A DNA stretch of 64,000 nucleotides. Source: Prochlorococcus sp. AG-459-O09. Lineage in GTDB: Bacteria; Cyanobacteriota; Cyanobacteriia; PCC-6307; Cyanobiaceae. The translations under genes and the position numbers were made by a program. The first letter of the stretch is position 1; the number at the start of each line of letters is the position of its first letter. The notes below the pieces were generated by a model. That model made no database searches, was not told where the DNA came from, and was given only the letters and a program-made list of their open reading frames with translations. This document shows, piece by piece, positions 1-64,000 of the stretch. The stretch lies in assembly GCA_003211955.1 (NCBI GenBank), contig QCRH01000001.1, positions 10,092 through 74,091 on the forward strand. Direction: 5' to 3'.

Positions 1-1
1 C

Positions 2-490
2 CAGACAGATTTCCTTCTTATTGATGATTTAGAGGATGTGATGGGAGGCCATGCTTTCTTAGCATTTGTTTTAATAACAGGTGGCTCCTGGCATATTGCA
101 ACCAAGCAAGTTGGTGAATATACCAAATTCAAAGGTAAGGGTCTTTTATCTGCAGAAGCGGTACTTTCATGGTCCTTGGCAGGTATAGGTTGGATGGCAA
201 TTATTGCTGCTTTCTGGAGTGCATCTAATACAACTGTTTATCCAGTTGAGTTTTTTGGCGAACCACTTGAATTAAAGTTTAGTATTTCTCCTTATTGGGT
301 TGATACTGTTGACCTCCCTGATGGTACTTATACCTCAAGAGCTTGGTTAGCTAATGTTCACTACTACTTTGGATTTTTCTTTATTCAAGGTCACCTATGG
401 CACGCTTTAAGAGCTTTAGGATTTGACTTTAAGAGAGTTACAAATGCTATTAGTAATATTGATAGCGCAACAGTTACACTTAAGGATTAA
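2..490 (+). CDS. pcb: Chlorophyll a/b-binding light-harvesting protein Pcb (IsiA/CP43 family), C-terminal part; begins upstream of the window
   Basis: Frame open from nt 2 (QTDFLLIDDLEDVMGGHA...); GGSWHI, RAWLANVHYYFGFFFIQGHLWHALRA motifs of the CP43/IsiA/Pcb family. Confidence 0.93.
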   Translation, partial: QTDFLLIDDLEDVMGGHAFLAFVLITGGSWHIATKQVGEYTKFKGKGLLSAEAVLSWSLAGIGWMAIIAAFWSASNTTVYPVEFFGEPLELKFSISPYWVDTVDLPDGTYTSRAWLANVHYYFGFFFIQGHLWHALRALGFDFKRVTNAISNIDSATVTLKD

Positions 491-514
491 TTCCTAAATT
501 TCTTTATTAATATC

Positions 515-543
515 AAAAGGCTCCTCTAACAGGAGCCTTTTTT
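515..543 (+). terminator. Intrinsic terminator after pcb
   Basis: AAAAGGCTCCT-ctaac-AGGAGCCTTTT hairpin with T-tail. Confidence 0.85.
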
Positions 544-583
544 ATTTGAAAAATTTTGTTTATTAATTTAGATTTATTAGTAT

Positions 584-1975
584 ATGTTATTGAAGTCATT
601 GAATATTATTTCTCTACAGGATAAAAATATTTTTTCAAATTCTATATATGTAAGTTTTTTTGGATTTTTAATTATAATTTTTTTCTTGATTTTTGGGAGG
701 AGATTAAAACTGGCTGTTCAGCTCGAGAGATTTGGACTGCCAATAGCAGTAATATCAGGAATTTTAGGCATATCTATAGGTCCATTTGGAGCGATACACT
801 TCTTGCCCAAAGAAACAATTAATGTTTGGAGTAATTTTCCTACTCCTCTTTTATCATTAGTCTTCGCAACTTTAATGATGGGCAGACCTATCCCAAATAT
901 AAGTGGTTTAGTTAAACCTATTTTTAATCAATTTTTACTTGCTCTTTCCCTAGGTTTCGGACAATTTTTTGTTGGTGGTTTAGTTGTTAAATATTTTTTG
1001 CCCCCAACTATGGATACTAATCCTCTAATGGGATGTTTGATCGAGGTTGGTTTTGAGGGGGGGCATGGAGCGGCATCAATCATCGGAGAGAGTTTTAATA
1101 GATTAGGTTTCCCAAATGGTCTAGATCTCGGTCTGGCTATGGCAACAATGGGTCTTTTATCATCTTCATTATTGGGCAGCATTTTTATTTTTCTTGGAAG
1201 GACTTTTGGGATTTCAGATACAGAGGAAATTTCCGAAAAAAAAGATAATCAAAAAGAAAATACAAAGATAGGCATTTTTGCGGATTTAAGAATTTTGATA
1301 ATAAATCTTGGATTCTCTGGTTTGGCAATTTCTTTTGGTGTTTTATTACTTAAATTTTTAAAATATATCTCAAATCCTTTTGGTGACTTTTCTAGAGAAA
1401 TTATTTTTTCGCTTCCAGTATTCCCCTTTATTCTAATAGGTTCGCTCTTTATTAGATATATTTTAGAGAAAACCAAAAATACAGAATTTATTTCAAATAT
1501 TTTGCAAAGAGAGATTGGGATTTTATCTACTGATCTATTGATTTTTTCGGCTATGGCAAGCTTAGATATTTCTATTGTTTTTGAAAATTGGAAAATAATC
1601 TTAGTTTTTACTATTTTTGGGTTACTTTGGAATTTAATTTGTATTGCTTATTTTGCATACTTTATATTTGATGATTACTGGTTTGAAAAAAGTTTGATAG
1701 AGTTTGGAAACTCTACAGGTGTAGTTGCTTCAGGATTACTTCTCTTAAGGCTTGCAGATCCCAAAAATATTTCTAGAACTCTCCCAATTTTTACATCAAA
1801 ACAGCTATTCGCACAATTAATTCTATCAGGGGGATTTTTCACAGTTTTGGCACCTTTGATGATTGCAAAAATTGGAATAGATTATTGGACAGAAATTTGT
1901 GCTGTAATTACATTTGTAATTCTTCTTATTGCATATATTTTTAATAAAGGAGAATTGAAAAAATCTCTTAAATAA
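584..1975 (+). CDS. Sodium/glutamate symporter (GltS/ESS family)
   Basis: Multi-TM protein; GFEGGHGAA and FGNSTGVVASGLLLLRLADP motifs. Confidence 0.8.
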   Translation: MLLKSLNIISLQDKNIFSNSIYVSFFGFLIIIFFLIFGRRLKLAVQLERFGLPIAVISGILGISIGPFGAIHFLPKETINVWSNFPTPLLSLVFATLMMGRPIPNISGLVKPIFNQFLLALSLGFGQFFVGGLVVKYFLPPTMDTNPLMGCLIEVGFEGGHGAASIIGESFNRLGFPNGLDLGLAMATMGLLSSSLLGSIFIFLGRTFGISDTEEISEKKDNQKENTKIGIFADLRILIINLGFSGLAISFGVLLLKFLKYISNPFGDFSREIIFSLPVFPFILIGSLFIRYILEKTKNTEFISNILQREIGILSTDLLIFSAMASLDISIVFENWKIILVFTIFGLLWNLICIAYFAYFIFDDYWFEKSLIEFGNSTGVVASGLLLLRLADPKNISRTLPIFTSKQLFAQLILSGGFFTVLAPLMIAKIGIDYWTEICAVITFVILLIAYIFNKGELKKSLK

Positions 1976-2013
1976 CTCTAGAATAGTCTTGTAATAATTT
2001 TTTTATTTTTTAA

Positions 2014-2271
2014 ATGTCATTTGCTTCCTACGATATTCCGCCTCAAGAAAATAAAGGGAAGTGGTTTAGGAGTCATTTACTTGGGAGGGAAATCGAACTC
2101 GGTGAATTATATAGTCTTGGTTCAAATGATTTGGATTTGCTTATGGCTGAGACTGCTGAAATAAGAAGCGACCTTGATTTTAAAGAAAAGAATATTGGTA
2201 AATTTAGAACTGCAGGATATTTTTTGGAGTTAGCACGGATAATTGAGAAAAGGAAGTTATTAGAAAGCTAA
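2014..2271 (+). CDS. Conserved hypothetical protein
   Basis: 85-aa ORF, protein-like composition, fits gene spacing. Confidence 0.7.
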   Translation: MSFASYDIPPQENKGKWFRSHLLGREIELGELYSLGSNDLDLLMAETAEIRSDLDFKEKNIGKFRTAGYFLELARIIEKRKLLES

Positions 2272-2927
2272 TTTGAAGGAAAATAATTCTTTCTAGAATT
2301 TGGTTCCCATAATTCGTACTTATACATTAAGGATTTAAATTTTCCATTATTTTCAAAAGAATCCAGCCAGTTTTTTATTGAGGGTTCGAAATAATCTATC
2401 CTTTTTTGACTTTCACAAGCGATTCTAAATTGTCTTATAAAAGGCCAAATAGACCAATCAGCGATTGTGGGGCTATCTCCAAAAAAGTATTTGTTTTCTG
2501 CAAGTAGTTCGTTACACCTCTTGATGAATTTAATCGCATTTGTGAAATGAAATTCTTCATTAATATCGCTATATCTTGTCGAATATTTAAATCGATCTAA
2601 GTGATATTTGAATTCGTTATCGTTTTCATTAATTATTTCAAAAATATCTTTCTTTTTATTATCAGGTAAATAAATTAATTTAATGTTCCCCCTTTTTGAT
2701 TCTGAGAGTGCCCATAGGATTATTTCAAGACTTTCTTCAATAACTTCACTATCTTTTTTAATAAGTATTGGAACGGTTTTTGTCTTTGATTTATTTAGAA
2801 AATCAAGAGGTTTATTTTTTAAATCAATTTCTCTTATCTCTACTTTAATTTCACAAATTAATAGAGCCCATCGAGCACGAATTGCATATGGACATCTTCG
2901 AAATGAATATAAAATATCGTTTGTCAT
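2268..2927 (-). CDS. Glutathione S-transferase family protein
   Basis: LYSFRRCPYAIRAR, TVPIL, ESLEI, TIADWSIWPFIRQF. Confidence 0.88.
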   Translation of the reverse strand: MTNDILYSFRRCPYAIRARWALLICEIKVEIREIDLKNKPLDFLNKSKTKTVPILIKKDSEVIEESLEIILWALSESKRGNIKLIYLPDNKKKDIFEIINENDNEFKYHLDRFKYSTRYSDINEEFHFTNAIKFIKRCNELLAENKYFFGDSPTIADWSIWPFIRQFRIACESQKRIDYFEPSIKNWLDSFENNGKFKSLMYKYELWEPNSRKNYFPSN

Positions 2928-3001
2928 TTTGTAAAAACTTTTAATTTCTTTGATTCTTTTAGTATTATCTAATTAGGAATAGTATCAATTTTACAACGCA
3001 A

Positions 3002-3544
3002 ATGTCGGGATATGTTTACCTTATTAGAGTGGGAGACCTATATAGAATTGGGAAAACGGATAATCTTGAAAAGAAAATTAAGAAATTAAAACCAGATGAA
3101 TTATTAACATCAATTATGACAAAGGAACCAGAAACTCTTGAAGCAAGATTACTAAGAAAATATAAGTCTGAAAGAATTCCTGAAACAGGTTATTTAAAGC
3201 TTTCTAAAAGACAAATTAGAGAATGCAAAAAACAATTTGAATTAAAGGGAAGCTTACCTCACACTTTAGATGCTGAAGTTTCCATTACTCTATTTGCATC
3301 TTTTTTATTGTTTTCATTAAGTTCCTTTATTTTTAATTATTTAAATTTTGGATTTGTAAAAGCTACATCATATTCTTTTGGAATGGCCTCTCTTCCAATG
3401 GCTGTATTATTTATTACAGGTAGTTTTGGGGGATACTTTTCTGAAGATTTATCTCTTTTTTCATTGTTAACTAATCGAATAAAAGGTTTATTTATTGCAA
3501 TTGCAATGCTCTCAATGGCTTACTTAATTTTCAAATTAGGTTAA
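3002..3544 (+). CDS. GIY-YIG/T5orf172-like N-terminal domain with C-terminal membrane helices
   Basis: GYVYLI...YRIGKT...LEARL, then 3 hydrophobic segments. Confidence 0.65.
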   Translation: MSGYVYLIRVGDLYRIGKTDNLEKKIKKLKPDELLTSIMTKEPETLEARLLRKYKSERIPETGYLKLSKRQIRECKKQFELKGSLPHTLDAEVSITLFASFLLFSLSSFIFNYLNFGFVKATSYSFGMASLPMAVLFITGSFGGYFSEDLSLFSLLTNRIKGLFIAIAMLSMAYLIFKLG

Positions 3545-4248
3545 ATTTCATAATTACAATTTAAGGCTATTTCAAATGGTACTGATTGGGTAGGCAACTT
3601 CAGAATAGTTGAGCATATTTCAGCAATATCTTCAGGCTGTGTCATGCTTGATTTGTCTAGGGAAGAGATGTTTTGGGCCATTTCTGTATTAACCCAACTT
3701 GGGCAAATTGCTGAAATCCTTATATTTTTATCCCAACCTTTATTTCTCATTGTTTGGCATAATCCCATCAAAGCAAACTTTGAAGAAGAATAAGCTGCTA
3801 AATCTCCTTTAGATCTTTTCCCACTCATTGAAACTAAAACAATAATTCTTCCTCTCCCTGAGGTACATAAATGATCCCAAGAAAGCCTACATAAATTCCA
3901 AATTGCCAAAAAGTTGATATTTAGTGTATTTAAAATATCTTCTTCATCACCATCTTTGAATAAAAAAGGAACTTTAGATAATACTCCAGAACAATTTATT
4001 ATTGAATCAAATCCTCCAAATTCATTTAAGGTATTTTTTATCCAATTTTCGGCAGTAATTTTTTTCAATGCATCATATTGGTTGACTAAAATTCTTCCTT
4101 CTGGCCATTTATGTGGATCAATAATACTTCCTTTTAATGCTTCTAAATCTCTTATTCCGACACTAATTCTATTTCCTTCTTTTAATTCTTTATGTGCAAT
4201 ATTTAGTCCAATACCTCTATTGGCTCCACTTATTAGTATGGTTCTCAT
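3541..4248 (-). CDS. Short-chain dehydrogenase/reductase
   Basis: SGANRGIG, YSSSK catalytic motif. Confidence 0.88.
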   Translation of the reverse strand: MRTILISGANRGIGLNIAHKELKEGNRISVGIRDLEALKGSIIDPHKWPEGRILVNQYDALKKITAENWIKNTLNEFGGFDSIINCSGVLSKVPFLFKDGDEEDILNTLNINFLAIWNLCRLSWDHLCTSGRGRIIVLVSMSGKRSKGDLAAYSSSKFALMGLCQTMRNKGWDKNIRISAICPSWVNTEMAQNISSLDKSSMTQPEDIAEICSTILKLPTQSVPFEIALNCNYEI

Positions 4249-4255
4249 TTTTAAA

Positions 4256-5539
4256 CTATATATTTGGAAATATTATCCTAAGTAACATTTTAAATTCTCT
4301 ACCATGCATAATCATAAGACCTTTCTTTACACTCCATGGAGCCTTTATAAACATTATCCACATCGCATACACAATCTCTCTTAGGGAGAGGGTATCAGTT
4401 AGAAAACCATACCATTGATTTTTAGGTAGTTGGAAAAAACTGCCAAAAAATTCTCTCAATAGTTTTTCATCAAACCTCATGAGTTTTTCTAATCCAAATT
4501 GGTAAAGTGATTTCTTTCTAATTAATTCTTTTGACCATAAAGTTTCCCAACCTTTTCTAGCAATATGGAAGGTACTAAGATTTTTGTTTTTAATTGCTTC
4601 TGAAACTGCTTTTGCGACAAGTGGAGCTCTTCTTAAAACATTTCCTATTAAATATCCGGATGCAGGATGTACCATTGAAGCAGCACCACCATATCCGAGT
4701 ATTTGTTGTTTGAAATCTGGTATTGGCATATTCATTGGTAAAAACAAACCCAGCTCTTCGTGTTGCATGCTTGTGATTGATATATCTCTATAAGAGAGCC
4801 TTTTCTCTAGTCTCTCTTTTAAATTTTCCATTGTTAGAGGATTTACCAAACCAAGAGATGTCTCTTCAAGAAAATATTTCCCATTTCCCATATCCATGGC
4901 ATAAAGAAAAGTGGGCGGTTCTTTTCTTTGCTCTTCATTAAGATGGTCATTTCTATAGTCCATTAATACAAACTGCCCTTTTTTCAGTGGAGGTTTACTA
5001 AAATTACCCACTATCCCATAACAAGTTTGTACTGCTAAAGGACCACACGATTTTAATTTAAGAAAAACAGGATCATATCCTGTCGCATCTACTACTAATC
5101 TTGCAGAATAAGTCTTGCCATCTTTTGTGGTTACTGTACTTTTATATTTTTCATAATTTATTTTGCTTGCAAAGCCTTGATGCCATTTAATAAAAGACTT
5201 GTTACATTCATTAAACCAAAAATTGTGGAGTTTCTTCTTATCAAATAGTCCATAATCTAGTGAATGTTCCGTGGCTTTATTCTCGTCGTCCTGTTCTTCT
5301 AAAGCGCCATGACCAAAAAAACTTACAGTATTCTTCCATCTATATTCAAGTAAATCCTGAAGCCCGAGTTGATCAACTTCCTTCCCCCAAATGCCATATG
5401 TGTTTGGCCAAGGTTCATCCGGTCCATTTGGAGAAAGCACTTCAACATCTAATTTTTCCTTCCCTAAAGCTGAGGCAATTGCCATACCTGCAGGCCCTGC
5501 ACCCAAAACAAGAACATCTGGCATGTTTCCTTTTGACAT
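4256..5539 (-). CDS. crtL: Lycopene cyclase (CrtL family, probably the epsilon/beta type)
   Basis: VLGAGPAG FAD motif, WPNTYGIW, PTFLYAM, YFLEETSL, VHPASGY. Confidence 0.9.
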   Translation of the reverse strand: MSKGNMPDVLVLGAGPAGMAIASALGKEKLDVEVLSPNGPDEPWPNTYGIWGKEVDQLGLQDLLEYRWKNTVSFFGHGALEEQDDENKATEHSLDYGLFDKKKLHNFWFNECNKSFIKWHQGFASKINYEKYKSTVTTKDGKTYSARLVVDATGYDPVFLKLKSCGPLAVQTCYGIVGNFSKPPLKKGQFVLMDYRNDHLNEEQRKEPPTFLYAMDMGNGKYFLEETSLGLVNPLTMENLKERLEKRLSYRDISITSMQHEELGLFLPMNMPIPDFKQQILGYGGAASMVHPASGYLIGNVLRRAPLVAKAVSEAIKNKNLSTFHIARKGWETLWSKELIRKKSLYQFGLEKLMRFDEKLLREFFGSFFQLPKNQWYGFLTDTLSLREIVYAMWIMFIKAPWSVKKGLMIMHGREFKMLLRIIFPNI

Positions 5540-5764
5540 TAAATATAAATCTTATGATTAAGGAAATTTACGGAACAAATTATTACTTCTTCGTTTAGGA
5601 TTATATATTTCATCCAATACTTGTAATGAGAGTAGATTAATAATAATCAAATTACTCAATTACTAGTGACTAAGTTTTCAGTGTTTTAACAATAATTTAT
5701 AAGATTACAAAATAAAAAAACTTTGTTTATTTTTTTTTATTATAAAAAAAATATAGCAAGTTAA

Positions 5765-6766
5765 ATGATTAAAAATAAAAATATTTTAATTACTGGAGGC
5801 AATTCGGGCATAGGGCTTTTTGCCATCATTAATTTACTAAAGACGAAAAATAATTTATACGTTGTAATAAAATCTGAATTAAGAAAGAATGAATTTCTCA
5901 AAACAATTGAGAAATATTTTGATAAAAATTACCTCAGTAAATATTTAAATATTATTGAAAATTGTGATCTTTCTGATCTAGAGAATATTAAAAAAATTAA
6001 AGATTACTTTATTACTCAAAAGATATTTTTAGATGTCGTTGTTTTAAATGCAGGATTACAATATACGGGTTCTTTTTACCCTAAAGTATCAAAACAAGGC
6101 ATAGAACTAACTTTTGCAGTTAATCATCTTGCACATTTTTACTTAGTGAACATCTTAAAAGATTTAGTTAGAGATAAAGAAGAATCCAGAATCATTATTA
6201 CATCATCAGATGTGCACGATCCCAATAGCTCAGGCGGAAATATAGGAAAGAAAGCGGGACTTAATAATCTAGTTGATTTTAGAAAAAAAGTTACGGGTCA
6301 ATTTTTAAATTTTAATGCTGATGAAGCTTATAAAAATAGTAAGTTATGTAATATTTTGTTTGCTAAAGAACTTGAAAAAAAATTAAAAATTTCCTTTAGT
6401 AAAATTTCTGTAATTACCTGGGCGCCTGGTCTAGTAATACCAAATGATAATTCCGGTTTTTTTAGATATAGTAAAAGTTTTAATACCTTTGGATATTTAA
6501 TTTTTTCTATAGCTGCAAAAAATATTTTAGGTATTTCTGAAAGTATAGAAAATGCTGGGAAGATTCTTTCTCAGATTGTGCTTGATTCAAATTTAAATAA
6601 TATTGGTTACGTTCATTTAAGTAATAAACTAATATCTTTTAAAAAACATAAATTAGTTAAAAGTAAGGTTAGTGATGAGGCAAATAATTCTGAGTTGGCT
6701 TCAAAACTCTGGATTTTAAGTGAAGAGATTTGTAGATCATTTGGCTTTGTTACTTTCAATATTTAA
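5765..6766 (+). CDS. SDR oxidoreductase, protochlorophyllide-reductase-like
   Basis: TGGNSGIG, LNAG, FAVNHLAHF, YKNSK. Confidence 0.8.
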   Translation: MIKNKNILITGGNSGIGLFAIINLLKTKNNLYVVIKSELRKNEFLKTIEKYFDKNYLSKYLNIIENCDLSDLENIKKIKDYFITQKIFLDVVVLNAGLQYTGSFYPKVSKQGIELTFAVNHLAHFYLVNILKDLVRDKEESRIIITSSDVHDPNSSGGNIGKKAGLNNLVDFRKKVTGQFLNFNADEAYKNSKLCNILFAKELEKKLKISFSKISVITWAPGLVIPNDNSGFFRYSKSFNTFGYLIFSIAAKNILGISESIENAGKILSQIVLDSNLNNIGYVHLSNKLISFKKHKLVKSKVSDEANNSELASKLWILSEEICRSFGFVTFNI

Positions 6767-7774
6767 GGTTTGTGTTGGGAATGCAAAATCTATATTATTA
6801 ATCGCAAATTCCTCAATAATTCTTAAATTTATAGATTGTTGAGCTTCCATTGCAGCGAGATAATTATTTGTTGGGATGTAATAAACAAGTTCGAAATTAA
6901 GACTAAAGTCGCCGAAATCTGTGAAATGACATCTATCAAAAGACGCATTTTTTGTCTCTTCAACTATTTTTTTAATTATTATTGGAATCAATTTTATAAG
7001 TTTTGGAGAGGTTTCATAAACAACTCCCAATTTATGCACTATCCTCCTTTTTTCCATTTGAGCGTAATTTGAAATTATTCCATTTGTTAGGGCGCTATTG
7101 CTCATTACTATTACTTCTCCATTAATACTTCTTATCCTTGAGGATCGTACTCCCACTCTCTCAACCATTCCGAGTACTCCATCAGATTTTATAAACTCAC
7201 CTTTTTGAAAAGGTTTATCAAGCAAAATTGTTATATATTCAAAAAACTCCTGAACTGGATCTTTCAAAGCTAATCCTGCTCCAATACCTCCTGCACTTAG
7301 TAAAGCCCAAATAGCAGTCATTTGAACACCTATATTTTGTAAGAAAAATATTGAGCCAATAGTCCATGTTAATGCTTTTATCAATGGAGTTAGTGAAGAT
7401 ACCATTGAACTAATTGAGGAATCATTAATTTTCGAGGTCGATTCTGTTAAAGATCTTATTAAAACTTTGTTGAGAGCTTTTATGATGATTATTAATATAA
7501 ATAATTTCAAAATATTCAATAAGACAGAGATGAAAGTTATTTCATCAGCAAAAAAATAGTCAATTGAAAAATAAAATGAGAGGAGAAAACCTATAGGTTT
7601 TATAATTCCAAAGATCACCTCAAAAATAAAATCATCCAAATTTGTTTTTGTTCTTTTGGAAATCTTTTTAAAAAATATTCTTGAAAGTTTAGAAATTATT
7701 ATCGACAATAAAGTTCCAATAAAAAAAATAGATATTGCCAGAAGGAAGTTTTCAGTAACAAATTTCATATTCAA
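6737..7774 (-). CDS. mscS: Small-conductance mechanosensitive channel
   Basis: GIGAGLALKD, DKPFQKGEFI, GMVERVGVRSSRIR, IDFAFPTQTL. Confidence 0.88.
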   Translation of the reverse strand: MNMKFVTENFLLAISIFFIGTLLSIIISKLSRIFFKKISKRTKTNLDDFIFEVIFGIIKPIGFLLSFYFSIDYFFADEITFISVLLNILKLFILIIIIKALNKVLIRSLTESTSKINDSSISSMVSSLTPLIKALTWTIGSIFFLQNIGVQMTAIWALLSAGGIGAGLALKDPVQEFFEYITILLDKPFQKGEFIKSDGVLGMVERVGVRSSRIRSINGEVIVMSNSALTNGIISNYAQMEKRRIVHKLGVVYETSPKLIKLIPIIIKKIVEETKNASFDRCHFTDFGDFSLNFELVYYIPTNNYLAAMEAQQSINLRIIEEFAINNIDFAFPTQTLNIESNKAK

Positions 7775-7846
7775 ATGAACCCTAATAATTTATCTATAAT
7801 AAAATTTTAATTTATCTCTAAACAACAAACCAGTCTTTATTTTTCT

Positions 7847-8416
7847 TTAACTCATTATTATATTTCTAATTTCTTTAAATTCTTTTCTATCCGCAGTTTT
7901 GCATAATTCAAAAATTATTGATTCAGTTGTTGTTAAGAACGCCCCACTTTGAGCCATTCTTTGTAATGCGATTTCATGATCTACCCTATTTCGACTTCCC
8001 ATGGCATCTGATATGAGAATTACTTCAAATCCTTTTTGTAAAAAATCTAAGGCAGTTTGTTGAATACAAATATGCGTTTCGATCCCACAAACTATCAAAT
8101 TACTAATTTTCTTATTTTTAAGTTCATTTAAAAAATCTTGTATATTACCTAAGCTAAATACCATCTTTTCAATCTTTTTAAATCGAGCTTTGGGTAATAA
8201 TTCAGGGATCGTTTCTCCCAATTTGAGTGGGTTCTGCTCAGATATAAATATATTTTCTTCTAAAATTTGGTAAGCATTAACAAGCTTTTCGATGTTTTTT
8301 AGTATTGAATCCTTATTAAAAATTGGTCTTATAATTTTTTCCTGAATGTCAATAATTAGCAAGGCGTTTACTTTTGAGGAAATTTTATCAGAAGAGTTTT
8401 CATGGTCCTTCATCAT
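7847..8416 (-). CDS. Isochorismatase-family hydrolase
   Basis: ALLIIDIQEK, CGIETHICIQQTALD. Confidence 0.88.
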   Translation of the reverse strand: MMKDHENSSDKISSKVNALLIIDIQEKIIRPIFNKDSILKNIEKLVNAYQILEENIFISEQNPLKLGETIPELLPKARFKKIEKMVFSLGNIQDFLNELKNKKISNLIVCGIETHICIQQTALDFLQKGFEVILISDAMGSRNRVDHEIALQRMAQSGAFLTTTESIIFELCKTADRKEFKEIRNIIMS

Positions 8417-8532
8417 TTCTATATAAAGTTATATTTAACATAATATTTTGAAGAACTTTAGTAAACATTTTAAATCAAAAAGTTGTTTTACTCTCATCTA
8501 GAGTTATTATTGAGAATAGCCATTGGTTACTT

Positions 8533-8985
8533 TTGTCATTATCCTCTCAATACAATGTAATTGCATCCCCTCTTGGTGATGGCTTACATAAAGATGGGAA
8601 AAGGTTAACTCCTCAGAGGCTAAAGGTTCTTAATTTATTTGAAAATATTGGCTCTGGAAAGCATCTTAGTGCTGAAGAGGTTCATGAAAAGTTAGTTAAA
8701 ACAAGCTCCAAAGTTTCACTAGCAACAATTTATAGAACTTTAAGACTTTTAGTACAAATGGGTTTGCTTCATGAATTAGAACTAAGTGAGGGTGGACACA
8801 GATATGAATTGCTTAGTAACGACACACCAGATCATCATCATTTAATTTGTATTAGGTGTGGAAGAACAGAAGAATTCGAAAATGACGAAGTTTTAGAAGC
8901 AGGCAAAGTTGCGGCAAAAGTTAATGGTTTTAAACTAATTGAATCATCTTTAAATGTAAGAGCTATTTGTCCTAATTGCATTTAG
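8533..8985 (+). CDS. fur: Ferric uptake regulator
   Basis: RLTPQR, SLATIYRTL, HHHLICIRCG, CPNC. Confidence 0.92.
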   Translation: MSLSSQYNVIASPLGDGLHKDGKRLTPQRLKVLNLFENIGSGKHLSAEEVHEKLVKTSSKVSLATIYRTLRLLVQMGLLHELELSEGGHRYELLSNDTPDHHHLICIRCGRTEEFENDEVLEAGKVAAKVNGFKLIESSLNVRAICPNCI

Positions 8986-8991
8986 TAGGTT

Positions 8992-9924
8992 TTAACTTAA
9001 AGTTCCTCCACAACTTGAACCTGCTCCTGCAGTGCAAGCAAAACAATGTTCTTTTACAGCTACCCTGTAGTCAAAAGTATATGATTCATCCAATAGATCA
9101 AAAAGTGTCTTTGGTCCTTTATTCTCTCTAAAATTTATCTGTTGGTTAAAGTCACAATCATATATTTCTCCTAGCCAATTTACGCTAATTGTCTTTTTAC
9201 ACATAAGATTTTCTAAATTTTTTTCATTAAAATTTTCTTTTAGTAATTTGTAATAAGTATTTAGTTTCCCTTCTCTTCTTAGAGATTCTTCATATCTATT
9301 TATTGGCATATTAGTTATTGTGTATAAATTATTAAAAAAGATATTGTATTTGTCGAATAGTATTTTTTTATAATCATTCTCTAATATTTCCTGAGAAGGA
9401 GGAAGTATTGGGCTTACAGGATTGTAAACAAGATTTAATTGTAATCCATTCTCTTTCTTTCCATAGCCCAAATCATTAAGAATTTTTATGGCATTAATAC
9501 TTTTTTCAAAAACCCCAAAACCCCTTTGAAAATCAACATTATTTTTTTCATAACACGGTAGTGAAGCAGTAACAATCACTTTATTCTTTGCAAGAAATTG
9601 AGGAAGATCTTCATAACCTTCTTCAAAGAAAATTGTCAAATTGCACCTATCAATAATATCAACTTGTTTTGTGCTTAAACTGGTTATTAGGTTTTTAAAT
9701 TCTGGGTGGAGTTCTGGCGCCCCACCTGTAATATCTAAAGTCTTGATTTTGTATTTTTCAATGATCTTTGGGATAAGAGACATCATTTCATTGGACATCT
9801 TTTCAGTCCTTAGGGGACTCGAATTGACATGACAATGCTTACAAGCCTGATTGCATTTATAACCTATGTTAATTTGCAATGTTTCTATAGGTTCTTTAAA
9901 TATTGAGGGGAATTTTTCTTTCAT
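8992..9924 (-). CDS. Radical SAM protein (ArsS-like, C-terminal Cys-rich tail)
   Basis: CNQACKHC, DITGGAPE, HCFACTAGAGSSCGG. Confidence 0.85.
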   Translation of the reverse strand: MKEKFPSIFKEPIETLQINIGYKCNQACKHCHVNSSPLRTEKMSNEMMSLIPKIIEKYKIKTLDITGGAPELHPEFKNLITSLSTKQVDIIDRCNLTIFFEEGYEDLPQFLAKNKVIVTASLPCYEKNNVDFQRGFGVFEKSINAIKILNDLGYGKKENGLQLNLVYNPVSPILPPSQEILENDYKKILFDKYNIFFNNLYTITNMPINRYEESLRREGKLNTYYKLLKENFNEKNLENLMCKKTISVNWLGEIYDCDFNQQINFRENKGPKTLFDLLDESYTFDYRVAVKEHCFACTAGAGSSCGGTLS

Positions 9925-9964
9925 AAATCTATTATTTATAAATTGTCATTCGAAAATTAAAAAG

Positions 9965-11185
9965 TCAACAATTTTTTTTAAAGTTTGATCTCTTACTAGC
10001 AAGTTCAATAAACCAACTTATGTATTCTTTTGGACCATTTTTAAAAACTAAGTCAAACTTTAAGTTGTCATAAACATCACTTATCCCTGTTAAACCAGTT
10101 TTTTTTGTAGAGGGTCTTTCAACTTCTCCAGAACTACTATCTACAAAAATTATATTATTCTTAATCCCAAATTCATTACCTAATATTTGTATTAGTTCTA
10201 GAAAAGACCTGTCACTTCCTCCTCTTAAATAACTTTCTTCATCATTATTTTTTTTTGATGTGACTGTGTCACCAACTCCTACAATTAAAGGCATATCTTC
10301 TTTTTGAATAGTTCTTTTGCACAAATCAATTTTTTCCGCAACAGAATTTGGAGAGTTTCTAAAGTTAAAATTTCTTCCAAAAGGAGCTTTACCAGTTTTA
10401 TCTGCAATAAATTTATTTAAAAGAAATAAAACTCCAGAATCTTTAACTGCTCCTTTAATAAGTAATTGTATGTCTGTTGATCCGATATCATCTTGAGAAG
10501 AAAGTTTAATTGTTTCTCTACCATTTTTATTTCCTAAATTTGGTGAGATATGAAGGAAAAATGAGTTTTTGAGGCCATCGGATTCACTTTTTAAGATGAT
10601 TTCATTCATCATCTTTTCAAAACTAATTTGAATAAGCTTTCTTTTATCAGAATCTTTTTGTACTAAATCAAATAGACTATTGAAATTAATCGTTGGCGAG
10701 AAGCGTGTTTCACAGATTGATTTTACCGCGTGAAAATTGATATCTTCTTGGCTAAGTTCAGGAAAAATATTCTTAACTATGAAATTAAATTTTGGTCTTA
10801 TTAAACTAGGTACTTTTGATAAAAAATTTAGTTCTTTTTCTGACACTCCTTCAAAACTTATTTCACCATTGTTGTCTTGATACTCTACTCCACAGGCAGC
10901 TAAACCTCTTAAATATAGCGCTTTGTTTTTAGGCTCAGTAGTGCTCCCTAAACTCCTTTCTATTATTCTGTTAACTCCTCTTGGACCTTCATGTTCCCCG
11001 CAAGTTAACACAAAGAATTCTTCGGCAAATTCTTTTACTGCATAAATATATTTTGATTCTAACTCTCTTGTCATTGGATCTTTTACTAGAGGGATACATA
11101 CTCCGTCAATGTCTTGAATAAATAAGATATTATTAGAGGAAATTAATTGTTTTTGTACTTCTAAATTACTTGCCATATATTGCAT
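9965..11185 (-). CDS. stpA: Glucosylglycerol-phosphate phosphatase (HAD family, StpA/GgpP)
   Basis: QDIDGVCIPLVKDP, LTCGEHEG, GVGDTVTS, RGGSDR. Confidence 0.85.
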   Translation of the reverse strand: MQYMASNLEVQKQLISSNNILFIQDIDGVCIPLVKDPMTRELESKYIYAVKEFAEEFFVLTCGEHEGPRGVNRIIERSLGSTTEPKNKALYLRGLAACGVEYQDNNGEISFEGVSEKELNFLSKVPSLIRPKFNFIVKNIFPELSQEDINFHAVKSICETRFSPTINFNSLFDLVQKDSDKRKLIQISFEKMMNEIILKSESDGLKNSFFLHISPNLGNKNGRETIKLSSQDDIGSTDIQLLIKGAVKDSGVLFLLNKFIADKTGKAPFGRNFNFRNSPNSVAEKIDLCKRTIQKEDMPLIVGVGDTVTSKKNNDEESYLRGGSDRSFLELIQILGNEFGIKNNIIFVDSSSGEVERPSTKKTGLTGISDVYDNLKFDLVFKNGPKEYISWFIELASKRSNFKKNC

Positions 11186-11346
11186 ATTTATGATAATTTC
11201 TCATTTTATTAATTTCATTTTAGGAAATTATAAATTAAAAAATTCAATATTTACAATAAATAATTTGCTATGGTCAAAAATTGCTCTAATGTAGAAAAAT
11301 GTTGTTAGGGGTAAGAAATTAAAAAAATTAACAAGAATTTCCAAAA

Positions 11347-12855
11347 ATGAAGAATAATTTCATAGAAAACATAAATGATGAAAAATATTTTTATTCATTG
11401 ATTGAAGATATAGAGAACAGCAAAGTTGGATTCTACAGTGTTGGTTTATATCCTGCATCATTAGCATACAACTGTGCTATGCATGGAAAATCAAATAATA
11501 TTCTCTTAGCTCCTAGGAAAGATAGAGATTTGTTAGGTGCTTTCTCAAATGATGTTCTTTCTGATATGGATAATGAGATTCTTGAAAAGATTAAGAGAAT
11601 GGGACATTATTCTGCAGAGGGGAAACGAAAGTCCTTTGATCTAAAAGATCTTCTCTTGGAATGTAAGATCGTTATTCTTGCTTCAAACAGTAATCACATA
11701 AAAGATGATGTTAAACATGCTTTAGAACTCAGAAAAACTTTAAAAAGAGAAAATGTCGTTCTTGGCTGTCTTGTCGGTTCTTTTTGCGTTGATAATAAAA
11801 GTAAAAATCCTTTTATTCTCTGTAATAAATATCCAAATTTAGCTTTTTTTACGGGATTTCATCGGCACGGAGCTTTACGAAATCCTAAAGATAGTTTTAC
11901 TGCAAATTTCTGCCATCCTGATGCCCTAACTGCTTTAATAGGAGCTCGCATTTTGAATCAATTGTCCCCGAAAATACAAGTTTCCCCTGGAGTTCATAAT
12001 ATTGAATGTCAATATATAAAATCAATAAAAAATATCTCATCCATATTTGCAGGCTTTGTAAATAACTTTCATTCCGATAAGCCAGGAATGCTACCCAGCA
12101 TTAATACGATTTTGTTAACTCAATGTTTAGATCAGGCCGCATCAGTATCATTACAAGTTAGAAAAGAAAATAAATTAGAAAATAAATATCTTTCATTAAA
12201 AGAACTTGGTTATGGTGAAGAAATAATTAGTGCAAAGGAAATAATTAATGATAAATCTTGTGAAAAAGGAGATTATACTTTTTCTCAATTAAATGCTGTT
12301 AAGGCTGATGTCTTAGGGAGTATGACTCTACCAACTGAAGGAAAACCAACACGGAATTTTCAAGCAGGACAAGTTTTATCAGATATGCTTTTGCAACTCA
12401 ATAGATGTCCAAAAGATGTCTCAGAATTTGTAAATTGGTGTAATAAATACTCTCTCAGTCAAGGAGGTTTAGAAGGTCTAAAATCTTTAAAATTTTGGCC
12501 AGATATTTATAAAGAATTTAAAATCAAAAATAATAATTGTTCAATGATTAATCTTATTTATTTATGCTTTAATGCTAATTCAGAAGAAAAAAAAGAAATT
12601 TATAAGGTTTTAATTAGTTCAGAAGAGATCACTAATTTTTGCCAAGAATCTGTTAAACCTGAATTATCTTTAGAACTAAATGAAAAATTAAAAGGAGATT
12701 ATCTTTTTAATAATATTGAAAAACTTTACAAGAAATTATTTATTAACAAAGAGGAAAATGATATTAAAAAAAAAGAAAGTAGTAATCAAATTTCTAAAAA
12801 ATATCCAAGCTATATTAAAGTATTGAAAATTATCAATAATTATTTTCATAATTGA
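11347..12855 (+). CDS. Conserved hypothetical protein, distantly GpsA (NAD(P)H glycerol-3-phosphate dehydrogenase)-like
   Basis: 502-aa ORF; KSIKNISSIFAG, ADVLGS..TRNFQAG and LEGLKS resemble the GpsA C-terminal motifs. Confidence 0.6.
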   Translation: MKNNFIENINDEKYFYSLIEDIENSKVGFYSVGLYPASLAYNCAMHGKSNNILLAPRKDRDLLGAFSNDVLSDMDNEILEKIKRMGHYSAEGKRKSFDLKDLLLECKIVILASNSNHIKDDVKHALELRKTLKRENVVLGCLVGSFCVDNKSKNPFILCNKYPNLAFFTGFHRHGALRNPKDSFTANFCHPDALTALIGARILNQLSPKIQVSPGVHNIECQYIKSIKNISSIFAGFVNNFHSDKPGMLPSINTILLTQCLDQAASVSLQVRKENKLENKYLSLKELGYGEEIISAKEIINDKSCEKGDYTFSQLNAVKADVLGSMTLPTEGKPTRNFQAGQVLSDMLLQLNRCPKDVSEFVNWCNKYSLSQGGLEGLKSLKFWPDIYKEFKIKNNNCSMINLIYLCFNANSEEKKEIYKVLISSEEITNFCQESVKPELSLELNEKLKGDYLFNNIEKLYKKLFINKEENDIKKKESSNQISKKYPSYIKVLKIINNYFHN

Positions 12856-12947
12856 TTACTTATTTAATTTACTAAAAAGCTAAGTTCTTCATTTATTTAC
12901 TAATCTTGATTGCGGGGGTAGAATTATTATGGTTTTAAAAGGTTTTT

Positions 12948-13607
12948 TTGAAAAAGGAATTATCACATCGTTCTCATGAACTGAAATCTCTTGGCTGGAA
13001 TCAAGAAGATTTAACAAGATACGAAGATTTATGGGACTACAGTCAAAGATGGGGATTAATAAATTTAGAAAGAGAAGACAGACAGTTTTTAAAGAAAGCA
13101 GAAAAGTTACTCCCAAAGATCCAAAATAAAAAGATATCAGTTAAAAAAAGTATTGAAGAAAAATCATATTATTTATGGTTAAATTTCTACCTCGATGAGA
13201 TTAATATTTTTAGTAATTCTAATCTTCCAAAAAATAAACATGGTGTTTGGACACTCTTAATTGAAGAGGAAATAAAACTTCTTAAGGAATTACAACCAGT
13301 CATGGGTCTTCCAGATACTTTAAAAGCCAAAAATCTATTTGAAAATAGAAAGGAGCTCATAAATAAAGCTTTTAGCGAATTTGAAGCTAAAAACAGTGAT
13401 AAGGTTTTCAATTTTGATGATGTTCTAAACAACTCTGAAAAAAATATAAGTAAGAATTGGAAATCAATTATTGAAAAAGATCCTGAAGCTAATAAAACTT
13501 TTCCAATAATAGATTCTGCAAATATTGAGAAACTCAGATCTGCGATAAAAGAGGATTTGAGTTTATATATGAAAGATAATTACCCTTCATTAAAAAAGGA
13601 TTTATAA
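12948..13607 (+). CDS. Conserved hypothetical protein
   Basis: 219-aa ORF (LWDYSQRWGLINLEREDR). Confidence 0.7.
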   Translation: MKKELSHRSHELKSLGWNQEDLTRYEDLWDYSQRWGLINLEREDRQFLKKAEKLLPKIQNKKISVKKSIEEKSYYLWLNFYLDEINIFSNSNLPKNKHGVWTLLIEEEIKLLKELQPVMGLPDTLKAKNLFENRKELINKAFSEFEAKNSDKVFNFDDVLNNSEKNISKNWKSIIEKDPEANKTFPIIDSANIEKLRSAIKEDLSLYMKDNYPSLKKDL

Positions 13608-13672
13608 ATATTTATCTATTTTTTGTTTTTTTTTGGGACTTTTTTAAGTTAAATAGATAATAGGATTATTAA

Positions 13673-15007
<1,335 letters not shown>

Positions 15008-15020
15008 GGAAAGAGATTTA

Positions 15021-15911
15021 TTGGCTTTAATAATACCTAGTAACTATCACAAGATTAGTGATGTTGAGAAAAATCATATATCTTGGATCGAACCAGAATT
15101 GGCAAAAAGACAGGATATACGCCCTCTTAGGATTGGTATTTTGAATATCATGCCTCTTGGCAAGCAGTATGAATTTAACTTACTACATCCACTTGGTTTA
15201 TCTCCTCTTCAAATAGAGCCAGTTTGGATAAAGCTTAAAACTCACTCTTATAAAACATGGGATCTTAATCATCTAAATAATCTATATATAACTTGGGAAG
15301 AAGCAAATAATCCAGAATCGTTAGATGGAATCATTATTACTGGAGCACCTATTGAGCACTTAGCCTTTGAGGATGTTAAGTATTGGGATGAATTTGTTAA
15401 AATTGTAAATGAAGCTAGAACTTCTTGTGCGAGTACTCTTGGATTATGTTGGGCTGGATTTGCGCTGGCTTATCTGGCAGGGGTCGATAAGAAAGTTTTT
15501 GATAGGAAACTATTTGGGGTATTCCCTTTAAAAAGTCTTGTTCCTGGCCATCCTTTGATGGGTACGCAAGATGATGAATTTATTTGTCCTCAAAGTAGAT
15601 TTGCAGGATTACCAGATTTGGAGATGGAGCGGGCTCAAAAAGAAGGGAAATTGAATTTGCTGGCTTATGGAGAAAACGTCGGATATACAATATTTGAATC
15701 TAATGATCAAAAACAACTTATGCATTTAGGTCATCCTGAATATACGGTGCATAGAATTATTAGTGAAATTGAAAGAGACAAAGAAAAGGGAGATGTTCCT
15801 CCTCCTAAAAATTTTGATCTAAATAGTTCAAAAACTGCTTGGAGATCTCATAGGAATTTGCTTTTTCAGCAATGGCTTTGGTTTTGTTATCAGCAAGTTA
15901 GTCTTAATTAA
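15021..15911 (+). CDS. metA: Homoserine O-acyltransferase
   Basis: QDIRPLRIGILNIMP, ITGAPIE, GLCWAG, GHPEY. Confidence 0.92.
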   Translation: MALIIPSNYHKISDVEKNHISWIEPELAKRQDIRPLRIGILNIMPLGKQYEFNLLHPLGLSPLQIEPVWIKLKTHSYKTWDLNHLNNLYITWEEANNPESLDGIIITGAPIEHLAFEDVKYWDEFVKIVNEARTSCASTLGLCWAGFALAYLAGVDKKVFDRKLFGVFPLKSLVPGHPLMGTQDDEFICPQSRFAGLPDLEMERAQKEGKLNLLAYGENVGYTIFESNDQKQLMHLGHPEYTVHRIISEIERDKEKGDVPPPKNFDLNSSKTAWRSHRNLLFQQWLWFCYQQVSLN

Positions 15912-15916
15912 CTTTT

Positions 15917-17482
15917 TTAATGAGCACTTTCAATACCGCCTAGTCTCTCAAATAAGTTAAGACTTTCTTTATTTAACCCTACAATTTCAACTTTAGAACC
16001 CCCATTCTGGAATTTTCTAATAATTTGCTCAACAGCAACAACACCACTTTGATCCCAAATATGAGCTAAAGACATATCAATTACAATATTTTCTGGATGT
16101 TCATGAATATCAAATCCTTGTAAAAAATAAATTTTACTTACAAAAAATAATTGTCCTTTTACTTTGTAGGTAGTCAAATTATTTTCTTTAGCTCTTGAGA
16201 CAGATATAACTTTTGCCACTTTTCTGCTGAAAAGAATTGCAGCTAATGCAACTCCTGCAATAACTCCAAGTGCAAGATTATGAGGTTTTGTAAGCATAGT
16301 AACTGCAAAAGTCATAAGCATGACTGCCGTATCGCTTTTAGGTATCTTTCTAATATTTTTTAATCCATTTAAATCTGCCGTACTTATTGCGATTGTTATC
16401 ATGATTGCAACTAAAGCAGCCATTGGTATTGCTCCAATCCAAGATTTCAAGAGGATGATCATAATTAGAAGAGATATACCTGAGGAGAGGGTTGATAATC
16501 TAGATTTGCCACCATTCTCAGTATTCATTACAGATTGCCCAACTAGGGCACACCCTGCCATTCCACCAAATAAGGATGCCACAATATTTGCGATTCCCTG
16601 TCCTCTTGCTTCTTTATTTTTATTAGAACTTGTATCAGTTACATCGTCTAAAATGTCTTGAGTTAAAAATGTTTCCATTAAGCCCACGAGAGATATTGCA
16701 AGTGAGGTCGGTAAAATTATCCCTAATGTTTCAAGACTAAAAGGTACTTTCCCATTCTCTATTGATCCAAAAGGAAGAGAAATACTTGGTAATCCATCAG
16801 GTAATTTACCCAAATCGCTAACTGTTGGGATATCTAGATTAAAGAATATGCTTATAAGAGTAATTACTACTATTGCGATAAGTTGAGATGGAACTACTTT
16901 TGTGATTTTCGGAAGCCCATAGATAATTACTAATCCTAGGGTTACAAGGATCCAAACTACTGGAATCTGGGAGTTAACTGGATATTGACTTAAAGTTTTT
17001 TCAACTACTTCTTTTGATTCTTTAATACCAATTCCTAGTTGAGGGAGTTGTGCTTGAAATATTAAAAGTGCCAGTGCATTTACAAATCCACTTAATACCC
17101 CTGTTGGTACGAATCGCATTTGGTATGCAAGTCTTAAATATCCCCAAAGAATTTGTAAAATTCCAGATAATATTCCAGCTGCAATAAGATATGGGACTCC
17201 TAATCCAGGGGCTTGTGATTCTCCATAGGCAACAAGTCCAGTCATCAAAAGAGCTGTTGAACCTGTGGCAGAAGTGATCATACCCCTTCTCCCTCCAACA
17301 ATCGCAATTGTCATAGATAAGCAAAATGCACCAAAAAGGCCAACTTTAGGATCTACACCAGCTATACCTGAAAAAGCAATTGCTTCTGGGATCATTGCAA
17401 AAGCAACAACTAAGCCAGAGAGAATATTTGACTTTGGATCATCTAACCAATTTTTAGATAAATATCTTGAGAAATTTGACAT
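15917..17482 (-). CDS. SulP-family anion transporter with STAS domain
   Basis: IPEAIAFS, GMAGCALVGQS, GQLFF...WDQSG. Confidence 0.88.
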   Translation of the reverse strand: MSNFSRYLSKNWLDDPKSNILSGLVVAFAMIPEAIAFSGIAGVDPKVGLFGAFCLSMTIAIVGGRRGMITSATGSTALLMTGLVAYGESQAPGLGVPYLIAAGILSGILQILWGYLRLAYQMRFVPTGVLSGFVNALALLIFQAQLPQLGIGIKESKEVVEKTLSQYPVNSQIPVVWILVTLGLVIIYGLPKITKVVPSQLIAIVVITLISIFFNLDIPTVSDLGKLPDGLPSISLPFGSIENGKVPFSLETLGIILPTSLAISLVGLMETFLTQDILDDVTDTSSNKNKEARGQGIANIVASLFGGMAGCALVGQSVMNTENGGKSRLSTLSSGISLLIMIILLKSWIGAIPMAALVAIMITIAISTADLNGLKNIRKIPKSDTAVMLMTFAVTMLTKPHNLALGVIAGVALAAILFSRKVAKVISVSRAKENNLTTYKVKGQLFFVSKIYFLQGFDIHEHPENIVIDMSLAHIWDQSGVVAVEQIIRKFQNGGSKVEIVGLNKESLNLFERLGGIESAH

Positions 17483-17512
17483 TTTCAGTTTTTTTATAAT
17501 TAAGAAGTTACC

Positions 17513-18790
17513 TCATAAAGGAGGCAAAATACCTTGTGGGTCAAAAATATTCTTTAAAGTTTTTAATTCATTCATTCTACTTCCAAAGGCTAATGTAATT
17601 TCTTCCTCATGAGAATCCAAATGATTGTGCAGTTGGGCTAAGTGAATATTTGGATAAAACCGTTTTAGCTTGCTCCACGATTTATAAATCCATTCCAAAG
17701 CAACTTTTTTTTCTTGAAGATCATTTTTTTTCCATGATGCATATATCCATGGTTTCCAAGTACTTTTTCTATGAACAAAAAAGCTTGAGCCATGATTTAA
17801 CTTTTTAGTTTCGCAACCTAATTGTTGAGAAGCAACATAACAGGAATTATTCGGTTTATTGTCCATTATTTCATCCAAACATTTTAGGAAAATTGGGATA
17901 TTATTTTTTAAATCTTCTCCAAGAAGACTAATTACCTCAGAATGGTTATTTGCATTTAGCTCATATAAATTCAATTCCTTTGGGAAGAAATTTATTTTGT
18001 TAAAATACTCATAAAATTGTTTTTCTAGAGTAGGAAATTTGTCCAGAGGCATTAAGTATTCTTTTGTTCTTTTATCCTCTAAATTATTTTTCAGTTCAGC
18101 AAAAATATATATGTAAATTTTTTGGGCATAAATCCATTGAAGACTTATATTTTCTGGAAATTCCTCTGATAGTTTTATTATTTCTGAAAGTTCATTTAGA
18201 TTTACAAATCCTTCAATAACTTTAATTGGATTAGATTGGAAAGTCTTAAGTTCTATTTCGGTAATAATTGAGAAGAAGGGTGCTGCGCCTTTAATTGCTT
18301 CCCAAATCAATTGTTCTTCTGGATTTATTTGATTATTTTTTAAAGAGATAAAGGTGCCATTACCCAAGAAACCTTTTATTGATTCAATATTATCAATGGC
18401 TAATCCGTAGGCTCTACTTAGCGGGCTTACTCCACCAGTAAGTATATAACCTGCTCCAGGAAGTTTAGAAAGTCCGATTGGAAAACTTCGATTATGTTTT
18501 TGTAAATGATTTACTAAATCCCCCATTATTACTCCCCCTCCAATTGTTACTAAATTAGTTTTTCTATCTAGGTGAATTTTGCTGTGATTTTTTCTTAGAT
18601 CAAGAGTTGTAAAACCATTTTTTGCACAGCTAGAGGTTGTACCCCCACTACATACGCAAAGATGCTCGAATTTTTCCCTAGAGTAGTTAACCCCATTAAA
18701 TAAGGAATTATCCACGTCATAAATTAATTTCTTTAATATTGCATCCTTTGAGTTAATATTAGGAACTTCAAGCAAGTTATTATTTTTCAC
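17513..18790 (-). CDS. FAD-binding oxidoreductase (VAO/BBE-like)
   Basis: VCSGGT, GYILTGGVSPLSRAYGLAIDNI, LKNIFDP. Confidence 0.8.
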   Translation of the reverse strand: MKNNNLLEVPNINSKDAILKKLIYDVDNSLFNGVNYSREKFEHLCVCSGGTTSSCAKNGFTTLDLRKNHSKIHLDRKTNLVTIGGGVIMGDLVNHLQKHNRSFPIGLSKLPGAGYILTGGVSPLSRAYGLAIDNIESIKGFLGNGTFISLKNNQINPEEQLIWEAIKGAAPFFSIITEIELKTFQSNPIKVIEGFVNLNELSEIIKLSEEFPENISLQWIYAQKIYIYIFAELKNNLEDKRTKEYLMPLDKFPTLEKQFYEYFNKINFFPKELNLYELNANNHSEVISLLGEDLKNNIPIFLKCLDEIMDNKPNNSCYVASQQLGCETKKLNHGSSFFVHRKSTWKPWIYASWKKNDLQEKKVALEWIYKSWSKLKRFYPNIHLAQLHNHLDSHEEEITLAFGSRMNELKTLKNIFDPQGILPPL

Positions 18791-18831
18791 TACATGATAT
18801 TGTTCTTTACTATTATGGTATAAGTAATAAT

Positions 18832-19953
18832 TTGAATTTGGATAATTTAGATTCGAAGTTAAATAATCAAGTCGCGATACTTATCTGTGGACATGGGAGT
18901 AGAAACAAATTAGCCATTACTGAATTTCAAGAGTTAACTAAGTTCATCCAAAAAAGATATCCAAACTTTTTAGTTGAATATGGTTTCTTAGAATTCGCTA
19001 AACCTTCAATTGTAGATGCTCTAGACAAATTAAAAGATCTTTCTATAAAAAAAGTAATTGCAATACCTGCAATGCTTTTCGCTGCAGGCCATGTAAAAAA
19101 TGATATACCTAGCTTGCTTATGAATTATTCAAGTAAAACAGGAATTGAAATAATTTATGGAAGAGAATTAGGTATTAATAATTTAATGATTAGTGCGGCT
19201 TGTGAAAGAGTAAAAGATGTATTTAAACAAAATAATACTCTCAAGCCTGAAGAATCATTATTAGTTGTTGTTGGTAGAGGCTCTTCTGACCCAGATGCGA
19301 ACTCCAATGTTTCAAAAATTACGAGAATGATCGTTGAGGGTATTGGTTTAGGGTGGGGAGAAACAGTTTTTTCTGGAGTAACCTTCCCTCTTGTGGAACC
19401 TGGCTTGAAAAATGTTGTGAGACTTGGTTATAGAAATATAATTATTTTCCCTTATTTCCTTTTCTCAGGTGTCCTTGTCACAAGAATAAAAAGGCAAAGT
19501 GATTTAGTAGCGATTAATAATCCAAATATTTCATTTATACATGCAAAATATCTTTCGTCACATTCTTATGTAGTCGACACTTTTGTAGAAAGGGTTGAAG
19601 AGATTCTTAATAACGAAGGTAATAATTTCATGAATTGCTCAAATTGTAAATATAGATCAAATTTGTTTGGCTTTGAAAAAGAAGTTGGAATGGCACAAGA
19701 AAGTCATCATGACCATGTGGAGGGCTTGGGTATTAGCTGTGATTTATGTGATCCTGAATGTAATGGTGCATGTGAAATGCAAAATCAAATCCCAACTCAT
19801 AACCAAGAAAAATTGTACTCAGGAGGTGATTACTTAGAACATGAACATGTAGAGGCTCATCAACATGAACATAATCACCATCACCATATTATTTATCCAA
19901 ATTCAAAACACCCTTTAGGACCTGTCACGCTTCGCTTGCCGAATAAAGACTAA
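18832..19953 (+). CDS. cbiX: Sirohydrochlorin cobaltochelatase with His-rich tail
   Basis: CGHGSR, GFLEFAKP, AGHVKNDIP, GRGSSDPDAN, MNCSNCKYR, His-rich C-terminus. Confidence 0.9.
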   Translation: MNLDNLDSKLNNQVAILICGHGSRNKLAITEFQELTKFIQKRYPNFLVEYGFLEFAKPSIVDALDKLKDLSIKKVIAIPAMLFAAGHVKNDIPSLLMNYSSKTGIEIIYGRELGINNLMISAACERVKDVFKQNNTLKPEESLLVVVGRGSSDPDANSNVSKITRMIVEGIGLGWGETVFSGVTFPLVEPGLKNVVRLGYRNIIIFPYFLFSGVLVTRIKRQSDLVAINNPNISFIHAKYLSSHSYVVDTFVERVEEILNNEGNNFMNCSNCKYRSNLFGFEKEVGMAQESHHDHVEGLGISCDLCDPECNGACEMQNQIPTHNQEKLYSGGDYLEHEHVEAHQHEHNHHHHIIYPNSKHPLGPVTLRLPNKD

Positions 19954-20336
19954 ATCTTAAGAAAACCCGTTGAAAATCAATTAATCATCTGTCTCTTTCT
20001 CGACTTAGTCTTAATAGACTCAGTATATATAAGTATTCTTAATATAAAATCTTGAAAGTATTTTGAGCTAGATTTTCCACAATTTACGGATTGTTTTCCA
20101 CGTCCAAATCCACATAGGATTAGAAATGCCAGTATTTTTCAAAAAAAACAGGACTTCAACATTATTGTTGACTTTTCTTTAAGATCTATTCAATTTTCTT
20201 ATTTGAAAAAGAAGTTTTTTAAAAACCTACTTATAACATGAGTCTCATTTGATAATTTGAAAAGTTTTCTAGCAGATAATTTTTTGATTTTTTTAGAAAA
20301 AAATATCATTATGGTTATGCAGAAAAATATAAATTT

Positions 20337-20594
20337 ATGGATCAAATCAGCCAAACAAATTTAACTGATAAGAAATTTGTCGAATGCTCTTCAAAGAAAG
20401 TCTCTTTAGAAACAGAGCTTTCAGAGACTCTTTATAATACTATGAAAGATTTCGTATTAAGTAACCCAACATGGGATCAATATAAGCTTATAAATTCAGC
20501 ATTAGCTACTTTTCTCGTTCAAAACGGCTGTACAGATAATTCTGTCTCAGAAATTTATTTAAATCAATTATTCACACCTTCTAAGTCTTTTTAA
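20337..20594 (+). CDS. Small conserved protein (DUF2811-like)
   Basis: SLETELSETLYNTMKDFV..PTWDQYKLINSALATFLVQNG. Confidence 0.65.
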   Translation: MDQISQTNLTDKKFVECSSKKVSLETELSETLYNTMKDFVLSNPTWDQYKLINSALATFLVQNGCTDNSVSEIYLNQLFTPSKSF

Positions 20595-22221
20595 TATTTA
20601 AACAGGCTCTCCTACTTAAGGCCATCATTGTAAGTGTGGGGCTTTGCCAAGATGATGTGGGCCAGCATGCTCCATCTAGTACAAGTACATTCTTGCATCT
20701 CCATAATCTATTAAATTTATCAACTACGCTATTTTCTTCATTTAACCCCATTGGTGCTCCACCTACTTCATGAATGTAATATCCAGGAGGAGGAGGACTA
20801 TTTGAAAATGCGATCAAATTTTTTGTAAATAAACTCTCTAATGGAATATTGATTAGTTCATTAATATTTTTTATTTCTCCATTTGCAGCTGTAATTGAAT
20901 TTCGTATTGTGTTTTCCATATGTTTAGCCATGTTTAACTCATTTTCGCTCCATTCGAATTCAATGAAGGGAATTGGGATACCCCATTCATCTGTTTTTCT
21001 TGAAAGAGAAACTGAGTTCTTCTCTCTAGGAAGGACTTCGCCGTGGGCGATAAGAAAGCCGATGGATGTAGTTGTGTCTTTTTGCAAAAATTTAGGTATC
21101 CCTAATCGATCAATTGCTCCCCAGATTCCATAACCTCTATGGAAATTTATGTCGTCAATTTTTGGTAAATTTGAACCGAATGGAATAAAGAAGCTGCCTG
21201 CTCCAGAAAGATCGGGAGGATTATCTAATGGTTTTCCTGAGTTTTTTGTTTTTGGGACTGAAAAAAATCTACAGATAGATATATGGTCCATAAGGTATTT
21301 ACCTAATTTCCCAGAATTATCTTTAAAACCTGAGGAATTTGATTTATATTCTGAGTTTAATAGTATTCTGAGTGTTGAAATTGTTGATGCACAAAGAAGG
21401 ATTAAATCACAATTCAATTCTTTTTTGCATCCATTTTCTAAGTTTACGATCGTTAGTTTTGATGCAAGCTCTGTTATCTTATTAATCTCAAAAGATTCCA
21501 CTAGGTGATTTGAAATTATTTGAACATTCCCAGTATCTAAAGCTTTTTTCAAAGTGCTACCTATACTAGAAGATTTGGGCCATTTTTTATCTTTTACTGA
21601 TGAATTACGGTCAAATCCTCTTGATTGTATAAATGGGTAGTTTAATTTTGATTTAACTTTGCTGCCGAAAATATTTTCGTTTTCTGTAAGAGGTATTTCA
21701 CCAATATATTTACCGTTTGGGACTTCTTTAATGTCATCTTTTCGTCCATAGATGCCACAGAAATTTTCAATGAAATCATAGTGAGGGGAAAGTTCATCGT
21801 ATGAAATAGGCCAGTTTGGTCCGAATCCGTCGTTTTTAGCCGGATGAAAATCTCCTGAGGAAAGTCTTAATGTTATGCCTCCCCACGTTAATGATCTCCC
21901 CCCATATTGTTTACCTTGGGTCCAAAGAAATGGCTTTTTTTTTGGGAAGTCATAAGGATGCTTCAATTCATTTGAATATAAGTCAGGATTATTTTTCCAA
22001 TAACCAGGATGTTGGAATTGATTGGCATGTTTTTTTGTTAAAACTCCTGATAATCTTTTTAATGTACTTTTAGGCTCATAATTACTAGCTTCATGCCTTT
22101 TAACTTGAGGCCCTGCTTCTATAACTAAAACTTTTACCCCCTGTTCTGCCAATGTAAGTGCTGCTATTCCTCCTGTAGCTCCAGAACCAACAACAATTGC
22201 ATCATAAGGACTTATATCCAA
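20581..22221 (-). CDS. GMC-family oxidoreductase
   Basis: VGSGATGG, GGRSLTWG, HEVGGAPMG, PTLTMMAL. Confidence 0.88.
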   Translation of the reverse strand: MDISPYDAIVVGSGATGGIAALTLAEQGVKVLVIEAGPQVKRHEASNYEPKSTLKRLSGVLTKKHANQFQHPGYWKNNPDLYSNELKHPYDFPKKKPFLWTQGKQYGGRSLTWGGITLRLSSGDFHPAKNDGFGPNWPISYDELSPHYDFIENFCGIYGRKDDIKEVPNGKYIGEIPLTENENIFGSKVKSKLNYPFIQSRGFDRNSSVKDKKWPKSSSIGSTLKKALDTGNVQIISNHLVESFEINKITELASKLTIVNLENGCKKELNCDLILLCASTISTLRILLNSEYKSNSSGFKDNSGKLGKYLMDHISICRFFSVPKTKNSGKPLDNPPDLSGAGSFFIPFGSNLPKIDDINFHRGYGIWGAIDRLGIPKFLQKDTTTSIGFLIAHGEVLPREKNSVSLSRKTDEWGIPIPFIEFEWSENELNMAKHMENTIRNSITAANGEIKNINELINIPLESLFTKNLIAFSNSPPPPGYYIHEVGGAPMGLNEENSVVDKFNRLWRCKNVLVLDGACWPTSSWQSPTLTMMALSRRACLNIKKT

Positions 22222-22243
22222 AACCTTGATCGTGTTTTGCTAT

Positions 22244-22286
22244 TTCAATAAATATAGCATTCAATAAATATAGCATTCAGTAAATA
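22244..22286. repeat. 16-bp tandem repeat (2 full copies plus a partial) in a divergent promoter region
   Basis: TTCAATAAATATAGCA x2 followed by TTCAGTAAATA. Confidence 0.75.
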
Positions 22287-22344
22287 ATTAATTTTTAGAT
22301 TTCAGCTTAAGAAGTTAGAATTTATTGAAATACTCTTCAAACAA

Positions 22345-22818
22345 ATGAGATTTATAATTTTAACTTTTTTAATAATTTTTTTAACCTTCCCTTCTAGAAG
22401 CTTCGCTGCGTTGGATTATGGTAAACAATCTTTGGTAGGAGCTGATTTTTCTGGATCTGATTTAAAAGGAGCAACTTTCTATTTGACTGATTTACAAGAC
22501 GCAAATTTATCAGGTTGTGAGCTCCAAAATGCGACTCTTTATGGAGCAAAATTGAAAGATACTAATTTAAGTAACTCCAACTTAAGAGAAGTAACTTTAG
22601 ACTCAGCTGTTCTAGATGGAACAGATTTATCAAATACTAACTTGGAGGATTCTTTTGCTTATAGTACCCAGTTTGAAAATGTAAAAATACAAGGAGCAGA
22701 CTTCACAAATGTTTTTTTGCCGAAAGATATTATTAGGAAATTTTGTGAAAGTGCCACTGGAACTAATCCAATCACAAATAGAGACACAAGAGAAACTTTA
22801 GAGTGCGATTACATTTGA
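22345..22818 (+). CDS. Pentapeptide-repeat protein with signal peptide
   Basis: A(D/N)LxG/A pentapeptide repeats; TGTNPIT...TRETLEC tail. Confidence 0.9.
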   Translation: MRFIILTFLIIFLTFPSRSFAALDYGKQSLVGADFSGSDLKGATFYLTDLQDANLSGCELQNATLYGAKLKDTNLSNSNLREVTLDSAVLDGTDLSNTNLEDSFAYSTQFENVKIQGADFTNVFLPKDIIRKFCESATGTNPITNRDTRETLECDYI

Positions 22819-22820
22819 AT

Positions 22821-23225
22821 TTATGCACATACAAGTTCTTTTTTAATCTTTCTTTGTTTATAAAGTGATCTCCCAACAGGCCAACCTAAAGTAGATAAAT
22901 GTCTCATTAAAGAACTGGAATATTTGAAATAAAAATTTTCTGAGTATTTGATACCAAGTTCTTTAAGAGTGATTATTAATAAAAATAGATCTTTCTTATT
23001 GCCTTTTCTCATCTCCAATAATATCAATGTTTCACTTGATAATTTTTTTTCTAAAACCTTTTTATTTTCAGCAAAACCAACTTTAAGTGAATCAAATTTA
23101 TCAGAATAAAGAGTATAAATTATTCCATCTTTGAATTTATCTATAGAGGTATCTACATAGGTATCTACATTAAACCTTGATGATATTAATGTTTTGTATC
23201 CTTTTATGATTTTTCTGTTATTCAT
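22821..23225 (-). CDS. Hypothetical protein (weak GIY-YIG-like motif)
   Basis: GIIYTL...LKVGF; 134-aa ORF, start uncertain. Confidence 0.55.
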   Translation of the reverse strand: MNNRKIIKGYKTLISSRFNVDTYVDTSIDKFKDGIIYTLYSDKFDSLKVGFAENKKVLEKKLSSETLILLEMRKGNKKDLFLLIITLKELGIKYSENFYFKYSSSLMRHLSTLGWPVGRSLYKQRKIKKELVCA

Positions 23226-23227
23226 AA

Positions 23228-23725
23228 TTATTTAATTTCATTGTGAGCTATTTCATATTTCTCTAATAGATTGTTTACTTCTGCTAGTGCAATCCTCTTT
23301 TGACAGGCTGAGTCATATCTATTTACTGCTACAGAAGGTATTGAACCTTTGCTTTTCATTTCCCTTATACCAGTTTCTAAACATTGAAAAGCAACACTTG
23401 AAAGATCTCTTCCTTCTGCTGCTGCCCAAACTTTTAAAAGATAAGTAAGATTTGATGGTACTGAGATTTGTACTTTGTTTGAATTTGAAGTATTTAATGC
23501 AATATCATCGAGACTAATTTCTTTAGATGAAATAGTTTCTTTAACCTTTTTCTTCAAAAATTTTACTTGGCTTATAGCGTCCTCTTTATTCTTTATTTTT
23601 TGTTCTATTTCAAATAACTCTTCTTCAGAATTAATTAAAGCTTCTAATGCCCATTTAGCATCATCTTTCGTAACGGCGGTTCTATCAAGCCATTCATCCC
23701 TTATTTTTGACCAATTACTAGCCAT
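23228..23725 (-). CDS. Ribbon-helix-helix domain protein with N-terminal coiled coil
   Basis: VQISVPSNLTYLLKVWAAAEGRDLSSVAFQCLE fits the RHH pattern. Confidence 0.65.
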   Translation of the reverse strand: MASNWSKIRDEWLDRTAVTKDDAKWALEALINSEEELFEIEQKIKNKEDAISQVKFLKKKVKETISSKEISLDDIALNTSNSNKVQISVPSNLTYLLKVWAAAEGRDLSSVAFQCLETGIREMKSKGSIPSVAVNRYDSACQKRIALAEVNNLLEKYEIAHNEIK

Positions 23726-23756
23726 AAGCTTTATGCGATAATTTTATAATATATAA

Positions 23757-23790
23757 ATCTAAATAGAATGTCTACATATTCTATTTAGAT
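23757..23790. promoter_or_regulatory. Perfect 13-bp inverted repeat upstream of the RHH gene (candidate operator)
   Basis: ATCTAAATAGAAT-gtctacat-ATTCTATTTAGAT, about 30 nt upstream of the start codon. Confidence 0.5.
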
Positions 23791-23992
23791 GTAATATAGA
23801 TTATAAAAATTTGAATTTTATTTTTAGAAACCCTCATCTTGGAAATAATCTTTTATTGCCATTGAAACTTCAGAATCTATCCAATTTGATTTAAATGGTA
23901 TTTTTTTAAGTTAATTGAAAACGATATATTTGAGAATTCAATCTTTTTTTTAACTTTATTTATTTGTTTATTTAATTAAAACTCCCGAACTT

Positions 23993-24382
23993 TTAATCTC
24001 TTTCAATAAGTTCAATTTTATATCCATCTGGATCCTCAACAAAGGCTAAGACAGTAGAACTGTTTTTCATTGTTTTAGGTTTGGTTGTTATTTTACAACC
24101 ATTATTTTCTAATCCTTGGCAAATTAGATAGATATCTTTTACTCCAATAGCTATATGACCATATTTATCCCCAAGCTCATAGTCTTCTGACTTTTTGTCC
24201 CAGTTATAAGTTAATTCAATTACAGCATTTTCTTTTTCTGAGCCATAACCAACAAATGCCAAGGTGAATTTTCCATGTGGGTAATCCTTTTTTCTTAATA
24301 GATTCATTCCTAATCTATTGACGTAGAAATCAATGGATTTATCTAAATTTCCAACTCTCAGCATTGTATGTAGGATACGCAT
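23993..24382 (-). CDS. gloA: Lactoylglutathione lyase (glyoxalase I)
   Basis: ILHTMLRV, IELTYNW, YGHIAI, FVEDPDGYKIELI. Confidence 0.93.
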   Translation of the reverse strand: MRILHTMLRVGNLDKSIDFYVNRLGMNLLRKKDYPHGKFTLAFVGYGSEKENAVIELTYNWDKKSEDYELGDKYGHIAIGVKDIYLICQGLENNGCKITTKPKTMKNSSTVLAFVEDPDGYKIELIERD

Positions 24383-24516
24383 TTTAAATTTTGAACCTTA
24401 TTTAATTATCTAATATTTAATAACCACATGCCAAAATTGATATTTTTCGAGAATAGATCATTAATTAAGTTAAGAAAAATTAGGTTAAAATATTATTACT
24501 AGATTTCAACAACATA

Positions 24517-24951
24517 TTGAATCAGATATTCCAGAGACTCTCATCAGTATTTTTGTATACTTTGCCATTAAAGGCATCAATACCTTTTGGATATTATTTG
24601 TTTTATAAATATTCTTTTTTAAAAATACTATTATTTCTAACTTTTCCAATAGCAATAATTGAAAAATCTTTGCCTTTTGGTAGTTTTTTCTTATTTATAA
24701 TTTTGTTTGCTGGATTAGCAAGAAATCCAAAAGTCCCCTATTTCGTTAGATATAACGCATGCCAAGCATTACTTATTGATATTGCTTTGATTATAATTTC
24801 ATATCTCTTGAGAATATTTCCCATAGTTGAATTAGGTTCAATTATTTTTGTATTTACACTATGTATTTTTATCTATTCGATTTCAAAATGTATTTATGGA
24901 GTGGAACCTGAAATTCCCTTAATTAGTAAATCTGTAAGAATGCAAATTTAA
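24517..24951 (+). CDS. Tic20/Ycf60-family membrane protein
   Basis: RNPKVPYFVRYNACQALLIDI, PEIPLIS. Confidence 0.8.
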   Translation: MNQIFQRLSSVFLYTLPLKASIPFGYYLFYKYSFLKILLFLTFPIAIIEKSLPFGSFFLFIILFAGLARNPKVPYFVRYNACQALLIDIALIIISYLLRIFPIVELGSIIFVFTLCIFIYSISKCIYGVEPEIPLISKSVRMQI

Positions 24952-24978
24952 AAAGATTTATAGATTTACTGATTTTCA

Positions 24979-25308
24979 TCAACACTCATTCAGAATAGAT
25001 TCCCATCTTTGTTGACTTGCCTTTATTACTTGCATAGGTGGATTAGCACCCTCTATTTCAAAGGCCTTAATTAATGATTTATTAGCTAATAGGCCTAATC
25101 TTGCGGCCTCTCTTTGCCTGGAGCACACTTTTTTTCTTGATCCCTCTTTTAAAGTATCTTCGATTTCTTTAAGAATCTTGCTAGCTTCATAAGATTTAGA
25201 ATAAAAATCATTCATATATACATCAAGTGCCGTATCAGCAAAAATTTTAATTGGAGAGATTATTGTGACTAAGCACACCATAAAACTTGTTAATACAAAT
25301 ATTTTCAT
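24979..25308 (-). CDS. Hypothetical secreted protein
   Basis: Signal-peptide-like N-terminus, two Cys. Confidence 0.6.
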   Translation of the reverse strand: MKIFVLTSFMVCLVTIISPIKIFADTALDVYMNDFYSKSYEASKILKEIEDTLKEGSRKKVCSRQREAARLGLLANKSLIKAFEIEGANPPMQVIKASQQRWESILNEC

Positions 25309-25315
25309 AAGAATC

Positions 25316-25900
25316 TTAATTAAATTTTTTATATGATCTCTTTAACACTAAATAAAAGGTAAGAACGCTAATTGTTCCCGATGGGCCTATTAAAAGATGC
25401 CAAAATTGATCACCGCTAATTGATAGCCTGGTTCCAAAGAAAGTCGTAAAAAAAATACCAAATATTGGGTAAAGGATAAAAAGCCAATCTTTAAAAACTC
25501 TTTGCCAATTTTTTATTAGAAATATACTAATTATTACTTGAAAAAGAAGTGCAATAGATTTATCAAATAAAAAATATGAGATTATTGAACTTAAAGAAAT
25601 GCAAAAGTTAGTTGTTCGAATAAATTTATTTTTTACAACTGATATTGATAAAAATGTTAGGCCTAAAGACAGGAAAGAATAAAATAACCAATTAAAAAAA
25701 GAGGAATGATCTACATAAATCCAAGATGTTTGAGTATGATCTATCATCTCAGAAATTGACGCTAATCCTAAAAAAATAAAACCTGAAGGTATAAATTTGT
25801 TTTTGCTTATATGTTGAAATTTATTGATCGATCTAATACCTAATATTATTGGGATTATTGCCGCTTGAAAATGGGCTAATAATAAAATTGAAAAAAACAA
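25316..25900 (-). CDS. Hypothetical membrane protein
   Basis: Several TM segments; EMIDHT..W.Y..H. Confidence 0.65.
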   Translation of the reverse strand: MFFSILLLAHFQAAIIPIILGIRSINKFQHISKNKFIPSGFIFLGLASISEMIDHTQTSWIYVDHSSFFNWLFYSFLSLGLTFLSISVVKNKFIRTTNFCISLSSIISYFLFDKSIALLFQVIISIFLIKNWQRVFKDWLFILYPIFGIFFTTFFGTRLSISGDQFWHLLIGPSGTISVLTFYLVLKRSYKKFN

Positions 25901-25955
25901 AATAAAATCTCAAACTAAAATTATCTAAAATTAAAATACAAATCCAAGTAAAACC

Positions 25956-26156
25956 TTATTTTAGTAGAGAAATATACCATTGCCCAATTACTATAATCAA
26001 TATTGTAAGAACAAAAGGGAAAGCAGGATATCTTGTCTGAAAATTAGCAGGTGGCCAGGGAGACCAAGATATTAATCTTCCTTGAGGTTCATTTGAAATA
26101 ACTTTTTTTTTCGATTTTTTGGATATTAAATTATCTGTGGAGAAACCTTTACTCAT
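25956..26156 (-). CDS. Small membrane protein
   Basis: 66-aa ORF with C-terminal TM helix. Confidence 0.55.
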   Translation of the reverse strand: MSKGFSTDNLISKKSKKKVISNEPQGRLISWSPWPPANFQTRYPAFPFVLTILIIVIGQWYISLLK

Positions 26157-26241
26157 AGTCCAAATAAAATTATCCTAACAAAGACTTACCAAAAGGGGCG
26201 TTTATATTATTAGATTCAATTTTAGTTGCTTTTATTTAGAA

Positions 26242-26303
26242 CGGAGGAAGTGGGATTCGAACCCACGGTGCCCTTGCAGACACGCTGGTTTTCAAGACTA
26301 GAG
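26242..26303 (-). repeat. tRNA-Ser(TGA) 3' fragment (att site, left island boundary)
   Basis: 62 nt matching 57522-57583 with 3 mismatches, from the 3' end through the anticodon arm. Confidence 0.9.
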
Positions 26304-26393
26304 ACCATAAAAAAATAACTGTTTCGGAAACAAATCGGAAACAGTAGTCAAGTAAGCTATTAAAATTATTGATATAACTACAACCTTAGAAAC

Positions 26394-26600
26394 TTTTCAA
26401 GATTAGAGCCTTAAACCACTCGACCAGCCCTCCAGGGTTAAATATTTAGTTTTTACTTTTAAATTATGGCAGTATTGAGTTGCAGAAAGGCTTTCTTCTT
26501 GAGTAGATATTTAAAAATAAAAATATCGTTTTTAATTTATTTTTACTTGAAGAGTTTAAACAGTGATTTTTATTGAAAAATGGTCTCTTTGTGGTCTCCC
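26394..26600 (-). repeat. Diverged direct repeat of the tRNA-Ser 5' half plus about 165 nt of upstream region (partner 57569-57774)
   Basis: TTTTCAAGA(T/C)TAGAGCCTTAAACCACTCGACCA.CCCTCC...GCAGTATTGAGTTGCA...TGGTCTCTTT(G/A)TGGTCTCC in both copies. Confidence 0.88.
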
Positions 26601-26657
26601 CTGTCTCGATAGGGTTATCTTGAATCAATAACTCCTGATGAAATACCTTTTTAAGAA

Positions 26658-26689
26658 TTGACAGTCGATCTACAATAAGGGGCAATAAG
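26658..26689 (+). repeat. Conserved 32-bp cargo-end motif, copy 1
   Basis: TTGACAGTCGATCTACAATAAGGGGCAATAAG; 27/32 identical to each of the reverse-strand copies at 55892-55923 and 57305-57336. Confidence 0.8.
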
Positions 26690-26795
26690 TTCCCTTTTTT
26701 AAAGTGTTTTGAAAGAGAATATTAACTTAATTTAACAAAATTGTTTTTAAAAATTTATTTTAATATTATAAAAATTGAGCTATATAAATTCAAAA

Positions 26796-27113
26796 ATGTC
26801 AGATGAACAAGCAAAAGTTTTTGCTGAAAAAGCATTTAAAGATCCTTCTATTTTAGAAAAATTATCTGTTGATAATGCAGATATTGTTGCAATAGCAAAA
26901 GAGCATGGTCATGAGTTCGATGAAGAGCATATTAAAGCTGCTGAATCTCACTTTGACTCACTTACTGATGCAATGTCCGATGAGGAACTTGAAGATGTAG
27001 CAGGTGGTACTGGTTTCACAGTAGGAGGTAACGTGTCGATAGGAGGTAACATTACGATAGGGGGAAGTGGGGGTGTATTCCGACCAGCAAACCCATTTGG
27101 AGGCTTCGGATAA
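26796..27113 (+). CDS. Nif11-like leader RiPP precursor A1 (core TGFTVGGNVSIGGNITIGGSGGVFRPANPFGGFG)
   Basis: Leader F..KA.KDP...DIVAIAKEHG.EF...MSDEELEDVAGG; ATG at 26796 chosen by alignment with paralog 53861-54151. Confidence 0.9.
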   Translation: MSDEQAKVFAEKAFKDPSILEKLSVDNADIVAIAKEHGHEFDEEHIKAAESHFDSLTDAMSDEELEDVAGGTGFTVGGNVSIGGNITIGGSGGVFRPANPFGGFG

Positions 27114-27551
27114 TTTCCTGAAAAGGTACCGAAATTTAATGCCTTTTACTGTTACGTTTATAACTATAAGCTACCTTGCGGAAGGAAATTTTAGTATTAA
27201 TGAAGTGTTGTTAGATTAGAAATTATCATAACCTATTTCAATATTAGAGATATTGAGAAAAATTTTTATGCAATTAACTTTAATGATATGAAGGGAAATC
27301 AAATAAGACTTTCTTCATTTAGTAAGTCTAGTAAGTCAATACAGAAGTAAGAATTTATAGAAAATGTGAGTCTAAATATTTATATAAAGGTTTAAAAATT
27401 TAAAATAAATAAAAAATTTGAAGTTTAAAACCATAAGATAATAATATATTCATAGTGAACTATTTCATTTATTATCTATACCTTAAAAAGTTAATATAAA
27501 CATAGATAAATTCTAATTTTCAAAGCATTTGATATGGATGCTTGTTTTTAC

Positions 27552-29234
27552 TTATTTTGGCTTGTAAAGATGCTCTTTTAATAAGGAATTTAAGCAATTT
27601 GGAGAAAGATGAACTCCATCACACATATATAACTCATTATTAAAACCTTCTTTTGTAGTTGTTAAAGAATAAACATCTACAAAATAAGCACCTTTTGATA
27701 GAACATCTTTTTTTAAAACTTTATTATAAGTATTAACCACCGCTGCAACTTGATGATCTTCTTTTTCTCTTGAGCCTATCTCAATATTTGGTGCAGGTAT
27801 CCCAAAATAAAATCTTTTAGAATATTTTTTTGAAAGCAATTTTTCCATATATTTAACATAATTCTTAACTGTGTTTTCGCAGATTACTTTTATATCCTTT
27901 TTATTTTTTATGGAATATTGAAGGATCCCTTCGTTTTTTAAACAATCTATTTGACCAAAAGAAATTAATATCTCATCACTATAATTATGGTTTTCGATTT
28001 GATTAGTAATGGAATCCTTCCATTGATTATTTTCACTGCTAGCAAAATGCCAAGCCTTTGCACCAATTATTAAAACTGGTTGGATTATCATGGATTTTGA
28101 GGATATATCTATAGATTGATGCGCAAAAGAAAGACAATGACTTTCTCCAATATGTGGAATTTTTTGAAAATCATTTTTTTTATTTTTTTTACAAAGTAAT
28201 GGGTAAAGAGTTTTTAAAAATTCTAAATAAGTAGAAACATGTTTTTTATTCATTTCATTTTTAATTAAGGGAATTCCTTTTTTTTTGATAAATGTTTTTA
28301 TTATTTGTATCTGAATAAAAAATTTTGGGAAGTTTCCAATTATTAAATTAGAAATCAAAAGTCTAAACATTGCGAGGAATTTATATTCATCACTAATTAA
28401 TTTTGAATTAATCGTTGATTTCGATAAGTGAATAAGTTCATCTAATTTACCAAGGTCAGTCAATATGAAACCTAAAGTAGAATGAGCTTCTCCATAATCT
28501 GGATTTAATTGAATTGCTTTACGGGTATAAAATTCTGCTTCTTTTAGTTTTCCTTTAGTTCTCAATAAATTTCCTAAATTAGAATATGGCTCTGCAAGTT
28601 CAGAATTAATTCGAATTGCTTTGCGAGTATACAGTTCTGCTTGTTTTAGTTTTCCTTGGGCTCTGAATAAATTTCCTAAATTAGAATATGGTTCAGCAAT
28701 ATTAGGATTAAGTTTTATTGCTCTTTGAGTATAAAATTTTGCTTCTTTTAAATTATTAAAATCAGCCAAAATAAGTCCAAGATTCGAATTAGCCTCTGCA
28801 AGTTTAGGATCTAATTTAATTGCCTTGCGAGCATAAAACTCTCCTTCTTTGAGATTATCAAGTTCTCTTAAAATAAGTGCAAGATTAGAAAATGCATTAG
28901 CAAAGAAAGGATCTAACTTAATTGCTTTACGAGTATAAAATTCTGCTTCTTTCAGATTGCCAAGATTTTTAAGTATTGCGCCATAATTTATAAAAATAAT
29001 TTTGTTGTTAATATTTTTACTAATGCAAAATTTATAATATTTAATTGCTTTAGGGATATTCCCCTTTAAATGAAAATGAAGAGATAGGTATATTAATTTT
29101 TTTTTGTCTTTCTCAGAAATATGATTTGATTTAATTTCCTCTTCTACAATGGAATTAGATTGCAATAAATTTGCTGATTGATCAAAGTCTAAAGTATTCT
29201 TTTTTACTTTATTGTTTTTTTTAATATCTTCCAT
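27552..29234 (-). CDS. TPR-repeat protein with C-terminal SGNH/GDSL-like domain
   Basis: About 6 TPRs (YSNLGNL...GKLKEAE.YTRKAI.LNP); HIGESH and CDGVHLS (G-x-S and DxxH). Confidence 0.75.
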   Translation of the reverse strand: MEDIKKNNKVKKNTLDFDQSANLLQSNSIVEEEIKSNHISEKDKKKLIYLSLHFHLKGNIPKAIKYYKFCISKNINNKIIFINYGAILKNLGNLKEAEFYTRKAIKLDPFFANAFSNLALILRELDNLKEGEFYARKAIKLDPKLAEANSNLGLILADFNNLKEAKFYTQRAIKLNPNIAEPYSNLGNLFRAQGKLKQAELYTRKAIRINSELAEPYSNLGNLLRTKGKLKEAEFYTRKAIQLNPDYGEAHSTLGFILTDLGKLDELIHLSKSTINSKLISDEYKFLAMFRLLISNLIIGNFPKFFIQIQIIKTFIKKKGIPLIKNEMNKKHVSTYLEFLKTLYPLLCKKNKKNDFQKIPHIGESHCLSFAHQSIDISSKSMIIQPVLIIGAKAWHFASSENNQWKDSITNQIENHNYSDEILISFGQIDCLKNEGILQYSIKNKKDIKVICENTVKNYVKYMEKLLSKKYSKRFYFGIPAPNIEIGSREKEDHQVAAVVNTYNKVLKKDVLSKGAYFVDVYSLTTTKEGFNNELYMCDGVHLSPNCLNSLLKEHLYKPK

Positions 29235-29505
29235 TATTGAATTTCATAATTAATCTCAAAATAATTAAACTAAAAAAAAATATAGACTAAATATAAATAT
29301 TTTTCATATAAATTTTTTTAGTAAAAATTTATAATTTAGTTTAATTAAAGTCTTCAGTAATTATTGATACAAAAAGTATTCTTATTTTTTTAAATCAAGA
29401 TATACTTCCAATTTTATTATTTCAAAAATTGTAAATTTGAAAAGAAAATGCTTATTCTTATGAAGTAATAGATTTTAAATCTACAAATCATCAATTTTTA
29501 AACCA

Positions 29506-29889
29506 ATGTCTACTAAAGCAAAAGCAGCTATTGACGCAGCATGTGCCGATATGGAATTTCTCAAAGAAATGGTCATGATCGCCGAAAAAAATGAAAGCGA
29601 TAAAGAACATAGATATGAAATTGCAGAAGCATTTGCAAAAAAGGGTTATCCTGATCTTGATGGTGATGATCTATGGGAAACAGCTTTAGCAGATCCAAGA
29701 TTTAATCACAAATTAAATGAATCAAGTAAAGAATATTCCGCAGCTCAAATTGAAGAAATGAGCGATGAAGATCTAGAAAAAGTTGCTGGAGGAGAACTGG
29801 TTGTCATTACTTGTGTTGGAATCGCCTGTGCAACTGGAGTTGGAACTGCTACGATTGTTCAAGAGTCAAGAGCAGGCAGACGCTGGTAA
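29506..29889 (+). CDS. Nif11/NHLP-like leader RiPP precursor B1 (core ELVVITCVGIACATGVGTATIVQESRAGRRW)
   Basis: EMSDEDLEKVAGG double-glycine site; upstream of the C39 exporter. Confidence 0.9.
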   Translation: MSTKAKAAIDAACADMEFLKEMVMIAEKNESDKEHRYEIAEAFAKKGYPDLDGDDLWETALADPRFNHKLNESSKEYSAAQIEEMSDEDLEKVAGGELVVITCVGIACATGVGTATIVQESRAGRRW

Positions 29890-30122
29890 ATATAAATTCA
29901 AATTTGATTATTCTAAAGTTAGCTATCAATAGAATTTATAAATTTTATAGACTTAAGAAAATGGTTTAAATTACTAATTTACATAAATCATAAAGTTTTC
30001 TTAAGAAACAAAATATTCAAATTTAGGATAATTTAATATTTTGGCCAGTTTAAAATATTGCTGCTAGAACTTAAAAGTATCTTCGAGATACAAATAAACC
30101 CCACAAATCTTAAAGTTAAACT

Positions 30123-30503
30123 ATGACTAAAAAGGCTAAAGAGGCACTTGATTTTGCATGTGCTGATAAAGAATTCCTAAAAGAAATGGTTATGATTGCC
30201 GATAAAAATGAAAGCGATCAGGAACATCGTCATGAAATTGCAGCAGCATTTGCAAAAAAAGGTATTGATGTTGATGCTGAGGATTTATATGAAACTGCAA
30301 TGTCAGATCCAAGATTTAACCACAAATTAAATCCATCATCAGAACATCTAACTTCTGCTGAAGTAGCAGAATTAAGCGATGAAGAACTAGAAAAAGTTGC
30401 TGGAGGAGAATTGGTTGTCATTACTTGTGTAGGAATCGGATGTGCAACAGGAGTTGGAGTCGCATCCATTGTTCAAAATTCCCGAGCTGGAAGGCGTTGG
30501 TAA
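30123..30503 (+). CDS. Nif11/NHLP-like leader RiPP precursor B2 (core ELVVITCVGIGCATGVGVASIVQNSRAGRRW)
   Basis: ELSDEELEKVAGG; tandem paralog of B1. Confidence 0.9.
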   Translation: MTKKAKEALDFACADKEFLKEMVMIADKNESDQEHRHEIAAAFAKKGIDVDAEDLYETAMSDPRFNHKLNPSSEHLTSAEVAELSDEELEKVAGGELVVITCVGIGCATGVGVASIVQNSRAGRRW

Positions 30504-30654
30504 GCTAATTCTCAATTAAATCTAATTAAGAAAAATTAAATCTTAAATTCCTAATTCTTTTTTTAAAATTTAAAAACAAATTATTAGGAATTTTGCTAAA
30601 TAAAGGATTTATGGTCAAACAAGTTATTAAAAATCAAAGCATAACCTTTTAAAA

Positions 30655-31866
30655 ATGCCTGAAAACAACCCCCAAGCCGAACAAAAGAATAATAGTTTAC
30701 CTAAAGATCCTGACGATTTTGATCAATCTATTGATATTATTCAAAGACCAGGAAAGTTATGGCTTGCCTCTCTCACAGGAGTAGGTGTGATTACTTTTTT
30801 TTGGTCGATTTTTGGATCTATAAAAATAGAAGAAACTGGACCATCTGTTTTTGTTCCAGAGGGCTCTGTAGCTTTTGCGAGATCAAATGCTTCAATTGGA
30901 ACAGTTAAAGAATTAAAAGTAGAAATTGGTGATTATGTAAAAAAGAATCAGCTTCTTGCAGTTTTAAATGTACCATCAAATTTAAAGTCATTAAAAATCG
31001 CAGAAAATAATTTAGATTTTCAAAAACAAATTGAAAAAGAAAAATATTTATCAGAAATGGTTAGTTTAGATGCTGAGATTAATTCAACTAATGAACTTTT
31101 GAATGTTTACGAAAAAAGATTATCCTCAGCAAAAAAATTAGCAGATGAAAAATTAATACCTGAAGATCGTTATAATAGCGTCTTAGAAAAAACTTCATCT
31201 TTTAAAAATAAATTAAGTGCTCTTCAATCTAGAAAGAGTCAATTGCTACTTAGAAAAAAAGAGGCAATCGAATCAAAAAAAATTACTTTTGAAAGGGAGA
31301 AAAAAAATTATAAACTCGCTTCTCGAGTAACTTCCCCATATAAAGGAAAAGTAATATCTATAAGTACCGCTTTGGGAGAAACAATACAGAAAGGCTCTCC
31401 CTTGGTGCAAGTAGCAAGATCAAATAATACTGAATCAACTAATAAATTAAATTTACGTCATATTGCTTTCTTCCCTGTCGAAGTTGGAAAAAAAATTAGA
31501 TTGGGTATGCCAGTTTTAGTTACACCTTCCACTGTATCAAGAGAGGAATATGGAGGAATTAAAGGATATGTTGCTGATATTTCTCCTTTTCCTATTAGTA
31601 AAGAAAGAATCAAGTCTATTGTTGGAGATGCTTCAACGGTAGATAAAATGAAAGGAGATCAACCAGTTCTAGAAATTAGCTTAAAATTATTAACTGATAA
31701 TAAAACCCCAACAGGTTATGATTGGACTTCTGGTAATGGACCTCTCTCTAACATAAGCCCAGGACTAAGCAGCACCACATATATTAATACAGAAATAAAA
31801 CGACCAATTTCTTTTGCATTACCTTGGATCAAAAACACAATTTTAGGTAAACCTGTAAAAAAATAG
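30655..31866 (+). CDS. NHLP-type bacteriocin secretion membrane-fusion protein (HlyD family)
   Basis: WSIFGSI TM, coiled coil, GKKIRLGMPV.VTPSTV.REEYGGI.G, GYDWTSG.GP. Confidence 0.9.
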   Translation: MPENNPQAEQKNNSLPKDPDDFDQSIDIIQRPGKLWLASLTGVGVITFFWSIFGSIKIEETGPSVFVPEGSVAFARSNASIGTVKELKVEIGDYVKKNQLLAVLNVPSNLKSLKIAENNLDFQKQIEKEKYLSEMVSLDAEINSTNELLNVYEKRLSSAKKLADEKLIPEDRYNSVLEKTSSFKNKLSALQSRKSQLLLRKKEAIESKKITFEREKKNYKLASRVTSPYKGKVISISTALGETIQKGSPLVQVARSNNTESTNKLNLRHIAFFPVEVGKKIRLGMPVLVTPSTVSREEYGGIKGYVADISPFPISKERIKSIVGDASTVDKMKGDQPVLEISLKLLTDNKTPTGYDWTSGNGPLSNISPGLSSTTYINTEIKRPISFALPWIKNTILGKPVKK

Positions 31867-31907
31867 TTTTATGTTAATTTTCAAAGTTATTTCTTACAAT
31901 TAAAATC

Positions 31908-34058
31908 ATGATTAGGAATAAGGTTCCCCAAGTTTATCAATTAGAGGCTGTTGAATGTGGAGCAGCAAGCCTAAACATGATTTTAGGTTATTTCAAAAGG
32001 TGGGAAACTCTCCCCGCACTTAGATTAGCTTTAGGAGTATCAAGGGATGGTGCAAAAGCTTCCAGGATAGTTGCTGCAGCAAGACAATATGGCTTGAAAC
32101 CACTTCCAAAAAGGATTCAAAACGCTGAAGAATTTTTTCAAGCAAGTTTCCCAGCAGTTGCATTCTGGAGCAATAACCATTTTATTGTTGTGGAAGGATA
32201 TGATAAAAAAAATATTTTTGTTAAAGACCCTGCTCAGGGTCCTAAAAAGTATAAATACCAAGATTTTTTTCAAACTTTTTCTGGAGTTTTAATTTCCTTC
32301 GAAAAAACAGCAAATTTCAAAGAGGGTGGTGTTAAACCTAAACCTTTATTGAAAATTCTTGAAAGACTAAAAGGTAATGAAAATGTTATTTACTCTGCAG
32401 CATTACTAGGATTGTTAGGAGTAATTCCTGGAGTTATCATATCTATTACTTCTGGGGAATTTATAGATCAGGTATTTGTTCAGCAGCGTTCCAATTGGAT
32501 TAATCCGATGCTTTGGATTATTGGAAGCGCAGCTGTGTTTAATTATCTCATAACTCTTATAAGACAAAACTTTGTAAGAAATTTACAAAAGAAATTAGAA
32601 ATCATTAATAGTTATGATTTTCTTAAAAGATTAATAAGTCTACCTTTATCGTTCTTTAGACAGAGGAGGGTTGGAGATACAATCTCAAGAATAGATGAAT
32701 CAGATTCAATAGCAGTAACCCTTACTCAAGAGCTTGGCCAAGCTTTAAGTGATTTATTTTCAGTCTTGATTTTTGGGTTAGTAATGTTTTCATTAAATCC
32801 TTTACTCTTTTTTACATTTTTAGTCATTATTGCAATAAATTTTTTGTTTGTTTCAAAAGTATCCGATTCATTAGCCGATACAGAAAGCGCGGTTATGAGA
32901 GCTACCGGATTTGCTGCATCAGCGGGATATAGCGGACTCCTTACAATGAATTCAATTAAAGCAAGTAATTCTGAAAATGGTTGGTACACAAAATGGGCAG
33001 GATATTTTGCAAAATATATAAATGAGTCGCAAAAACTATCAGTTCTCAATAATAAACTTGCTCTTACAACTGGTTTAGTAGAGACTGCCCAAGAAATTTT
33101 AATTATTATTGGCGGTATTGTAAGCATTATCAATGGATGGATGTCTCTTGGGGAGTGGGTCTCTTTTACTTTTCTCAGAGATTATTTCTTGGGACCTGTA
33201 AATGGTTTAGTCTCCTTTGCAACATCTATTCCAGGTTTGTATTCACAAATTAGAAGATTAGACGATGTATTGCTTTATCCAATATCAGATTCAGAAAAAT
33301 TAAGTATTTCAACATCTAACGACTCAAGAACTGAAAAATTATCTGGATTAATTGAAGTTAAAAATTTAACTTTTGGTTTTTCAGCTTATGATCCGCCACT
33401 AATAAAAGATGTTAATTTTTCAATTAAATCTGGAGAACATATATGCGTAGTCGGGAAACAGGGGACTGGAACTTCTACTCTTTTGGGTCTTCTAATGGGC
33501 AGTTATATTCCTTGGGAGGGTTCTATAAGTTTTGATAAAATCGAATCACAAAATATTCCAAAAAGTTTATTTGAAAGTTCTGTTAAATTAGCACTTCAAA
33601 ATTCCATTATTTTTAATGACACAATCAAAAATAATATTACTGGAGTATTCAATACTTCTATAAATAATTCATTTATATATGAAATGTGTAGGATTGCAAA
33701 ATCTGATGATTTTATTTTTGAAAATAATGAAGGTTTGGAGAGAGTAATGAGTCAAGATGGTGGAAATATTTCTGGTGGTGAAAAGCAATTATTAGATATT
33801 ACCAGAGTATTAGTGAGTGAACCAACCATAATACTATTAGATCAAGCCCTTAATTCTATGGATTTAGTACTTCAAGATATGGTAATGAAAAATATATTAT
33901 CTCTTGAAAAAACAATTATTAACGCAACTAGGAATAAGAATATTTTAAATACTTCAGATAAAGTTCTGTACATTAAGGACGATGGTTTAGTTATCAGCTC
34001 AACTCATGAAGAGCTTATTAAATCTGATAGCGAATACCTTGAGTTGATTTCGAATTAA
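31908..34058 (+). CDS. NHLP-type ABC exporter with C39 peptidase domain; degenerate NBD
   Basis: QLEAVECGAASL (Cys), WSNNHFIVV (His), KDPAQG (Asp); NBD motifs GKQGTGTST, ISGGE, LLDQ. Confidence 0.9.
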   Translation: MIRNKVPQVYQLEAVECGAASLNMILGYFKRWETLPALRLALGVSRDGAKASRIVAAARQYGLKPLPKRIQNAEEFFQASFPAVAFWSNNHFIVVEGYDKKNIFVKDPAQGPKKYKYQDFFQTFSGVLISFEKTANFKEGGVKPKPLLKILERLKGNENVIYSAALLGLLGVIPGVIISITSGEFIDQVFVQQRSNWINPMLWIIGSAAVFNYLITLIRQNFVRNLQKKLEIINSYDFLKRLISLPLSFFRQRRVGDTISRIDESDSIAVTLTQELGQALSDLFSVLIFGLVMFSLNPLLFFTFLVIIAINFLFVSKVSDSLADTESAVMRATGFAASAGYSGLLTMNSIKASNSENGWYTKWAGYFAKYINESQKLSVLNNKLALTTGLVETAQEILIIIGGIVSIINGWMSLGEWVSFTFLRDYFLGPVNGLVSFATSIPGLYSQIRRLDDVLLYPISDSEKLSISTSNDSRTEKLSGLIEVKNLTFGFSAYDPPLIKDVNFSIKSGEHICVVGKQGTGTSTLLGLLMGSYIPWEGSISFDKIESQNIPKSLFESSVKLALQNSIIFNDTIKNNITGVFNTSINNSFIYEMCRIAKSDDFIFENNEGLERVMSQDGGNISGGEKQLLDITRVLVSEPTIILLDQALNSMDLVLQDMVMKNILSLEKTIINATRNKNILNTSDKVLYIKDDGLVISSTHEELIKSDSEYLELISN

Positions 34059-34087
34059 CTTGCGAAATTAAATTTTTTTTATTTATT

Positions 34088-36844
34088 ATGTATTCTTCAA
34101 ATCTATCAACAAATCAAAAAATAAAGCTTAATCCTCAAGATCAAGAAGTAAAGGTTTTGAGAGTTAGTTCTTCCAATACAGAATTACTTTTAAGAATTCC
34201 TGACAACGAAAATGGGAGAAACTTTATTGTTTCAAGTTTAAGCGGTCAATTTGATCTTATAATAAGCTCTTTTCAAGAAAAATTACATTATGGTCTATAT
34301 ATAAAGTCACTATCAGAAAATACTAGTTATGAATTGTTAGAAACTGAAGAAGTAAGTGATGACCAATTAATAGAATTATCTTTAACTTACAGCAAAATAT
34401 TTAGAAATTTATTAAACAAAATAATTATTGGAGATTCCTATCATGTCATTGAAACGAGTTTAGATCTTAAAATTGATAAGAATGAATTTTTTAAATTAAC
34501 ATTAAATAAAAATAAATATTTATTAAATACCTCCACCATATTTGCTACTGATGAATTTGTAAAAATAGCTGAGGAAAATAATCTAATTAAAAAAAAGGAA
34601 ACTATAGATTTAGATATTTCTCATTTGAAAGAAATGAATAATTTCTTAGAGGAAATATCATCTGATTATATTGCACTGCAAAAAAGGGAAGAATCAAAAG
34701 AGGTTCAAGATGTTATCAAAGCAGATAATCAAAACTATATCCAGGCAATTGAAAATTTAGATGCATTATTTCATAAACACAAAAAGACTTCAGTAACCTT
34801 AGGCAATGATCCTCTCGAATTAATTAAAGAAATGTGTTTATTATCTAAAATAAATACTGATTTCTTTGACAAAATAGATTTCTCAAAAAATATTTCATTA
34901 GAGGAATTAATTTCTGAAGTAGGGGATATAGGTGGTTATCGATTTAGGCGAATATCTTTAAAAAAGGATTGGAGGAATCAAAGTCATGGAAATTTACTCT
35001 GCATTAACAATTCTGGTGAAGCATTAATAGCTTACGAGAATTCTCCTGCAAAATATGAACTATCTAGTGGATCAGAAGATAGAGATTTCGATAACATTAG
35101 TATTGGGTATGTTTTCTATAAGTCTCTTCCAGATGTAGTTAAGCCCTCTAGTCTTTTTAAATATGCTATTGAAGGCAAGACAACTGATATTGTTTTTGTC
35201 TTTGTAGCAGCAATAACAGGCACAATATTAGGTTTTATACCCCCAATAGTAATTGGTGAATTATTGAATAAAGCTGTTCCTGCTACTGATTTGTCTTTAG
35301 CTATAGAATTTGCGGGCCTTCTTTTTGTAGTTTCTTTTGGAGTAATTTTATTTGATCTTACAAAATCAATTTGTCAAGTGCGTCTTGAATCAATTATTAA
35401 TTCTAATTTGCAATCTGCAGTTTGGGACAGAGTTCTAAGAATAAAACCACAGTTTTTTGCAAAATATAATTCAGGGATTTTGTTAGATAAAATCAACGGT
35501 ATTTCAAGTATTAGAGAATTACTTACTGGAGCTACAACACAGGCAATATTAGATGGTTTATTTGGAATACTACATTTATCCTTAATGTATTTTTATAGTC
35601 CTGAATTAACTGCTATTTCATTATGGATAGTTCTTTTTATAGTGGTAGTAACAATAGTTCATAGAGTTCTAATTACTAAGTCAGTAAGGGGATTAATAAA
35701 AACTGAAGGAGAATTGCAGGGTTTCGCCGCAGAAATAGTAACTGGAATAAACAAAGTAAAAGTCTCTGGATTTCAGTCTGCTTTATTCAGGAAATTTACA
35801 GGTTTATATGCTAAGAGAACATCCTTTAGTCATAGAGTAGAAACAATTAAGGATAGTCAATCAGCAATTCAGGTTTTGTTTCAACCAATATCTACTCTAA
35901 TACTTTATTGGGTCCTAGTCGGAGCAATTTTCAATCCAGATGCAAAATCAAGCATAACGTTAGGGGCTTATTTTGCCTTTAGTGCATCCTTTGGGATATT
36001 ACTATCAGCAGTTACAGAATTATCTGCAGTAATAACAGAAACCTTAGGTGATGTAGATGCTTTATTAAATCATACAAAAGATGTTTTGGAAGCCCCTCTA
36101 GAAAATAATTCGGGTGAATATGCACAATTTGAAAACCCAACTATTAGTTTCAAAAATGTTAGCTTTTCATATGAAAATTCTAAAAATATTATTAGTAATT
36201 TATCTTTTGATATTAAAGCAGGGGAAACCCTGGCTTTGCTAGGCCCTACCGGTAGTGGTAAATCAACAATTGCTAATTTAATTTTATGTTTTGAATTGCC
36301 AACTTCTGGGACGATCTTAATTTCAGGATTTGATATTTCTAAAGTAAATGTAAAATCACTTAGATCGTCTATGTCTGCTGTACTTCAAGGAACAGTGCCA
36401 ATAGCTGGTAACATTTATGATTTTATTACTGGAGGTATTCATATTGAAACCGATTATTTAAATAATATTCTTGATGTTGTAAGCCTTAAAAACTTAACAG
36501 AAAAATTGCCTATGGGTCTTCACACAATTATCTCAGAAAATGGAAGTAATTTTTCTCTCGCTGAAAATGCAAAATTCATTCTTGCAAGAGGTTTAATTAC
36601 AAAACCAAAATTAATAATTCTAGATGAAGTGCTCACCAAATTATCTCAAGAAGAGGTTGATAAAATCCTGTCATATTTGAAAGCTAACAAAATAACAGCA
36701 ATTATATTAGGCCAAGAATTTAATATTGCAAAATTAACAGATAAATTACTTGTTATTGAAAAAGGTAATTCTTATTTCGGAAACTATAACACTGTAGTAA
36801 AAAAATCTAAATTTTTTAAAACTTTGGAACAGTTGTCTAAATGA
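34088..36844 (+). CDS. NHLP-type ABC exporter, peptidase-less partner subunit
   Basis: YRFRRISLKKDW, LQSAVWDRVL, GPTGSGKST, LPMGLHT, IILDE. Confidence 0.88.
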   Translation: MYSSNLSTNQKIKLNPQDQEVKVLRVSSSNTELLLRIPDNENGRNFIVSSLSGQFDLIISSFQEKLHYGLYIKSLSENTSYELLETEEVSDDQLIELSLTYSKIFRNLLNKIIIGDSYHVIETSLDLKIDKNEFFKLTLNKNKYLLNTSTIFATDEFVKIAEENNLIKKKETIDLDISHLKEMNNFLEEISSDYIALQKREESKEVQDVIKADNQNYIQAIENLDALFHKHKKTSVTLGNDPLELIKEMCLLSKINTDFFDKIDFSKNISLEELISEVGDIGGYRFRRISLKKDWRNQSHGNLLCINNSGEALIAYENSPAKYELSSGSEDRDFDNISIGYVFYKSLPDVVKPSSLFKYAIEGKTTDIVFVFVAAITGTILGFIPPIVIGELLNKAVPATDLSLAIEFAGLLFVVSFGVILFDLTKSICQVRLESIINSNLQSAVWDRVLRIKPQFFAKYNSGILLDKINGISSIRELLTGATTQAILDGLFGILHLSLMYFYSPELTAISLWIVLFIVVVTIVHRVLITKSVRGLIKTEGELQGFAAEIVTGINKVKVSGFQSALFRKFTGLYAKRTSFSHRVETIKDSQSAIQVLFQPISTLILYWVLVGAIFNPDAKSSITLGAYFAFSASFGILLSAVTELSAVITETLGDVDALLNHTKDVLEAPLENNSGEYAQFENPTISFKNVSFSYENSKNIISNLSFDIKAGETLALLGPTGSGKSTIANLILCFELPTSGTILISGFDISKVNVKSLRSSMSAVLQGTVPIAGNIYDFITGGIHIETDYLNNILDVVSLKNLTEKLPMGLHTIISENGSNFSLAENAKFILARGLITKPKLIILDEVLTKLSQEEVDKILSYLKANKITAIILGQEFNIAKLTDKLLVIEKGNSYFGNYNTVVKKSKFFKTLEQLSK

Positions 36845-38034
36845 CATTTTATCCAAAATCATTTAGTCATTTTATAAGAGATTTTTTATTAATTGATGAA
36901 AAAATTTTTAGGGAAGAGTATAGAGACAAAAAATTTAAATATAATTTAAGTACTAATTTTTTAAATAAGTTTAAAAAATTAACTAAAAAAAATATTCAGG
37001 ATCTTCTTTTCTCAAATATTGTTGAAGATAGAGACCTTAGAATAGTAAAGGATGGAGATAGATTAAATACATCTGAATTACCCAAAAAACAAAGAATAAG
37101 AACCTACAGTTTATTAGAAAAGTTTCATAATAATTACAGTATAATTTTGTATAATGCTCATAAATATTGTGAGGATCTTGCAATTTTTGCACATTATCTT
37201 TCCTGCCATATTTTTGGAGAAGTTTATATAAATTTATATCTCAGTCCGCCAGGATCAACTGCTTTATCTCCTCACTTCGATACTCATGAAGTTTTCGCAA
37301 TACAACTTTATGGAAACAAAAGATGGTTTTTATATGATCAATACAATAAACCACTTATTAACTCTTTCCAACCAAACTTAAAAAATATAGAGTGGAAAGA
37401 ATTAATTGAAATGTTTGAGGGGTCAACACTCTTTATTCCAAGAGGTTTAGTTCACTCAGCAGTTACATTAGAAAATCTTTCAATACATATGACAATATCA
37501 ATTTATCCACCTCAGAAGATAGATCTATGTAAATCTTCATTACTTATAAATTCTAATCTTAATGAAGAATTAAGAGATTTATATGATTTCGACAATCAGC
37601 CTAATTTTGAGATTAAACTCCCAAGACCTGGAGAAGAAGAATTTAAAAAAATTTTATTTTACTTACCTACTCCAGTATCTCAGGGATTATCAAATAATGA
37701 AAATTTAGTATCCCCAACATCATCGTTATCAATTTTTGAGAAGGCAATTACCAAGAATAGTCAGGAATTCATTGATATAAAATTAACATTGACTCATGAA
37801 TCAATTTATTTTCTAGAATTTGATGATTACTATATGGTATTTGACTACAAGTCTAAAGTGTCTTTACCAAAGTCTCTACGAAATTCTGACTCTAAATCAT
37901 ATGATGAATTGATAAAATTCTTAAAAAAACAAGATTCTTCTAATTCATTAAATCTTTCTATCAAATCAAAGAAAATTCTCCTGAAGTTTATAAGAAAAAT
38001 GATACTTGCTAGAATTCTTGAAGAGTCAAATTAA
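36841..38034 (+). CDS. JmjC/cupin 2OG-Fe(II) hydroxylase (RoxA/NO66-like)
   Basis: NLYLSPPG...PHFDTHEVFAIQLYGNKRW...LFIPRGLVHSA (HxD...H); overlaps the upstream stop. Confidence 0.85.
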   Translation: MTFYPKSFSHFIRDFLLIDEKIFREEYRDKKFKYNLSTNFLNKFKKLTKKNIQDLLFSNIVEDRDLRIVKDGDRLNTSELPKKQRIRTYSLLEKFHNNYSIILYNAHKYCEDLAIFAHYLSCHIFGEVYINLYLSPPGSTALSPHFDTHEVFAIQLYGNKRWFLYDQYNKPLINSFQPNLKNIEWKELIEMFEGSTLFIPRGLVHSAVTLENLSIHMTISIYPPQKIDLCKSSLLINSNLNEELRDLYDFDNQPNFEIKLPRPGEEEFKKILFYLPTPVSQGLSNNENLVSPTSSLSIFEKAITKNSQEFIDIKLTLTHESIYFLEFDDYYMVFDYKSKVSLPKSLRNSDSKSYDELIKFLKKQDSSNSLNLSIKSKKILLKFIRKMILARILEESN

Positions 38035-39201
38035 ATGATTAAATTAAAAATTTCAGATTATGGAGGAATCCATTTTAGGGAATTTGATATAAAAAATTTA
38101 AAATTATATCGTCCAAATTCAGAAGAGGAATTTGTTTCATTTTTGAATAAACTTATTACTAAAAAAATCAGTTTTAGTTTTTCAGGGGGGTCTCACACTT
38201 TTAATGGATCAAGTATTCCAGAACCAAATAAATATCATATAGATTTAACTAATTATAGATGGTACAAATGTCATTCAGATAACATCTTGGAAGTTGCATC
38301 GGGATGTACAGTTTGGGACATAAGAGATTTTGTTCAAAGTCTGAAATTAAAACTGAGAGTTTGGAATGGTGGATTTGCGGGTCCCACCATAGGAGGATAC
38401 TTATTATCGGGAGGTTTTGGGAGAAGTGGTTTATCAGAGAAAGATGGTGGACTTTGGGAAATAGTTGAATTTATAAAAGTAATAGTTCCAGCAAATGGAG
38501 TAATAAAAACTATAAGAAAATCTGATGCTATTTTTAAGTGGATATTTGGAAGTAAAGGAACATTAGTAATTATTTCGAGTGTTGGTTTAAGATTAGAAAA
38601 ATTAACTAATAATGAATTACAAAAAGGGGAAAAAGGAATTTTACCTTTTCTTCAACCTATTCTTTATGAACGTCACAAATATCCAGATCTATTTAAATAT
38701 TCACCATTTACATCAGCTGAATCTCAATTTTTAGAATATGGAACCAAACTTTTTTGGTTTTCTCATTTGATTTATCCAGAATCATATGAAAATTCAATAA
38801 AAGTTTTATCTGATTTTCATTATCATAATTCTTCAATTATTAAACCTACTGGAGGGTGGGTCGATGGACCAAGGGAACAAGATAAAAATTTTGGATATAA
38901 ATATTACATTAAACAAAAGAGTTTTATACCACCCCTTCTAATGAATAAAAACCAAGACTTTTTAGTAACTGGTATAATGTCATATTTATCTATTTCCTCT
39001 ACTACAAATATTGAGGAAATTGAAAAGGTCTCAAAAAATTTTATAAACCTAACTATGAATAATGGCTTACGTTTATATCATCAAGCAGAAGATTTTTTTA
39101 ATCTTATAGATTACAAAACTTATTATGATAAAAAAACATGGTCTGAATATATAAATCATAAAAAAACATTAGATCCTTTTAATTTTCTTCCCTCGCTCTA
39201 A
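38035..39201 (+). CDS. FAD-binding oxidoreductase (VAO/PCMH fold)
   Basis: GGSHT (possible His-FAD linkage), PTIGGYLLSGGFG, GSKGTLVII, KKTLDP. Confidence 0.8.
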   Translation: MIKLKISDYGGIHFREFDIKNLKLYRPNSEEEFVSFLNKLITKKISFSFSGGSHTFNGSSIPEPNKYHIDLTNYRWYKCHSDNILEVASGCTVWDIRDFVQSLKLKLRVWNGGFAGPTIGGYLLSGGFGRSGLSEKDGGLWEIVEFIKVIVPANGVIKTIRKSDAIFKWIFGSKGTLVIISSVGLRLEKLTNNELQKGEKGILPFLQPILYERHKYPDLFKYSPFTSAESQFLEYGTKLFWFSHLIYPESYENSIKVLSDFHYHNSSIIKPTGGWVDGPREQDKNFGYKYYIKQKSFIPPLLMNKNQDFLVTGIMSYLSISSTTNIEEIEKVSKNFINLTMNNGLRLYHQAEDFFNLIDYKTYYDKKTWSEYINHKKTLDPFNFLPSL

Positions 39202-39202
39202 A

Positions 39203-40450
39203 ATGACAGATTTGAAAAAATATTTTTGGAATAAAAATGTTAAGGTTGTTCCCTATCACAATAAATATTATTTAACCAACTCTAATCCTTCTAGAAATTC
39301 ATTTATGCCAACAATGGATTTTGAATGTACTGAATTTCTATATTTATTAAGCTTATTTATGATAAAAAAAGAAAAACCTATTTCTTACGATGAATTAAAT
39401 AAATGGTATCAAAACTGCAAAAAAGAAAAATTACCTTTACCAATCTTAATTGAATATTTAAAACGTAAGAGTTTAATGATTTTGGATCAAGATTCTGGAA
39501 ATAATGCAGAGTTATTCTCAGCTTGGGATAGGAATTACTTAGTAGATGATAGGATTTTTTCTACTCCATTAAAAGAACCTACTCCTGGAATTCTTAATAT
39601 ATTTGGTGTCCCTATATGCTCTACTCCAGATTCCTTTGGATCACAGTTTTCTCCCGGTTTAATAAGATCTTTATTGGTGGAGCCATATTATTCAAAAAAT
39701 TATAATAATTGTAAAAGTGATTTTGAAGAATATAATAATCTTCAGATACCATTGGTAAGTGATTTTGGTGATATAAATGTTGAAGGTTCGCCATCTTTAA
39801 TTTGTAATAATTTAGAAAAGAATTTAAAGGAGATAATTAAGTTTAAAAATACTAAAATTATTTTTCTGGGAGGCGACCATTCTATCCTTTCAATATGTGC
39901 TAAAGCTTGTTTCAATGATCAAGAATTTAACTTAATACATTTTGATGCTCATTCTGATGCATCTTTTGTCAATGGAGATATTTTTAATCATGCTAATCCT
40001 ATTAATTACGTTTTAGAGAAATGTCCAAAATCTAGAATTTTTTCGTTTGGTTTAAGAACAGGAGCAGATTTTAGAGAAGTTGAATCAAATGCTCCAAAAC
40101 CAGAACTGACTCATAAAGATAGATTAACCCAATTTTCAATTGATGAGACAATACAATTTATTAATTCAGGATCTTTTGATGATTTATCAATTGATAAAAG
40201 CCTGCCTTGTTATCTTTCCATAGATCTTGATGTTCTTGATCCAAATAAATTCCCCTGGGTATCAACACCTCTGAGGGATGGATTATCTGTCAATGATTTT
40301 TTAAAGCTTTTAGACAAAACATGCGAATCTTTAAATCCTCGTTTTCTAGATATCGTAGAATTAAATCTCATTAAATCAAATGATATAAATAAGCTAGAAA
40401 TAGCTGATTTATTTTTAATGATTATAATTAGATTTGCGAAGCATTTTTAA
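39203..40450 (+). CDS. Arginase/agmatinase-family ureohydrolase with about 125-aa N-terminal extension
   Basis: GGDHS, HFDAHSD and SIDLDVLDP binuclear-metal motifs intact; DIVELN. Confidence 0.87.
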   Translation: MTDLKKYFWNKNVKVVPYHNKYYLTNSNPSRNSFMPTMDFECTEFLYLLSLFMIKKEKPISYDELNKWYQNCKKEKLPLPILIEYLKRKSLMILDQDSGNNAELFSAWDRNYLVDDRIFSTPLKEPTPGILNIFGVPICSTPDSFGSQFSPGLIRSLLVEPYYSKNYNNCKSDFEEYNNLQIPLVSDFGDINVEGSPSLICNNLEKNLKEIIKFKNTKIIFLGGDHSILSICAKACFNDQEFNLIHFDAHSDASFVNGDIFNHANPINYVLEKCPKSRIFSFGLRTGADFREVESNAPKPELTHKDRLTQFSIDETIQFINSGSFDDLSIDKSLPCYLSIDLDVLDPNKFPWVSTPLRDGLSVNDFLKLLDKTCESLNPRFLDIVELNLIKSNDINKLEIADLFLMIIIRFAKHF

Positions 40451-40577
40451 GTTTTAAAAATTTTCTCTAATAATATTTTTATTTATGTTTTGATATGAAA
40501 ACCTTGATTTAAGATTAGAAATTTAAAAAGACTAAATAATTAAAAGTAGTTAAAATTAGATAAAATCTTAATTTTAA

Positions 40578-42017
40578 ATGAATAAAAAAAGTATAATTTA
40601 TTCATTGTTAATTTATCTATCTTCTTTTGGTATTGCTCAATCTAGTACACTTATTAATCACGAGAAAATAATTTACTTAGAACAAGCAAAAATAAAAACA
40701 AAAGCGGAATTAGATTCTTGCGATGGGATAACACTTGTTACCTTGGACATGTTGGAAAATATAGCATTGGATCAAAATATCCCTTATAAGAATTCCCTTT
40801 TAGGTATTGATTCAGCGAGATTTAAATACTGGGAAAGCAAATTGGCTTTGATGCCACAATTTTCTTTAAGTAGTACCTACTCAAATTCTCCAATAACCTG
40901 GTCAGATAGCGAAACTATTTACAATGGTTCTGCCTCAGGTATTTCTTCTCAAGATTATTATCAAACTACATATGAATATTTCTCTTTAACTCCACAAATA
41001 TCATGGAATATTTTGAATCCCACTTATTTTTCTTCTATAAAATACTACAAAAATAATCTTAATAAAACTAAAAATATTTCTGATGATGCAAAAGACAAAC
41101 TTCTCTTTCAAATAAGATCTCTTGCAGTAAAAACAAATCAAGACTACCAGAATTATCTTGCTAATAGTGAATCATATGAATCAGCAAAATTAACTTTGAA
41201 GAATTCCAAATCTTTATTTGAAAGCGGTTTTATCTCATTAATTGATCTCCAAAGACAAAAAAACCAAGTTTTTAGATTTCAAAATCAATTGAAATCATCT
41301 CAAAATTCTTTAAATAAGTCATTGATAGATTTGAATAATTTATTTTCATCTAAAAAGAAAAATTGTTATTTCATTTCTAAAGATGCTGTTTCATCATTAA
41401 TAAGTAGAAGAAAAGATGTTGATTTTGCAAAAGAAATTATTAAACAAAAATCAATTCAAAAAAATGGAGAACTAAAATCTGTAAAAAATCAAATAAAAAT
41501 GATTAATGCAAATATTGATCAAGCGAGATTTAGCTACCTTCCACAGACTCAAATATACGTTTCATCAAATCTAACAGAATCTTACTATGACAGAACAATT
41601 TCTTCCGGTAATACATATGAATATGATTCTTATGATTCTAATTATACGGTTGGAATTACTTCAACAATTACATTTGATGCTGGTCAAAATCTAATGTCAA
41701 TTAAGTCTTTAAAAAAAGATAAGAAAATAGCAGAACAAAATTATTCAAATTTATTATCTACTCTTGAATCAAATATTTTAAAGTATCGATCTGAAATTAA
41801 CCTTCTTGAACAGCAAAATATGATTTTAAAAGAACAACTTGAATCTACAAAAAAATCAGAAAAAGATATATATAAAACATATAATCTAGATTACGCTACA
41901 ACCACAGATGTTATAGATGCTCAAAGAACCACATCCTCTGCAAAATTAGATGTAATATCAAATAAGTCGAATTATGCTATAGCTATTGCTAATTTGCTTA
42001 AATTAATTTCTGAATAA
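40578..42017 (+). CDS. TolC-family outer-membrane efflux protein
   Basis: Signal peptide, twice-repeated OEP pattern (LMPQFSL/YLPQTQI; FESGFISLIDL/YNLDYATTTDVIDAQ). Confidence 0.8.
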   Translation: MNKKSIIYSLLIYLSSFGIAQSSTLINHEKIIYLEQAKIKTKAELDSCDGITLVTLDMLENIALDQNIPYKNSLLGIDSARFKYWESKLALMPQFSLSSTYSNSPITWSDSETIYNGSASGISSQDYYQTTYEYFSLTPQISWNILNPTYFSSIKYYKNNLNKTKNISDDAKDKLLFQIRSLAVKTNQDYQNYLANSESYESAKLTLKNSKSLFESGFISLIDLQRQKNQVFRFQNQLKSSQNSLNKSLIDLNNLFSSKKKNCYFISKDAVSSLISRRKDVDFAKEIIKQKSIQKNGELKSVKNQIKMINANIDQARFSYLPQTQIYVSSNLTESYYDRTISSGNTYEYDSYDSNYTVGITSTITFDAGQNLMSIKSLKKDKKIAEQNYSNLLSTLESNILKYRSEINLLEQQNMILKEQLESTKKSEKDIYKTYNLDYATTTDVIDAQRTTSSAKLDVISNKSNYAIAIANLLKLISE

Positions 42018-42023
42018 AAAAAT

Positions 42024-43676
42024 TTGGATTTAATTCTTTCCAACGAGAAAAAATTCTTTGAATTAGCGGAATCTTTAGTTGAAGAAAATATTAAATTACA
42101 AAAATTAATAAATTTAGCAAACCATGATTTCTCTTCTCAAAGTGGTTTTGAAATTTCTAATAGTAATATTGACTTTCTTATTTGTATTGATAAATATATT
42201 TTGAAACCAGGGGATAAGATTAATGAATTCATTAATTCTTTTTCAGAATTTGTTCCTTATGAAGTTTTAGAAATTATCAAAAAAAATTATCTTTCATTTG
42301 AGCATATATGGTTTGAATTTGATCAAAAAAACAACTATTCTTTTGGTGGGTTTTTTGTGAATTTTAAAAAAACAAGAATATTAACAACTAACTATATGAA
42401 TTTGAGAGAGTTTTTGAATATTACAAATATTGGTAATGTTGAAAACTATTTATTGCAGATTAAAAATTTTCTAAATTTAATAGATACTTATAACTTTGAT
42501 TTAAATGAAATTGGTTACATGCCTGGTAGGTCCGGGAATCCAATTAGGCTTTGTCTTTTTAGTAATAATAATGATTTTTCAATTATTCAAAAAATAATTA
42601 AGAAGACTTTCGATGAAGAATTAACTCTTAATCAAGAGTTGTTAAGTTTAAGGATTGAACATTTCAGTATTGATATTGATCTTTTTCCGAATAAATTTAT
42701 ATTGAATGGAATTGAAGTTTTCCCATTAGAAACAAAACTAAAAAAAATTAATAATTTTTGTAGGAAAAAAAATATTAATTTAAAAAATCTTGATTCTATA
42801 TTATCTCCAAAGGCTATCCAAATATCATCTTTTATTAGTGACCAAAATCAAATATATTCCATTCTTAAAAGATCAGTAAGTCACTTTAAGGTTACTTACA
42901 AAAATAAGTTAAATAATTTAAAAATTTATATTTCAATGGATAAAAATCTGATAAAAAAATCAACTCTTACTCAAACTAAAAAAATTAATAAAAGTGTTAA
43001 TCAACAAAAATTAAAAGTTAAAGATTGGAATATTTTTTTTAAACCATCAAATTTTGATGGTTTTAATTATTCAATTAAACTTCATCAAAAAAGACTTATA
43101 AAAATAAATTCGCAAGAAAATATAACATCTGTAGTGAAAAATAAGCTATGGATAATTGATAATTTTTTAGAGCAGGAAATTTTAGATAATGCATATTATT
43201 CTGTTTTACGTTCAAAATCTTGGTCTTTTTCTAATAGAGGTACAGAAAAACAAATATATCCTTCTTGGTGGATTACTAATAAATTTCCTGATGAAGTTAA
43301 AAATATTTCTAAGTTATTAATAAATAAATTTTTAAATGTATCTAGAGATATTCCTACTACAAGGTTGATAGTAAATGGCCATACCTCTGGGTTCTCTGAT
43401 CAAACTCATAATGATTATTCTTTTCAAAATCAAGGTTTAACTTTTCTTCTTTTTTTAAATCCAAATTGGGAAATAGAACATGATGGTGACTTCAAATTTT
43501 ATCCTTATGAGGATAAATATTGTTATTCATTCTCACCAATTCAAGGGAGGCTTATAATTTTTGATGGCTCATTTCCACATAGAGCATCATCAGTGTCAAG
43601 AGACTTTATGTCACTTAGGCTTTCTATTGCTCTTCAATATTCTTCAATATATAACATTGATAAAATAATAACTTAA
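42024..43676 (+). CDS. Fusion: unknown N-terminal domain (possible ABBA prenyltransferase-like fold) plus C-terminal 2OG-Fe(II) oxygenase
   Basis: C-term THND...LTFLLFLNPNW...GRLIIFDGSFPHRA...RLSIA; N-term WFEFD, IGYMPGR..PIRL, IDID..GIE, SHFKV..LKIY. Confidence 0.75.
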   Translation: MDLILSNEKKFFELAESLVEENIKLQKLINLANHDFSSQSGFEISNSNIDFLICIDKYILKPGDKINEFINSFSEFVPYEVLEIIKKNYLSFEHIWFEFDQKNNYSFGGFFVNFKKTRILTTNYMNLREFLNITNIGNVENYLLQIKNFLNLIDTYNFDLNEIGYMPGRSGNPIRLCLFSNNNDFSIIQKIIKKTFDEELTLNQELLSLRIEHFSIDIDLFPNKFILNGIEVFPLETKLKKINNFCRKKNINLKNLDSILSPKAIQISSFISDQNQIYSILKRSVSHFKVTYKNKLNNLKIYISMDKNLIKKSTLTQTKKINKSVNQQKLKVKDWNIFFKPSNFDGFNYSIKLHQKRLIKINSQENITSVVKNKLWIIDNFLEQEILDNAYYSVLRSKSWSFSNRGTEKQIYPSWWITNKFPDEVKNISKLLINKFLNVSRDIPTTRLIVNGHTSGFSDQTHNDYSFQNQGLTFLLFLNPNWEIEHDGDFKFYPYEDKYCYSFSPIQGRLIIFDGSFPHRASSVSRDFMSLRLSIALQYSSIYNIDKIIT

Positions 43677-43787
43677 GAAATTAAAATTATTTTTTGTGTT
43701 CTTTTAAAAATAAATTTAAATAGTGTGTAAATTTTGTAGAAATATTTTCTAACTATAGATATTGTTGAGATGTAGTAAGGTTTATTT

Positions 43788-44147
43788 ATGGCTATAGATG
43801 AGAGCTTAATAAGAATAATCACTTTAAGTCCACTTATACTATTAATAATTATTGGTTGTTATGGCCTATTGACTGCAAAAAATATTTTTAATTCTTTATT
43901 TTCTTTAGATGTAATTGATACTGCGACGATAAGCACATTTGTTCTAATTGCTTCATTTCCTGGTACTCAGACTCCAATTGTAGGTTATGAAAGGTATTCC
44001 GAATATGCTGATCCTTATCCTCAGGCAATTATTTTAACAGCAATAGTTATTGGTTTTGCAACACAAGCATTGCTCTCGGGGATCGCATTAAGACTAAGCC
44101 GCAAATATCCATTATTGAGATTTAAAGATTTAGAAAATGATAAGTAA
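43788..44147 (+). CDS. mrpC: Multisubunit Na+/H+ antiporter subunit C
   Basis: ADPYPQAIILTAIVIGFA. Confidence 0.9.
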   Translation: MAIDESLIRIITLSPLILLIIIGCYGLLTAKNIFNSLFSLDVIDTATISTFVLIASFPGTQTPIVGYERYSEYADPYPQAIILTAIVIGFATQALLSGIALRLSRKYPLLRFKDLENDK

Positions 44148-45672
44148 TCCAGTAATCTTAACTTCTCTCATTTTTCTTCCAGTAATATTGGGTTTTATGG
44201 GGTGCTTGTATCCTAAATTACTCTACAAGATTAGTTTTGGCACAATTTTTTTATACGCATTAACCAGTTTATATGGATATATTGGAAATTTTGAATATTC
44301 TTTTAAACTTATCAATTCTGAAGGAATTCCACTATCTTTTGATAGCTATAGTTTGCCATTGATTTTTGGAACAGCAGTAGTTTTACTTACTACTTTTCTT
44401 ATTAAAAAGACATTATTTAGCCATTATTTTTACCAGATTTGTTTGGTTTTATTTAGTGCATTGTCTATTAGTTTTTTATCAAAAGATCTAATTTCTCTAT
44501 ATATAGCACTTGAATTAACAGGTTTTTGTGCGTTCCTTTTAATTGCAGATAGAAACGATTCTAAATCTCTATTTAATGCATTCCAATACTTAATTGGTGG
44601 AGGACTGGCTATGCTTATTTATCTTTTTGGAGTTATTCAGGCCTTTACATATACTGGAACATTTCTATTAGATGAATTAGTAAATGCCCCACCCACAGCT
44701 TTATGTCTAATATCAGCAGGCCTTTTAACAAAAGCAGGTATATTTCTTTGTGGTGTCTGGGTTCCTAATGTCTATAGTTATTCCAATTCCCAATCTGCTT
44801 CTATATTATCTGGCTGTGTAACTTGCGCGGCTATTGCACCATTAACAAGAATGAGTACTGTACTAGCCCCAATTAGTAATTCTCTAATAATCATAGGCAT
44901 TTTAAGTTCAGTTTTTGGAGCAATTTTTGCTCTATTAGAAGAAGATAATGGTAGAACTTTAGGGTGGAGTTCTGTTTCTCAATTAGGAATAGCTATTCTC
45001 TCGCCAACTTATGGTTGTTTGTACGCAATGCAGCATGGAATATGTAAGTCTATATTATTTATTACATTAAGAAAGAATAAGGAAAATACAAATATATATA
45101 AATTAGATCCTGATGTAGATCAGGATCAATTAGAAATTAATTCTGCAGATATTGAAGAAATTATATCGATTGTTGCATTTATAATTGCTGGTCTCTCAAT
45201 TTCTGGTTTTCCTTTCCTCTCTGGTTACATAACAAAAGCATTAGTAAAAAGTGATTTACCAAAAGAAGCACTTCTAATTTTTAATAGCAGTGCACTATTA
45301 ACATCTGTTGTTTATATGAAATTAATTATAAATAGAGTAAATAATTTGAAGATTAAATTTATTTTTAATAAATTAAGTAAATCTTTTCAAGAAATATTCT
45401 TTGAAATTTTTAATGCAAAAAATACTACTTTAACTTTAGCTTCCCTATCAATTTTTTTCTTTTCATTTTTCCAAGTAAAATATTTTTCAATCGAAAAAGT
45501 TCAGAATTCCATTATCACGATTATATTGGGGTTAATTTTTTATATTTCATTTATGGGATTTAAATCAAATAATGAAGTCACTACCTACAGAAAAACAATA
45601 GATATTATTGGAGCACCTTTTGTTATTGCAGCATTATTATTAGCGAACTTAACTTACTTAAAAATATTATGA
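44137..45672 (+). CDS. mrpD: Multisubunit Na+/H+ antiporter subunit D
   Basis: DLISLYIALEL, KAG...WVP, WSSVSQLG, HGICKS, GFPFLSGYITK. Confidence 0.85.
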   Translation: MISNPVILTSLIFLPVILGFMGCLYPKLLYKISFGTIFLYALTSLYGYIGNFEYSFKLINSEGIPLSFDSYSLPLIFGTAVVLLTTFLIKKTLFSHYFYQICLVLFSALSISFLSKDLISLYIALELTGFCAFLLIADRNDSKSLFNAFQYLIGGGLAMLIYLFGVIQAFTYTGTFLLDELVNAPPTALCLISAGLLTKAGIFLCGVWVPNVYSYSNSQSASILSGCVTCAAIAPLTRMSTVLAPISNSLIIIGILSSVFGAIFALLEEDNGRTLGWSSVSQLGIAILSPTYGCLYAMQHGICKSILFITLRKNKENTNIYKLDPDVDQDQLEINSADIEEIISIVAFIIAGLSISGFPFLSGYITKALVKSDLPKEALLIFNSSALLTSVVYMKLIINRVNNLKIKFIFNKLSKSFQEIFFEIFNAKNTTLTLASLSIFFFSFFQVKYFSIEKVQNSIITIILGLIFYISFMGFKSNNEVTTYRKTIDIIGAPFVIAALLLANLTYLKIL

Positions 45673-46079
45673 ACGCTACAATTTTTATAAGATATTTGTC
45701 TCAAATCTTTTTTAGATTAATAATATGGTGTTTATTAACTTCAAATTTTAAACTTAATAATATAATCATTGGAATATTTTTTTCAACTATTTTACCTAAG
45801 GTACGTTTACCCTCAATAAAAATAAGGTTTATTTTTATTGAGTTAATAAAAACTATTGCTGCTTTCCCTAGTGCAGTAAAAGAATCGATATTGTTAATTT
45901 TAATGAAAAAGAGAACTGAAACTTTTGTTTATAAAAAATCATCTGTAGCCGAAGATGGAAGCCAATTTGTAAATTTCCTAGATTTATTTAGGATAACTTT
46001 GACTCCTCTTACTTTGGTTACTAAGAGAGAAGATAATAACAATTGGCGTGTTCATGTTATTGAAGAGGGAAAACGATGA
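45669..46079 (+). CDS. mrpE: Na+/H+ antiporter subunit E
   Basis: IWCLLT..., ITLTP.T, VHVI. Confidence 0.8.
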   Translation: MNATIFIRYLSQIFFRLIIWCLLTSNFKLNNIIIGIFFSTILPKVRLPSIKIRFIFIELIKTIAAFPSAVKESILLILMKKRTETFVYKKSSVAEDGSQFVNFLDLFRITLTPLTLVTKREDNNNWRVHVIEEGKR

Positions 46080-46390
46080 TCTCTATGACCTATATGTTTC
46101 TATTTTCTAATATTTTAAATTTTAGTAAAAATCAAAATATTGATTTGATAATAATTTATCTAATGATGTTTTCATCATTAATTCCAATTTTTGCAGTAGC
46201 AAAACAAAAAAAGATTATTCATAGACTTGCATCTGCCTCTAGCTTTTCTTTGAAATTATCATTAATAATAATTTTTTATTCATTTGCAATAAACGACTGG
46301 ATGATTGGTTCTATTGGAGCATTTACGCTAATTGTTGGAGATGCAGGATTAATAGTCCTTTCTTTACTTTATAAAGAGGATCTCTCATAA
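46076..46390 (+). CDS. mrpF: Na+/H+ antiporter subunit F-like
   Basis: 3-TM protein between mrpE and mrpG with overlapping or abutting ends. Confidence 0.65.
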   Translation: MISMTYMFLFSNILNFSKNQNIDLIIIYLMMFSSLIPIFAVAKQKKIIHRLASASSFSLKLSLIIIFYSFAINDWMIGSIGAFTLIVGDAGLIVLSLLYKEDLS

Positions 46391-46391
46391 A

Positions 46392-46655
46392 ATGATGTTC
46401 ATTTCTTACTTACTTTTATTTATAGGATTATTTTTTTGGATTTGGGGTACTCTACCAATTCTAAATAAGAGAAATACCATCTTATATAAATTACATACTT
46501 TAACTGTATCTGATACTGTTGGTTCAGCACTGATTTTAATTGCCTTGATAATTCGGAATTCTACTCACTGGCCAGTTTTGTTTATTTGTTTAATCACATT
46601 GACACTTTGGAATACAATCTTTGGATATTTGCTCGGAAATCTAACTGAAAAATAA
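46392..46655 (+). CDS. mrpG: Na+/H+ antiporter subunit G
   Basis: YKLHTLTVSDTVG. Confidence 0.8.
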   Translation: MMFISYLLLFIGLFFWIWGTLPILNKRNTILYKLHTLTVSDTVGSALILIALIIRNSTHWPVLFICLITLTLWNTIFGYLLGNLTEK

Positions 46656-47179
46656 TGGATAAAATAACTTTATCAAGCTTAATACCTTTTGAATTAATCT
46701 TGCCATTTCTAGGTATCTTACTTATTAGATCCAAATCTCCAACTCAAGCTCTTATATATAGATCTTTTTTAGGTTCAATAGCTGCTTTAATTTATTCATT
46801 GGTAGGAGCTCCAGATGTTGCATTAACTGAAGTTCTAGTTGGTACTTTACTCTCAACTTTAATTTATATTGTTTCAATAAGGGGATGTTATTCTTTAGTC
46901 ATCCTCATAAAAAAAGAGGAAAGTATTAATGATCTTGTTTTTAAAGAATTAAAAGAAGCTTTTGCCGAGCTCAATTTTCATGTAGTTTTCGAAAAAGTCG
47001 ATGAAATAGCATTAGATAGCAAAGGGAAAATCCTTTGGGATGAAGCTATTTTATTTAGTGGTTCTCCTCATGCAGCAATTATAGATAATAAATTAATCGT
47101 TGAGTCAAGTATTCTTCGAGATGAATTGTCTAATTCTAAATCCTTGCAAAATACAAATCTTGTTTTTTCTGAAAAATGA
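46655..47179 (+). CDS. DUF4040/MbhD-like antiporter subunit
   Basis: GAPDVALTEVLVG. Confidence 0.82.
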   Translation: MDKITLSSLIPFELILPFLGILLIRSKSPTQALIYRSFLGSIAALIYSLVGAPDVALTEVLVGTLLSTLIYIVSIRGCYSLVILIKKEESINDLVFKELKEAFAELNFHVVFEKVDEIALDSKGKILWDEAILFSGSPHAAIIDNKLIVESSILRDELSNSKSLQNTNLVFSEK

Positions 47180-47886
47180 ACATTAAATTAAAAAAACAAA
47201 CTCTTGGTGAGAAATTAAAATCATTTTTATATCTTGCATCGATTTCGATTGTTATGATAACTTTTTTATTTACTAAAAGTGGATCATATATACGTGATAC
47301 TGAATTTCTTGTCTCAAATTTAGCCTATATTACTGATATACCAAATACAGTAACCTCTGTAATTTTAGGGACCAGACTTTTTGACACTATTGGCGAGGTT
47401 ACAGTATTCACATTGGCAGGATTAGGGGTAAAAATATTACTAAATGATGAAAAAAGTGAAAAAGAATTTACTGGAATAAAGGATAAAACTATTATTCAAT
47501 TGTTAGATTTATCTGCATTACTTTGCGCATTTTTAGCAATTGAGCTTGCGATTAGAGGTCATTTAACTCCTGGTGGAGGATTCGCATCTGGAGTTTCAGG
47601 TGCTACTGCAATTACTTTATTAATGATAACTGGCAGGATACAAAATTTAGAGGAATTTTATTTTAAATATAAAGCTATTTCAATAGAAAAATTTGCAGTT
47701 GTTGCCTTCATAATTGTTTCAATATTAAGCTTTAACAGTATTCTTAATCCATCTTTTTTAAGTTTGAAATTACCCCAGAATCTTTTAATTCCTGCTCTCA
47801 ATATAATATGTGCTTTGAAAGTAACTTTCGGGACTTGGTCAATAATTAGATTATTTGTTCTAAAAAGAGGTTTACTAAGTAAATGA
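47176..47886 (+). CDS. mrpB: Na+/H+ antiporter subunit B (MnhB domain)
   Basis: PNTVTSVI..RLFDTIGEV, GHLTPGGGFASG. Confidence 0.88.
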   Translation: MNIKLKKQTLGEKLKSFLYLASISIVMITFLFTKSGSYIRDTEFLVSNLAYITDIPNTVTSVILGTRLFDTIGEVTVFTLAGLGVKILLNDEKSEKEFTGIKDKTIIQLLDLSALLCAFLAIELAIRGHLTPGGGFASGVSGATAITLLMITGRIQNLEEFYFKYKAISIEKFAVVAFIIVSILSFNSILNPSFLSLKLPQNLLIPALNIICALKVTFGTWSIIRLFVLKRGLLSK

Positions 47887-48629
47887 TTAAAACCAAGTCT
47901 AATAATTGGTATTTTGGAGATTATTTAGGAAGTTATCAAGGTTCTAGTTACAACAATCTTATCTATTTCGTAAGTGTTTTATTTTTTTTAACTGTTGCTA
48001 TGGAAACAGAAAATTCTATTTCCGAGGAATTTGAAATAACTATTGATTTTGTGTATGAATTAGTGCAGGCATTTTTTTTGTCAGATTACTTTGGCAAATT
48101 AGCCAATAGTTGGTCTAAAAAAGATTATGTAATTAAAGAACTTTTTTTATCATTTCTTAATTTAAGAAGTTTATTTGATATTTTTACTTTAATAATTTTA
48201 ATATCAGATAAAATACCAAATCAAAGTCCTATTATCCTTGGGGCTTATTTTTTAAAAATTTCATTAAATATTTATCAAACTGAATTAAGATCAATTTTTA
48301 ATAGACTTAAATTTATTATTTTTGATAAACCATCTTATACTTTTTACCCAATAATTCTATTGTCAGTTTTAACTTATGTTTTTGCTTCATTTATGTATTT
48401 GGTTGAGAGGAATTCAGATCAGTCACACTTTGGATCAATTATAAGAGCGTTATGGTTTTCAGTAGTTAGTATCACTACAGTTGGTTATGGAGACATAACA
48501 CCTTCAACTGCACTAGGAAAAGTCATAGCAACATTATTCGCATTTATAGGAATTGTTACCATAGCGCTATTGACCACAAATATAATTGAGGCTAATTCCA
48601 ATTATGATAAGAGCATTGATAAATCTTAA
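47883..48629 (+). CDS. Potassium channel
   Basis: ALWFSVVSITTVGYGDITP selectivity filter. Confidence 0.9.
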   Translation: MIKTKSNNWYFGDYLGSYQGSSYNNLIYFVSVLFFLTVAMETENSISEEFEITIDFVYELVQAFFLSDYFGKLANSWSKKDYVIKELFLSFLNLRSLFDIFTLIILISDKIPNQSPIILGAYFLKISLNIYQTELRSIFNRLKFIIFDKPSYTFYPIILLSVLTYVFASFMYLVERNSDQSHFGSIIRALWFSVVSITTVGYGDITPSTALGKVIATLFAFIGIVTIALLTTNIIEANSNYDKSIDKS

Positions 48630-48732
48630 TTGCATTATGTTGTTGAATTAATACAATAAAATAAGTTAGTTTCATTTATCTATTGTGGTTGGTATCTTTT
48701 GTATAAAAGTAAAAGATGATTTCCCCATCAAG

Positions 48733-49596
48733 ATGAAAAATATAATTAAAACTATATCAATTGCTGCTCTTGCACTTCTCGTTTTTTTCCCTTATACAAA
48801 AGCTAACGCAGTAGAAATTGATTACATCAATAAAATTAAAGAGAGGGGTTCTTTAATCGTTGGAATGCCTCCAAAAAATAATCCTCCCTATTATTTTAAA
48901 GATTCACCTCCTTCAGTAGAGGACTCAGATGCAATGAAGGGAAATGATGTAGATCTCATGAGGAAATTTGCTGAAAATCTTGGCGTAGATGTGATTTTTG
49001 ATCAATCTTCAGCGAGTTTTAATGATACTGTAAGAAGGGCGGGTAAGGGCGATTTTGATGTCGCAATCGGTAAATTGAGTGTCAACTATCCAAGAATGTC
49101 AAATGCTCATCCTCATGTTTATATGAACTTTAGACAAGCATTACTAATCAATAGATCATTTTTATCAAATTTTGCTAATGAAACTCCTGATAACCTTGGG
49201 AAAGTATTACTTGATTCAAATATTAAAGTAGGATTTATTTCTAATTCTTCTTATGAAACCTCTGCTTATGAACTCATGAAAAATGCAGTAAAGAAAGGAT
49301 ATTCATCATGGGAAGAATGCAAAAAAGCTTTAATTAAAGGGGATGTTGATGCTCTTTATAGAGACACTACTGAAATAAAAAAGATAATGTATCAACAACC
49401 CAACTTATCAATAAAATATGTCCCAATTCTTTTTGATGATGTAAAAGACTTAATATCTATTTATTTATCTACTGAAGCAAATATAGCAATGGCAGATATG
49501 CTTAATTATTATTTAAGTCAAGAAGAGGAAATTAAAACTGATACCCAAGTTTTAGATGAGTTTTCAGATTTCTACAAACCATTGATTTCTAAATAA
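48733..49596 (+). CDS. Periplasmic amino-acid-binding protein (SBP family 3)
   Basis: Signal peptide from ATG 48733; IKERGSLIVG..PPYY..G.DVDL...GDFDVAI. Confidence 0.82.
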   Translation: MKNIIKTISIAALALLVFFPYTKANAVEIDYINKIKERGSLIVGMPPKNNPPYYFKDSPPSVEDSDAMKGNDVDLMRKFAENLGVDVIFDQSSASFNDTVRRAGKGDFDVAIGKLSVNYPRMSNAHPHVYMNFRQALLINRSFLSNFANETPDNLGKVLLDSNIKVGFISNSSYETSAYELMKNAVKKGYSSWEECKKALIKGDVDALYRDTTEIKKIMYQQPNLSIKYVPILFDDVKDLISIYLSTEANIAMADMLNYYLSQEEEIKTDTQVLDEFSDFYKPLISK

Positions 49597-49607
49597 CAAT
49601 TTTTAAA

Positions 49608-50876
49608 ATGACATACTCTTCAATAAAAGAAATACTAACTTCTTTAAGAAAACCAAAACTATTTTTGCTTGTCATAATGCCAATTTCTATTTTAATTGGT
49701 AGGTTTATCCCTTCTTTATCTGAGCCTTTAAATGATTTGGGATTAACTTTAATCCAGTTAATATCCTTCCCTGCAATTCCATTAGTTTTGTCTGCAGTTG
49801 TACTTTCAATTTCAGAAATTTTTGATTCTGAAAAAAATAATTTTCGCTTTTCAAGAACTTTGGGAATAACAATCTTAATTTTTATATTTGGATTTTCATT
49901 CTTGGCAATTATTCTCTCCCTTTATTCTAAACCAGGGTTTTTGTCTCCAGATGGCAAGTTATCTATTGGAAGATTTATGCTTGATGTGACTGATATAAAT
50001 ATAAACGTCTTTTCAAAAAATGTTGTTGAAAATATAAATGAAACTAACTTTTTTAAATCCTTAATACCCTCAAATATTCTTTCTGATGCAGCCTCAGGCC
50101 AAACCCTCAAAGTAATTACCGGTTCAATTTTAGGTGGATTAGGATTGGCGGCACTTCCTAAAGAAAATTCAAAGCCAATGATCATTTTTTTGAGAAGTCT
50201 GAATCAATTATCTGTAAAAGTTTTAGATGAACTTCTCTTAATATCTCCATTAATTCTAATATGTTTAATAGCTGGAGCTATGTCATCGGTAAGTACTGAA
50301 ATTATTGTGGCCTTACTAAACTTGGCGATTTGTATCCTTTTAGCAACAGTAGCATCATTAGGAGTTTCGAAATTAGTATTGCGTAAATTTACAAGTTCAA
50401 AAGAAAGGGAAAAATTTATTACCAATCCAGCTGACTCAGTATTTCTTCTAGCTCTTGCAACAGGAAGCAGTATGGCATGTTACCCAACAATAATAAATTC
50501 ATTAAAAACTATTGGTAGATCACAAAATAAAATAGAAGCTTCAGCATCATTAAGCCTTTTAATTGCCAGAGTAGGGAATATTGTTTACAACGTTATTGTA
50601 ATTATTTTTGCTTTGAATCTATATGAAGTTAACTTAAATCCATTTGTTCTTATACAGGTTTTAACTTTTGGAGTATTTACGGGAATTTCAGCAGCTGGGT
50701 TAAATGGTATTGCTGTTCTTCCAAGTATTGGAGTAGCTCTTACTTTTTTTGGAGTTCCACTTCCTCCAATTTTGCTTCTATTAATTGCTGTTGATCCTAT
50801 TCTTACATTGGCTAGATCAGCTATTACAAGTGTAACCTCTTTAGCTATTACAACAGTTTCTACTAAGGGTGCTTGA
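49608..50876 (+). CDS. Dicarboxylate/amino acid:cation symporter (DAACS/GltP family)
   Basis: LIPSNI, LALATGSSMACYP, SAAG, AVDPIL..ARS. Confidence 0.8.
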   Translation: MTYSSIKEILTSLRKPKLFLLVIMPISILIGRFIPSLSEPLNDLGLTLIQLISFPAIPLVLSAVVLSISEIFDSEKNNFRFSRTLGITILIFIFGFSFLAIILSLYSKPGFLSPDGKLSIGRFMLDVTDININVFSKNVVENINETNFFKSLIPSNILSDAASGQTLKVITGSILGGLGLAALPKENSKPMIIFLRSLNQLSVKVLDELLLISPLILICLIAGAMSSVSTEIIVALLNLAICILLATVASLGVSKLVLRKFTSSKEREKFITNPADSVFLLALATGSSMACYPTIINSLKTIGRSQNKIEASASLSLLIARVGNIVYNVIVIIFALNLYEVNLNPFVLIQVLTFGVFTGISAAGLNGIAVLPSIGVALTFFGVPLPPILLLLIAVDPILTLARSAITSVTSLAITTVSTKGA

Positions 50877-50958
50877 AATAAACTTTTGGAATTAATTTAT
50901 TGAGAGTCTTTGGTATTTAGACAAAATTCGTTTTAATTAATAAATATAAGATTTTAAA

Positions 50959-51117
50959 TTGATTAATTCTATAGTTATCCCTCTATTTGTCTTAGGTTCT
51001 TTTATTGCTTATAGAGGACTAAAAACTAAAAAGAAGGTGAAATTTCATGACCCACCAACTCACCAACTACTAAGAAAGTTGAAATTCAACACGCAGGGGG
51101 GAGATTATTTTTTTTAA
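50959..51117 (+). CDS. Possible small membrane-anchored peptide (52 aa, TTG start)
   Basis: Manual translation LINSIVIPLFVLGSFIAYRGLKTKKKV...; not in the ORF track. Confidence 0.25.
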   Translation: MINSIVIPLFVLGSFIAYRGLKTKKKVKFHDPPTHQLLRKLKFNTQGGDYFF

Positions 51118-51164
51118 CTTCATTGATTATTTTTTAAATTTGAATAAATACATAACTAATTTAA

Positions 51165-53300
51165 TTAGTTAATTAGATCTTGATTAAAAGTAGTAGTAGG
51201 GAAAGGTATCCTTATTTTATTTTCTTCTAATTTAGTTATTATTAATTTGTTTAACCTATCATAACTTGTTAGAAAGTTTGAATAAGTTTTTAATTCTCCT
51301 ATTACGCAAACTACGAAATCATAACTAAAAGAATTTATTTCACCAAACTTACATGAATCAAAATTTAAATCATCAATTTGTTCAACAATAGTTTTGATTA
51401 TTTTTGGTATCTCCTCAAGTTGGGAAGGCTTTGTGTCATATGAAATCCTAACAATGAATCTTGATAAATATATTTGTCCTATGATTTCATTCACCTTAAC
51501 AGTTAGATGATCCCTTATTTCAAGAAACTGTTTCCACTCTTTATTTTCAATAAGTGCAAAAATAAGTAGATTTGTTTTATCGCCCTCTTTTTCAAGAGTA
51601 ACTATCGGATAAAAAAATTTTTTATTGTTATTCTCCAAATATTCTTTACAAAATCTAATTAATTCACTTTGCTGCCATGGACTTAAAGGCTCTTTTAATT
51701 CTATTTCTAGTTTTATACATTGTTTAATTAATTCATTTTTAACAGTACTATAGTTAATAACATTAGTACTCTCTGCAGCCGAATTAGGGATTGTTACACA
51801 ACCTTCAATAGTCTCAATATCTATCGATCTTAATCCTACCCTCTTGACATATCCAACAATATCATCAACCTTACAAAAATTACCTACGCTTAAATGCTGG
51901 TCAGCTTGCATAACTAAACCGGAAATTATGTTCCCAAGTAATTTCGATGATCCTAAACCAATAGCAAGGCCAGGAACCGCTGAAAGGGCTAGTATCGCAT
52001 TTGTAGGAACTCCTATAGAAATAAGAAGAAAATATAGTAACAATAATATAATTGCAGTAGATATAAATCTTGTTATTGGTTTAATAAAAGTTTTTACCCT
52101 AAGAGATGCAATATAGTTATTGGCTGAATATCTTTTAGATTTTTCCTCAGTCATCATACATATATAATTAGATAAAGATTCAAAAAAGAATATTACAAAA
52201 ATTGATAAGCTCGTAAAATAAAGTATTTCAAATGAAAAAGTAAAAGCAATTAAAGGGTCTCCTGTAAAGTTCAAAAATTTATCAATAAATAATTCTGAGA
52301 ATTTTGTAAGAGGAATTAAAATAAAGCAAATAAATGTTTTATCCCAATTTGCTTTAGTTGATAAATTACTTTCTCTCAATTTCTTTAATACTTTTGCAGA
52401 TAAAAACAAATAAATTATTGATAAAATAAATGCGAAAGATATTTGGAATATCGTTTGGCGACCTATAATTTCAATCTCAAAAAAATCATGAATATTATCT
52501 GGTAAAGAAGCGTACCATTTTGGCGGAACTAAAAGTCCTGGAGTATGAACAAAATCTAAGTAAAAATTTGGAGTTACATATTTTGAGCTCTGGAGAGATT
52601 CAGCTAATTTTTCAATTTTCCTAAAACCATATCTTATATTTTTAACCGTGTAGTCAGAAAAATAATATTGACCATTAACGAAACCATCATCCCCATTAGA
52701 CCTTTTAAGAGATATTTTAGTATTAGGTAATTTCCATTCTTTTCTCTCATAATCTGGAAGAGATTTTATATCTTGATAATCTGGAATATGTATTTCTTGC
52801 TTAGAAGAAATGAAAACATAATCTAGTATATGTTTTAATTCCACAGCTGCTTCATCTGATAAATGTTGCCTTACACTTTTAGCGAAAGAAGAACCATCTA
52901 ATGTTTTGGAAGCTTTGAAAAAGAAAATTTCCCCTTTTTTTATCTTCTCTTTTGTTTTTTTATCCCAAAAAAATCCAGCTTTTTTGCTTTGATCATTATA
53001 TATCTCGTTCTCAATGTCGCCTGCTAAAGCCATTAGCGAATAAAAATTCAAAATAGTTTGCTTTGGACTTTTTCCAGTGGCAGAAGCTATTGGATTTATT
53101 ATCCATTTATCGTATGTCTTTTCTAAATCTTTATAAAATGGTTGTGACTCAATACCTATTCCATAAGGGAATAGGATCTCAGTAGAGGATTCAGTAGGTA
53201 ATTTTTTAACAACTAATTCAGAAGAAAATAAATGACCAAAATTTAAGTTTATAAAAAAAAGGGTTATAAGAAATATGATGGAAAATTTTATTTTTCTCAT
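51165..53300 (-). CDS. Large MscS-family mechanosensitive channel with periplasmic N-terminal domain
   Basis: GLAIGLGS, GYVKRVGLRS, TIPNS, IPFPT. Confidence 0.85.
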   Translation of the reverse strand: MRKIKFSIIFLITLFFINLNFGHLFSSELVVKKLPTESSTEILFPYGIGIESQPFYKDLEKTYDKWIINPIASATGKSPKQTILNFYSLMALAGDIENEIYNDQSKKAGFFWDKKTKEKIKKGEIFFFKASKTLDGSSFAKSVRQHLSDEAAVELKHILDYVFISSKQEIHIPDYQDIKSLPDYERKEWKLPNTKISLKRSNGDDGFVNGQYYFSDYTVKNIRYGFRKIEKLAESLQSSKYVTPNFYLDFVHTPGLLVPPKWYASLPDNIHDFFEIEIIGRQTIFQISFAFILSIIYLFLSAKVLKKLRESNLSTKANWDKTFICFILIPLTKFSELFIDKFLNFTGDPLIAFTFSFEILYFTSLSIFVIFFFESLSNYICMMTEEKSKRYSANNYIASLRVKTFIKPITRFISTAIILLLLYFLLISIGVPTNAILALSAVPGLAIGLGSSKLLGNIISGLVMQADQHLSVGNFCKVDDIVGYVKRVGLRSIDIETIEGCVTIPNSAAESTNVINYSTVKNELIKQCIKLEIELKEPLSPWQQSELIRFCKEYLENNNKKFFYPIVTLEKEGDKTNLLIFALIENKEWKQFLEIRDHLTVKVNEIIGQIYLSRFIVRISYDTKPSQLEEIPKIIKTIVEQIDDLNFDSCKFGEINSFSYDFVVCVIGELKTYSNFLTSYDRLNKLIITKLEENKIRIPFPTTTFNQDLIN

Positions 53301-53860
53301 TCTATTTTCTTTATATTTACTGTTAACTTAAAGATTCAGAAAAAATAAATCAACCAATTGATGAATTTTATTAACAACCTATTTATTTTTAATAATAAAT
53401 TTTATTTGATATTTTTGCGCAAATAATGGTATTTATTTAACTCTAGATACTTAAAAAATATTGATTTACTTATTTAAATAATTAGAGAAATAGAAAAAAG
53501 GTGGTCAGTAAGTACTCACTTTAATTTTGGATGTCAACTCTATCATCCATAAACTTTTGGCACTATAGATTAAAATCTAATGTTTTCTGTGGACTATAAG
53601 GAGCGCACTCGGTCGGTTGATGGCATAATCAAAAACTTGGTTAAAAGACTTTAGAAAGACAATAAAAGTTTTTATAGGATCAGTCTGGGTAGTAGAAAGG
53701 GAAATAGTATTAGTCCTCCAATTAAAAACGTATTTGAACAATGGCAAATTCATTGTTGATGAAATACCTTTTAAACTATTTAGCCTTTTTTAGTTTTTAA
53801 GATATACAAAATTCAAAATTCAAGAGATGTGAGTAGTAAGATTATAAAATTAGGATTTTT

Positions 53861-54151
53861 TTAAAATATAGATATTGATCTAGATCCACCATGCCCTTTG
53901 TTCCTTGGAATATCAGTACCAAAAATACCATCTAAAAATCCACCAGCAACTTTTTCTAGTTCTTCATCTGACATTTCATTAATGAGTGAGTCTAAGTGAG
54001 CTTGTCCAGCTTCAATATGCTCTTTATCAAACTCATGACCATGATCTTTTGCTATTGCAACAATATCTGCCCCCTCAGAATTTATTTTTTCAAGGATTGC
54101 TGGATCTTTTAATGCTTTTTCTGCGAAAGCCTTCGCTTGTTTAACTGACAT
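53861..54151 (-). CDS. Nif11-like leader RiPP precursor A2 (core FLDGIFGTDIPRNKGHGGSRSISIF)
   Basis: Leader 50/71 identical to A1; EMSDEELEKVAGG. Confidence 0.9.
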   Translation of the reverse strand: MSVKQAKAFAEKALKDPAILEKINSEGADIVAIAKDHGHEFDKEHIEAGQAHLDSLINEMSDEELEKVAGGFLDGIFGTDIPRNKGHGGSRSISIF

Positions 54152-54313
54152 TTAGTGAAGTTAAAAGGTGTATAGAGATAATAGTAAAAAAAATATATAA
54201 TGACAATTTCCTTAAATTAAAGTACCAGTCTCTTTAAAAAGCCGAATCAATTGAATGTAAAATTTTTGTAAAATTTTAAGACATATTTTTTATTAGAGAG
54301 CTTTAATGAATAT

Positions 54314-55159
54314 ATGAAATCTTCCGCTTTAAATCAATATTACAAGATTAACTTAAATCCTCAAACTTCTATAGCTTTCTCAGAAAAGGGATTTAGAGAA
54401 ATAAATTTAAACTCAGAATTAAACTTTAATTATTTAGATTTTATAGACAACGATTTATTTATTGGTAATAAAGTTCTTCTTGTTAAAAATCTTCTTAATG
54501 CTTCTATTCTTTTAGGTATAAAGAAATGGCATTTATTTGATGTTGAGTCAAGTAATGATGATTTAGTACCTGGAATTGATCCTGAAAAAAATAAGGATTA
54601 TCAAAATTATTGTTGGGGACTTTTATCTTCTTTTATTACTACAGGCGCAACACCATTAGTTGCAGAATACTTATATGAGAAATTTCTTGCCGATGGTTCT
54701 GATCTTATCGCAAATCATTACAAAGAAATTAAGATTGAAGAAGGGCCTCATCAAAAACTTTGTAAACTTGATTTAAAAGAGTTAGGAGTAGATTATCAAA
54801 AAATTTTTTCACTTTATACTTTTGAAAAAGAAGACTCTTTAGTTAAATATTTTTGGAAATTAGCTAAATCAAAAGAGCCTCTCTCGACTCTTGGATATGC
54901 ATATGCTTTAGAAAAAACAGCTTTAATCTTTAATACACCCAAAAAAATAATTGCAACAAAAGATCTTTTAGGATCAAAAGATAGTGCCATAAGGTGCTTG
55001 ATGGCTCATTCATCAAATAGTCATGAAAAAGAACATGTCGAAGACTCTTTACGTCTAATTTCAACTTTAAGTATTAGATCAATTACTGAAATTGCCAAAG
55101 CGACATTAGAAACTAGTTCAAAAATGCATAATCCTTTTCTTAGAATAAAGAAACTATAA
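54314..55159 (+). CDS. Heme-oxygenase-like diiron oxidase/oxygenase (HDO, CADD/PqqC-like fold)
   Basis: EEGPH..LCKLDLKELG, LGYAYALEK, AHS..HEKEHVE helical carboxylate/His metal-ligand pattern. Confidence 0.7.
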   Translation: MKSSALNQYYKINLNPQTSIAFSEKGFREINLNSELNFNYLDFIDNDLFIGNKVLLVKNLLNASILLGIKKWHLFDVESSNDDLVPGIDPEKNKDYQNYCWGLLSSFITTGATPLVAEYLYEKFLADGSDLIANHYKEIKIEEGPHQKLCKLDLKELGVDYQKIFSLYTFEKEDSLVKYFWKLAKSKEPLSTLGYAYALEKTALIFNTPKKIIATKDLLGSKDSAIRCLMAHSSNSHEKEHVEDSLRLISTLSIRSITEIAKATLETSSKMHNPFLRIKKL

Positions 55160-55283
55160 AAAATCATTAAAAAAATATTTTCCAATATATTTGTTTTTTA
55201 ATATACCTCCTTTAATAATCTTCTTGCTTTTGGGTTTGTTTAAGTATTAAAAATATGAAATTAGTAAGCGTTTCATTTGATTA

Positions 55284-55901
55284 TTAGATGTTATCTGTTT
55301 GAGAATCTTTATATTCAGAACTACATGCATCTATATTTAAAAACTCATAATTTAAAGAGACATATCCCTCTTCTGTACTAGTAGCGAATGTTCTTACTGA
55401 TATATTTTTAATATTTTTTTGAGGAAGATTTGAGCCAACGTCATTAGTCCAATAAGCTTCAAGGTATCTTTCTTCTTTTAATAATCCCATCATCCAATAT
55501 TGTGAATCATTCCAGATACTGTTTCTTTTAACAAAATCATATTTTTTATTAGTACCATATTTTTTTGTTAAAGCTTTTTCAAAAAATTCAAATTCGTTTA
55601 TTAGTTGATCTCCAAAGGAATTTGAATACAAAATATCCGTATGGCTTATTATCCTACAAAGTCCTGATTTTGGAGTAATTAATAAATCATATTTAGTTAA
55701 TTTGGAGTTACCTTTTGGAAGCTCCTCTGTCGTATACCAATAATTTCCATCATCTTTGAGAGAAACACCTTTATTAGATATATCTTTCTTTGTCTCACCC
55801 ATATTTAAACCAAATTGGCTAGATAATAAATATTGAGGAAAAACAAAAATAGAAATTATTATTGTTAGAAAAAATTTCAATTTAAAAGGAGCTAATCGCA
55901 C
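55284..55901 (-). CDS. Hypothetical secreted/periplasmic protein
   Basis: Signal-peptide-like N-terminus, FGLNMG motif; GTG start lies inside the 32-bp motif and is uncertain. Confidence 0.65.
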   Translation of the reverse strand: MRLAPFKLKFFLTIIISIFVFPQYLLSSQFGLNMGETKKDISNKGVSLKDDGNYWYTTEELPKGNSKLTKYDLLITPKSGLCRIISHTDILYSNSFGDQLINEFEFFEKALTKKYGTNKKYDFVKRNSIWNDSQYWMMGLLKEERYLEAYWTNDVGSNLPQKNIKNISVRTFATSTEEGYVSLNYEFLNIDACSSEYKDSQTDNI

Positions 55902-55923
55902 TTTATTGTAGATCGATTGTCAA
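55892..55923 (-). repeat. Conserved 32-bp cargo-end motif, copy 2
   Basis: Reverse complement TTGACAATCGATCTACAATAAAGTGCGATTAG. Confidence 0.8.
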
Positions 55924-55947
55924 AAATTTAAATACTCTATTCTGATT

Positions 55948-56163
55948 TGACCGCTTATGACCGTTTTAAATATTATGACCGAAATATGACCGTTTTTTCT
56001 CCAATATACGGTAACTGAGTGGAATTCTAAGGAACTAATCTATTTTCAAGAAAATAAAAAAACTCCTAAAAGGAGTTGTACCTTGAAAAGTTAGTTGTGG
56101 ATTACGGAGGGGGTGGGATTCGAACCCACGGTGCCCTTGCAGACACGCTAGTTTTCAAGACTA
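55948..56163 (-). repeat. att-like direct repeat: four TATGACCG arm-type sites, terminator hairpin and tRNA-Ser 3' 59 nt (partner 57360-57580)
   Basis: Collinear with 57360-57580; tRNA fragment 56105-56163 identical to the functional gene; AACTCCT-aaa-AGGAGTT hairpin. Confidence 0.9.
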
Positions 56164-56287
56164 TAAGATATTAAGTGATACCAGTTTATTAGATAGCATC
56201 TAAGGAACAAATATGACCGAAATATACCCGTTTTTTAAAGAGATTAATTTAATGAATATCTTCAGGATTTTATAAGTCTTAAGCGTT

Positions 56288-56860
56288 TCATTCATTAAAT
56301 GCATTCTTAACTAAATTTTCTATTCCATAAATTTCTTTAAATTTATTATTCCATATGTTTCTTTTTGTTTTGCGATTACCATCAACTAGTCCCATAAACT
56401 TTCTTATCTCTTTTGAAGTTGGTGGCATAGGTCTTGAATCACATGAATTAGATGTATACAAAAATGGTTCTTTATCTGGGCAGTTAGGATCTGAAATAGC
56501 TTTTGTTATTTCAGTTAATTTGTAATAGGTATGCCAAACAGGTTTACTTACATGACCAGCAGTATATAAGCCAACACCATCAACAGTTAAAAAATCACTC
56601 GCAGTACTTTTTTCAATACTTCTACAATTACCTGCACCAATATAAACATAACCACTAGGGCAACTATTTCCTGTTAACTCTGTTTTACCCTGAATCATTC
56701 TTAAGCTTGGTATATCAGTTGATTTGATTGTCATAGCTTTCACGCAACCAAGATAATCTTTGGCATCTTTACAGCGATTATGAATTTTATTCGATATCTC
56801 AGCATTAACAGCAGTAGGTAAAGCGAGTGCAGCTAGTAGTGGGAGTAGTATGCGTTTCAT
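56288..56860 (-). CDS. Cys-rich hypothetical secreted protein
   Basis: Signal peptide MKRILLPLLAALALPTAVNA; 6 Cys. Confidence 0.7.
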   Translation of the reverse strand: MKRILLPLLAALALPTAVNAEISNKIHNRCKDAKDYLGCVKAMTIKSTDIPSLRMIQGKTELTGNSCPSGYVYIGAGNCRSIEKSTASDFLTVDGVGLYTAGHVSKPVWHTYYKLTEITKAISDPNCPDKEPFLYTSNSCDSRPMPPTSKEIRKFMGLVDGNRKTKRNIWNNKFKEIYGIENLVKNAFNE

Positions 56861-57148
56861 TTATTTTGGATCATAATTTGGATCATATAAAAAACGTTCA
56901 TAGATATGACACTCAAAGTAAATCATTAATAAAAGCGGTATATTTGCATATTTACTAAAGACGTAAGCAGTTAGAACACAAACAAAAATTCTGCGAAATT
57001 CATAATCAAAAATATATCTAAAAAATTTATACGGTGTTTTAATTAATATTCCTGCGATTCTGACCAAATGCAATATAGGCAAAAAGAATATAAACAAAAA
57101 AAGTTTTGTAATTTTATACTGTTTATCTAAATATGGTTTCTCAGTCAT
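56861..57148 (-). CDS. Hypothetical membrane protein
   Basis: 95 aa; stop abuts the next start. Confidence 0.55.
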   Translation of the reverse strand: MTEKPYLDKQYKITKLFLFIFFLPILHLVRIAGILIKTPYKFFRYIFDYEFRRIFVCVLTAYVFSKYANIPLLLMIYFECHIYERFLYDPNYDPK

Positions 57149-57294
57149 TTATAAATTTGTTCTTGATTACCAAAGTCACTAAATATATTTTTGGAATCAG
57201 AATTTTTAATAATCACATCAGGTTCTTTATTATCATCTAACCAAGGCACTCCTCCTTTAAGAATAATAAATAATCTTCGAAAAAATTCTTTCAC
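57145..57294 (-). CDS. Small hypothetical protein (49 aa)
   Basis: Manual translation MKEFFRRLFIILKGGVPWLDDNKEPDV...; GTG start, stop overlaps the next ATG (ATGA). Confidence 0.5.
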   Translation of the reverse strand: MKEFFRRLFIILKGGVPWLDDNKEPDVIIKNSDSKNIFSDFGNQEQIYK

Positions 57295-57304
57295 AAAAAA
57301 ATAG

Positions 57305-57336
57305 CTAATTGCCTCTTATTTTAGTGCGACTGTCAA
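57305..57336 (-). repeat. Conserved 32-bp cargo-end motif, copy 3
   Basis: Reverse complement TTGACAGTCGCACTAAAATAAGAGGCAATTAG. Confidence 0.8.
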
Positions 57337-57521
57337 TTATTTTATGTCCTCTAGTTTACTATGACCGCTTATGCCCGTTTTTAAATTTATGACCGAAATA
57401 TACCCGATTTTTTCCTCATTATTCGGTAACTGAGGGGAACTCTAAGGAACTAATCTAAATTCAAAGAACATAAAAAAAACTCCTAAAAGAAGCCGTACCT
57501 TGAAAAGTCAGTTGTGGAGTA

Positions 57522-57608
57522 CGGAGGGGGTGGGATTCGAACCCACGGTGCCCTTGCAGACACGCTAGTTTTCAAGACTAGAGCCTTAAACCACTCGACC
57601 ACCCCTCC
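57522..57608 (-). tRNA. trnS: tRNA-Ser(TGA)
   Basis: 87 nt GGAGGGGTGGTCGAGTGGTTTAAGGCTCTAGTC-TTGAAA-ACTAG...GGGTTCGAATCCCACCCCCTCCG with long variable arm. Confidence 0.97.
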
Positions 57609-57899
57609 AAGGTTAAATATTTAGCTTTAACTTTTGAATTATAGCAGTATTGAGTTGCACAAAGGTTTTCTAATTTGGTAGATATTTAAAAATAAAAATA
57701 TGATTTTTGATTTATTTTTTCTTGAAGTGTTTAAATAGGTCTTTTTATAGAAAAATGGTCTCTTTATGGTCTCCTTATTTTATTTGAATTAAGCTTTGCT
57801 CTAATTGCAGTTGATCCCTAAAGGTTATACCCATTACTTTAGATAGAACATCAATTACTAACTTTTAAGGATGCTATAAGTAAACGTTTCATTTTTAAC

Positions 57900-58125
57900 T
57901 TAAAACCAATTTTTTTGGCGCATCATTTCAAGAATCAATTGATTTTGAAAAGCTTTTTCTTCAGGAGTTTTGTTATGAGAACCATTTCCTGTCTTTTCAC
58001 CTTATCTCCACTCACCTGACCAGCTACCTCCTGATGGGTAGAAGTATGTACCTTTCCCATATCTTTTTGAGTTTTTAAATTGTCCAACATATTTATTTCC
58101 ACTAGCTTAGTAATAAGTCCCTTAC
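57900..58125 (-). pseudogene. MORN-repeat protein remnant
   Basis: GTYY*ASGNKYVGQFKNSKRYGKGTYFYPSGGSWSGEWR*GEKTGNG, with in-frame stops. Confidence 0.65.
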
Positions 58126-58432
58126 CTAGAAACCAAATTCAATAAAGTTTTTTGGAATAGATGGATTTTACTTTAATAGCTTTTCTAATATTTCTTATTC
58201 ATTTGATTGGCTATCAATGCTTCTAAAAGTTTTACTTACTATAGTTAATAAAAAAACGAATAAATCTGATTTTTTAAAAATCTTTTTTATATAATTTTTC
58301 AACTTTTTTGATTTTATAATTAGTTTAATTTTATATTGAATATGTATTACTATTTTATTTAATTAAATAAAATTTCTACTATTTATTATTGCTAAATTTG
58401 ACTGCAAAATTGGTCAAATAATTTTAGATTCA

Positions 58433-59830
58433 ATGCTAAAAAATACATTTTTAAAACAAAAAACAAATTTTTTTTTTAGAGCAACTATTTTTATTGCTCT
58501 CTTGATAGTATTTTTATTTGTAGTTTCAATAACAGGAATATATGAACAAAGAGATTTTGCTCCAAACCTTTTTAGATTTATAAGATCAATTAATTTTAGT
58601 TCCAAAAATTTACCAATAGCTATTTTAGGTTTTGGAACTTGGGGTTCTGATATATCTGATGAAGGAATACAATCCGTATATCTTAGTTATCCTATCTCTT
58701 CATACTTTTTGATTTCTTATGTGAGAGCTTTAACTCCTTCATTTATATCTACAAATTTAATCACATTTATTTCTACCTTTACAAGTATTTTTTTATCATC
58801 CTATCTTTTGTTCCTATCAATAGTCCCAAAAAAAAATTATTTAAATAAAGGTAATATATTTTTAGGTATATCAAGCTCTTTAATATTCCTTGTTAATCCA
58901 TCAATATTAGGTATTTTTGTTTCTCCAGATTGGCAACTTGGCTTTATACTCATGAGTCTTTTGTCATTGTATTTATCTAATTATTCGAAAGCTAGAAGTT
59001 TTTCTTCTTTATTTTTAGGTATCGCTGTTTATTCTAATTTCATGTATGGTATCGCACTTTTAATTGGTAGCCTTTTATTTATAATTTTAGATTTATTAAA
59101 AAGATCTAAAAAAATAGTGTTCAGTTTTAAAGCTAATGAAATTACTAGTTATATTCAAAATCTTTTTATTCCTTTTACTAGATTAAAAATTGTTCCAGTT
59201 TTTTTGGGATTATTATTCTATTTAATAAATCGTTTTATCGCATTTATCTATCTATCTTTTTATAGCAAATATACATTCATATATTCAGATCTTCTTACAA
59301 GAGTAGGCCTTGGAAATAGTTCAAATAATCATTATGGAGGAATTCTCTCTGTATTTAAGTTTTTTCTTAACCTACCTCCATATATAGAAGAGTATAAATT
59401 AAATTATTATCTCGATGGATCAGTTCATAGGACAATAAATCTTTCACTTTTAACTATCGAACAATTACTAATTAGTTCAATCTCATTTGTAACTTTAATA
59501 GTATTAATTTCTTCAAAAAGAGAAAATAAATATCAACTTTTAAATCTAACAAAATTAAATATTAAACCTATTATTGGCTTCTTTGGACTCGTTTTAATTT
59601 TCTCTTGCATACTTTTCCCACAATCAACTGCTGTTCATTATAGAGAAACTGCTAGGATTTTTGCTCTAATTATTTCTACTACTATCCCATATCTATCAAT
59701 AAAGTTAAGTAAATTTTTATCGAAACATTTTAAATCAGATTTCTCTTGGTTATGCCCAATAATTATTTTTTTTACATTCCTAGATTTTCTTAGATTTTCT
59801 TTATCATTTCCTCAAATTGAGATTTTATAA
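58433..59830 (+). CDS. Polytopic membrane protein, possible GT-C/GtrC-like glycosyltransferase
   Basis: About 10 TM segments; directly upstream of a GtrB-like gene. Confidence 0.55.
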   Translation: MLKNTFLKQKTNFFFRATIFIALLIVFLFVVSITGIYEQRDFAPNLFRFIRSINFSSKNLPIAILGFGTWGSDISDEGIQSVYLSYPISSYFLISYVRALTPSFISTNLITFISTFTSIFLSSYLLFLSIVPKKNYLNKGNIFLGISSSLIFLVNPSILGIFVSPDWQLGFILMSLLSLYLSNYSKARSFSSLFLGIAVYSNFMYGIALLIGSLLFIILDLLKRSKKIVFSFKANEITSYIQNLFIPFTRLKIVPVFLGLLFYLINRFIAFIYLSFYSKYTFIYSDLLTRVGLGNSSNNHYGGILSVFKFFLNLPPYIEEYKLNYYLDGSVHRTINLSLLTIEQLLISSISFVTLIVLISSKRENKYQLLNLTKLNIKPIIGFFGLVLIFSCILFPQSTAVHYRETARIFALIISTTIPYLSIKLSKFLSKHFKSDFSWLCPIIIFFTFLDFLRFSLSFPQIEIL

Positions 59831-59932
59831 ATTAATTTATAAAATTTTTTAATCTCTTTTTATTGATTGATATTATTTTTATGAAATAATAAAAATAATA
59901 TCAATAAATAAAACAATAAGTCAGACTGATTA

Positions 59933-60913
59933 ATGACGAAGAAAGTTTTAATTACCAAAGAAAAATACAATATATCATTAATTTCACCATGTTTTAATGA
60001 AGAAGAAAATATAAGTAAATTTATAGAAAGGATATTAGCATTAAAGTTGATAAATGAATTAGTATTAATTGATGATGGCTCAACAGATAATACAGTTAAT
60101 AAGATAATTGAAATTCAGAAGAAGCATTCTAGTAAAAAATCTTTAACAATAATCAGTTTAATTCAACTGACTAGAAATTTTGGTAAAGAATCAGCTATGT
60201 TGGCTGGCCTAGACTATATAAAAGATCGCTATGATGCTGCGATATTTATAGATGCAGATTTGCAACATCCCCCCGAAATCATACCTAAAATGATTTCGGC
60301 TTGGGAACATGGAGCTGAAATAGTTACTGCTGTAAGAGAGGATCGGGAAGCAGATACATTTATCAAATGTGCATCTGCATCAATCTTTTATAAGGTTTTT
60401 AATTGGTTAGCAAATTCAATTCAATTAAAAGCAAATGCAGGTGATTACAGACTGCTAAATCATCAAGCAATAAATGTTCTTAGAAGTATGAGAGAGTATT
60501 ATCGCTTTTCTAAAGGGTTAATACCATGGACAGGATTTAGTAGCGTAGAAGTTTCATATCATCATGGTTATAGATATAAAGGAAGTAGCTCATGGAATAC
60601 AATAAAACTTCTTAAATATGGTATTGATAGCGTTTTCTCTTTCTCTGATTTACCTTTAAAAATTTGGTCTTTTATAGGATTAATAATTTCTTCAGTAAGT
60701 ATCTTATATTCTTTTGTAATTCTAATAAGAACAATTTTTTTTGGAATAGATGTGCCAGGATATGCGTCTTTAATAGTGGCTATTCTTTTCCTAGGTGGAG
60801 TTCAATTAATAGGAATTGGAGTTCTTGGCGATTACATAGGCAGAATATTTCTAAATAGTAAAACTAGACCACATTATATTATTAGAAAATTGATCTGTAC
60901 TGATAAACAATAG
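59933..60913 (+). CDS. GT2 polyprenol-phosphate glycosyltransferase (GtrB-like)
   Basis: SPCFNEEENI, IDDGSTD, RNFGKESA, IDADLQHPP, GDYRL, two C-terminal TMs. Confidence 0.9.
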   Translation: MTKKVLITKEKYNISLISPCFNEEENISKFIERILALKLINELVLIDDGSTDNTVNKIIEIQKKHSSKKSLTIISLIQLTRNFGKESAMLAGLDYIKDRYDAAIFIDADLQHPPEIIPKMISAWEHGAEIVTAVREDREADTFIKCASASIFYKVFNWLANSIQLKANAGDYRLLNHQAINVLRSMREYYRFSKGLIPWTGFSSVEVSYHHGYRYKGSSSWNTIKLLKYGIDSVFSFSDLPLKIWSFIGLIISSVSILYSFVILIRTIFFGIDVPGYASLIVAILFLGGVQLIGIGVLGDYIGRIFLNSKTRPHYIIRKLICTDKQ

Positions 60914-60983
60914 AATTTCGCAAATCATCAAAGAAAACTATAAATTGAGAAATTTTCTACCTGAAGAAATTAGTAGAATTCAA

Positions 60984-61133
60984 TTATCCAAAATTCAAAT
61001 TTTCTTGAAATAAACCAAATAGGTTATTCCCAACTATTGCAGCGATTATTAATACGAAAGCAATTATTGCAAAAAGAGCACTCACATCTTTTATATCATA
61101 AGGAGCTTTAAATAAAGGTTTCTGATCTTCCAT
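60984..61133 (-). CDS. Small single-TM protein (49 aa)
   Basis: Manual translation MEDQKPLFKAPYDIKDVSALFAIIAFVLIIAAIVGNNLFG... Confidence 0.5.
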   Translation of the reverse strand: MEDQKPLFKAPYDIKDVSALFAIIAFVLIIAAIVGNNLFGLFQENLNFG

Positions 61134-61389
61134 TGTTATCAAAAATAAAAACCAAATTAATTTTAATTACTTTAGTACTTAAGAAAATTTTTAATTATTT
61201 TTTATTGTAACTTTTATCGATTTTAAATGTCAGATGTTAAATATATTAAATGTTCTTTAGAAAATATAATATTTCAATAATAAACTCCTGAAGAAATCTA
61301 ATTTATTAATTCAATGAATATTTTAAATTTCACTGGACTATTTCTCATTCAGAAATATTAGATGCTTAATTTTTAATTCAAAGATAGGG

Positions 61390-61424
61390 CAATAAAAAAG
61401 CCACTTCTAGTGGCTTTTTTATTG
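61390..61424. terminator. Bidirectional intrinsic terminator
   Basis: CAATAAAAAAGCCACT-tct-AGTGGCTTTTTTATTG. Confidence 0.88.
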
Positions 61425-61438
61425 TTTAGATAAATGAA

Positions 61439-61540
61439 CTAGCTTGTGTAAGCTTTTCCTCTATAAGTTAGTTCGTTGTGCTGCTTTTTAGCTGCTTCTT
61501 TGTTCTGGACGTACTTTTGTCCTCTGTAAATTAGAGTCAT
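61439..61540 (-). CDS. DUF4278-family small protein (33 aa)
   Basis: MTLIYRGQKY...LTYRGKAYTS with the double L.YRG..Y motif; missed by the ORF track. Confidence 0.85.
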   Translation of the reverse strand: MTLIYRGQKYVQNKEAAKKQHNELTYRGKAYTS

Positions 61541-61555
61541 TTTTTAAGCTCCGGT

Positions 61556-61618
61556 TTCGCTTAAGTCCCCGTTCCATGGCTTAAGTCGATTTGCGGCTTG
61601 CTATAAGCAAGTTGAACG
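61556..61618 (-). ncRNA. Glutamine-II (downstream-peptide) riboswitch
   Basis: CGTTCAACTTGC...CGACTTAAGCCATGGAACGGGGACTTAAG in the 5' UTR of the DUF4278 ORF; boundaries approximate. Confidence 0.8.
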
Positions 61619-61623
61619 TTTTG

Positions 61624-61637
61624 GTAGCGGTTGCTAC
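61624..61637. promoter_or_regulatory. NtcA-binding site
   Basis: GTA-gcggttgc-TAC lying between a TATTAT -10-like box and the riboswitch. Confidence 0.65.
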
Positions 61638-61845
61638 AATTTAATAATAACATTCAAGAAAATTCTTTGTCTAGGTCTTTAAATAATAAACTTAATAATT
61701 CAATAATGAAATAGGCTCATACTAAATAAATTTATGTTTTTCTTTATGTAGTTTTTTGCAGGTTACATTTTGTTCGTTTTTGAGAAGTATTTTTTATTTA
61801 ATGAACTTTTAAATGTAAAATTCTTAAGATTATAAAATTTGTTTT

Positions 61846-62040
61846 ATGTTTTCTAGAAGCAAAAAACCTACAGTAAAAAAATCCGCAATAGTTGAAGAGA
61901 CTCCATTATTTGCTCAATTATTACCATTCGCAAACAGAATGAATGATAAGGTTCAATTGGTAAATGCTTTAGCTTTTACTTTTATTATGGGATTCTCAAT
62001 TTTTGGAATTGCTCTATGGAAACTATCAGGGCTGACCTAA
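61846..62040 (+). CDS. Small membrane protein
   Basis: 64 aa with C-terminal TM. Confidence 0.6.
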   Translation: MFSRSKKPTVKKSAIVEETPLFAQLLPFANRMNDKVQLVNALAFTFIMGFSIFGIALWKLSGLT

Positions 62041-62303
62041 TTATTTAATTTTTGCAAACCATCAATTTTTGATTCTTTGTTTTCAATTATGGTTATTAAC
62101 CATCTTGAGGCTAGCCCTCTGGATATTGATCTATTTTTTAGAAATCTACATATATAAATGTGTAGATTTTTTTCGTTTTTGGAGTTAAATTTCTCCTCGA
62201 AATCTAAGATATCCTCTTCAGATGTTCTTTTTCTTAGCTCATCCACTAATGCATGACTAGAGGAATCATTAAATAAGTGCCCAATATTTAAGCTTAATGT
62301 CAT
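62037..62303 (-). CDS. Conserved hypothetical protein
   Basis: 88-aa ORF. Confidence 0.6.
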   Translation of the reverse strand: MTLSLNIGHLFNDSSSHALVDELRKRTSEEDILDFEEKFNSKNEKNLHIYICRFLKNRSISRGLASRWLITIIENKESKIDGLQKLNN

Positions 62304-62391
62304 AAATAATTTATGTCCCTATTTAAGAGGTAGCCATAAATTAAATTTTTAAAAACTAATTTATATTTTTTATTTACAAATAATTCAAAAT

Positions 62392-63999
62392 TTAATCTTT
62401 GGGTTTAGCAAGAGGAAGCAAGCACTTATCTGAATCACAACCTGCTGGTCCTGCTTCAGATAGTTCTCCAACATCATATTTATTAAGAGCATCAAAGAAA
62501 TCGTTATTAACTTTCCTTTCTATTACTTTATTTTGCAATGATATATATTCCTCTTTGCTTATTGGTTCAAAGGGTAATCTAGGGAAAGTGGCGTTAGCAC
62601 TAAATCGAGCTAGCAATGCAGCTGAAATATATCCCTCATTATTTTCTATTGCATTATGAATAGCCTTAGCTAAATCCTCGATTTCATTTTCTCTAAATTC
62701 TACGGTTGCAGAGGTATTATGCTCTGTGTAAAATTTTTGAACTTGCATGTAAAAATCAAATTGAGCTAGTGCTGAGAAATTATTGATGTCTATTTGGTCC
62801 GCGCCTTCTATATTTGCCCAACTAACTTCTGTGGGGATTTCAACTAACCATTCTGTACATCTTGGATCAAATGGATTATCGAGTAAGCAACCATTTTCAT
62901 CTTTATCAGATTGAGATGGAACAACTGAGTAACCATAATCCATGCAAGCCAATGCGATTGGATCATTTTTCCTGAAAGTTATTCTTCTTATGAATCTTTG
63001 AGCCTTTGGAGGATGCCAACCTGGAGCTGCTCCAGTAAGAAGACTTTTAGTTCCAGCTGGCTGAACTGTTGTGCATCTATTTGGTCTCCTTAGATTATGC
63101 TTATCACAATATTCCCATACAGTTTCTTTTACTATTTTTCTCCAAGAATTTAAGAATTTAGCTTCCTTTTCTTTGAAGGCCTTCCCTTCTTCGCTATTTG
63201 GCCTTCCTGATTCCCACCACTTCAACCATGGTGTTCCAAATGCGTGGACGCAGAAATCAAACAATCCAGTGAAACTTACCCCTACAATAGGATCAAATTC
63301 TCTACTTTTTCTATAACGCTCAACTTCAAATTCATGATTAAGTAAGCATGCTACAGAAAGAGCTGCTGCTTTAAAAGCTTTTTTTTGCTCATCAAAATTT
63401 CCTGGATCAATCTGATTTAAATGAACTTCAGCTAAATTGCAATGGAAATCATTTCCCAAGATCTCCCCACAAGGGTTAAGTCCATATCGGCTCATCCTGT
63501 GGTCTAACTCTTCTTCTGAAAAAGGACCATAACTACTATTTATCCAATTTCTCGCTTCATCCTTGCCTTGTTCTGAGTAGATTTCAATAAATTCTTTTCT
63601 TAATTCATCATCTTTGAGAATATCTGCATTTGACCTTGCGATTGCTTCTGGAGCAAATTGAATGGCTCCCTCGCCTGAATGGAATTGTTTTGTTACTGCA
63701 TCCAAAACAGTTTGGTAAGTTGGTTTTGTATGGTAAACCCTAGTATGATTGGCCATTCTGAGGGCATCTTTTTCAGGATCTATTCTCCAATTACCATTCT
63801 CATCTTGACTCCATAAATTTTCTTTTGCTGATGCGGCTTCCTTATCATCTGAAGCAAATTGTCTCATTCCAGCACTTCTTCTTATATTTCCAGCAACAAT
63901 GGTTACTGCAGCTTCATCAATTAATAAACAACACTCTACTGTACTTAATTTCCTATCAATTGCCTTCCCAAGAAGTGATGCGACTCTAGAGTAAAGATC
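62392..63999 (-). CDS. nrdJ: Class II (B12-dependent) ribonucleotide reductase, C-terminal part; begins beyond the window end
   Basis: GLNPCGEI, CNLAEV, TTVQPAGT, GCDSDKC; frame open to the window end. Confidence 0.93.
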   Translation of the reverse strand, partial: DLYSRVASLLGKAIDRKLSTVECCLLIDEAAVTIVAGNIRRSAGMRQFASDDKEAASAKENLWSQDENGNWRIDPEKDALRMANHTRVYHTKPTYQTVLDAVTKQFHSGEGAIQFAPEAIARSNADILKDDELRKEFIEIYSEQGKDEARNWINSSYGPFSEEELDHRMSRYGLNPCGEILGNDFHCNLAEVHLNQIDPGNFDEQKKAFKAAALSVACLLNHEFEVERYRKSREFDPIVGVSFTGLFDFCVHAFGTPWLKWWESGRPNSEEGKAFKEKEAKFLNSWRKIVKETVWEYCDKHNLRRPNRCTTVQPAGTKSLLTGAAPGWHPPKAQRFIRRITFRKNDPIALACMDYGYSVVPSQSDKDENGCLLDNPFDPRCTEWLVEIPTEVSWANIEGADQIDINNFSALAQFDFYMQVQKFYTEHNTSATVEFRENEIEDLAKAIHNAIENNEGYISAALLARFSANATFPRLPFEPISKEEYISLQNKVIERKVNNDFFDALNKYDVGELSEAGPAGCDSDKCLLPLAKPKD

Positions 64000-64000
64000 T

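Follow-up and report, generated by a model that had tools for sequence, protein, structure and literature searches.

What does a short motif do when it sits between the attachment arms of a genomic island and the genes that the island carries? In the window, the whole 64,000-nucleotide stretch of Prochlorococcus DNA analysed here, three copies of such a motif flank the contents of a tRNA-Ser island. A preliminary description offered two answers: an integron-like recombination site at which cargo genes are captured, or a promoter or operator supplied by the element to express whatever gene arrives. It also placed a copy at every junction between att arm and cargo. The island is framed by the following features.

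57521..57609, minus strand: intact tRNA-Ser(tga) gene, the integration target of the island
56104..56163, minus strand: partial copy of the tRNA-Ser 3' part, an att-type repeat (family D3; 56056-56163, 95% identity to 57473-57580)
26241..26303, minus strand: a third partial copy of this 3' part of tRNA-Ser, with greater divergence (D3, 64%)
26394..26599, no strand assigned: direct repeat of 57569-57774 (D2, 206 nt, 88%)
57569..57774, no strand assigned: partner repeat at the intact tRNA-Ser gene, with TGGTCTC at 57756-57762 and 57767-57773
55927..56062, minus strand: arm segment with TATGACCG words, between the partial tRNA and motif copy 2 (D8, D9, D12)
57341..57477, minus strand: arm segment with TATGACCG words, between the tRNA-Ser gene and motif copy 3 (D8 79%, D9 81%)

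The repeat at 26394-26599 contains the tRNA-Ser 5' half (from the anticodon loop), the flank upstream of the tRNA and the word TGGTCTC twice (26581-26587 and 26592-26598).

Scanning the window with the pattern TTGACARTCGNNCTAMAATAA recovered the three copies first described, at 26658-26678 (plus strand), 55903-55923 (minus) and 57316-57336 (minus), with no fourth match at up to three mismatches; shuffled sequences averaged 0.20 matches and reached three in 0 of 100 trials. The 32-nt pairwise identities, recomputed as 27/32, 27/32 and 24/32, and the inward orientation and distances from the arm clusters (~58, ~24 and ~24 nt as measured) also agree with that description. Its claim about every att-arm/cargo junction went too far: junctions near 26300 and at 56200-56260 have no copy, and the right TGGTCTC pair (57756-57773) is followed only by a degenerate look-alike at 57830-57854 in the opposite orientation (18/25 matching, counted by hand from the printed letters). 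Copies 2 and 3 are not independent, because both sit in a duplicated block of ~290 nt that holds the tRNA-Ser 3' part, the arms and the motif (repeat families D3, D8 and D9). Copies 1 and 2, which form inverted repeat I2, are 78% identical over 49 nt.

The 32-bp motif is real, but the conserved unit is longer, ~46 nt, and takes in a hairpin and a T-run before it ends at a start codon. From 5' to 3' this module reads (t)GA, a 13-nt box TTGACAGTCGATC, a -10 element TAnAAT, AA, a short G-rich hairpin, T5-8 and the start codon; the (t)GA often lies immediately 3' of the stop codon of the preceding gene. Among 126 copies, conservation begins abruptly at -2, and the columns conserved outside the searched core are TGA (-2 to 0), a G-run (22-25), CTCC (33-36) and the T-run (37-43). 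Within TAnAAT, T14, A15 and T19 are nearly invariant and the middle positions are freer. The box is the best-conserved part, in copies that were themselves chosen by their match to it. The window's copies and the genes behind them are as follows.

26656..26700, plus strand: module copy 1; GA, box TTGACAGTCGATC, -10 TACAAT, hairpin GGGGCAATAAGTTCCC, T-run
26796..27113, plus strand: gene for a Nif11-leader peptide that has a GG motif; the first one on the right side of copy 1 (PF07862, E 9.6e-10)
55878..55925, minus strand: module copy 2; box TTGACAATCGATC, -10 TACAAT, weak hairpin, T-run, TTG start
55284..55880, minus strand: first gene behind copy 2; 198-aa protein with no Pfam family
57292..57338, minus strand: module copy 3; box TTGACAGTCGCAC, -10 TAAAAT, weak hairpin, T-run, GTG start
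57145..57294, minus strand: first ORF behind copy 3; 49 aa

The TTG start of copy 2 (55880-55878) and the GTG start of copy 3 (57294-57292) lie 22 and 21 nt past the core, respectively. Behind copy 1 the usual spacing is not kept: the first ATG, at 26796, belongs to the Nif11 peptide gene, whose ORF is the first one and lies 96 nt past the core. The 49-aa ORF shares 4 nt with the beginning of the ORF that follows it (56861-57148). By eye, the N-terminus of the 198-aa protein resembles a signal peptide.

Are these copies specific to attachment sites? The 21-nt core, allowing two mismatches, occurs in all 121 Prochlorococcus genomes searched, with 1-33 copies each, and in 1 of 146 genomes from 63 other genera; the reversed pattern gave zero matches over the 121 genus genomes. 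The source genome has ~10 more copies, all distant from arms, and most copies overall lie far from any tRNA fragment. A TGGTCTC arm followed by the motif was found in 0 of 120 other genomes, and a TATGACCG arm contiguous with the motif in only four (G025, G001, G107 and G040); in a fifth, G090, the motif stands at the same distance from this arm in a similar arrangement. The link between module and att arm is local, with the module next to one tRNA-Ser arm family in few genomes and next to the other only here, and the three copies of the window are members of a genus-wide family, not a signature of att junctions.

The genes behind the module point to what this family does. Copies cluster in a few variable regions (12 of the 14 copies in genome G015 fall within two stretches of 12 and 18 kb), and the 86 distinct downstream proteins form 47 clusters, that is, at least 47 unrelated small-protein families; of 32 cluster representatives scanned against Pfam, 20 had no family above the cut-off. 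In 39 of 61 copies the distance from core to start codon is 19-24 nt; roughly one copy in three, copy 1 included, has no start codon at this distance. Unlike MITE- or REP-type elements, the module thus points toward a fixed-distance start codon (39/61 copies), and its alignments contain no visible terminal inverted repeats. Because it stands before many unrelated island genes throughout the genus, we take the module to switch on variable island genes and not to be a special mark of integration sites. It is probably a portable expression module of ~46 nt, typical of the variable island genes of high-light-type Prochlorococcus. We reject the idea that it is a phage feature, as viral contigs gave only two exact matches: an AT-rich 85-kb contig carries a genuine module at its end, and the other match we discarded as due to chance, within a coding region of a GC-rich phage.

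Published dRNA-seq start-site tables (Tables S8-S11 of PMC5607370) bear directly on promoter activity, and we compared them with G015, whose coordinates agree with those tables. Four of its 14 copies have a listed start site, at +27, +27, +27 and +25 from the start of the core (positions 1347115, 358183, 359627 and 359991); for three of these starts the annotation gives a distance of 16, 16 and 20 nt to a downstream gene. Each falls 7-9 nt past TAnAAT and, on inspection of the surrounding sequence, within the hairpin loop. Three of the five perfect-core copies have such a site, and the remaining 10 of 14 copies, two of them perfect-core, have none at that offset under the four conditions. A sigma-70-type -10 element, TAnnnT placed 6-9 nt before a mapped start, is accordingly present in 4 of 14 copies, and no conserved hexamer occupies the -35 position 15-19 nt before the -10. 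TTGACA lies only 7 nt from the -10, at -27 to -22 relative to the start site, and was correctly judged too near TA(C/A)AAT to serve as a -35. It follows from the mapped positions that TA(C/A)AAT is a working -10 and that TTGACA is no -35. A T7-like phage promoter, with a contiguous 21-nt core followed by GGG, is rejected because the mapped starts fall 4-6 nt beyond the G-run.

The promoter half of the original proposal therefore survives in altered form: transcription starts 7-9 nt past TAnAAT in homologous G015 copies, but the promoter is neither supplied by a single element nor tied to att sites. Carried over by homology from G015, the same role may be assigned to the window's own copies, which would drive the outermost genes beside the tRNA-Ser att arms. 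RNA polymerase starting 7-9 nt past the -10 gives a U-rich leader of 16-20 nt lacking a Shine-Dalgarno sequence.

The hairpin adds a possible second function. Among 112 distinct regions following the -10, 67 fold at -2 kcal/mol or better, and the mean energy of -4.02 was reached neither by chimeras of 5' and 3' halves (-2.90 +/- 0.16; 0/200) nor by shuffles (mean -1.16; 0/100). There are two hairpin classes, GGGGC..GCTCC and GAGGG..CCCTC, each with stems of 6-7 bp, and the common forms, at -8 to -10 kcal/mol and followed by T5-8, have the sequence of an intrinsic terminator. Column-wise pairing (70.8% versus 67.6% in shuffles) does not discriminate, because partners slid by +1 to +3 pair equally well (71-74%). 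The mapped starts imply that the hairpin can form only in read-through RNA, since its 5' arm lies upstream of the start site and is absent from the module's own mRNA. In RNA run X24, depth is ~190 in the gene upstream of one module and 31-38 beyond it, a fall of about five-fold. A clear drop across the module is absent from runs X21 and X22, and neither single-base RNA ends nor a pile-up of ends at the T-run were seen in the RNA runs. These data weakly suggest a terminator role, in which hairpin and T-run would most likely stop transcripts entering from upstream; the end of one gene and the beginning of the next would then be combined in a single short unit.

Several known systems share parts of this design. 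Putative mobile promoters, in the available text of Nijveen, Matus-Garcia and van Passel (2012, PMC3575422), are likewise near-identical sequences upstream of unrelated genes, within a genome and among relatives, whose mechanism of spread is unknown; our module differs in including leader and hairpin, in being confined to one genus and in having mapped start sites. The idea fits, but their operational definition (at least 80% identity over at least 50 nt, at -150 to -50 of non-paralogous genes) does not describe a unit of ~46 nt at -46 to -1, and the module falls outside that inventory, which took -150 to -50 and matches of at least 50 nt, because it is 46 nt long and ends at the start codon. 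Promoter-coupled terminators, as set out in the available text of Fletcher et al. (2026, 10.64898/2026.08.19.745784), which names no cyanobacterium, combine a stem-loop doubling as -35, a T-tract, a -10 and a start, with the RNA end ~10 bp upstream of that start. Both are short units between tandem genes that apparently end one transcript and start the next, with termination putative in our case. By contrast, the order in the module is -10, stem-loop with the start in its loop, T-tract; because the T-tract follows the start, the presumed RNA end lies downstream of it, whereas the published class has an RNA end at most 35 bp upstream of a same-strand start and a T-tract upstream of the -10. Intergenic repeats of halovirus HF2, shown to be promoters according to the available text of PMC8707807, are also short, repeated promoter sequences, but belong to a virus of archaea and differ in sequence and architecture. 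The tycheposon att sites of Hackl et al. (2020, 10.1101/2020.12.28.424599) have a counterpart in the window's tRNA-Ser(tga) and partial tRNA copies, with the module at the inner end of one arm family; the distance of most module copies from tRNA fragments sets them apart. The available text of that preprint contains neither a description of the module nor the term PRE1, and the module is not described in the available text of PMC2518516 and PMC5069720. Literature searches for the string TTGACAGTCGAT and for Prochlorococcus repeat elements or PRE1 and mobile or conserved promoters returned no match and no description of the module, respectively; we thus found no published account, in a search that did not extend to Voigt et al. 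2014 or the 2023 tycheposon paper in Cell.

Promoter function alone does not account for a 13-nt box that is more tightly conserved than the -10. The box, whose position at -27 to -15 does not suit a -35, would most likely bind some factor or make a special contact with polymerase. To our knowledge, it does not fit the consensus sequences of NtcA, HLR1 or LexA. It is possible, though we would not call it probable, that TTGACAGTCGATC is an operator bound by a dedicated regulator or alternative sigma factor that switches variable island genes together. Its position, where repressors and some activators act, and its conservation, with the caveat that copies were selected on the box, are consistent with such a regulon, as are the sigma-70 region 2 domains encoded by some module-driven genes beside tRNA-Ser arms (scanned proteins 16 and 20). 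There are few regulators in the genus, a scarcity stressed in other papers, and one motif, CGRE1, has been matched to its factor by pull-down, according to the available text of PMC6191309. CGRE1 itself has another form and position and is rejected as the identity of the box. Against a shared operator, the signals at the four mapped starts change less than 2-fold between N-replete and N-deprived cultures, no cognate factor is known, and the box is distinct from CGRE1.

The module may also matter for how island genes come and go. Gene neighbours change freely around it: 14 of 16 upstream contexts with at least two members are joined to at least two different downstream genes, one of them preceding five; all 22 multi-member downstream contexts have at least two upstream contexts; and behind the tRNA-Ser arm the module stays in place while the first gene differs (G025, G001, G107, G040 and G090). 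Gene order does often change at the module, but a dedicated recombination role is not supported; this test has low power, because the module fills almost the whole intergenic gap and any change of content must break there. A passive role is conceivable to much the same degree as the operator: with promoter function primary, dispersed near-identical 46-nt copies could serve as short homologies for general recombination or slippage, by which single-gene cassettes would be lost, gained or exchanged. The changing neighbours argue for this role, as do direct-repeat arrays in which each module has one gene; successive modules are spaced 379, 1065 and 362 nt apart in G015, for instance, and 346, 340 and 916 nt apart in G096. 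Hairpin type, moreover, goes with the downstream gene as the upstream spacer goes with the upstream gene. However, no such rearrangement was observed in progress; copies 1 and 2, at 78% over 49 nt, offer poor homology; and the same pattern arises if every gene carries its own promoter.

The origin of the box invites a bolder and more doubtful proposal. Read in reverse complement, the anticodon arm of tRNA-Asn agrees with the box at 14 of 15 positions, and only 73 of 500000 shuffled boxes match any tRNA this well. Because the box loop reads GTC in reverse complement, we also considered tRNA-Asp as the source and rejected it, as its anticodon stem is unrelated. The module could be the junction element of an integrase-free gene-cassette system: a core descended from the anticodon arm of tRNA-Asn, joined to a promoter and a nested terminator, would provide new genes with a stop, a start and a leader. 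We regard this as unlikely.

The likeness to tRNA-Asn could also be read in favour of a site-specific mechanism. Anticodon loops are classic crossover sites, and integron cassettes form single-gene arrays, mostly promoter-less, with attC sites that contain an imperfect inverted repeat. The module likewise parts single genes with one conserved short site while neighbours vary between genomes, and its box, a 7-nt centre TTGACAG between short inverted repeats, might be the core site of a tyrosine recombinase that exchanges single-gene cassettes, with a sharp edge of conservation at -2. This reading is very improbable. The module, unlike attC, stands at the 5' end of the gene with its own promoter and has no R''/R' core sequences, and the left half of the inverted repeat is weak (consensus TGA). 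The Phage_integrase profile matched none of the 33 ORFs at 20-64 kb of the window, which contain no integron integrase or other recombinase gene, and no integrase is known to act here; RNA reads contained no recombination joints, and we found no evidence of circles. The tRNA-Asn gene is not an integration hot spot, because tandem partial copies of it are absent from 41 genomes. The neighbour changes carry little weight for the reason given above, and the mapped starts and fixed distance to start codons favour expression over recombination. The integron-like layer first proposed is accordingly unsupported.

Least credible of all, if by a little, is the notion that box and hairpin form the conserved 3' end of the upstream transcript, a 3'-UTR signal or small RNA with the promoter secondary: the box does precede a plain terminator without a -10, 14 nt past the stop of a 117-aa gene, a site that recurs in 7 of 7 other loci examined in 7 genomes, and RNA of the box would be able to pair with the anticodon arm of tRNA-Asn, one of the pairs being G-U, but the TAnAAT columns show a -10 pattern, start sites are mapped, many copies follow untranscribed or divergent DNA, and Rfam at its gathering threshold finds only tRNA and a glutamine-II riboswitch in the whole window and no family at the motif.

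A portable expression module therefore remains our preferred reading, and it bears on an open question, how variable island genes of Prochlorococcus are expressed and exchanged in cells that, according to the available text of the tycheposon preprint (10.1101/2020.12.28.424599), lack most common mobile elements. There are several practical implications. First, the module is a sequence tag for finding variable island genes and a bait for the factor that binds it. Second, it is a natural minimal promoter-leader for genetic tools and a defined place in which to seek cassette exchange. Finally, its nested order of -10, hairpin with the start in its loop, T-run and start codon would make the passage from the end of one transcript to the start of another unusually compact.

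Alignment with copies from other genomes extends the conserved unit beyond 32 nt, to a module of ~46 nt in which (t)GA, TTGACAGTCGATC, TAnAAT, AA, a G-rich hairpin (GGGGCAATTAGCTCC or GAGGGATAAAACCCTC) and a T-run follow one another and lead to ATG, GTG or TTG. When distances were measured from the 21-nt core used for searching to ORFs of at least 30 codons, a start fell 19–24 nt past the core in 39 of 61 copies and elsewhere in 15, with none within 200 nt in 7. Several modules (G000_C19:1294 and, among extracted loci, L020, L061:2627 and L084:2047) carry one shared conserved stretch, AATAGCAAAGTACGCTATCCGC..., in place of the start codon; this stretch may be where a convergent gene ends, or it may be a non-coding RNA. 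In most copies, module positions −2 to 32 (for example, window 26656–26689) contain stops in all three frames (TGA at −2, TGA at 2–4, TAA or TAG at 19–21, and TAG at 30–32 or TAA at 27–29), so that every upstream reading frame ends before the next start codon; this arrangement may be chance in AT-rich DNA.

Mapped transcription starts support the promoter option raised in the preliminary description, and that option can be generalised. For genome G015, a single contig, start sites were taken from the available portions of TSSAR tables S8–S11 of Read et al. 2017 (PMC5607370), in which positions correspond to those of the sequence; for example, a start tabulated as ‘16 nt upstream of gene’ agrees with the ATG in G015. 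All 14 G015 copies were checked, and four have a listed start site at a shared offset from the core:

Start sites at module copies in G015
Core start 1347088 (+): start site 1347115, offset +27, 16 nt before PMM1401
Core start 358210 (−): start site 358183, offset +27, 16 nt before PMM0377
Core start 359654 (−): start site 359627, offset +27, no gene annotated
Core start 360016 (−): start site 359991, offset +25, 20 nt before PMM0379

The remaining 10 of 14 have no start at that offset in the available portions of these tables; in one of them, a different promoter has its start 41 nt beyond this offset. Among perfect-core copies, 3 of 5 have a start site. The mapped starts lie 7–9 nt past the last T of TAnAAT, within the hairpin loop, and TAnAAT therefore acts as the −10 element of a promoter with a U-rich leader of 16–20 nt. 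TTGACA sits at −27 to −22 from these starts and, as had been proposed, is not a −35 element. In the portion of the table for 24 h without nitrogen that covers G015 345,398–361,663, 3 of 21 start sites come from modules. Signals at the four mapped module starts differ less than two-fold with and without nitrogen.

Because the 5′ arm of the hairpin is upstream of the start site, the module's own mRNA contains no hairpin, which could form only in read-through RNA from upstream or in DNA. When 112 distinct regions following the −10 were folded, 67 reached −2 kcal/mol or better, the common forms being 6–7-bp stems of −8 to −10 kcal/mol followed by T5–8. The mean fold energy of −4.02 compares with −2.90 ± 0.16 for chimeras made of 5′ and 3′ halves from different copies (0/200 as low) and with −1.16 for shuffled regions (0/100 reach the observed value). 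A column-wise pairing count does not discriminate: it gives 70.8% versus 67.6% in shuffled sequences, yet registers slid by +1 to +3 give 71–74%, because a G-run faces a pyrimidine run. Over a G015 stretch that includes four copies, RNA reads come from the gene strand. Read depth in run X24, ~190 in the gene upstream of one module, drops to 72, 38 and 31 over and past that module; runs X21 and X22 show no clear drop there, because the gene downstream is well expressed in its own right. Read ends did not pile up in these runs at the module's mapped start or T-run, and one small end pile lies within the core of another G015 copy. We infer that the hairpin and T-run act as a terminator. Away from any module, at G015:C1:358932 (L061:13933), 44–61 reads in three RNA runs switch to one common unlike sequence, suggesting that the sequenced cultures differ structurally from G015.

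The box upstream of the −10 resembles part of a tRNA. With its two preceding bases, it (GATTGACAGTCGATC) matches the reverse complement of the tRNA-Asn(gtt) anticodon arm (G000:C3:59902–59975) at 14 of 15 positions, a fit to any of that genome's 28 tRNAs equalled by 73 of 500,000 shuffled boxes, and as RNA it would pair with this arm, with one G–U pair. The arm of tRNA-Asp, tried as a counterpart, is unrelated. Each of 41 genomes has one tRNA-Asn, tandem partial copies were not found in them, and the gene therefore does not resemble an integration hot spot. A box variant, ATT(G/A)ACAGTCGATCGC, has no −10 and is directly followed by a strong terminator hairpin and T-run:

G000:C6:30444–30490 (L006:1034–1080): −10-less box variant; same site in loci L017, L024, L027, L032, L036 and L038

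A 117-aa gene has its stop 14 nt before this variant, and 466 nt downstream of the variant a standard module precedes a DUF3764 gene. Eight loci of this region from eight genomes, among them that of the window, were examined, and all have the variant at this position.

More broadly, the core (at most 2 mismatches) was found in 121/121 sampled genomes of the genus, at 1 to 33 copies each, and a reversed-pattern control gave no match across them. In a family sample, it is present in 5/5 genomes of the genus (window's own included) versus 1/146 genomes of 63 other genera. The genome that contains the window (1.23 Mb, 76 contigs, 75% complete) has 10 copies at ≤2 mismatches and 13 at ≤4, five of these on one 17-kb contig; in G015, 12 of 14 copies fall within two stretches (347626–360016 and 1347088–1364586), and another genome, G096, has 15 of its 17 copies in two stretches of its own. 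Viral contigs gave two exact matches: a true module copy, on an AT-rich contig of 85 kb, and a chance occurrence inside a gene of a GC-rich phage. The 86 distinct proteins downstream of modules form 47 clusters; of 32 scanned cluster representatives, 12 match a Pfam family above the cut-off (DUF3764 three times, DUF3804 and sigma-70 region 2 twice each, and DUF3303, DUF1330, trypsin-like peptidase, PDZ and TM2) and 20 match none. Given this spread of clusters and families, the module precedes many unrelated, mostly small, uncharacterised genes. The two module-driven sigma-70 region 2 proteins are encoded near tRNA-Ser arms (L089:2165–3001 in G040, 279 aa; L095:1756–2286 in G114, 177 aa), and the 177-aa protein also has a SHOCT domain.

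Within the window, the pattern TTGACARTCGNNCTAMAATAA matches solely at 26658 (+), 55903–55923 (−) and 57316–57336 (−), the three places originally described (copies 1, 2 and 3); shuffling gives a mean of 0.20 matches, with at least three in 0/100 shuffles. The reported 27/32 identity of copy 1 to each other copy also holds (32-nt identities 27/32, 27/32 and 24/32). These copies stand among pieces of a tRNA-Ser gene:

tRNA-Ser features in the window
57521–57609 (−): tRNA-Ser(tga) gene
56104–56163: partial copy, tRNA-Ser 3′ part
26241–26303: partial copy, tRNA-Ser 3′ part
26394–26599 = 57569–57774: 206-nt direct repeat

The 206-nt repeat contains the tRNA-Ser 5′ half from the anticodon loop, its upstream flank and two TGGTCTC words. 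Copies 2 and 3 are not independent, because each belongs to one unit of a duplication that comprises tRNA part, TATGACCG arms and motif. Copy 2 is followed by a TTG start 22 nt past the core and copy 3 by a GTG start at 21 nt, and the first start downstream of copy 1 is that of a Nif11 peptide gene at 26796. The 42 nt directly upstream of copy 1 (26613–26654) have matches of 88–93% identity in at least 10 other genomes, adjoining a module in 3 of them; taken as a 45-nt stretch, the sequence upstream of copy 1 likewise accompanies a module in three genomes. At 26241–26435 is a split tRNA-Ser look-alike (3′ part 26241–26303, 5′ part from ~26385, ~85 nt between), broken in the anticodon loop with GAGACCA (reverse of TGGTCTC) at the joint; the arrangement resembles a scar left by an element that integrates in the anticodon loop and duplicates the 5′ half.

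The tRNA-Ser 3′ part, TATGACCG arms and module are contiguous in genomes G025, G001, G107 and G040, and G090 has a module as well, ~200 nt away from its tRNA fragment; in most genomes, the match is limited to the tRNA part. The first gene behind this block is the window's own only in G025 and differs from genome to genome in G001, G107, G040 and G090. The TGGTCTC arm plus module arrangement occurs in 0/120 other genomes. The 29 kb between copies 1 and 2 encode Nif11-leader peptides with GG motifs, a C39-peptidase ABC exporter, HlyD-like and TolC-like proteins, JmjC, FAD-linked, arginase-family and 2OG oxygenase enzymes, and an Mrp-type antiporter, channels and transporters; a pattern scan of the window placed no module at the inner genes of this cargo. 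Part of it is a RiPP-like peptide cluster (26796–43676 and 53861–54151) that comprises the exporter, the HlyD-like and TolC-like proteins and the enzymes just named, a second ABC protein and four Nif11-leader or GG-motif peptide genes, at 26796, 29506, 30123 and 53861 (−); the outermost pair of Nif11 genes make up an inverted repeat of 214 nt with 80% complementarity (26794–27007 / 53940–54153). Five tandem 102-nt repeats (28460–28969) lie within the gene of a 560-aa TPR protein (27552–29234, −), and a Glutamine-II riboswitch (Rfam RF01704, 70.2 bits) is at 61560–61621 (−).

Modules often coincide with changes in gene order. Of the upstream contexts that occur two or more times, 14 of 16 are joined to at least two downstream genes; the 22 downstream contexts with two or more occurrences all have at least two upstream contexts, a figure that may be inflated because context clustering was rough (ungapped, 70% identity). 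Since the module fills nearly the whole intergenic gap, every gene gain or loss must break there. These changes fit site-specific exchange, general recombination between repeats, or genes carrying their own promoter. The proposal of an integron-like capture site at every att-arm/cargo junction is not supported: no copy is present at ~26300 or 56200–56260; on the right, past the TGGTCTC pair, the sole resemblance is a degenerate look-alike in the opposite orientation (57830–57854); and no Phage_integrase domain was found among 33 ORFs at window 20–64 kb. Like an integron, the module puts single genes each behind one conserved site, but it lies at the gene's 5′ end and bears a promoter, and those 33 ORFs include no integron integrase.

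Among known systems, the closest idea is promoter reuse (PMC3575422), although the survey there covered −150 to −50 with at least 50 nt and would miss this module. Promoter-coupled terminators, as described by Fletcher et al. 2026, have the order hairpin, T-tract, −10 and start site, whereas the module runs −10, hairpin with the start in its loop, and T-tract. A literature search, itself incomplete, found no published description of the module sequence, and a prior report, including under ‘PRE1’, a repeat named in the preliminary description, is possible. The motif belongs to a portable promoter-leader module that occurs across the genus and has a terminator-like hairpin nested within it, whose role in termination we infer.

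Follow-up and report, generated by a model that had tools for sequence, protein, structure and literature searches.

The right end of a genomic island in Prochlorococcus sp. AG-459-O09, where a gene for a small peptide precursor (A2) lies beside a gene for a 281-aa protein resembling heme-oxygenase-like diiron enzymes (HDOs), raises the question of what this enzyme oxidizes and whether its peptide neighbor is a substrate. The window (the whole stretch of 64,000 nucleotides that was analyzed) has a GC content of 23-37% and belongs to a host genome assembly of 1.23 Mb that is 74.6% complete, the complete genomes of the genus being 1.6-1.7 Mb. The island is bracketed by two partial tRNA-Ser copies (Table 1) and contains a second precursor of the same A-type (A1), two B-type precursors (B1, B2), an NHLM-type exporter, tailoring-type genes (JmjC, FAD-oxidase, arginase and 2OG enzymes) and an Mrp/transport block, with A2 and the HDO gene at its right end. 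A sequence-only reading of this DNA had taken A2 and the HDO gene to be a stand-alone module about 10 kb from the main operon, in which a leader-dependent HDO modifies a peptide that leaves the cell through the island's exporter. Its description of the arrangement was accurate: the two genes are divergent and 162 bp apart, and the main operon's final tailoring gene stops at 43676, at a distance of 10.2 kb.

Table 1. Features of the locus, with positions in the window unless another contig is named
Feature	Position	Strand	Remarks
Partial tRNA-Ser copy	26241-26300		Island left end
A1, second A-type Nif11 precursor	26796-27113	+	Core ends Phe-Gly
B1 and B2 precursors, main operon	29506-30503	+	Share up to 12/13 leader-end residues with A2
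NHLM-type exporter: HlyD, C39-peptidase ABC transporter, second ABC subunit	30655-36844	+	C39 protein at 31908-34058; PF03412, TIGR03794/03796/03797
TolC-family outer membrane channel of exporter	40578-42017	+	PF02321
A2, Nif11-type precursor, 96 aa	53861-54151	-	71-aa leader ending VAGG, 25-aa core
A2 core peptide	53864-53938	-	Cys-free, terminal Phe
Decayed remnant of tolC 3' end	54254-54311	+	Resembles tolC preceding the L085 ortholog
HDO, 281 aa	54314-55159	+	Six predicted ligands; HO-like fold model
Partial tRNA-Ser copy	56104-56163		Island right end
Full tRNA-Ser	57521-57609		Beside island right end
A3, third A-type precursor (locus L089)	Genome contig C13:22791-23030	-	8-residue core ending Cys-Phe

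The 281-aa protein is an HDO by its modeled fold and predicted ligands, which would bind the metal. Its AlphaFold model (pLDDT 92.2) aligns with Sden_3740 (PDB 3dde; Z 18.6, rmsd 3.5 over 210 residues), CADD (Z 17.4, rmsd 2.9 over 197 residues) and HrmI (Z 17.0). Compared with the 3-His 3-carboxylate HDOs CADD, UndA and HrmI and with Sden_3740, it has the same ligand set at a fold Z of 15-19 and 12-14% sequence identity, but the substrates known for CADD, UndA and HrmI differ, being a Tyr of the protein itself, fatty acids or free amino acids. A Foldseek search of the PDB with the model gave no match at E ≤ 0.001, its top rows being TenA/CADD. An unfiltered sequence search found 116 representatives at E ≤ 0.001, mostly with 22-35% identity, and among the 95 proteins aligned the predicted ligands E143, H146, E200, H232, E238 (as Asp or Glu) and H241 are conserved in 95, 91, 91, 92, 91 and 92, respectively. 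The ligand pattern given by the sequence-only reading holds for EExxH (residues 142-146) and YALE (197-200) but not literally for its third motif, H..HExEH: the protein has H232-x4-H237-E238-K-E240-H241, of which H232, E238 and H241 are conserved whereas H237 (6/95) and E240 (16/95) are not. The family profile matches 3dde (E 1e-14) and, as the best characterized match, MboA (E 1.3e-3); PF14518 (Haem_oxygenas_2) matches 68 of the 95 aligned members. A Pfam search with the 281-aa protein alone found no match, and the CADD model TIGR04305 matches it weakly (E 0.004; 16.9 bits, under the curated cut-off of 200). A three-strand N-terminal extension (residues 10-30) precedes the HO fold in the model, which shows no complete RRE (no separate RRE helix set, and no PqqD profile match). 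A predicted complex of the HDO with A2 scored 0.02 and was weighed neither way.

A2 is a Nif11-leader RiPP precursor: it exceeds the cut-offs of both PF07862 (E 8e-11, 42.5 bits; cut-off 23.8) and TIGR03798 (66.1 bits; cut-off 32.3), its leader ends in double Gly, and the core that follows VAGG (residues 68-71), FLDGIFGTDIPRNKGHGGSRSISIF, lacks Cys, as had been noted from the sequence. The structure model has a helical leader and a disordered core. The host genome encodes three A-type precursors (A1, A2 and A3); the leader of A3 is 86% identical to that of A2, and its gene is remote from any enzyme. The leader end of A2 is the same as those of B1/B2 at 12 of 13 residues, and the terminal motif EKVAGG, common to A2, A3 and B1/B2, occurs in just three of the 56 A-type leaders, which fits adaptation to the island's C39 exporter. 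A2 has the GG leader expected of an NHLM exporter substrate, and the genome encodes an ABC exporter with a C39 peptidase (PF03412, E 7.5e-29; TIGR03796, 599 bits, under the equivalog cut-off of 853). Export of A2 in trans through this exporter appears plausible from the leader motifs. The main operon (B1/B2) is a RiPP system separate from that of the A-type precursors and the HDO. Spanning 29506-43676 of the window, it encodes a JmjC protein, an FAD-binding oxidase, an arginase and a 550-aa protein in which a 2OG domain accompanies an unassigned N-terminal part, and its precursors have two Cys each and end in RRW.

Close relatives of the HDO form only four clusters (64-89% identity). A search of 284 further genomes from the genus detected neither the HDO nor the A-type leader; five weak matches to the HDO in the genus were rejected as noise (residues 17-88 only, with stops). 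No relative of the HDO was found in viral contigs or GenBank phages. The 89% identical ortholog (locus L085) starts 5 nt after tolC within an HlyD-C39 ABC-ABC-TolC operon, so the adjacency of A2 and the HDO gene is not conserved. DNA identity between the window and L085 begins 60 nt upstream of the HDO start codon, inside the end of tolC, and the decayed tolC remnant has a local score of 61, compared to 32 or less for 2986 random 58-mers from the window. The HDO is 89% identical to the L085 copy, but other genes shared by the two islands are only 33-69% identical, including exporters that are 47-60% identical. Because of the tolC remnant and these unequal identities, the HDO gene seems to have been moved recently from an operon resembling that of L085 and does not look like part of an ancient unit with A2. 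The pair is not a conserved stand-alone module, and its enzyme gene was apparently transplanted with a fragment of tolC. The same Mrp block lies downstream of the L085 ortholog; in both islands this block of Mrp antiporter, ion channel, binding protein and symporter genes (43788-50876 of the window; L085:12341-19402) comes after the peptide exporter, with approximately 68-70% identity.

Such a history invites the interpretation that the HDO gene of the window is a passenger stranded from another island with its scrap of tolC, lying beside A2 by chance and weakly expressed or decaying, so that A2 is exported unmodified. The remnant and the disparity of identities fit this interpretation, as do two changes found only in the window copy near H232, T226I and K230M, both at sites invariant in 13 relatives of the clade, and a promoter scan in which 10 promoter-like matches were found where 11.4 are expected by chance. 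Nevertheless it is distinctly unlikely, for the frame is intact, all ligands are kept, dN/dS relative to the 89% ortholog is 0.30, a sign of constraint, and three A-type precursors have been retained in the genome. Accelerated evolution of the window copy was considered and rejected, the excess of changes on its branch (15 versus 9, p 0.31) not being significant. Even a stranded passenger leaves the link of the enzyme family to peptides unchanged.

That link can be followed among the close orthologs. A search with A2 found at least 49 A-type precursors among the matches listed. Three of these are on contig(s) of 23,176 bp, the exact size of the contig of the L085 ortholog (one has the same assembly label), and four are on contig(s) of 13,957 bp, the exact size of the contig of a 66% identical ortholog; judging by the matching sizes, these two ortholog contigs would carry three and four A-type precursors, all seven of which end in Phe. 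The sizes of two other ortholog contigs (11,508 and 7,846 bp) are shared with no listed precursor. Within 20.8 kb of L085 there is neither an A-type nor a B-type precursor, and the downstream precursor typical of the wider family is absent both there and at the HDO gene of the window. The close clade is approximately 25% identical to the distant loci whose neighborhoods were examined, and a quick tree of 43 rows, which left out 20 of the 39 picked loci and in which rows L047 and L073 have suspect long branches, put it on a long, loosely placed branch.

The distant loci were obtained by one motif scan of species genomes that identified 119 relatives, of which the best 80 in the P0012 ranking correspond to 78 loci. 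For these best 80 of 119 relatives, a precursor-like gene is close to the HDO gene in 72 of the 78 loci. This count is not a statistical test, since a single motif served to select the loci and they are related to one another, which biases the set. The 72 comprise 22 loci with an NHLP, 44 with a short acidic peptide, five with a third peptide type assigned by eye, and L082, with a 47-aa peptide ending in Phe, also by eye; of the other six, three lack downstream DNA and three lack a precursor. The NHLP loci among the best 80 of 119 are mostly from myxobacteria and acidobacteria, with the NHLP directly downstream of the HDO in 17 and about 5 kb upstream in five; these partners have DPGF-like ends, with Phe as the last residue in 22 of 22, and five of six that were tested pass the cut-off of TIGR03793. 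The 44 short-peptide loci (likewise among the best 80 of 119) are cyanobacterial, and their peptides belong to no NCBIfam family; four have longer ORFs (150-174 aa), several have tandem copies, and 42 of 46 tails end in a hydrophobic or aromatic residue. A true double-glycine/Nif11 leader is within 8 kb in none of the 78 loci, and the sole double-glycine match in a scan of these loci and L085 was discarded as a spurious shadow frame. The sequence-only reading had staked its proposal on the linkage of homologs to precursors, expected to be of the Nif11 type. Linkage was found, in the distant loci with NHLPs or orphan short leaders instead of Nif11 and, as the contig sizes suggest, in the close orthologs with A-type precursors. 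The HDO subfamily thus looks peptide-linked. In other samples, a phylum set yielded HDOs in 3 of 400 genomes, with a short peptide downstream in two, and a family set yielded one weak, distant HDO in 400 genomes (E 2.4e-9), with no precursor seen.

Since its relatives are almost always beside precursor genes, the enzyme likely alters a peptide, and it is quite probable that the HDO acts on a ribosomal one. A small-molecule HDO similar to UndA, BesC or AetD, using a free amino acid or fatty acid and merely sharing islands with peptide genes, would agree with the fact that fatty or amino acids are the substrates of most of the approximately one dozen characterized HDOs (PMC13108848), and the L085 ortholog has on its flanks several 2OG oxygenases to which no role is assigned. 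It is very unlikely in view of the 72 of 78 loci (best 80 of 119 relatives) that adjoin precursor-like genes of three unrelated types, the tandem peptide copies enclosed by a pair of HDO genes that face each other (L018, L019), and the neighbor clusters listed, among which there is no recurring ligase or carrier gene.

The part of the peptide that is acted upon may be indicated by the A-type cores. From 106 sequences, 59 distinct cores were obtained, of which 41 end in Phe, 14 in Leu and four in other residues; for comparison, Phe ends 5.5% of 824 ORFs of the genome. The cores constitute 19 groups, 16 of them with a member ending in Phe, and are rich in Lys and Gly with a mean net charge of +4 (grouping and charge on 42 cores); Cys is present in seven of the 59. 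The end residue is their sole conserved feature, and A1, with Gly after its Phe, departs from the prevailing terminal Phe. A carboxylate is the common anchor of HDO substrates at Fe1, and MboA (mangotoxin acetylenase; PDB 9YPI) holds its peptide substrate by the C-terminal carboxylate at Fe1 (PMC13185094). The ligands of MboA (E86, H89, E143 and the pair H172..H181) have the same spacing as E143, H146, E200 and H232..H241 here (E-x2-H, 57 residues from E to E, nine from H to H), but the alpha-3 carboxylate of the present protein is at H+6 rather than H+4. MboA, with its partner MboB, desaturates the terminal Arg of a tripeptide made by a ligase (PMC13185094), whereas the candidate substrates here are ribosomally made, carry a leader and end in Phe or Leu, and no redox partner was seen. 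Terminal Phe or Leu across three unrelated precursor types is what binding of the carboxylate at Fe1 would select, which favors oxidation of the last residue; on balance, by neighborhood and by analogy with MboA, the HDO would oxidize the terminal residue of A-type precursors.

The predicted pathway begins with the A-type Nif11 precursors of the host (A2, A3), which the HDO would modify, probably at the C-terminal Phe, by the Fe/O2 chemistry of other HDOs. The gene neighborhood points to the ribosomal peptide as the substrate, and its terminal carboxylate would bind Fe1 as in MboA. The product, a guess between known HDO reactions, would most likely arise by decarboxylation to an enamide (styrylamide, -46 Da) or by desaturation of the residue (-2 Da); decarboxylation specifically is put forward tentatively and is somewhat doubtful. 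Cleavage after GG and export through HlyD/ABC/TolC by the C39 exporter would follow. The C-terminal styrylamines of plant cyclopeptide alkaloids, made by a 2OG enzyme (10.64898/2026.01.20.700549), are a precedent for the product type from another fold, and a C-terminal nitrile is made by a different enzyme (10.64898/2026.03.11.711119).

Modification at an internal site, such as desaturation of Arg or Lys in the manner of VarO, or of B1/B2, with the terminal Phe maintained because a target or the exporter requires it, is an unlikely alternative to oxidation of the last residue. It draws on VarO, an HO-like protein needed for Arg desaturation in thiovarsolins (PMC6511847). The A-type cores are rich in Lys and Arg (mean net charge +4), and the NHLP and short-peptide partners keep an Asp near the end in addition to the last residue. 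A terminal Phe is also the outer-membrane beta-signal that darobactin mimics; however, position -3 is Ser, Thr, Pro, Ala or His in 44 of the 59 cores, unlike the beta-signal pattern. Across the 19 core groups no internal residue is conserved, the 8-residue core of A3 has neither Arg nor Lys, and the absence of a B-type precursor within 20.8 kb of L085 argues against B1/B2 as substrates.

Known systems resemble parts of this one. VarO is an HO-like protein of a RiPP cluster, but it is an accessory enzyme in a YcaO-TfuA cluster, for which PMC6511847 gives genetic evidence only and leaves the timing on the precursor unclear; the HDO of the present family is often the sole enzyme beside the precursor. 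No match to YcaO/TfuA, the context of VarO, was found among 29 window proteins scanned. According to a 2026 review, roughly a dozen HDOs have been validated, with VarO as the one ribosomal-peptide case in the part covered here (PMC13108848). The hydroxylase MppG/MppE is a non-heme iron enzyme with leader-dependent activity on a Nif11 precursor, but it depends on 2OG and has an RRE (10.64898/2026.10.04.756588), while the HDO has only its three-strand extension. LynB7 was rejected as a precedent, as it is not an HDO (PMC10127204). Prochlorosins (ProcA/ProcM) share the conserved Nif11 leader, the hypervariable cores, the scattered precursor genes and the marine picocyanobacterial hosts (PMC10783134), but the A-type cores are cationic, Phe-ended and nearly free of the Cys needed for lanthionine rings, that of A2 having none. 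The LanM profile PF13575 has no match in the host genome, which is 74.6% complete and in which the control is also silent. Within Prochlorococcus, prochlorosins are reported only from clade LLIV (PMC10783134), and the word "oxygenase" is absent from the main text of that survey of picocyanobacterial RiPPs. HDO terms have no match in PMC12703449 or PMC11002830.

No description of the HDO subfamily was found in the literature searched, outside of which are most subscription papers and supplements (including the list of putative HDOs of the MboA paper, in which members may occur), and this precursor-linked subfamily is apparently undescribed. Among the HDOs characterized in the literature examined, none is shown acting on a leader-bearing ribosomal precursor. 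The subfamily brings gene-encoded candidate substrates in several phyla, and can thus be tested directly by two-gene co-expression; an enzyme that edits the C-termini of peptides while tolerating varied sequences would add a new reaction to RiPP chemistry and could be a useful tool. The A-type precursors are a second, Cys-free hypervariable Nif11 peptide system beside prochlorosins in the most abundant lineage of marine phototrophs. A bolder possibility, to be held only tentatively, is an undescribed RiPP class with the HDO as its core enzyme. The HDO would grip the C-terminal carboxylate and oxidatively decarboxylate the terminal residue, leaving an enamide (styrylamide) as the cap, and would have changed partners among unrelated leaders of three types, namely NHLP (myxobacteria and acidobacteria), short orphan leaders (cyanobacteria) and Nif11 (a streamlined marine lineage). 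If so, wild low-GC Prochlorococcus would possess, without ProcM, a combinatorial library of cationic peptides ending in Phe that is missing from 284 species genomes.

Several minor observations were made. Marine metagenome proteins (P0139-P0245) constitute a large wild A-type Nif11 family with cationic variable cores, several per contig. The sequencing runs with words common to the locus are marine, and no RNA run is among those listed. In seven of these runs no contig bridging A2 and the HDO gene is listed, a gap that proves nothing; short seawater contigs link 53261 to 56314, omitting both genes, on weak sides of merely 19-21 nt, and others switch to different DNA near 54237-54239, also weakly. 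A 316-nt repeat (82% identical) containing the 3' part of tRNA-Ser is present at 55854-56163 and 57265-57580 of the window. The distant 300-aa HDO-like gene (L087:1033-1935) comes from one complete genome outside the genus but within the family, belongs to a different subfamily, and precedes a small protein that we take to be SCP2-like. The short peptides of the cyanobacterial loci (L013-L081) are 45-70 aa, acidic, 3' of the HDO and often in tandem, with six copies between the facing HDO genes of L018/L019 (e.g. L018:9208-11074), and a WD40 protein of approximately 1,180 aa is near 35 of the short-peptide loci (best 80 of 119 relatives), which hints at a signaling peptide and its receptor. The HDO-NHLP clusters (L007-L012, L017, L024, L033, L044, L046-L049, L051, L054, L057, L065, L071, L073, L074, L083) recurrently include a Trp-halogenase (PF04820), an S53-type peptidase and an anthranilate-phosphoribosyltransferase-like PF00591 protein, to which L071 adds a Lant_dehydr_N protein.
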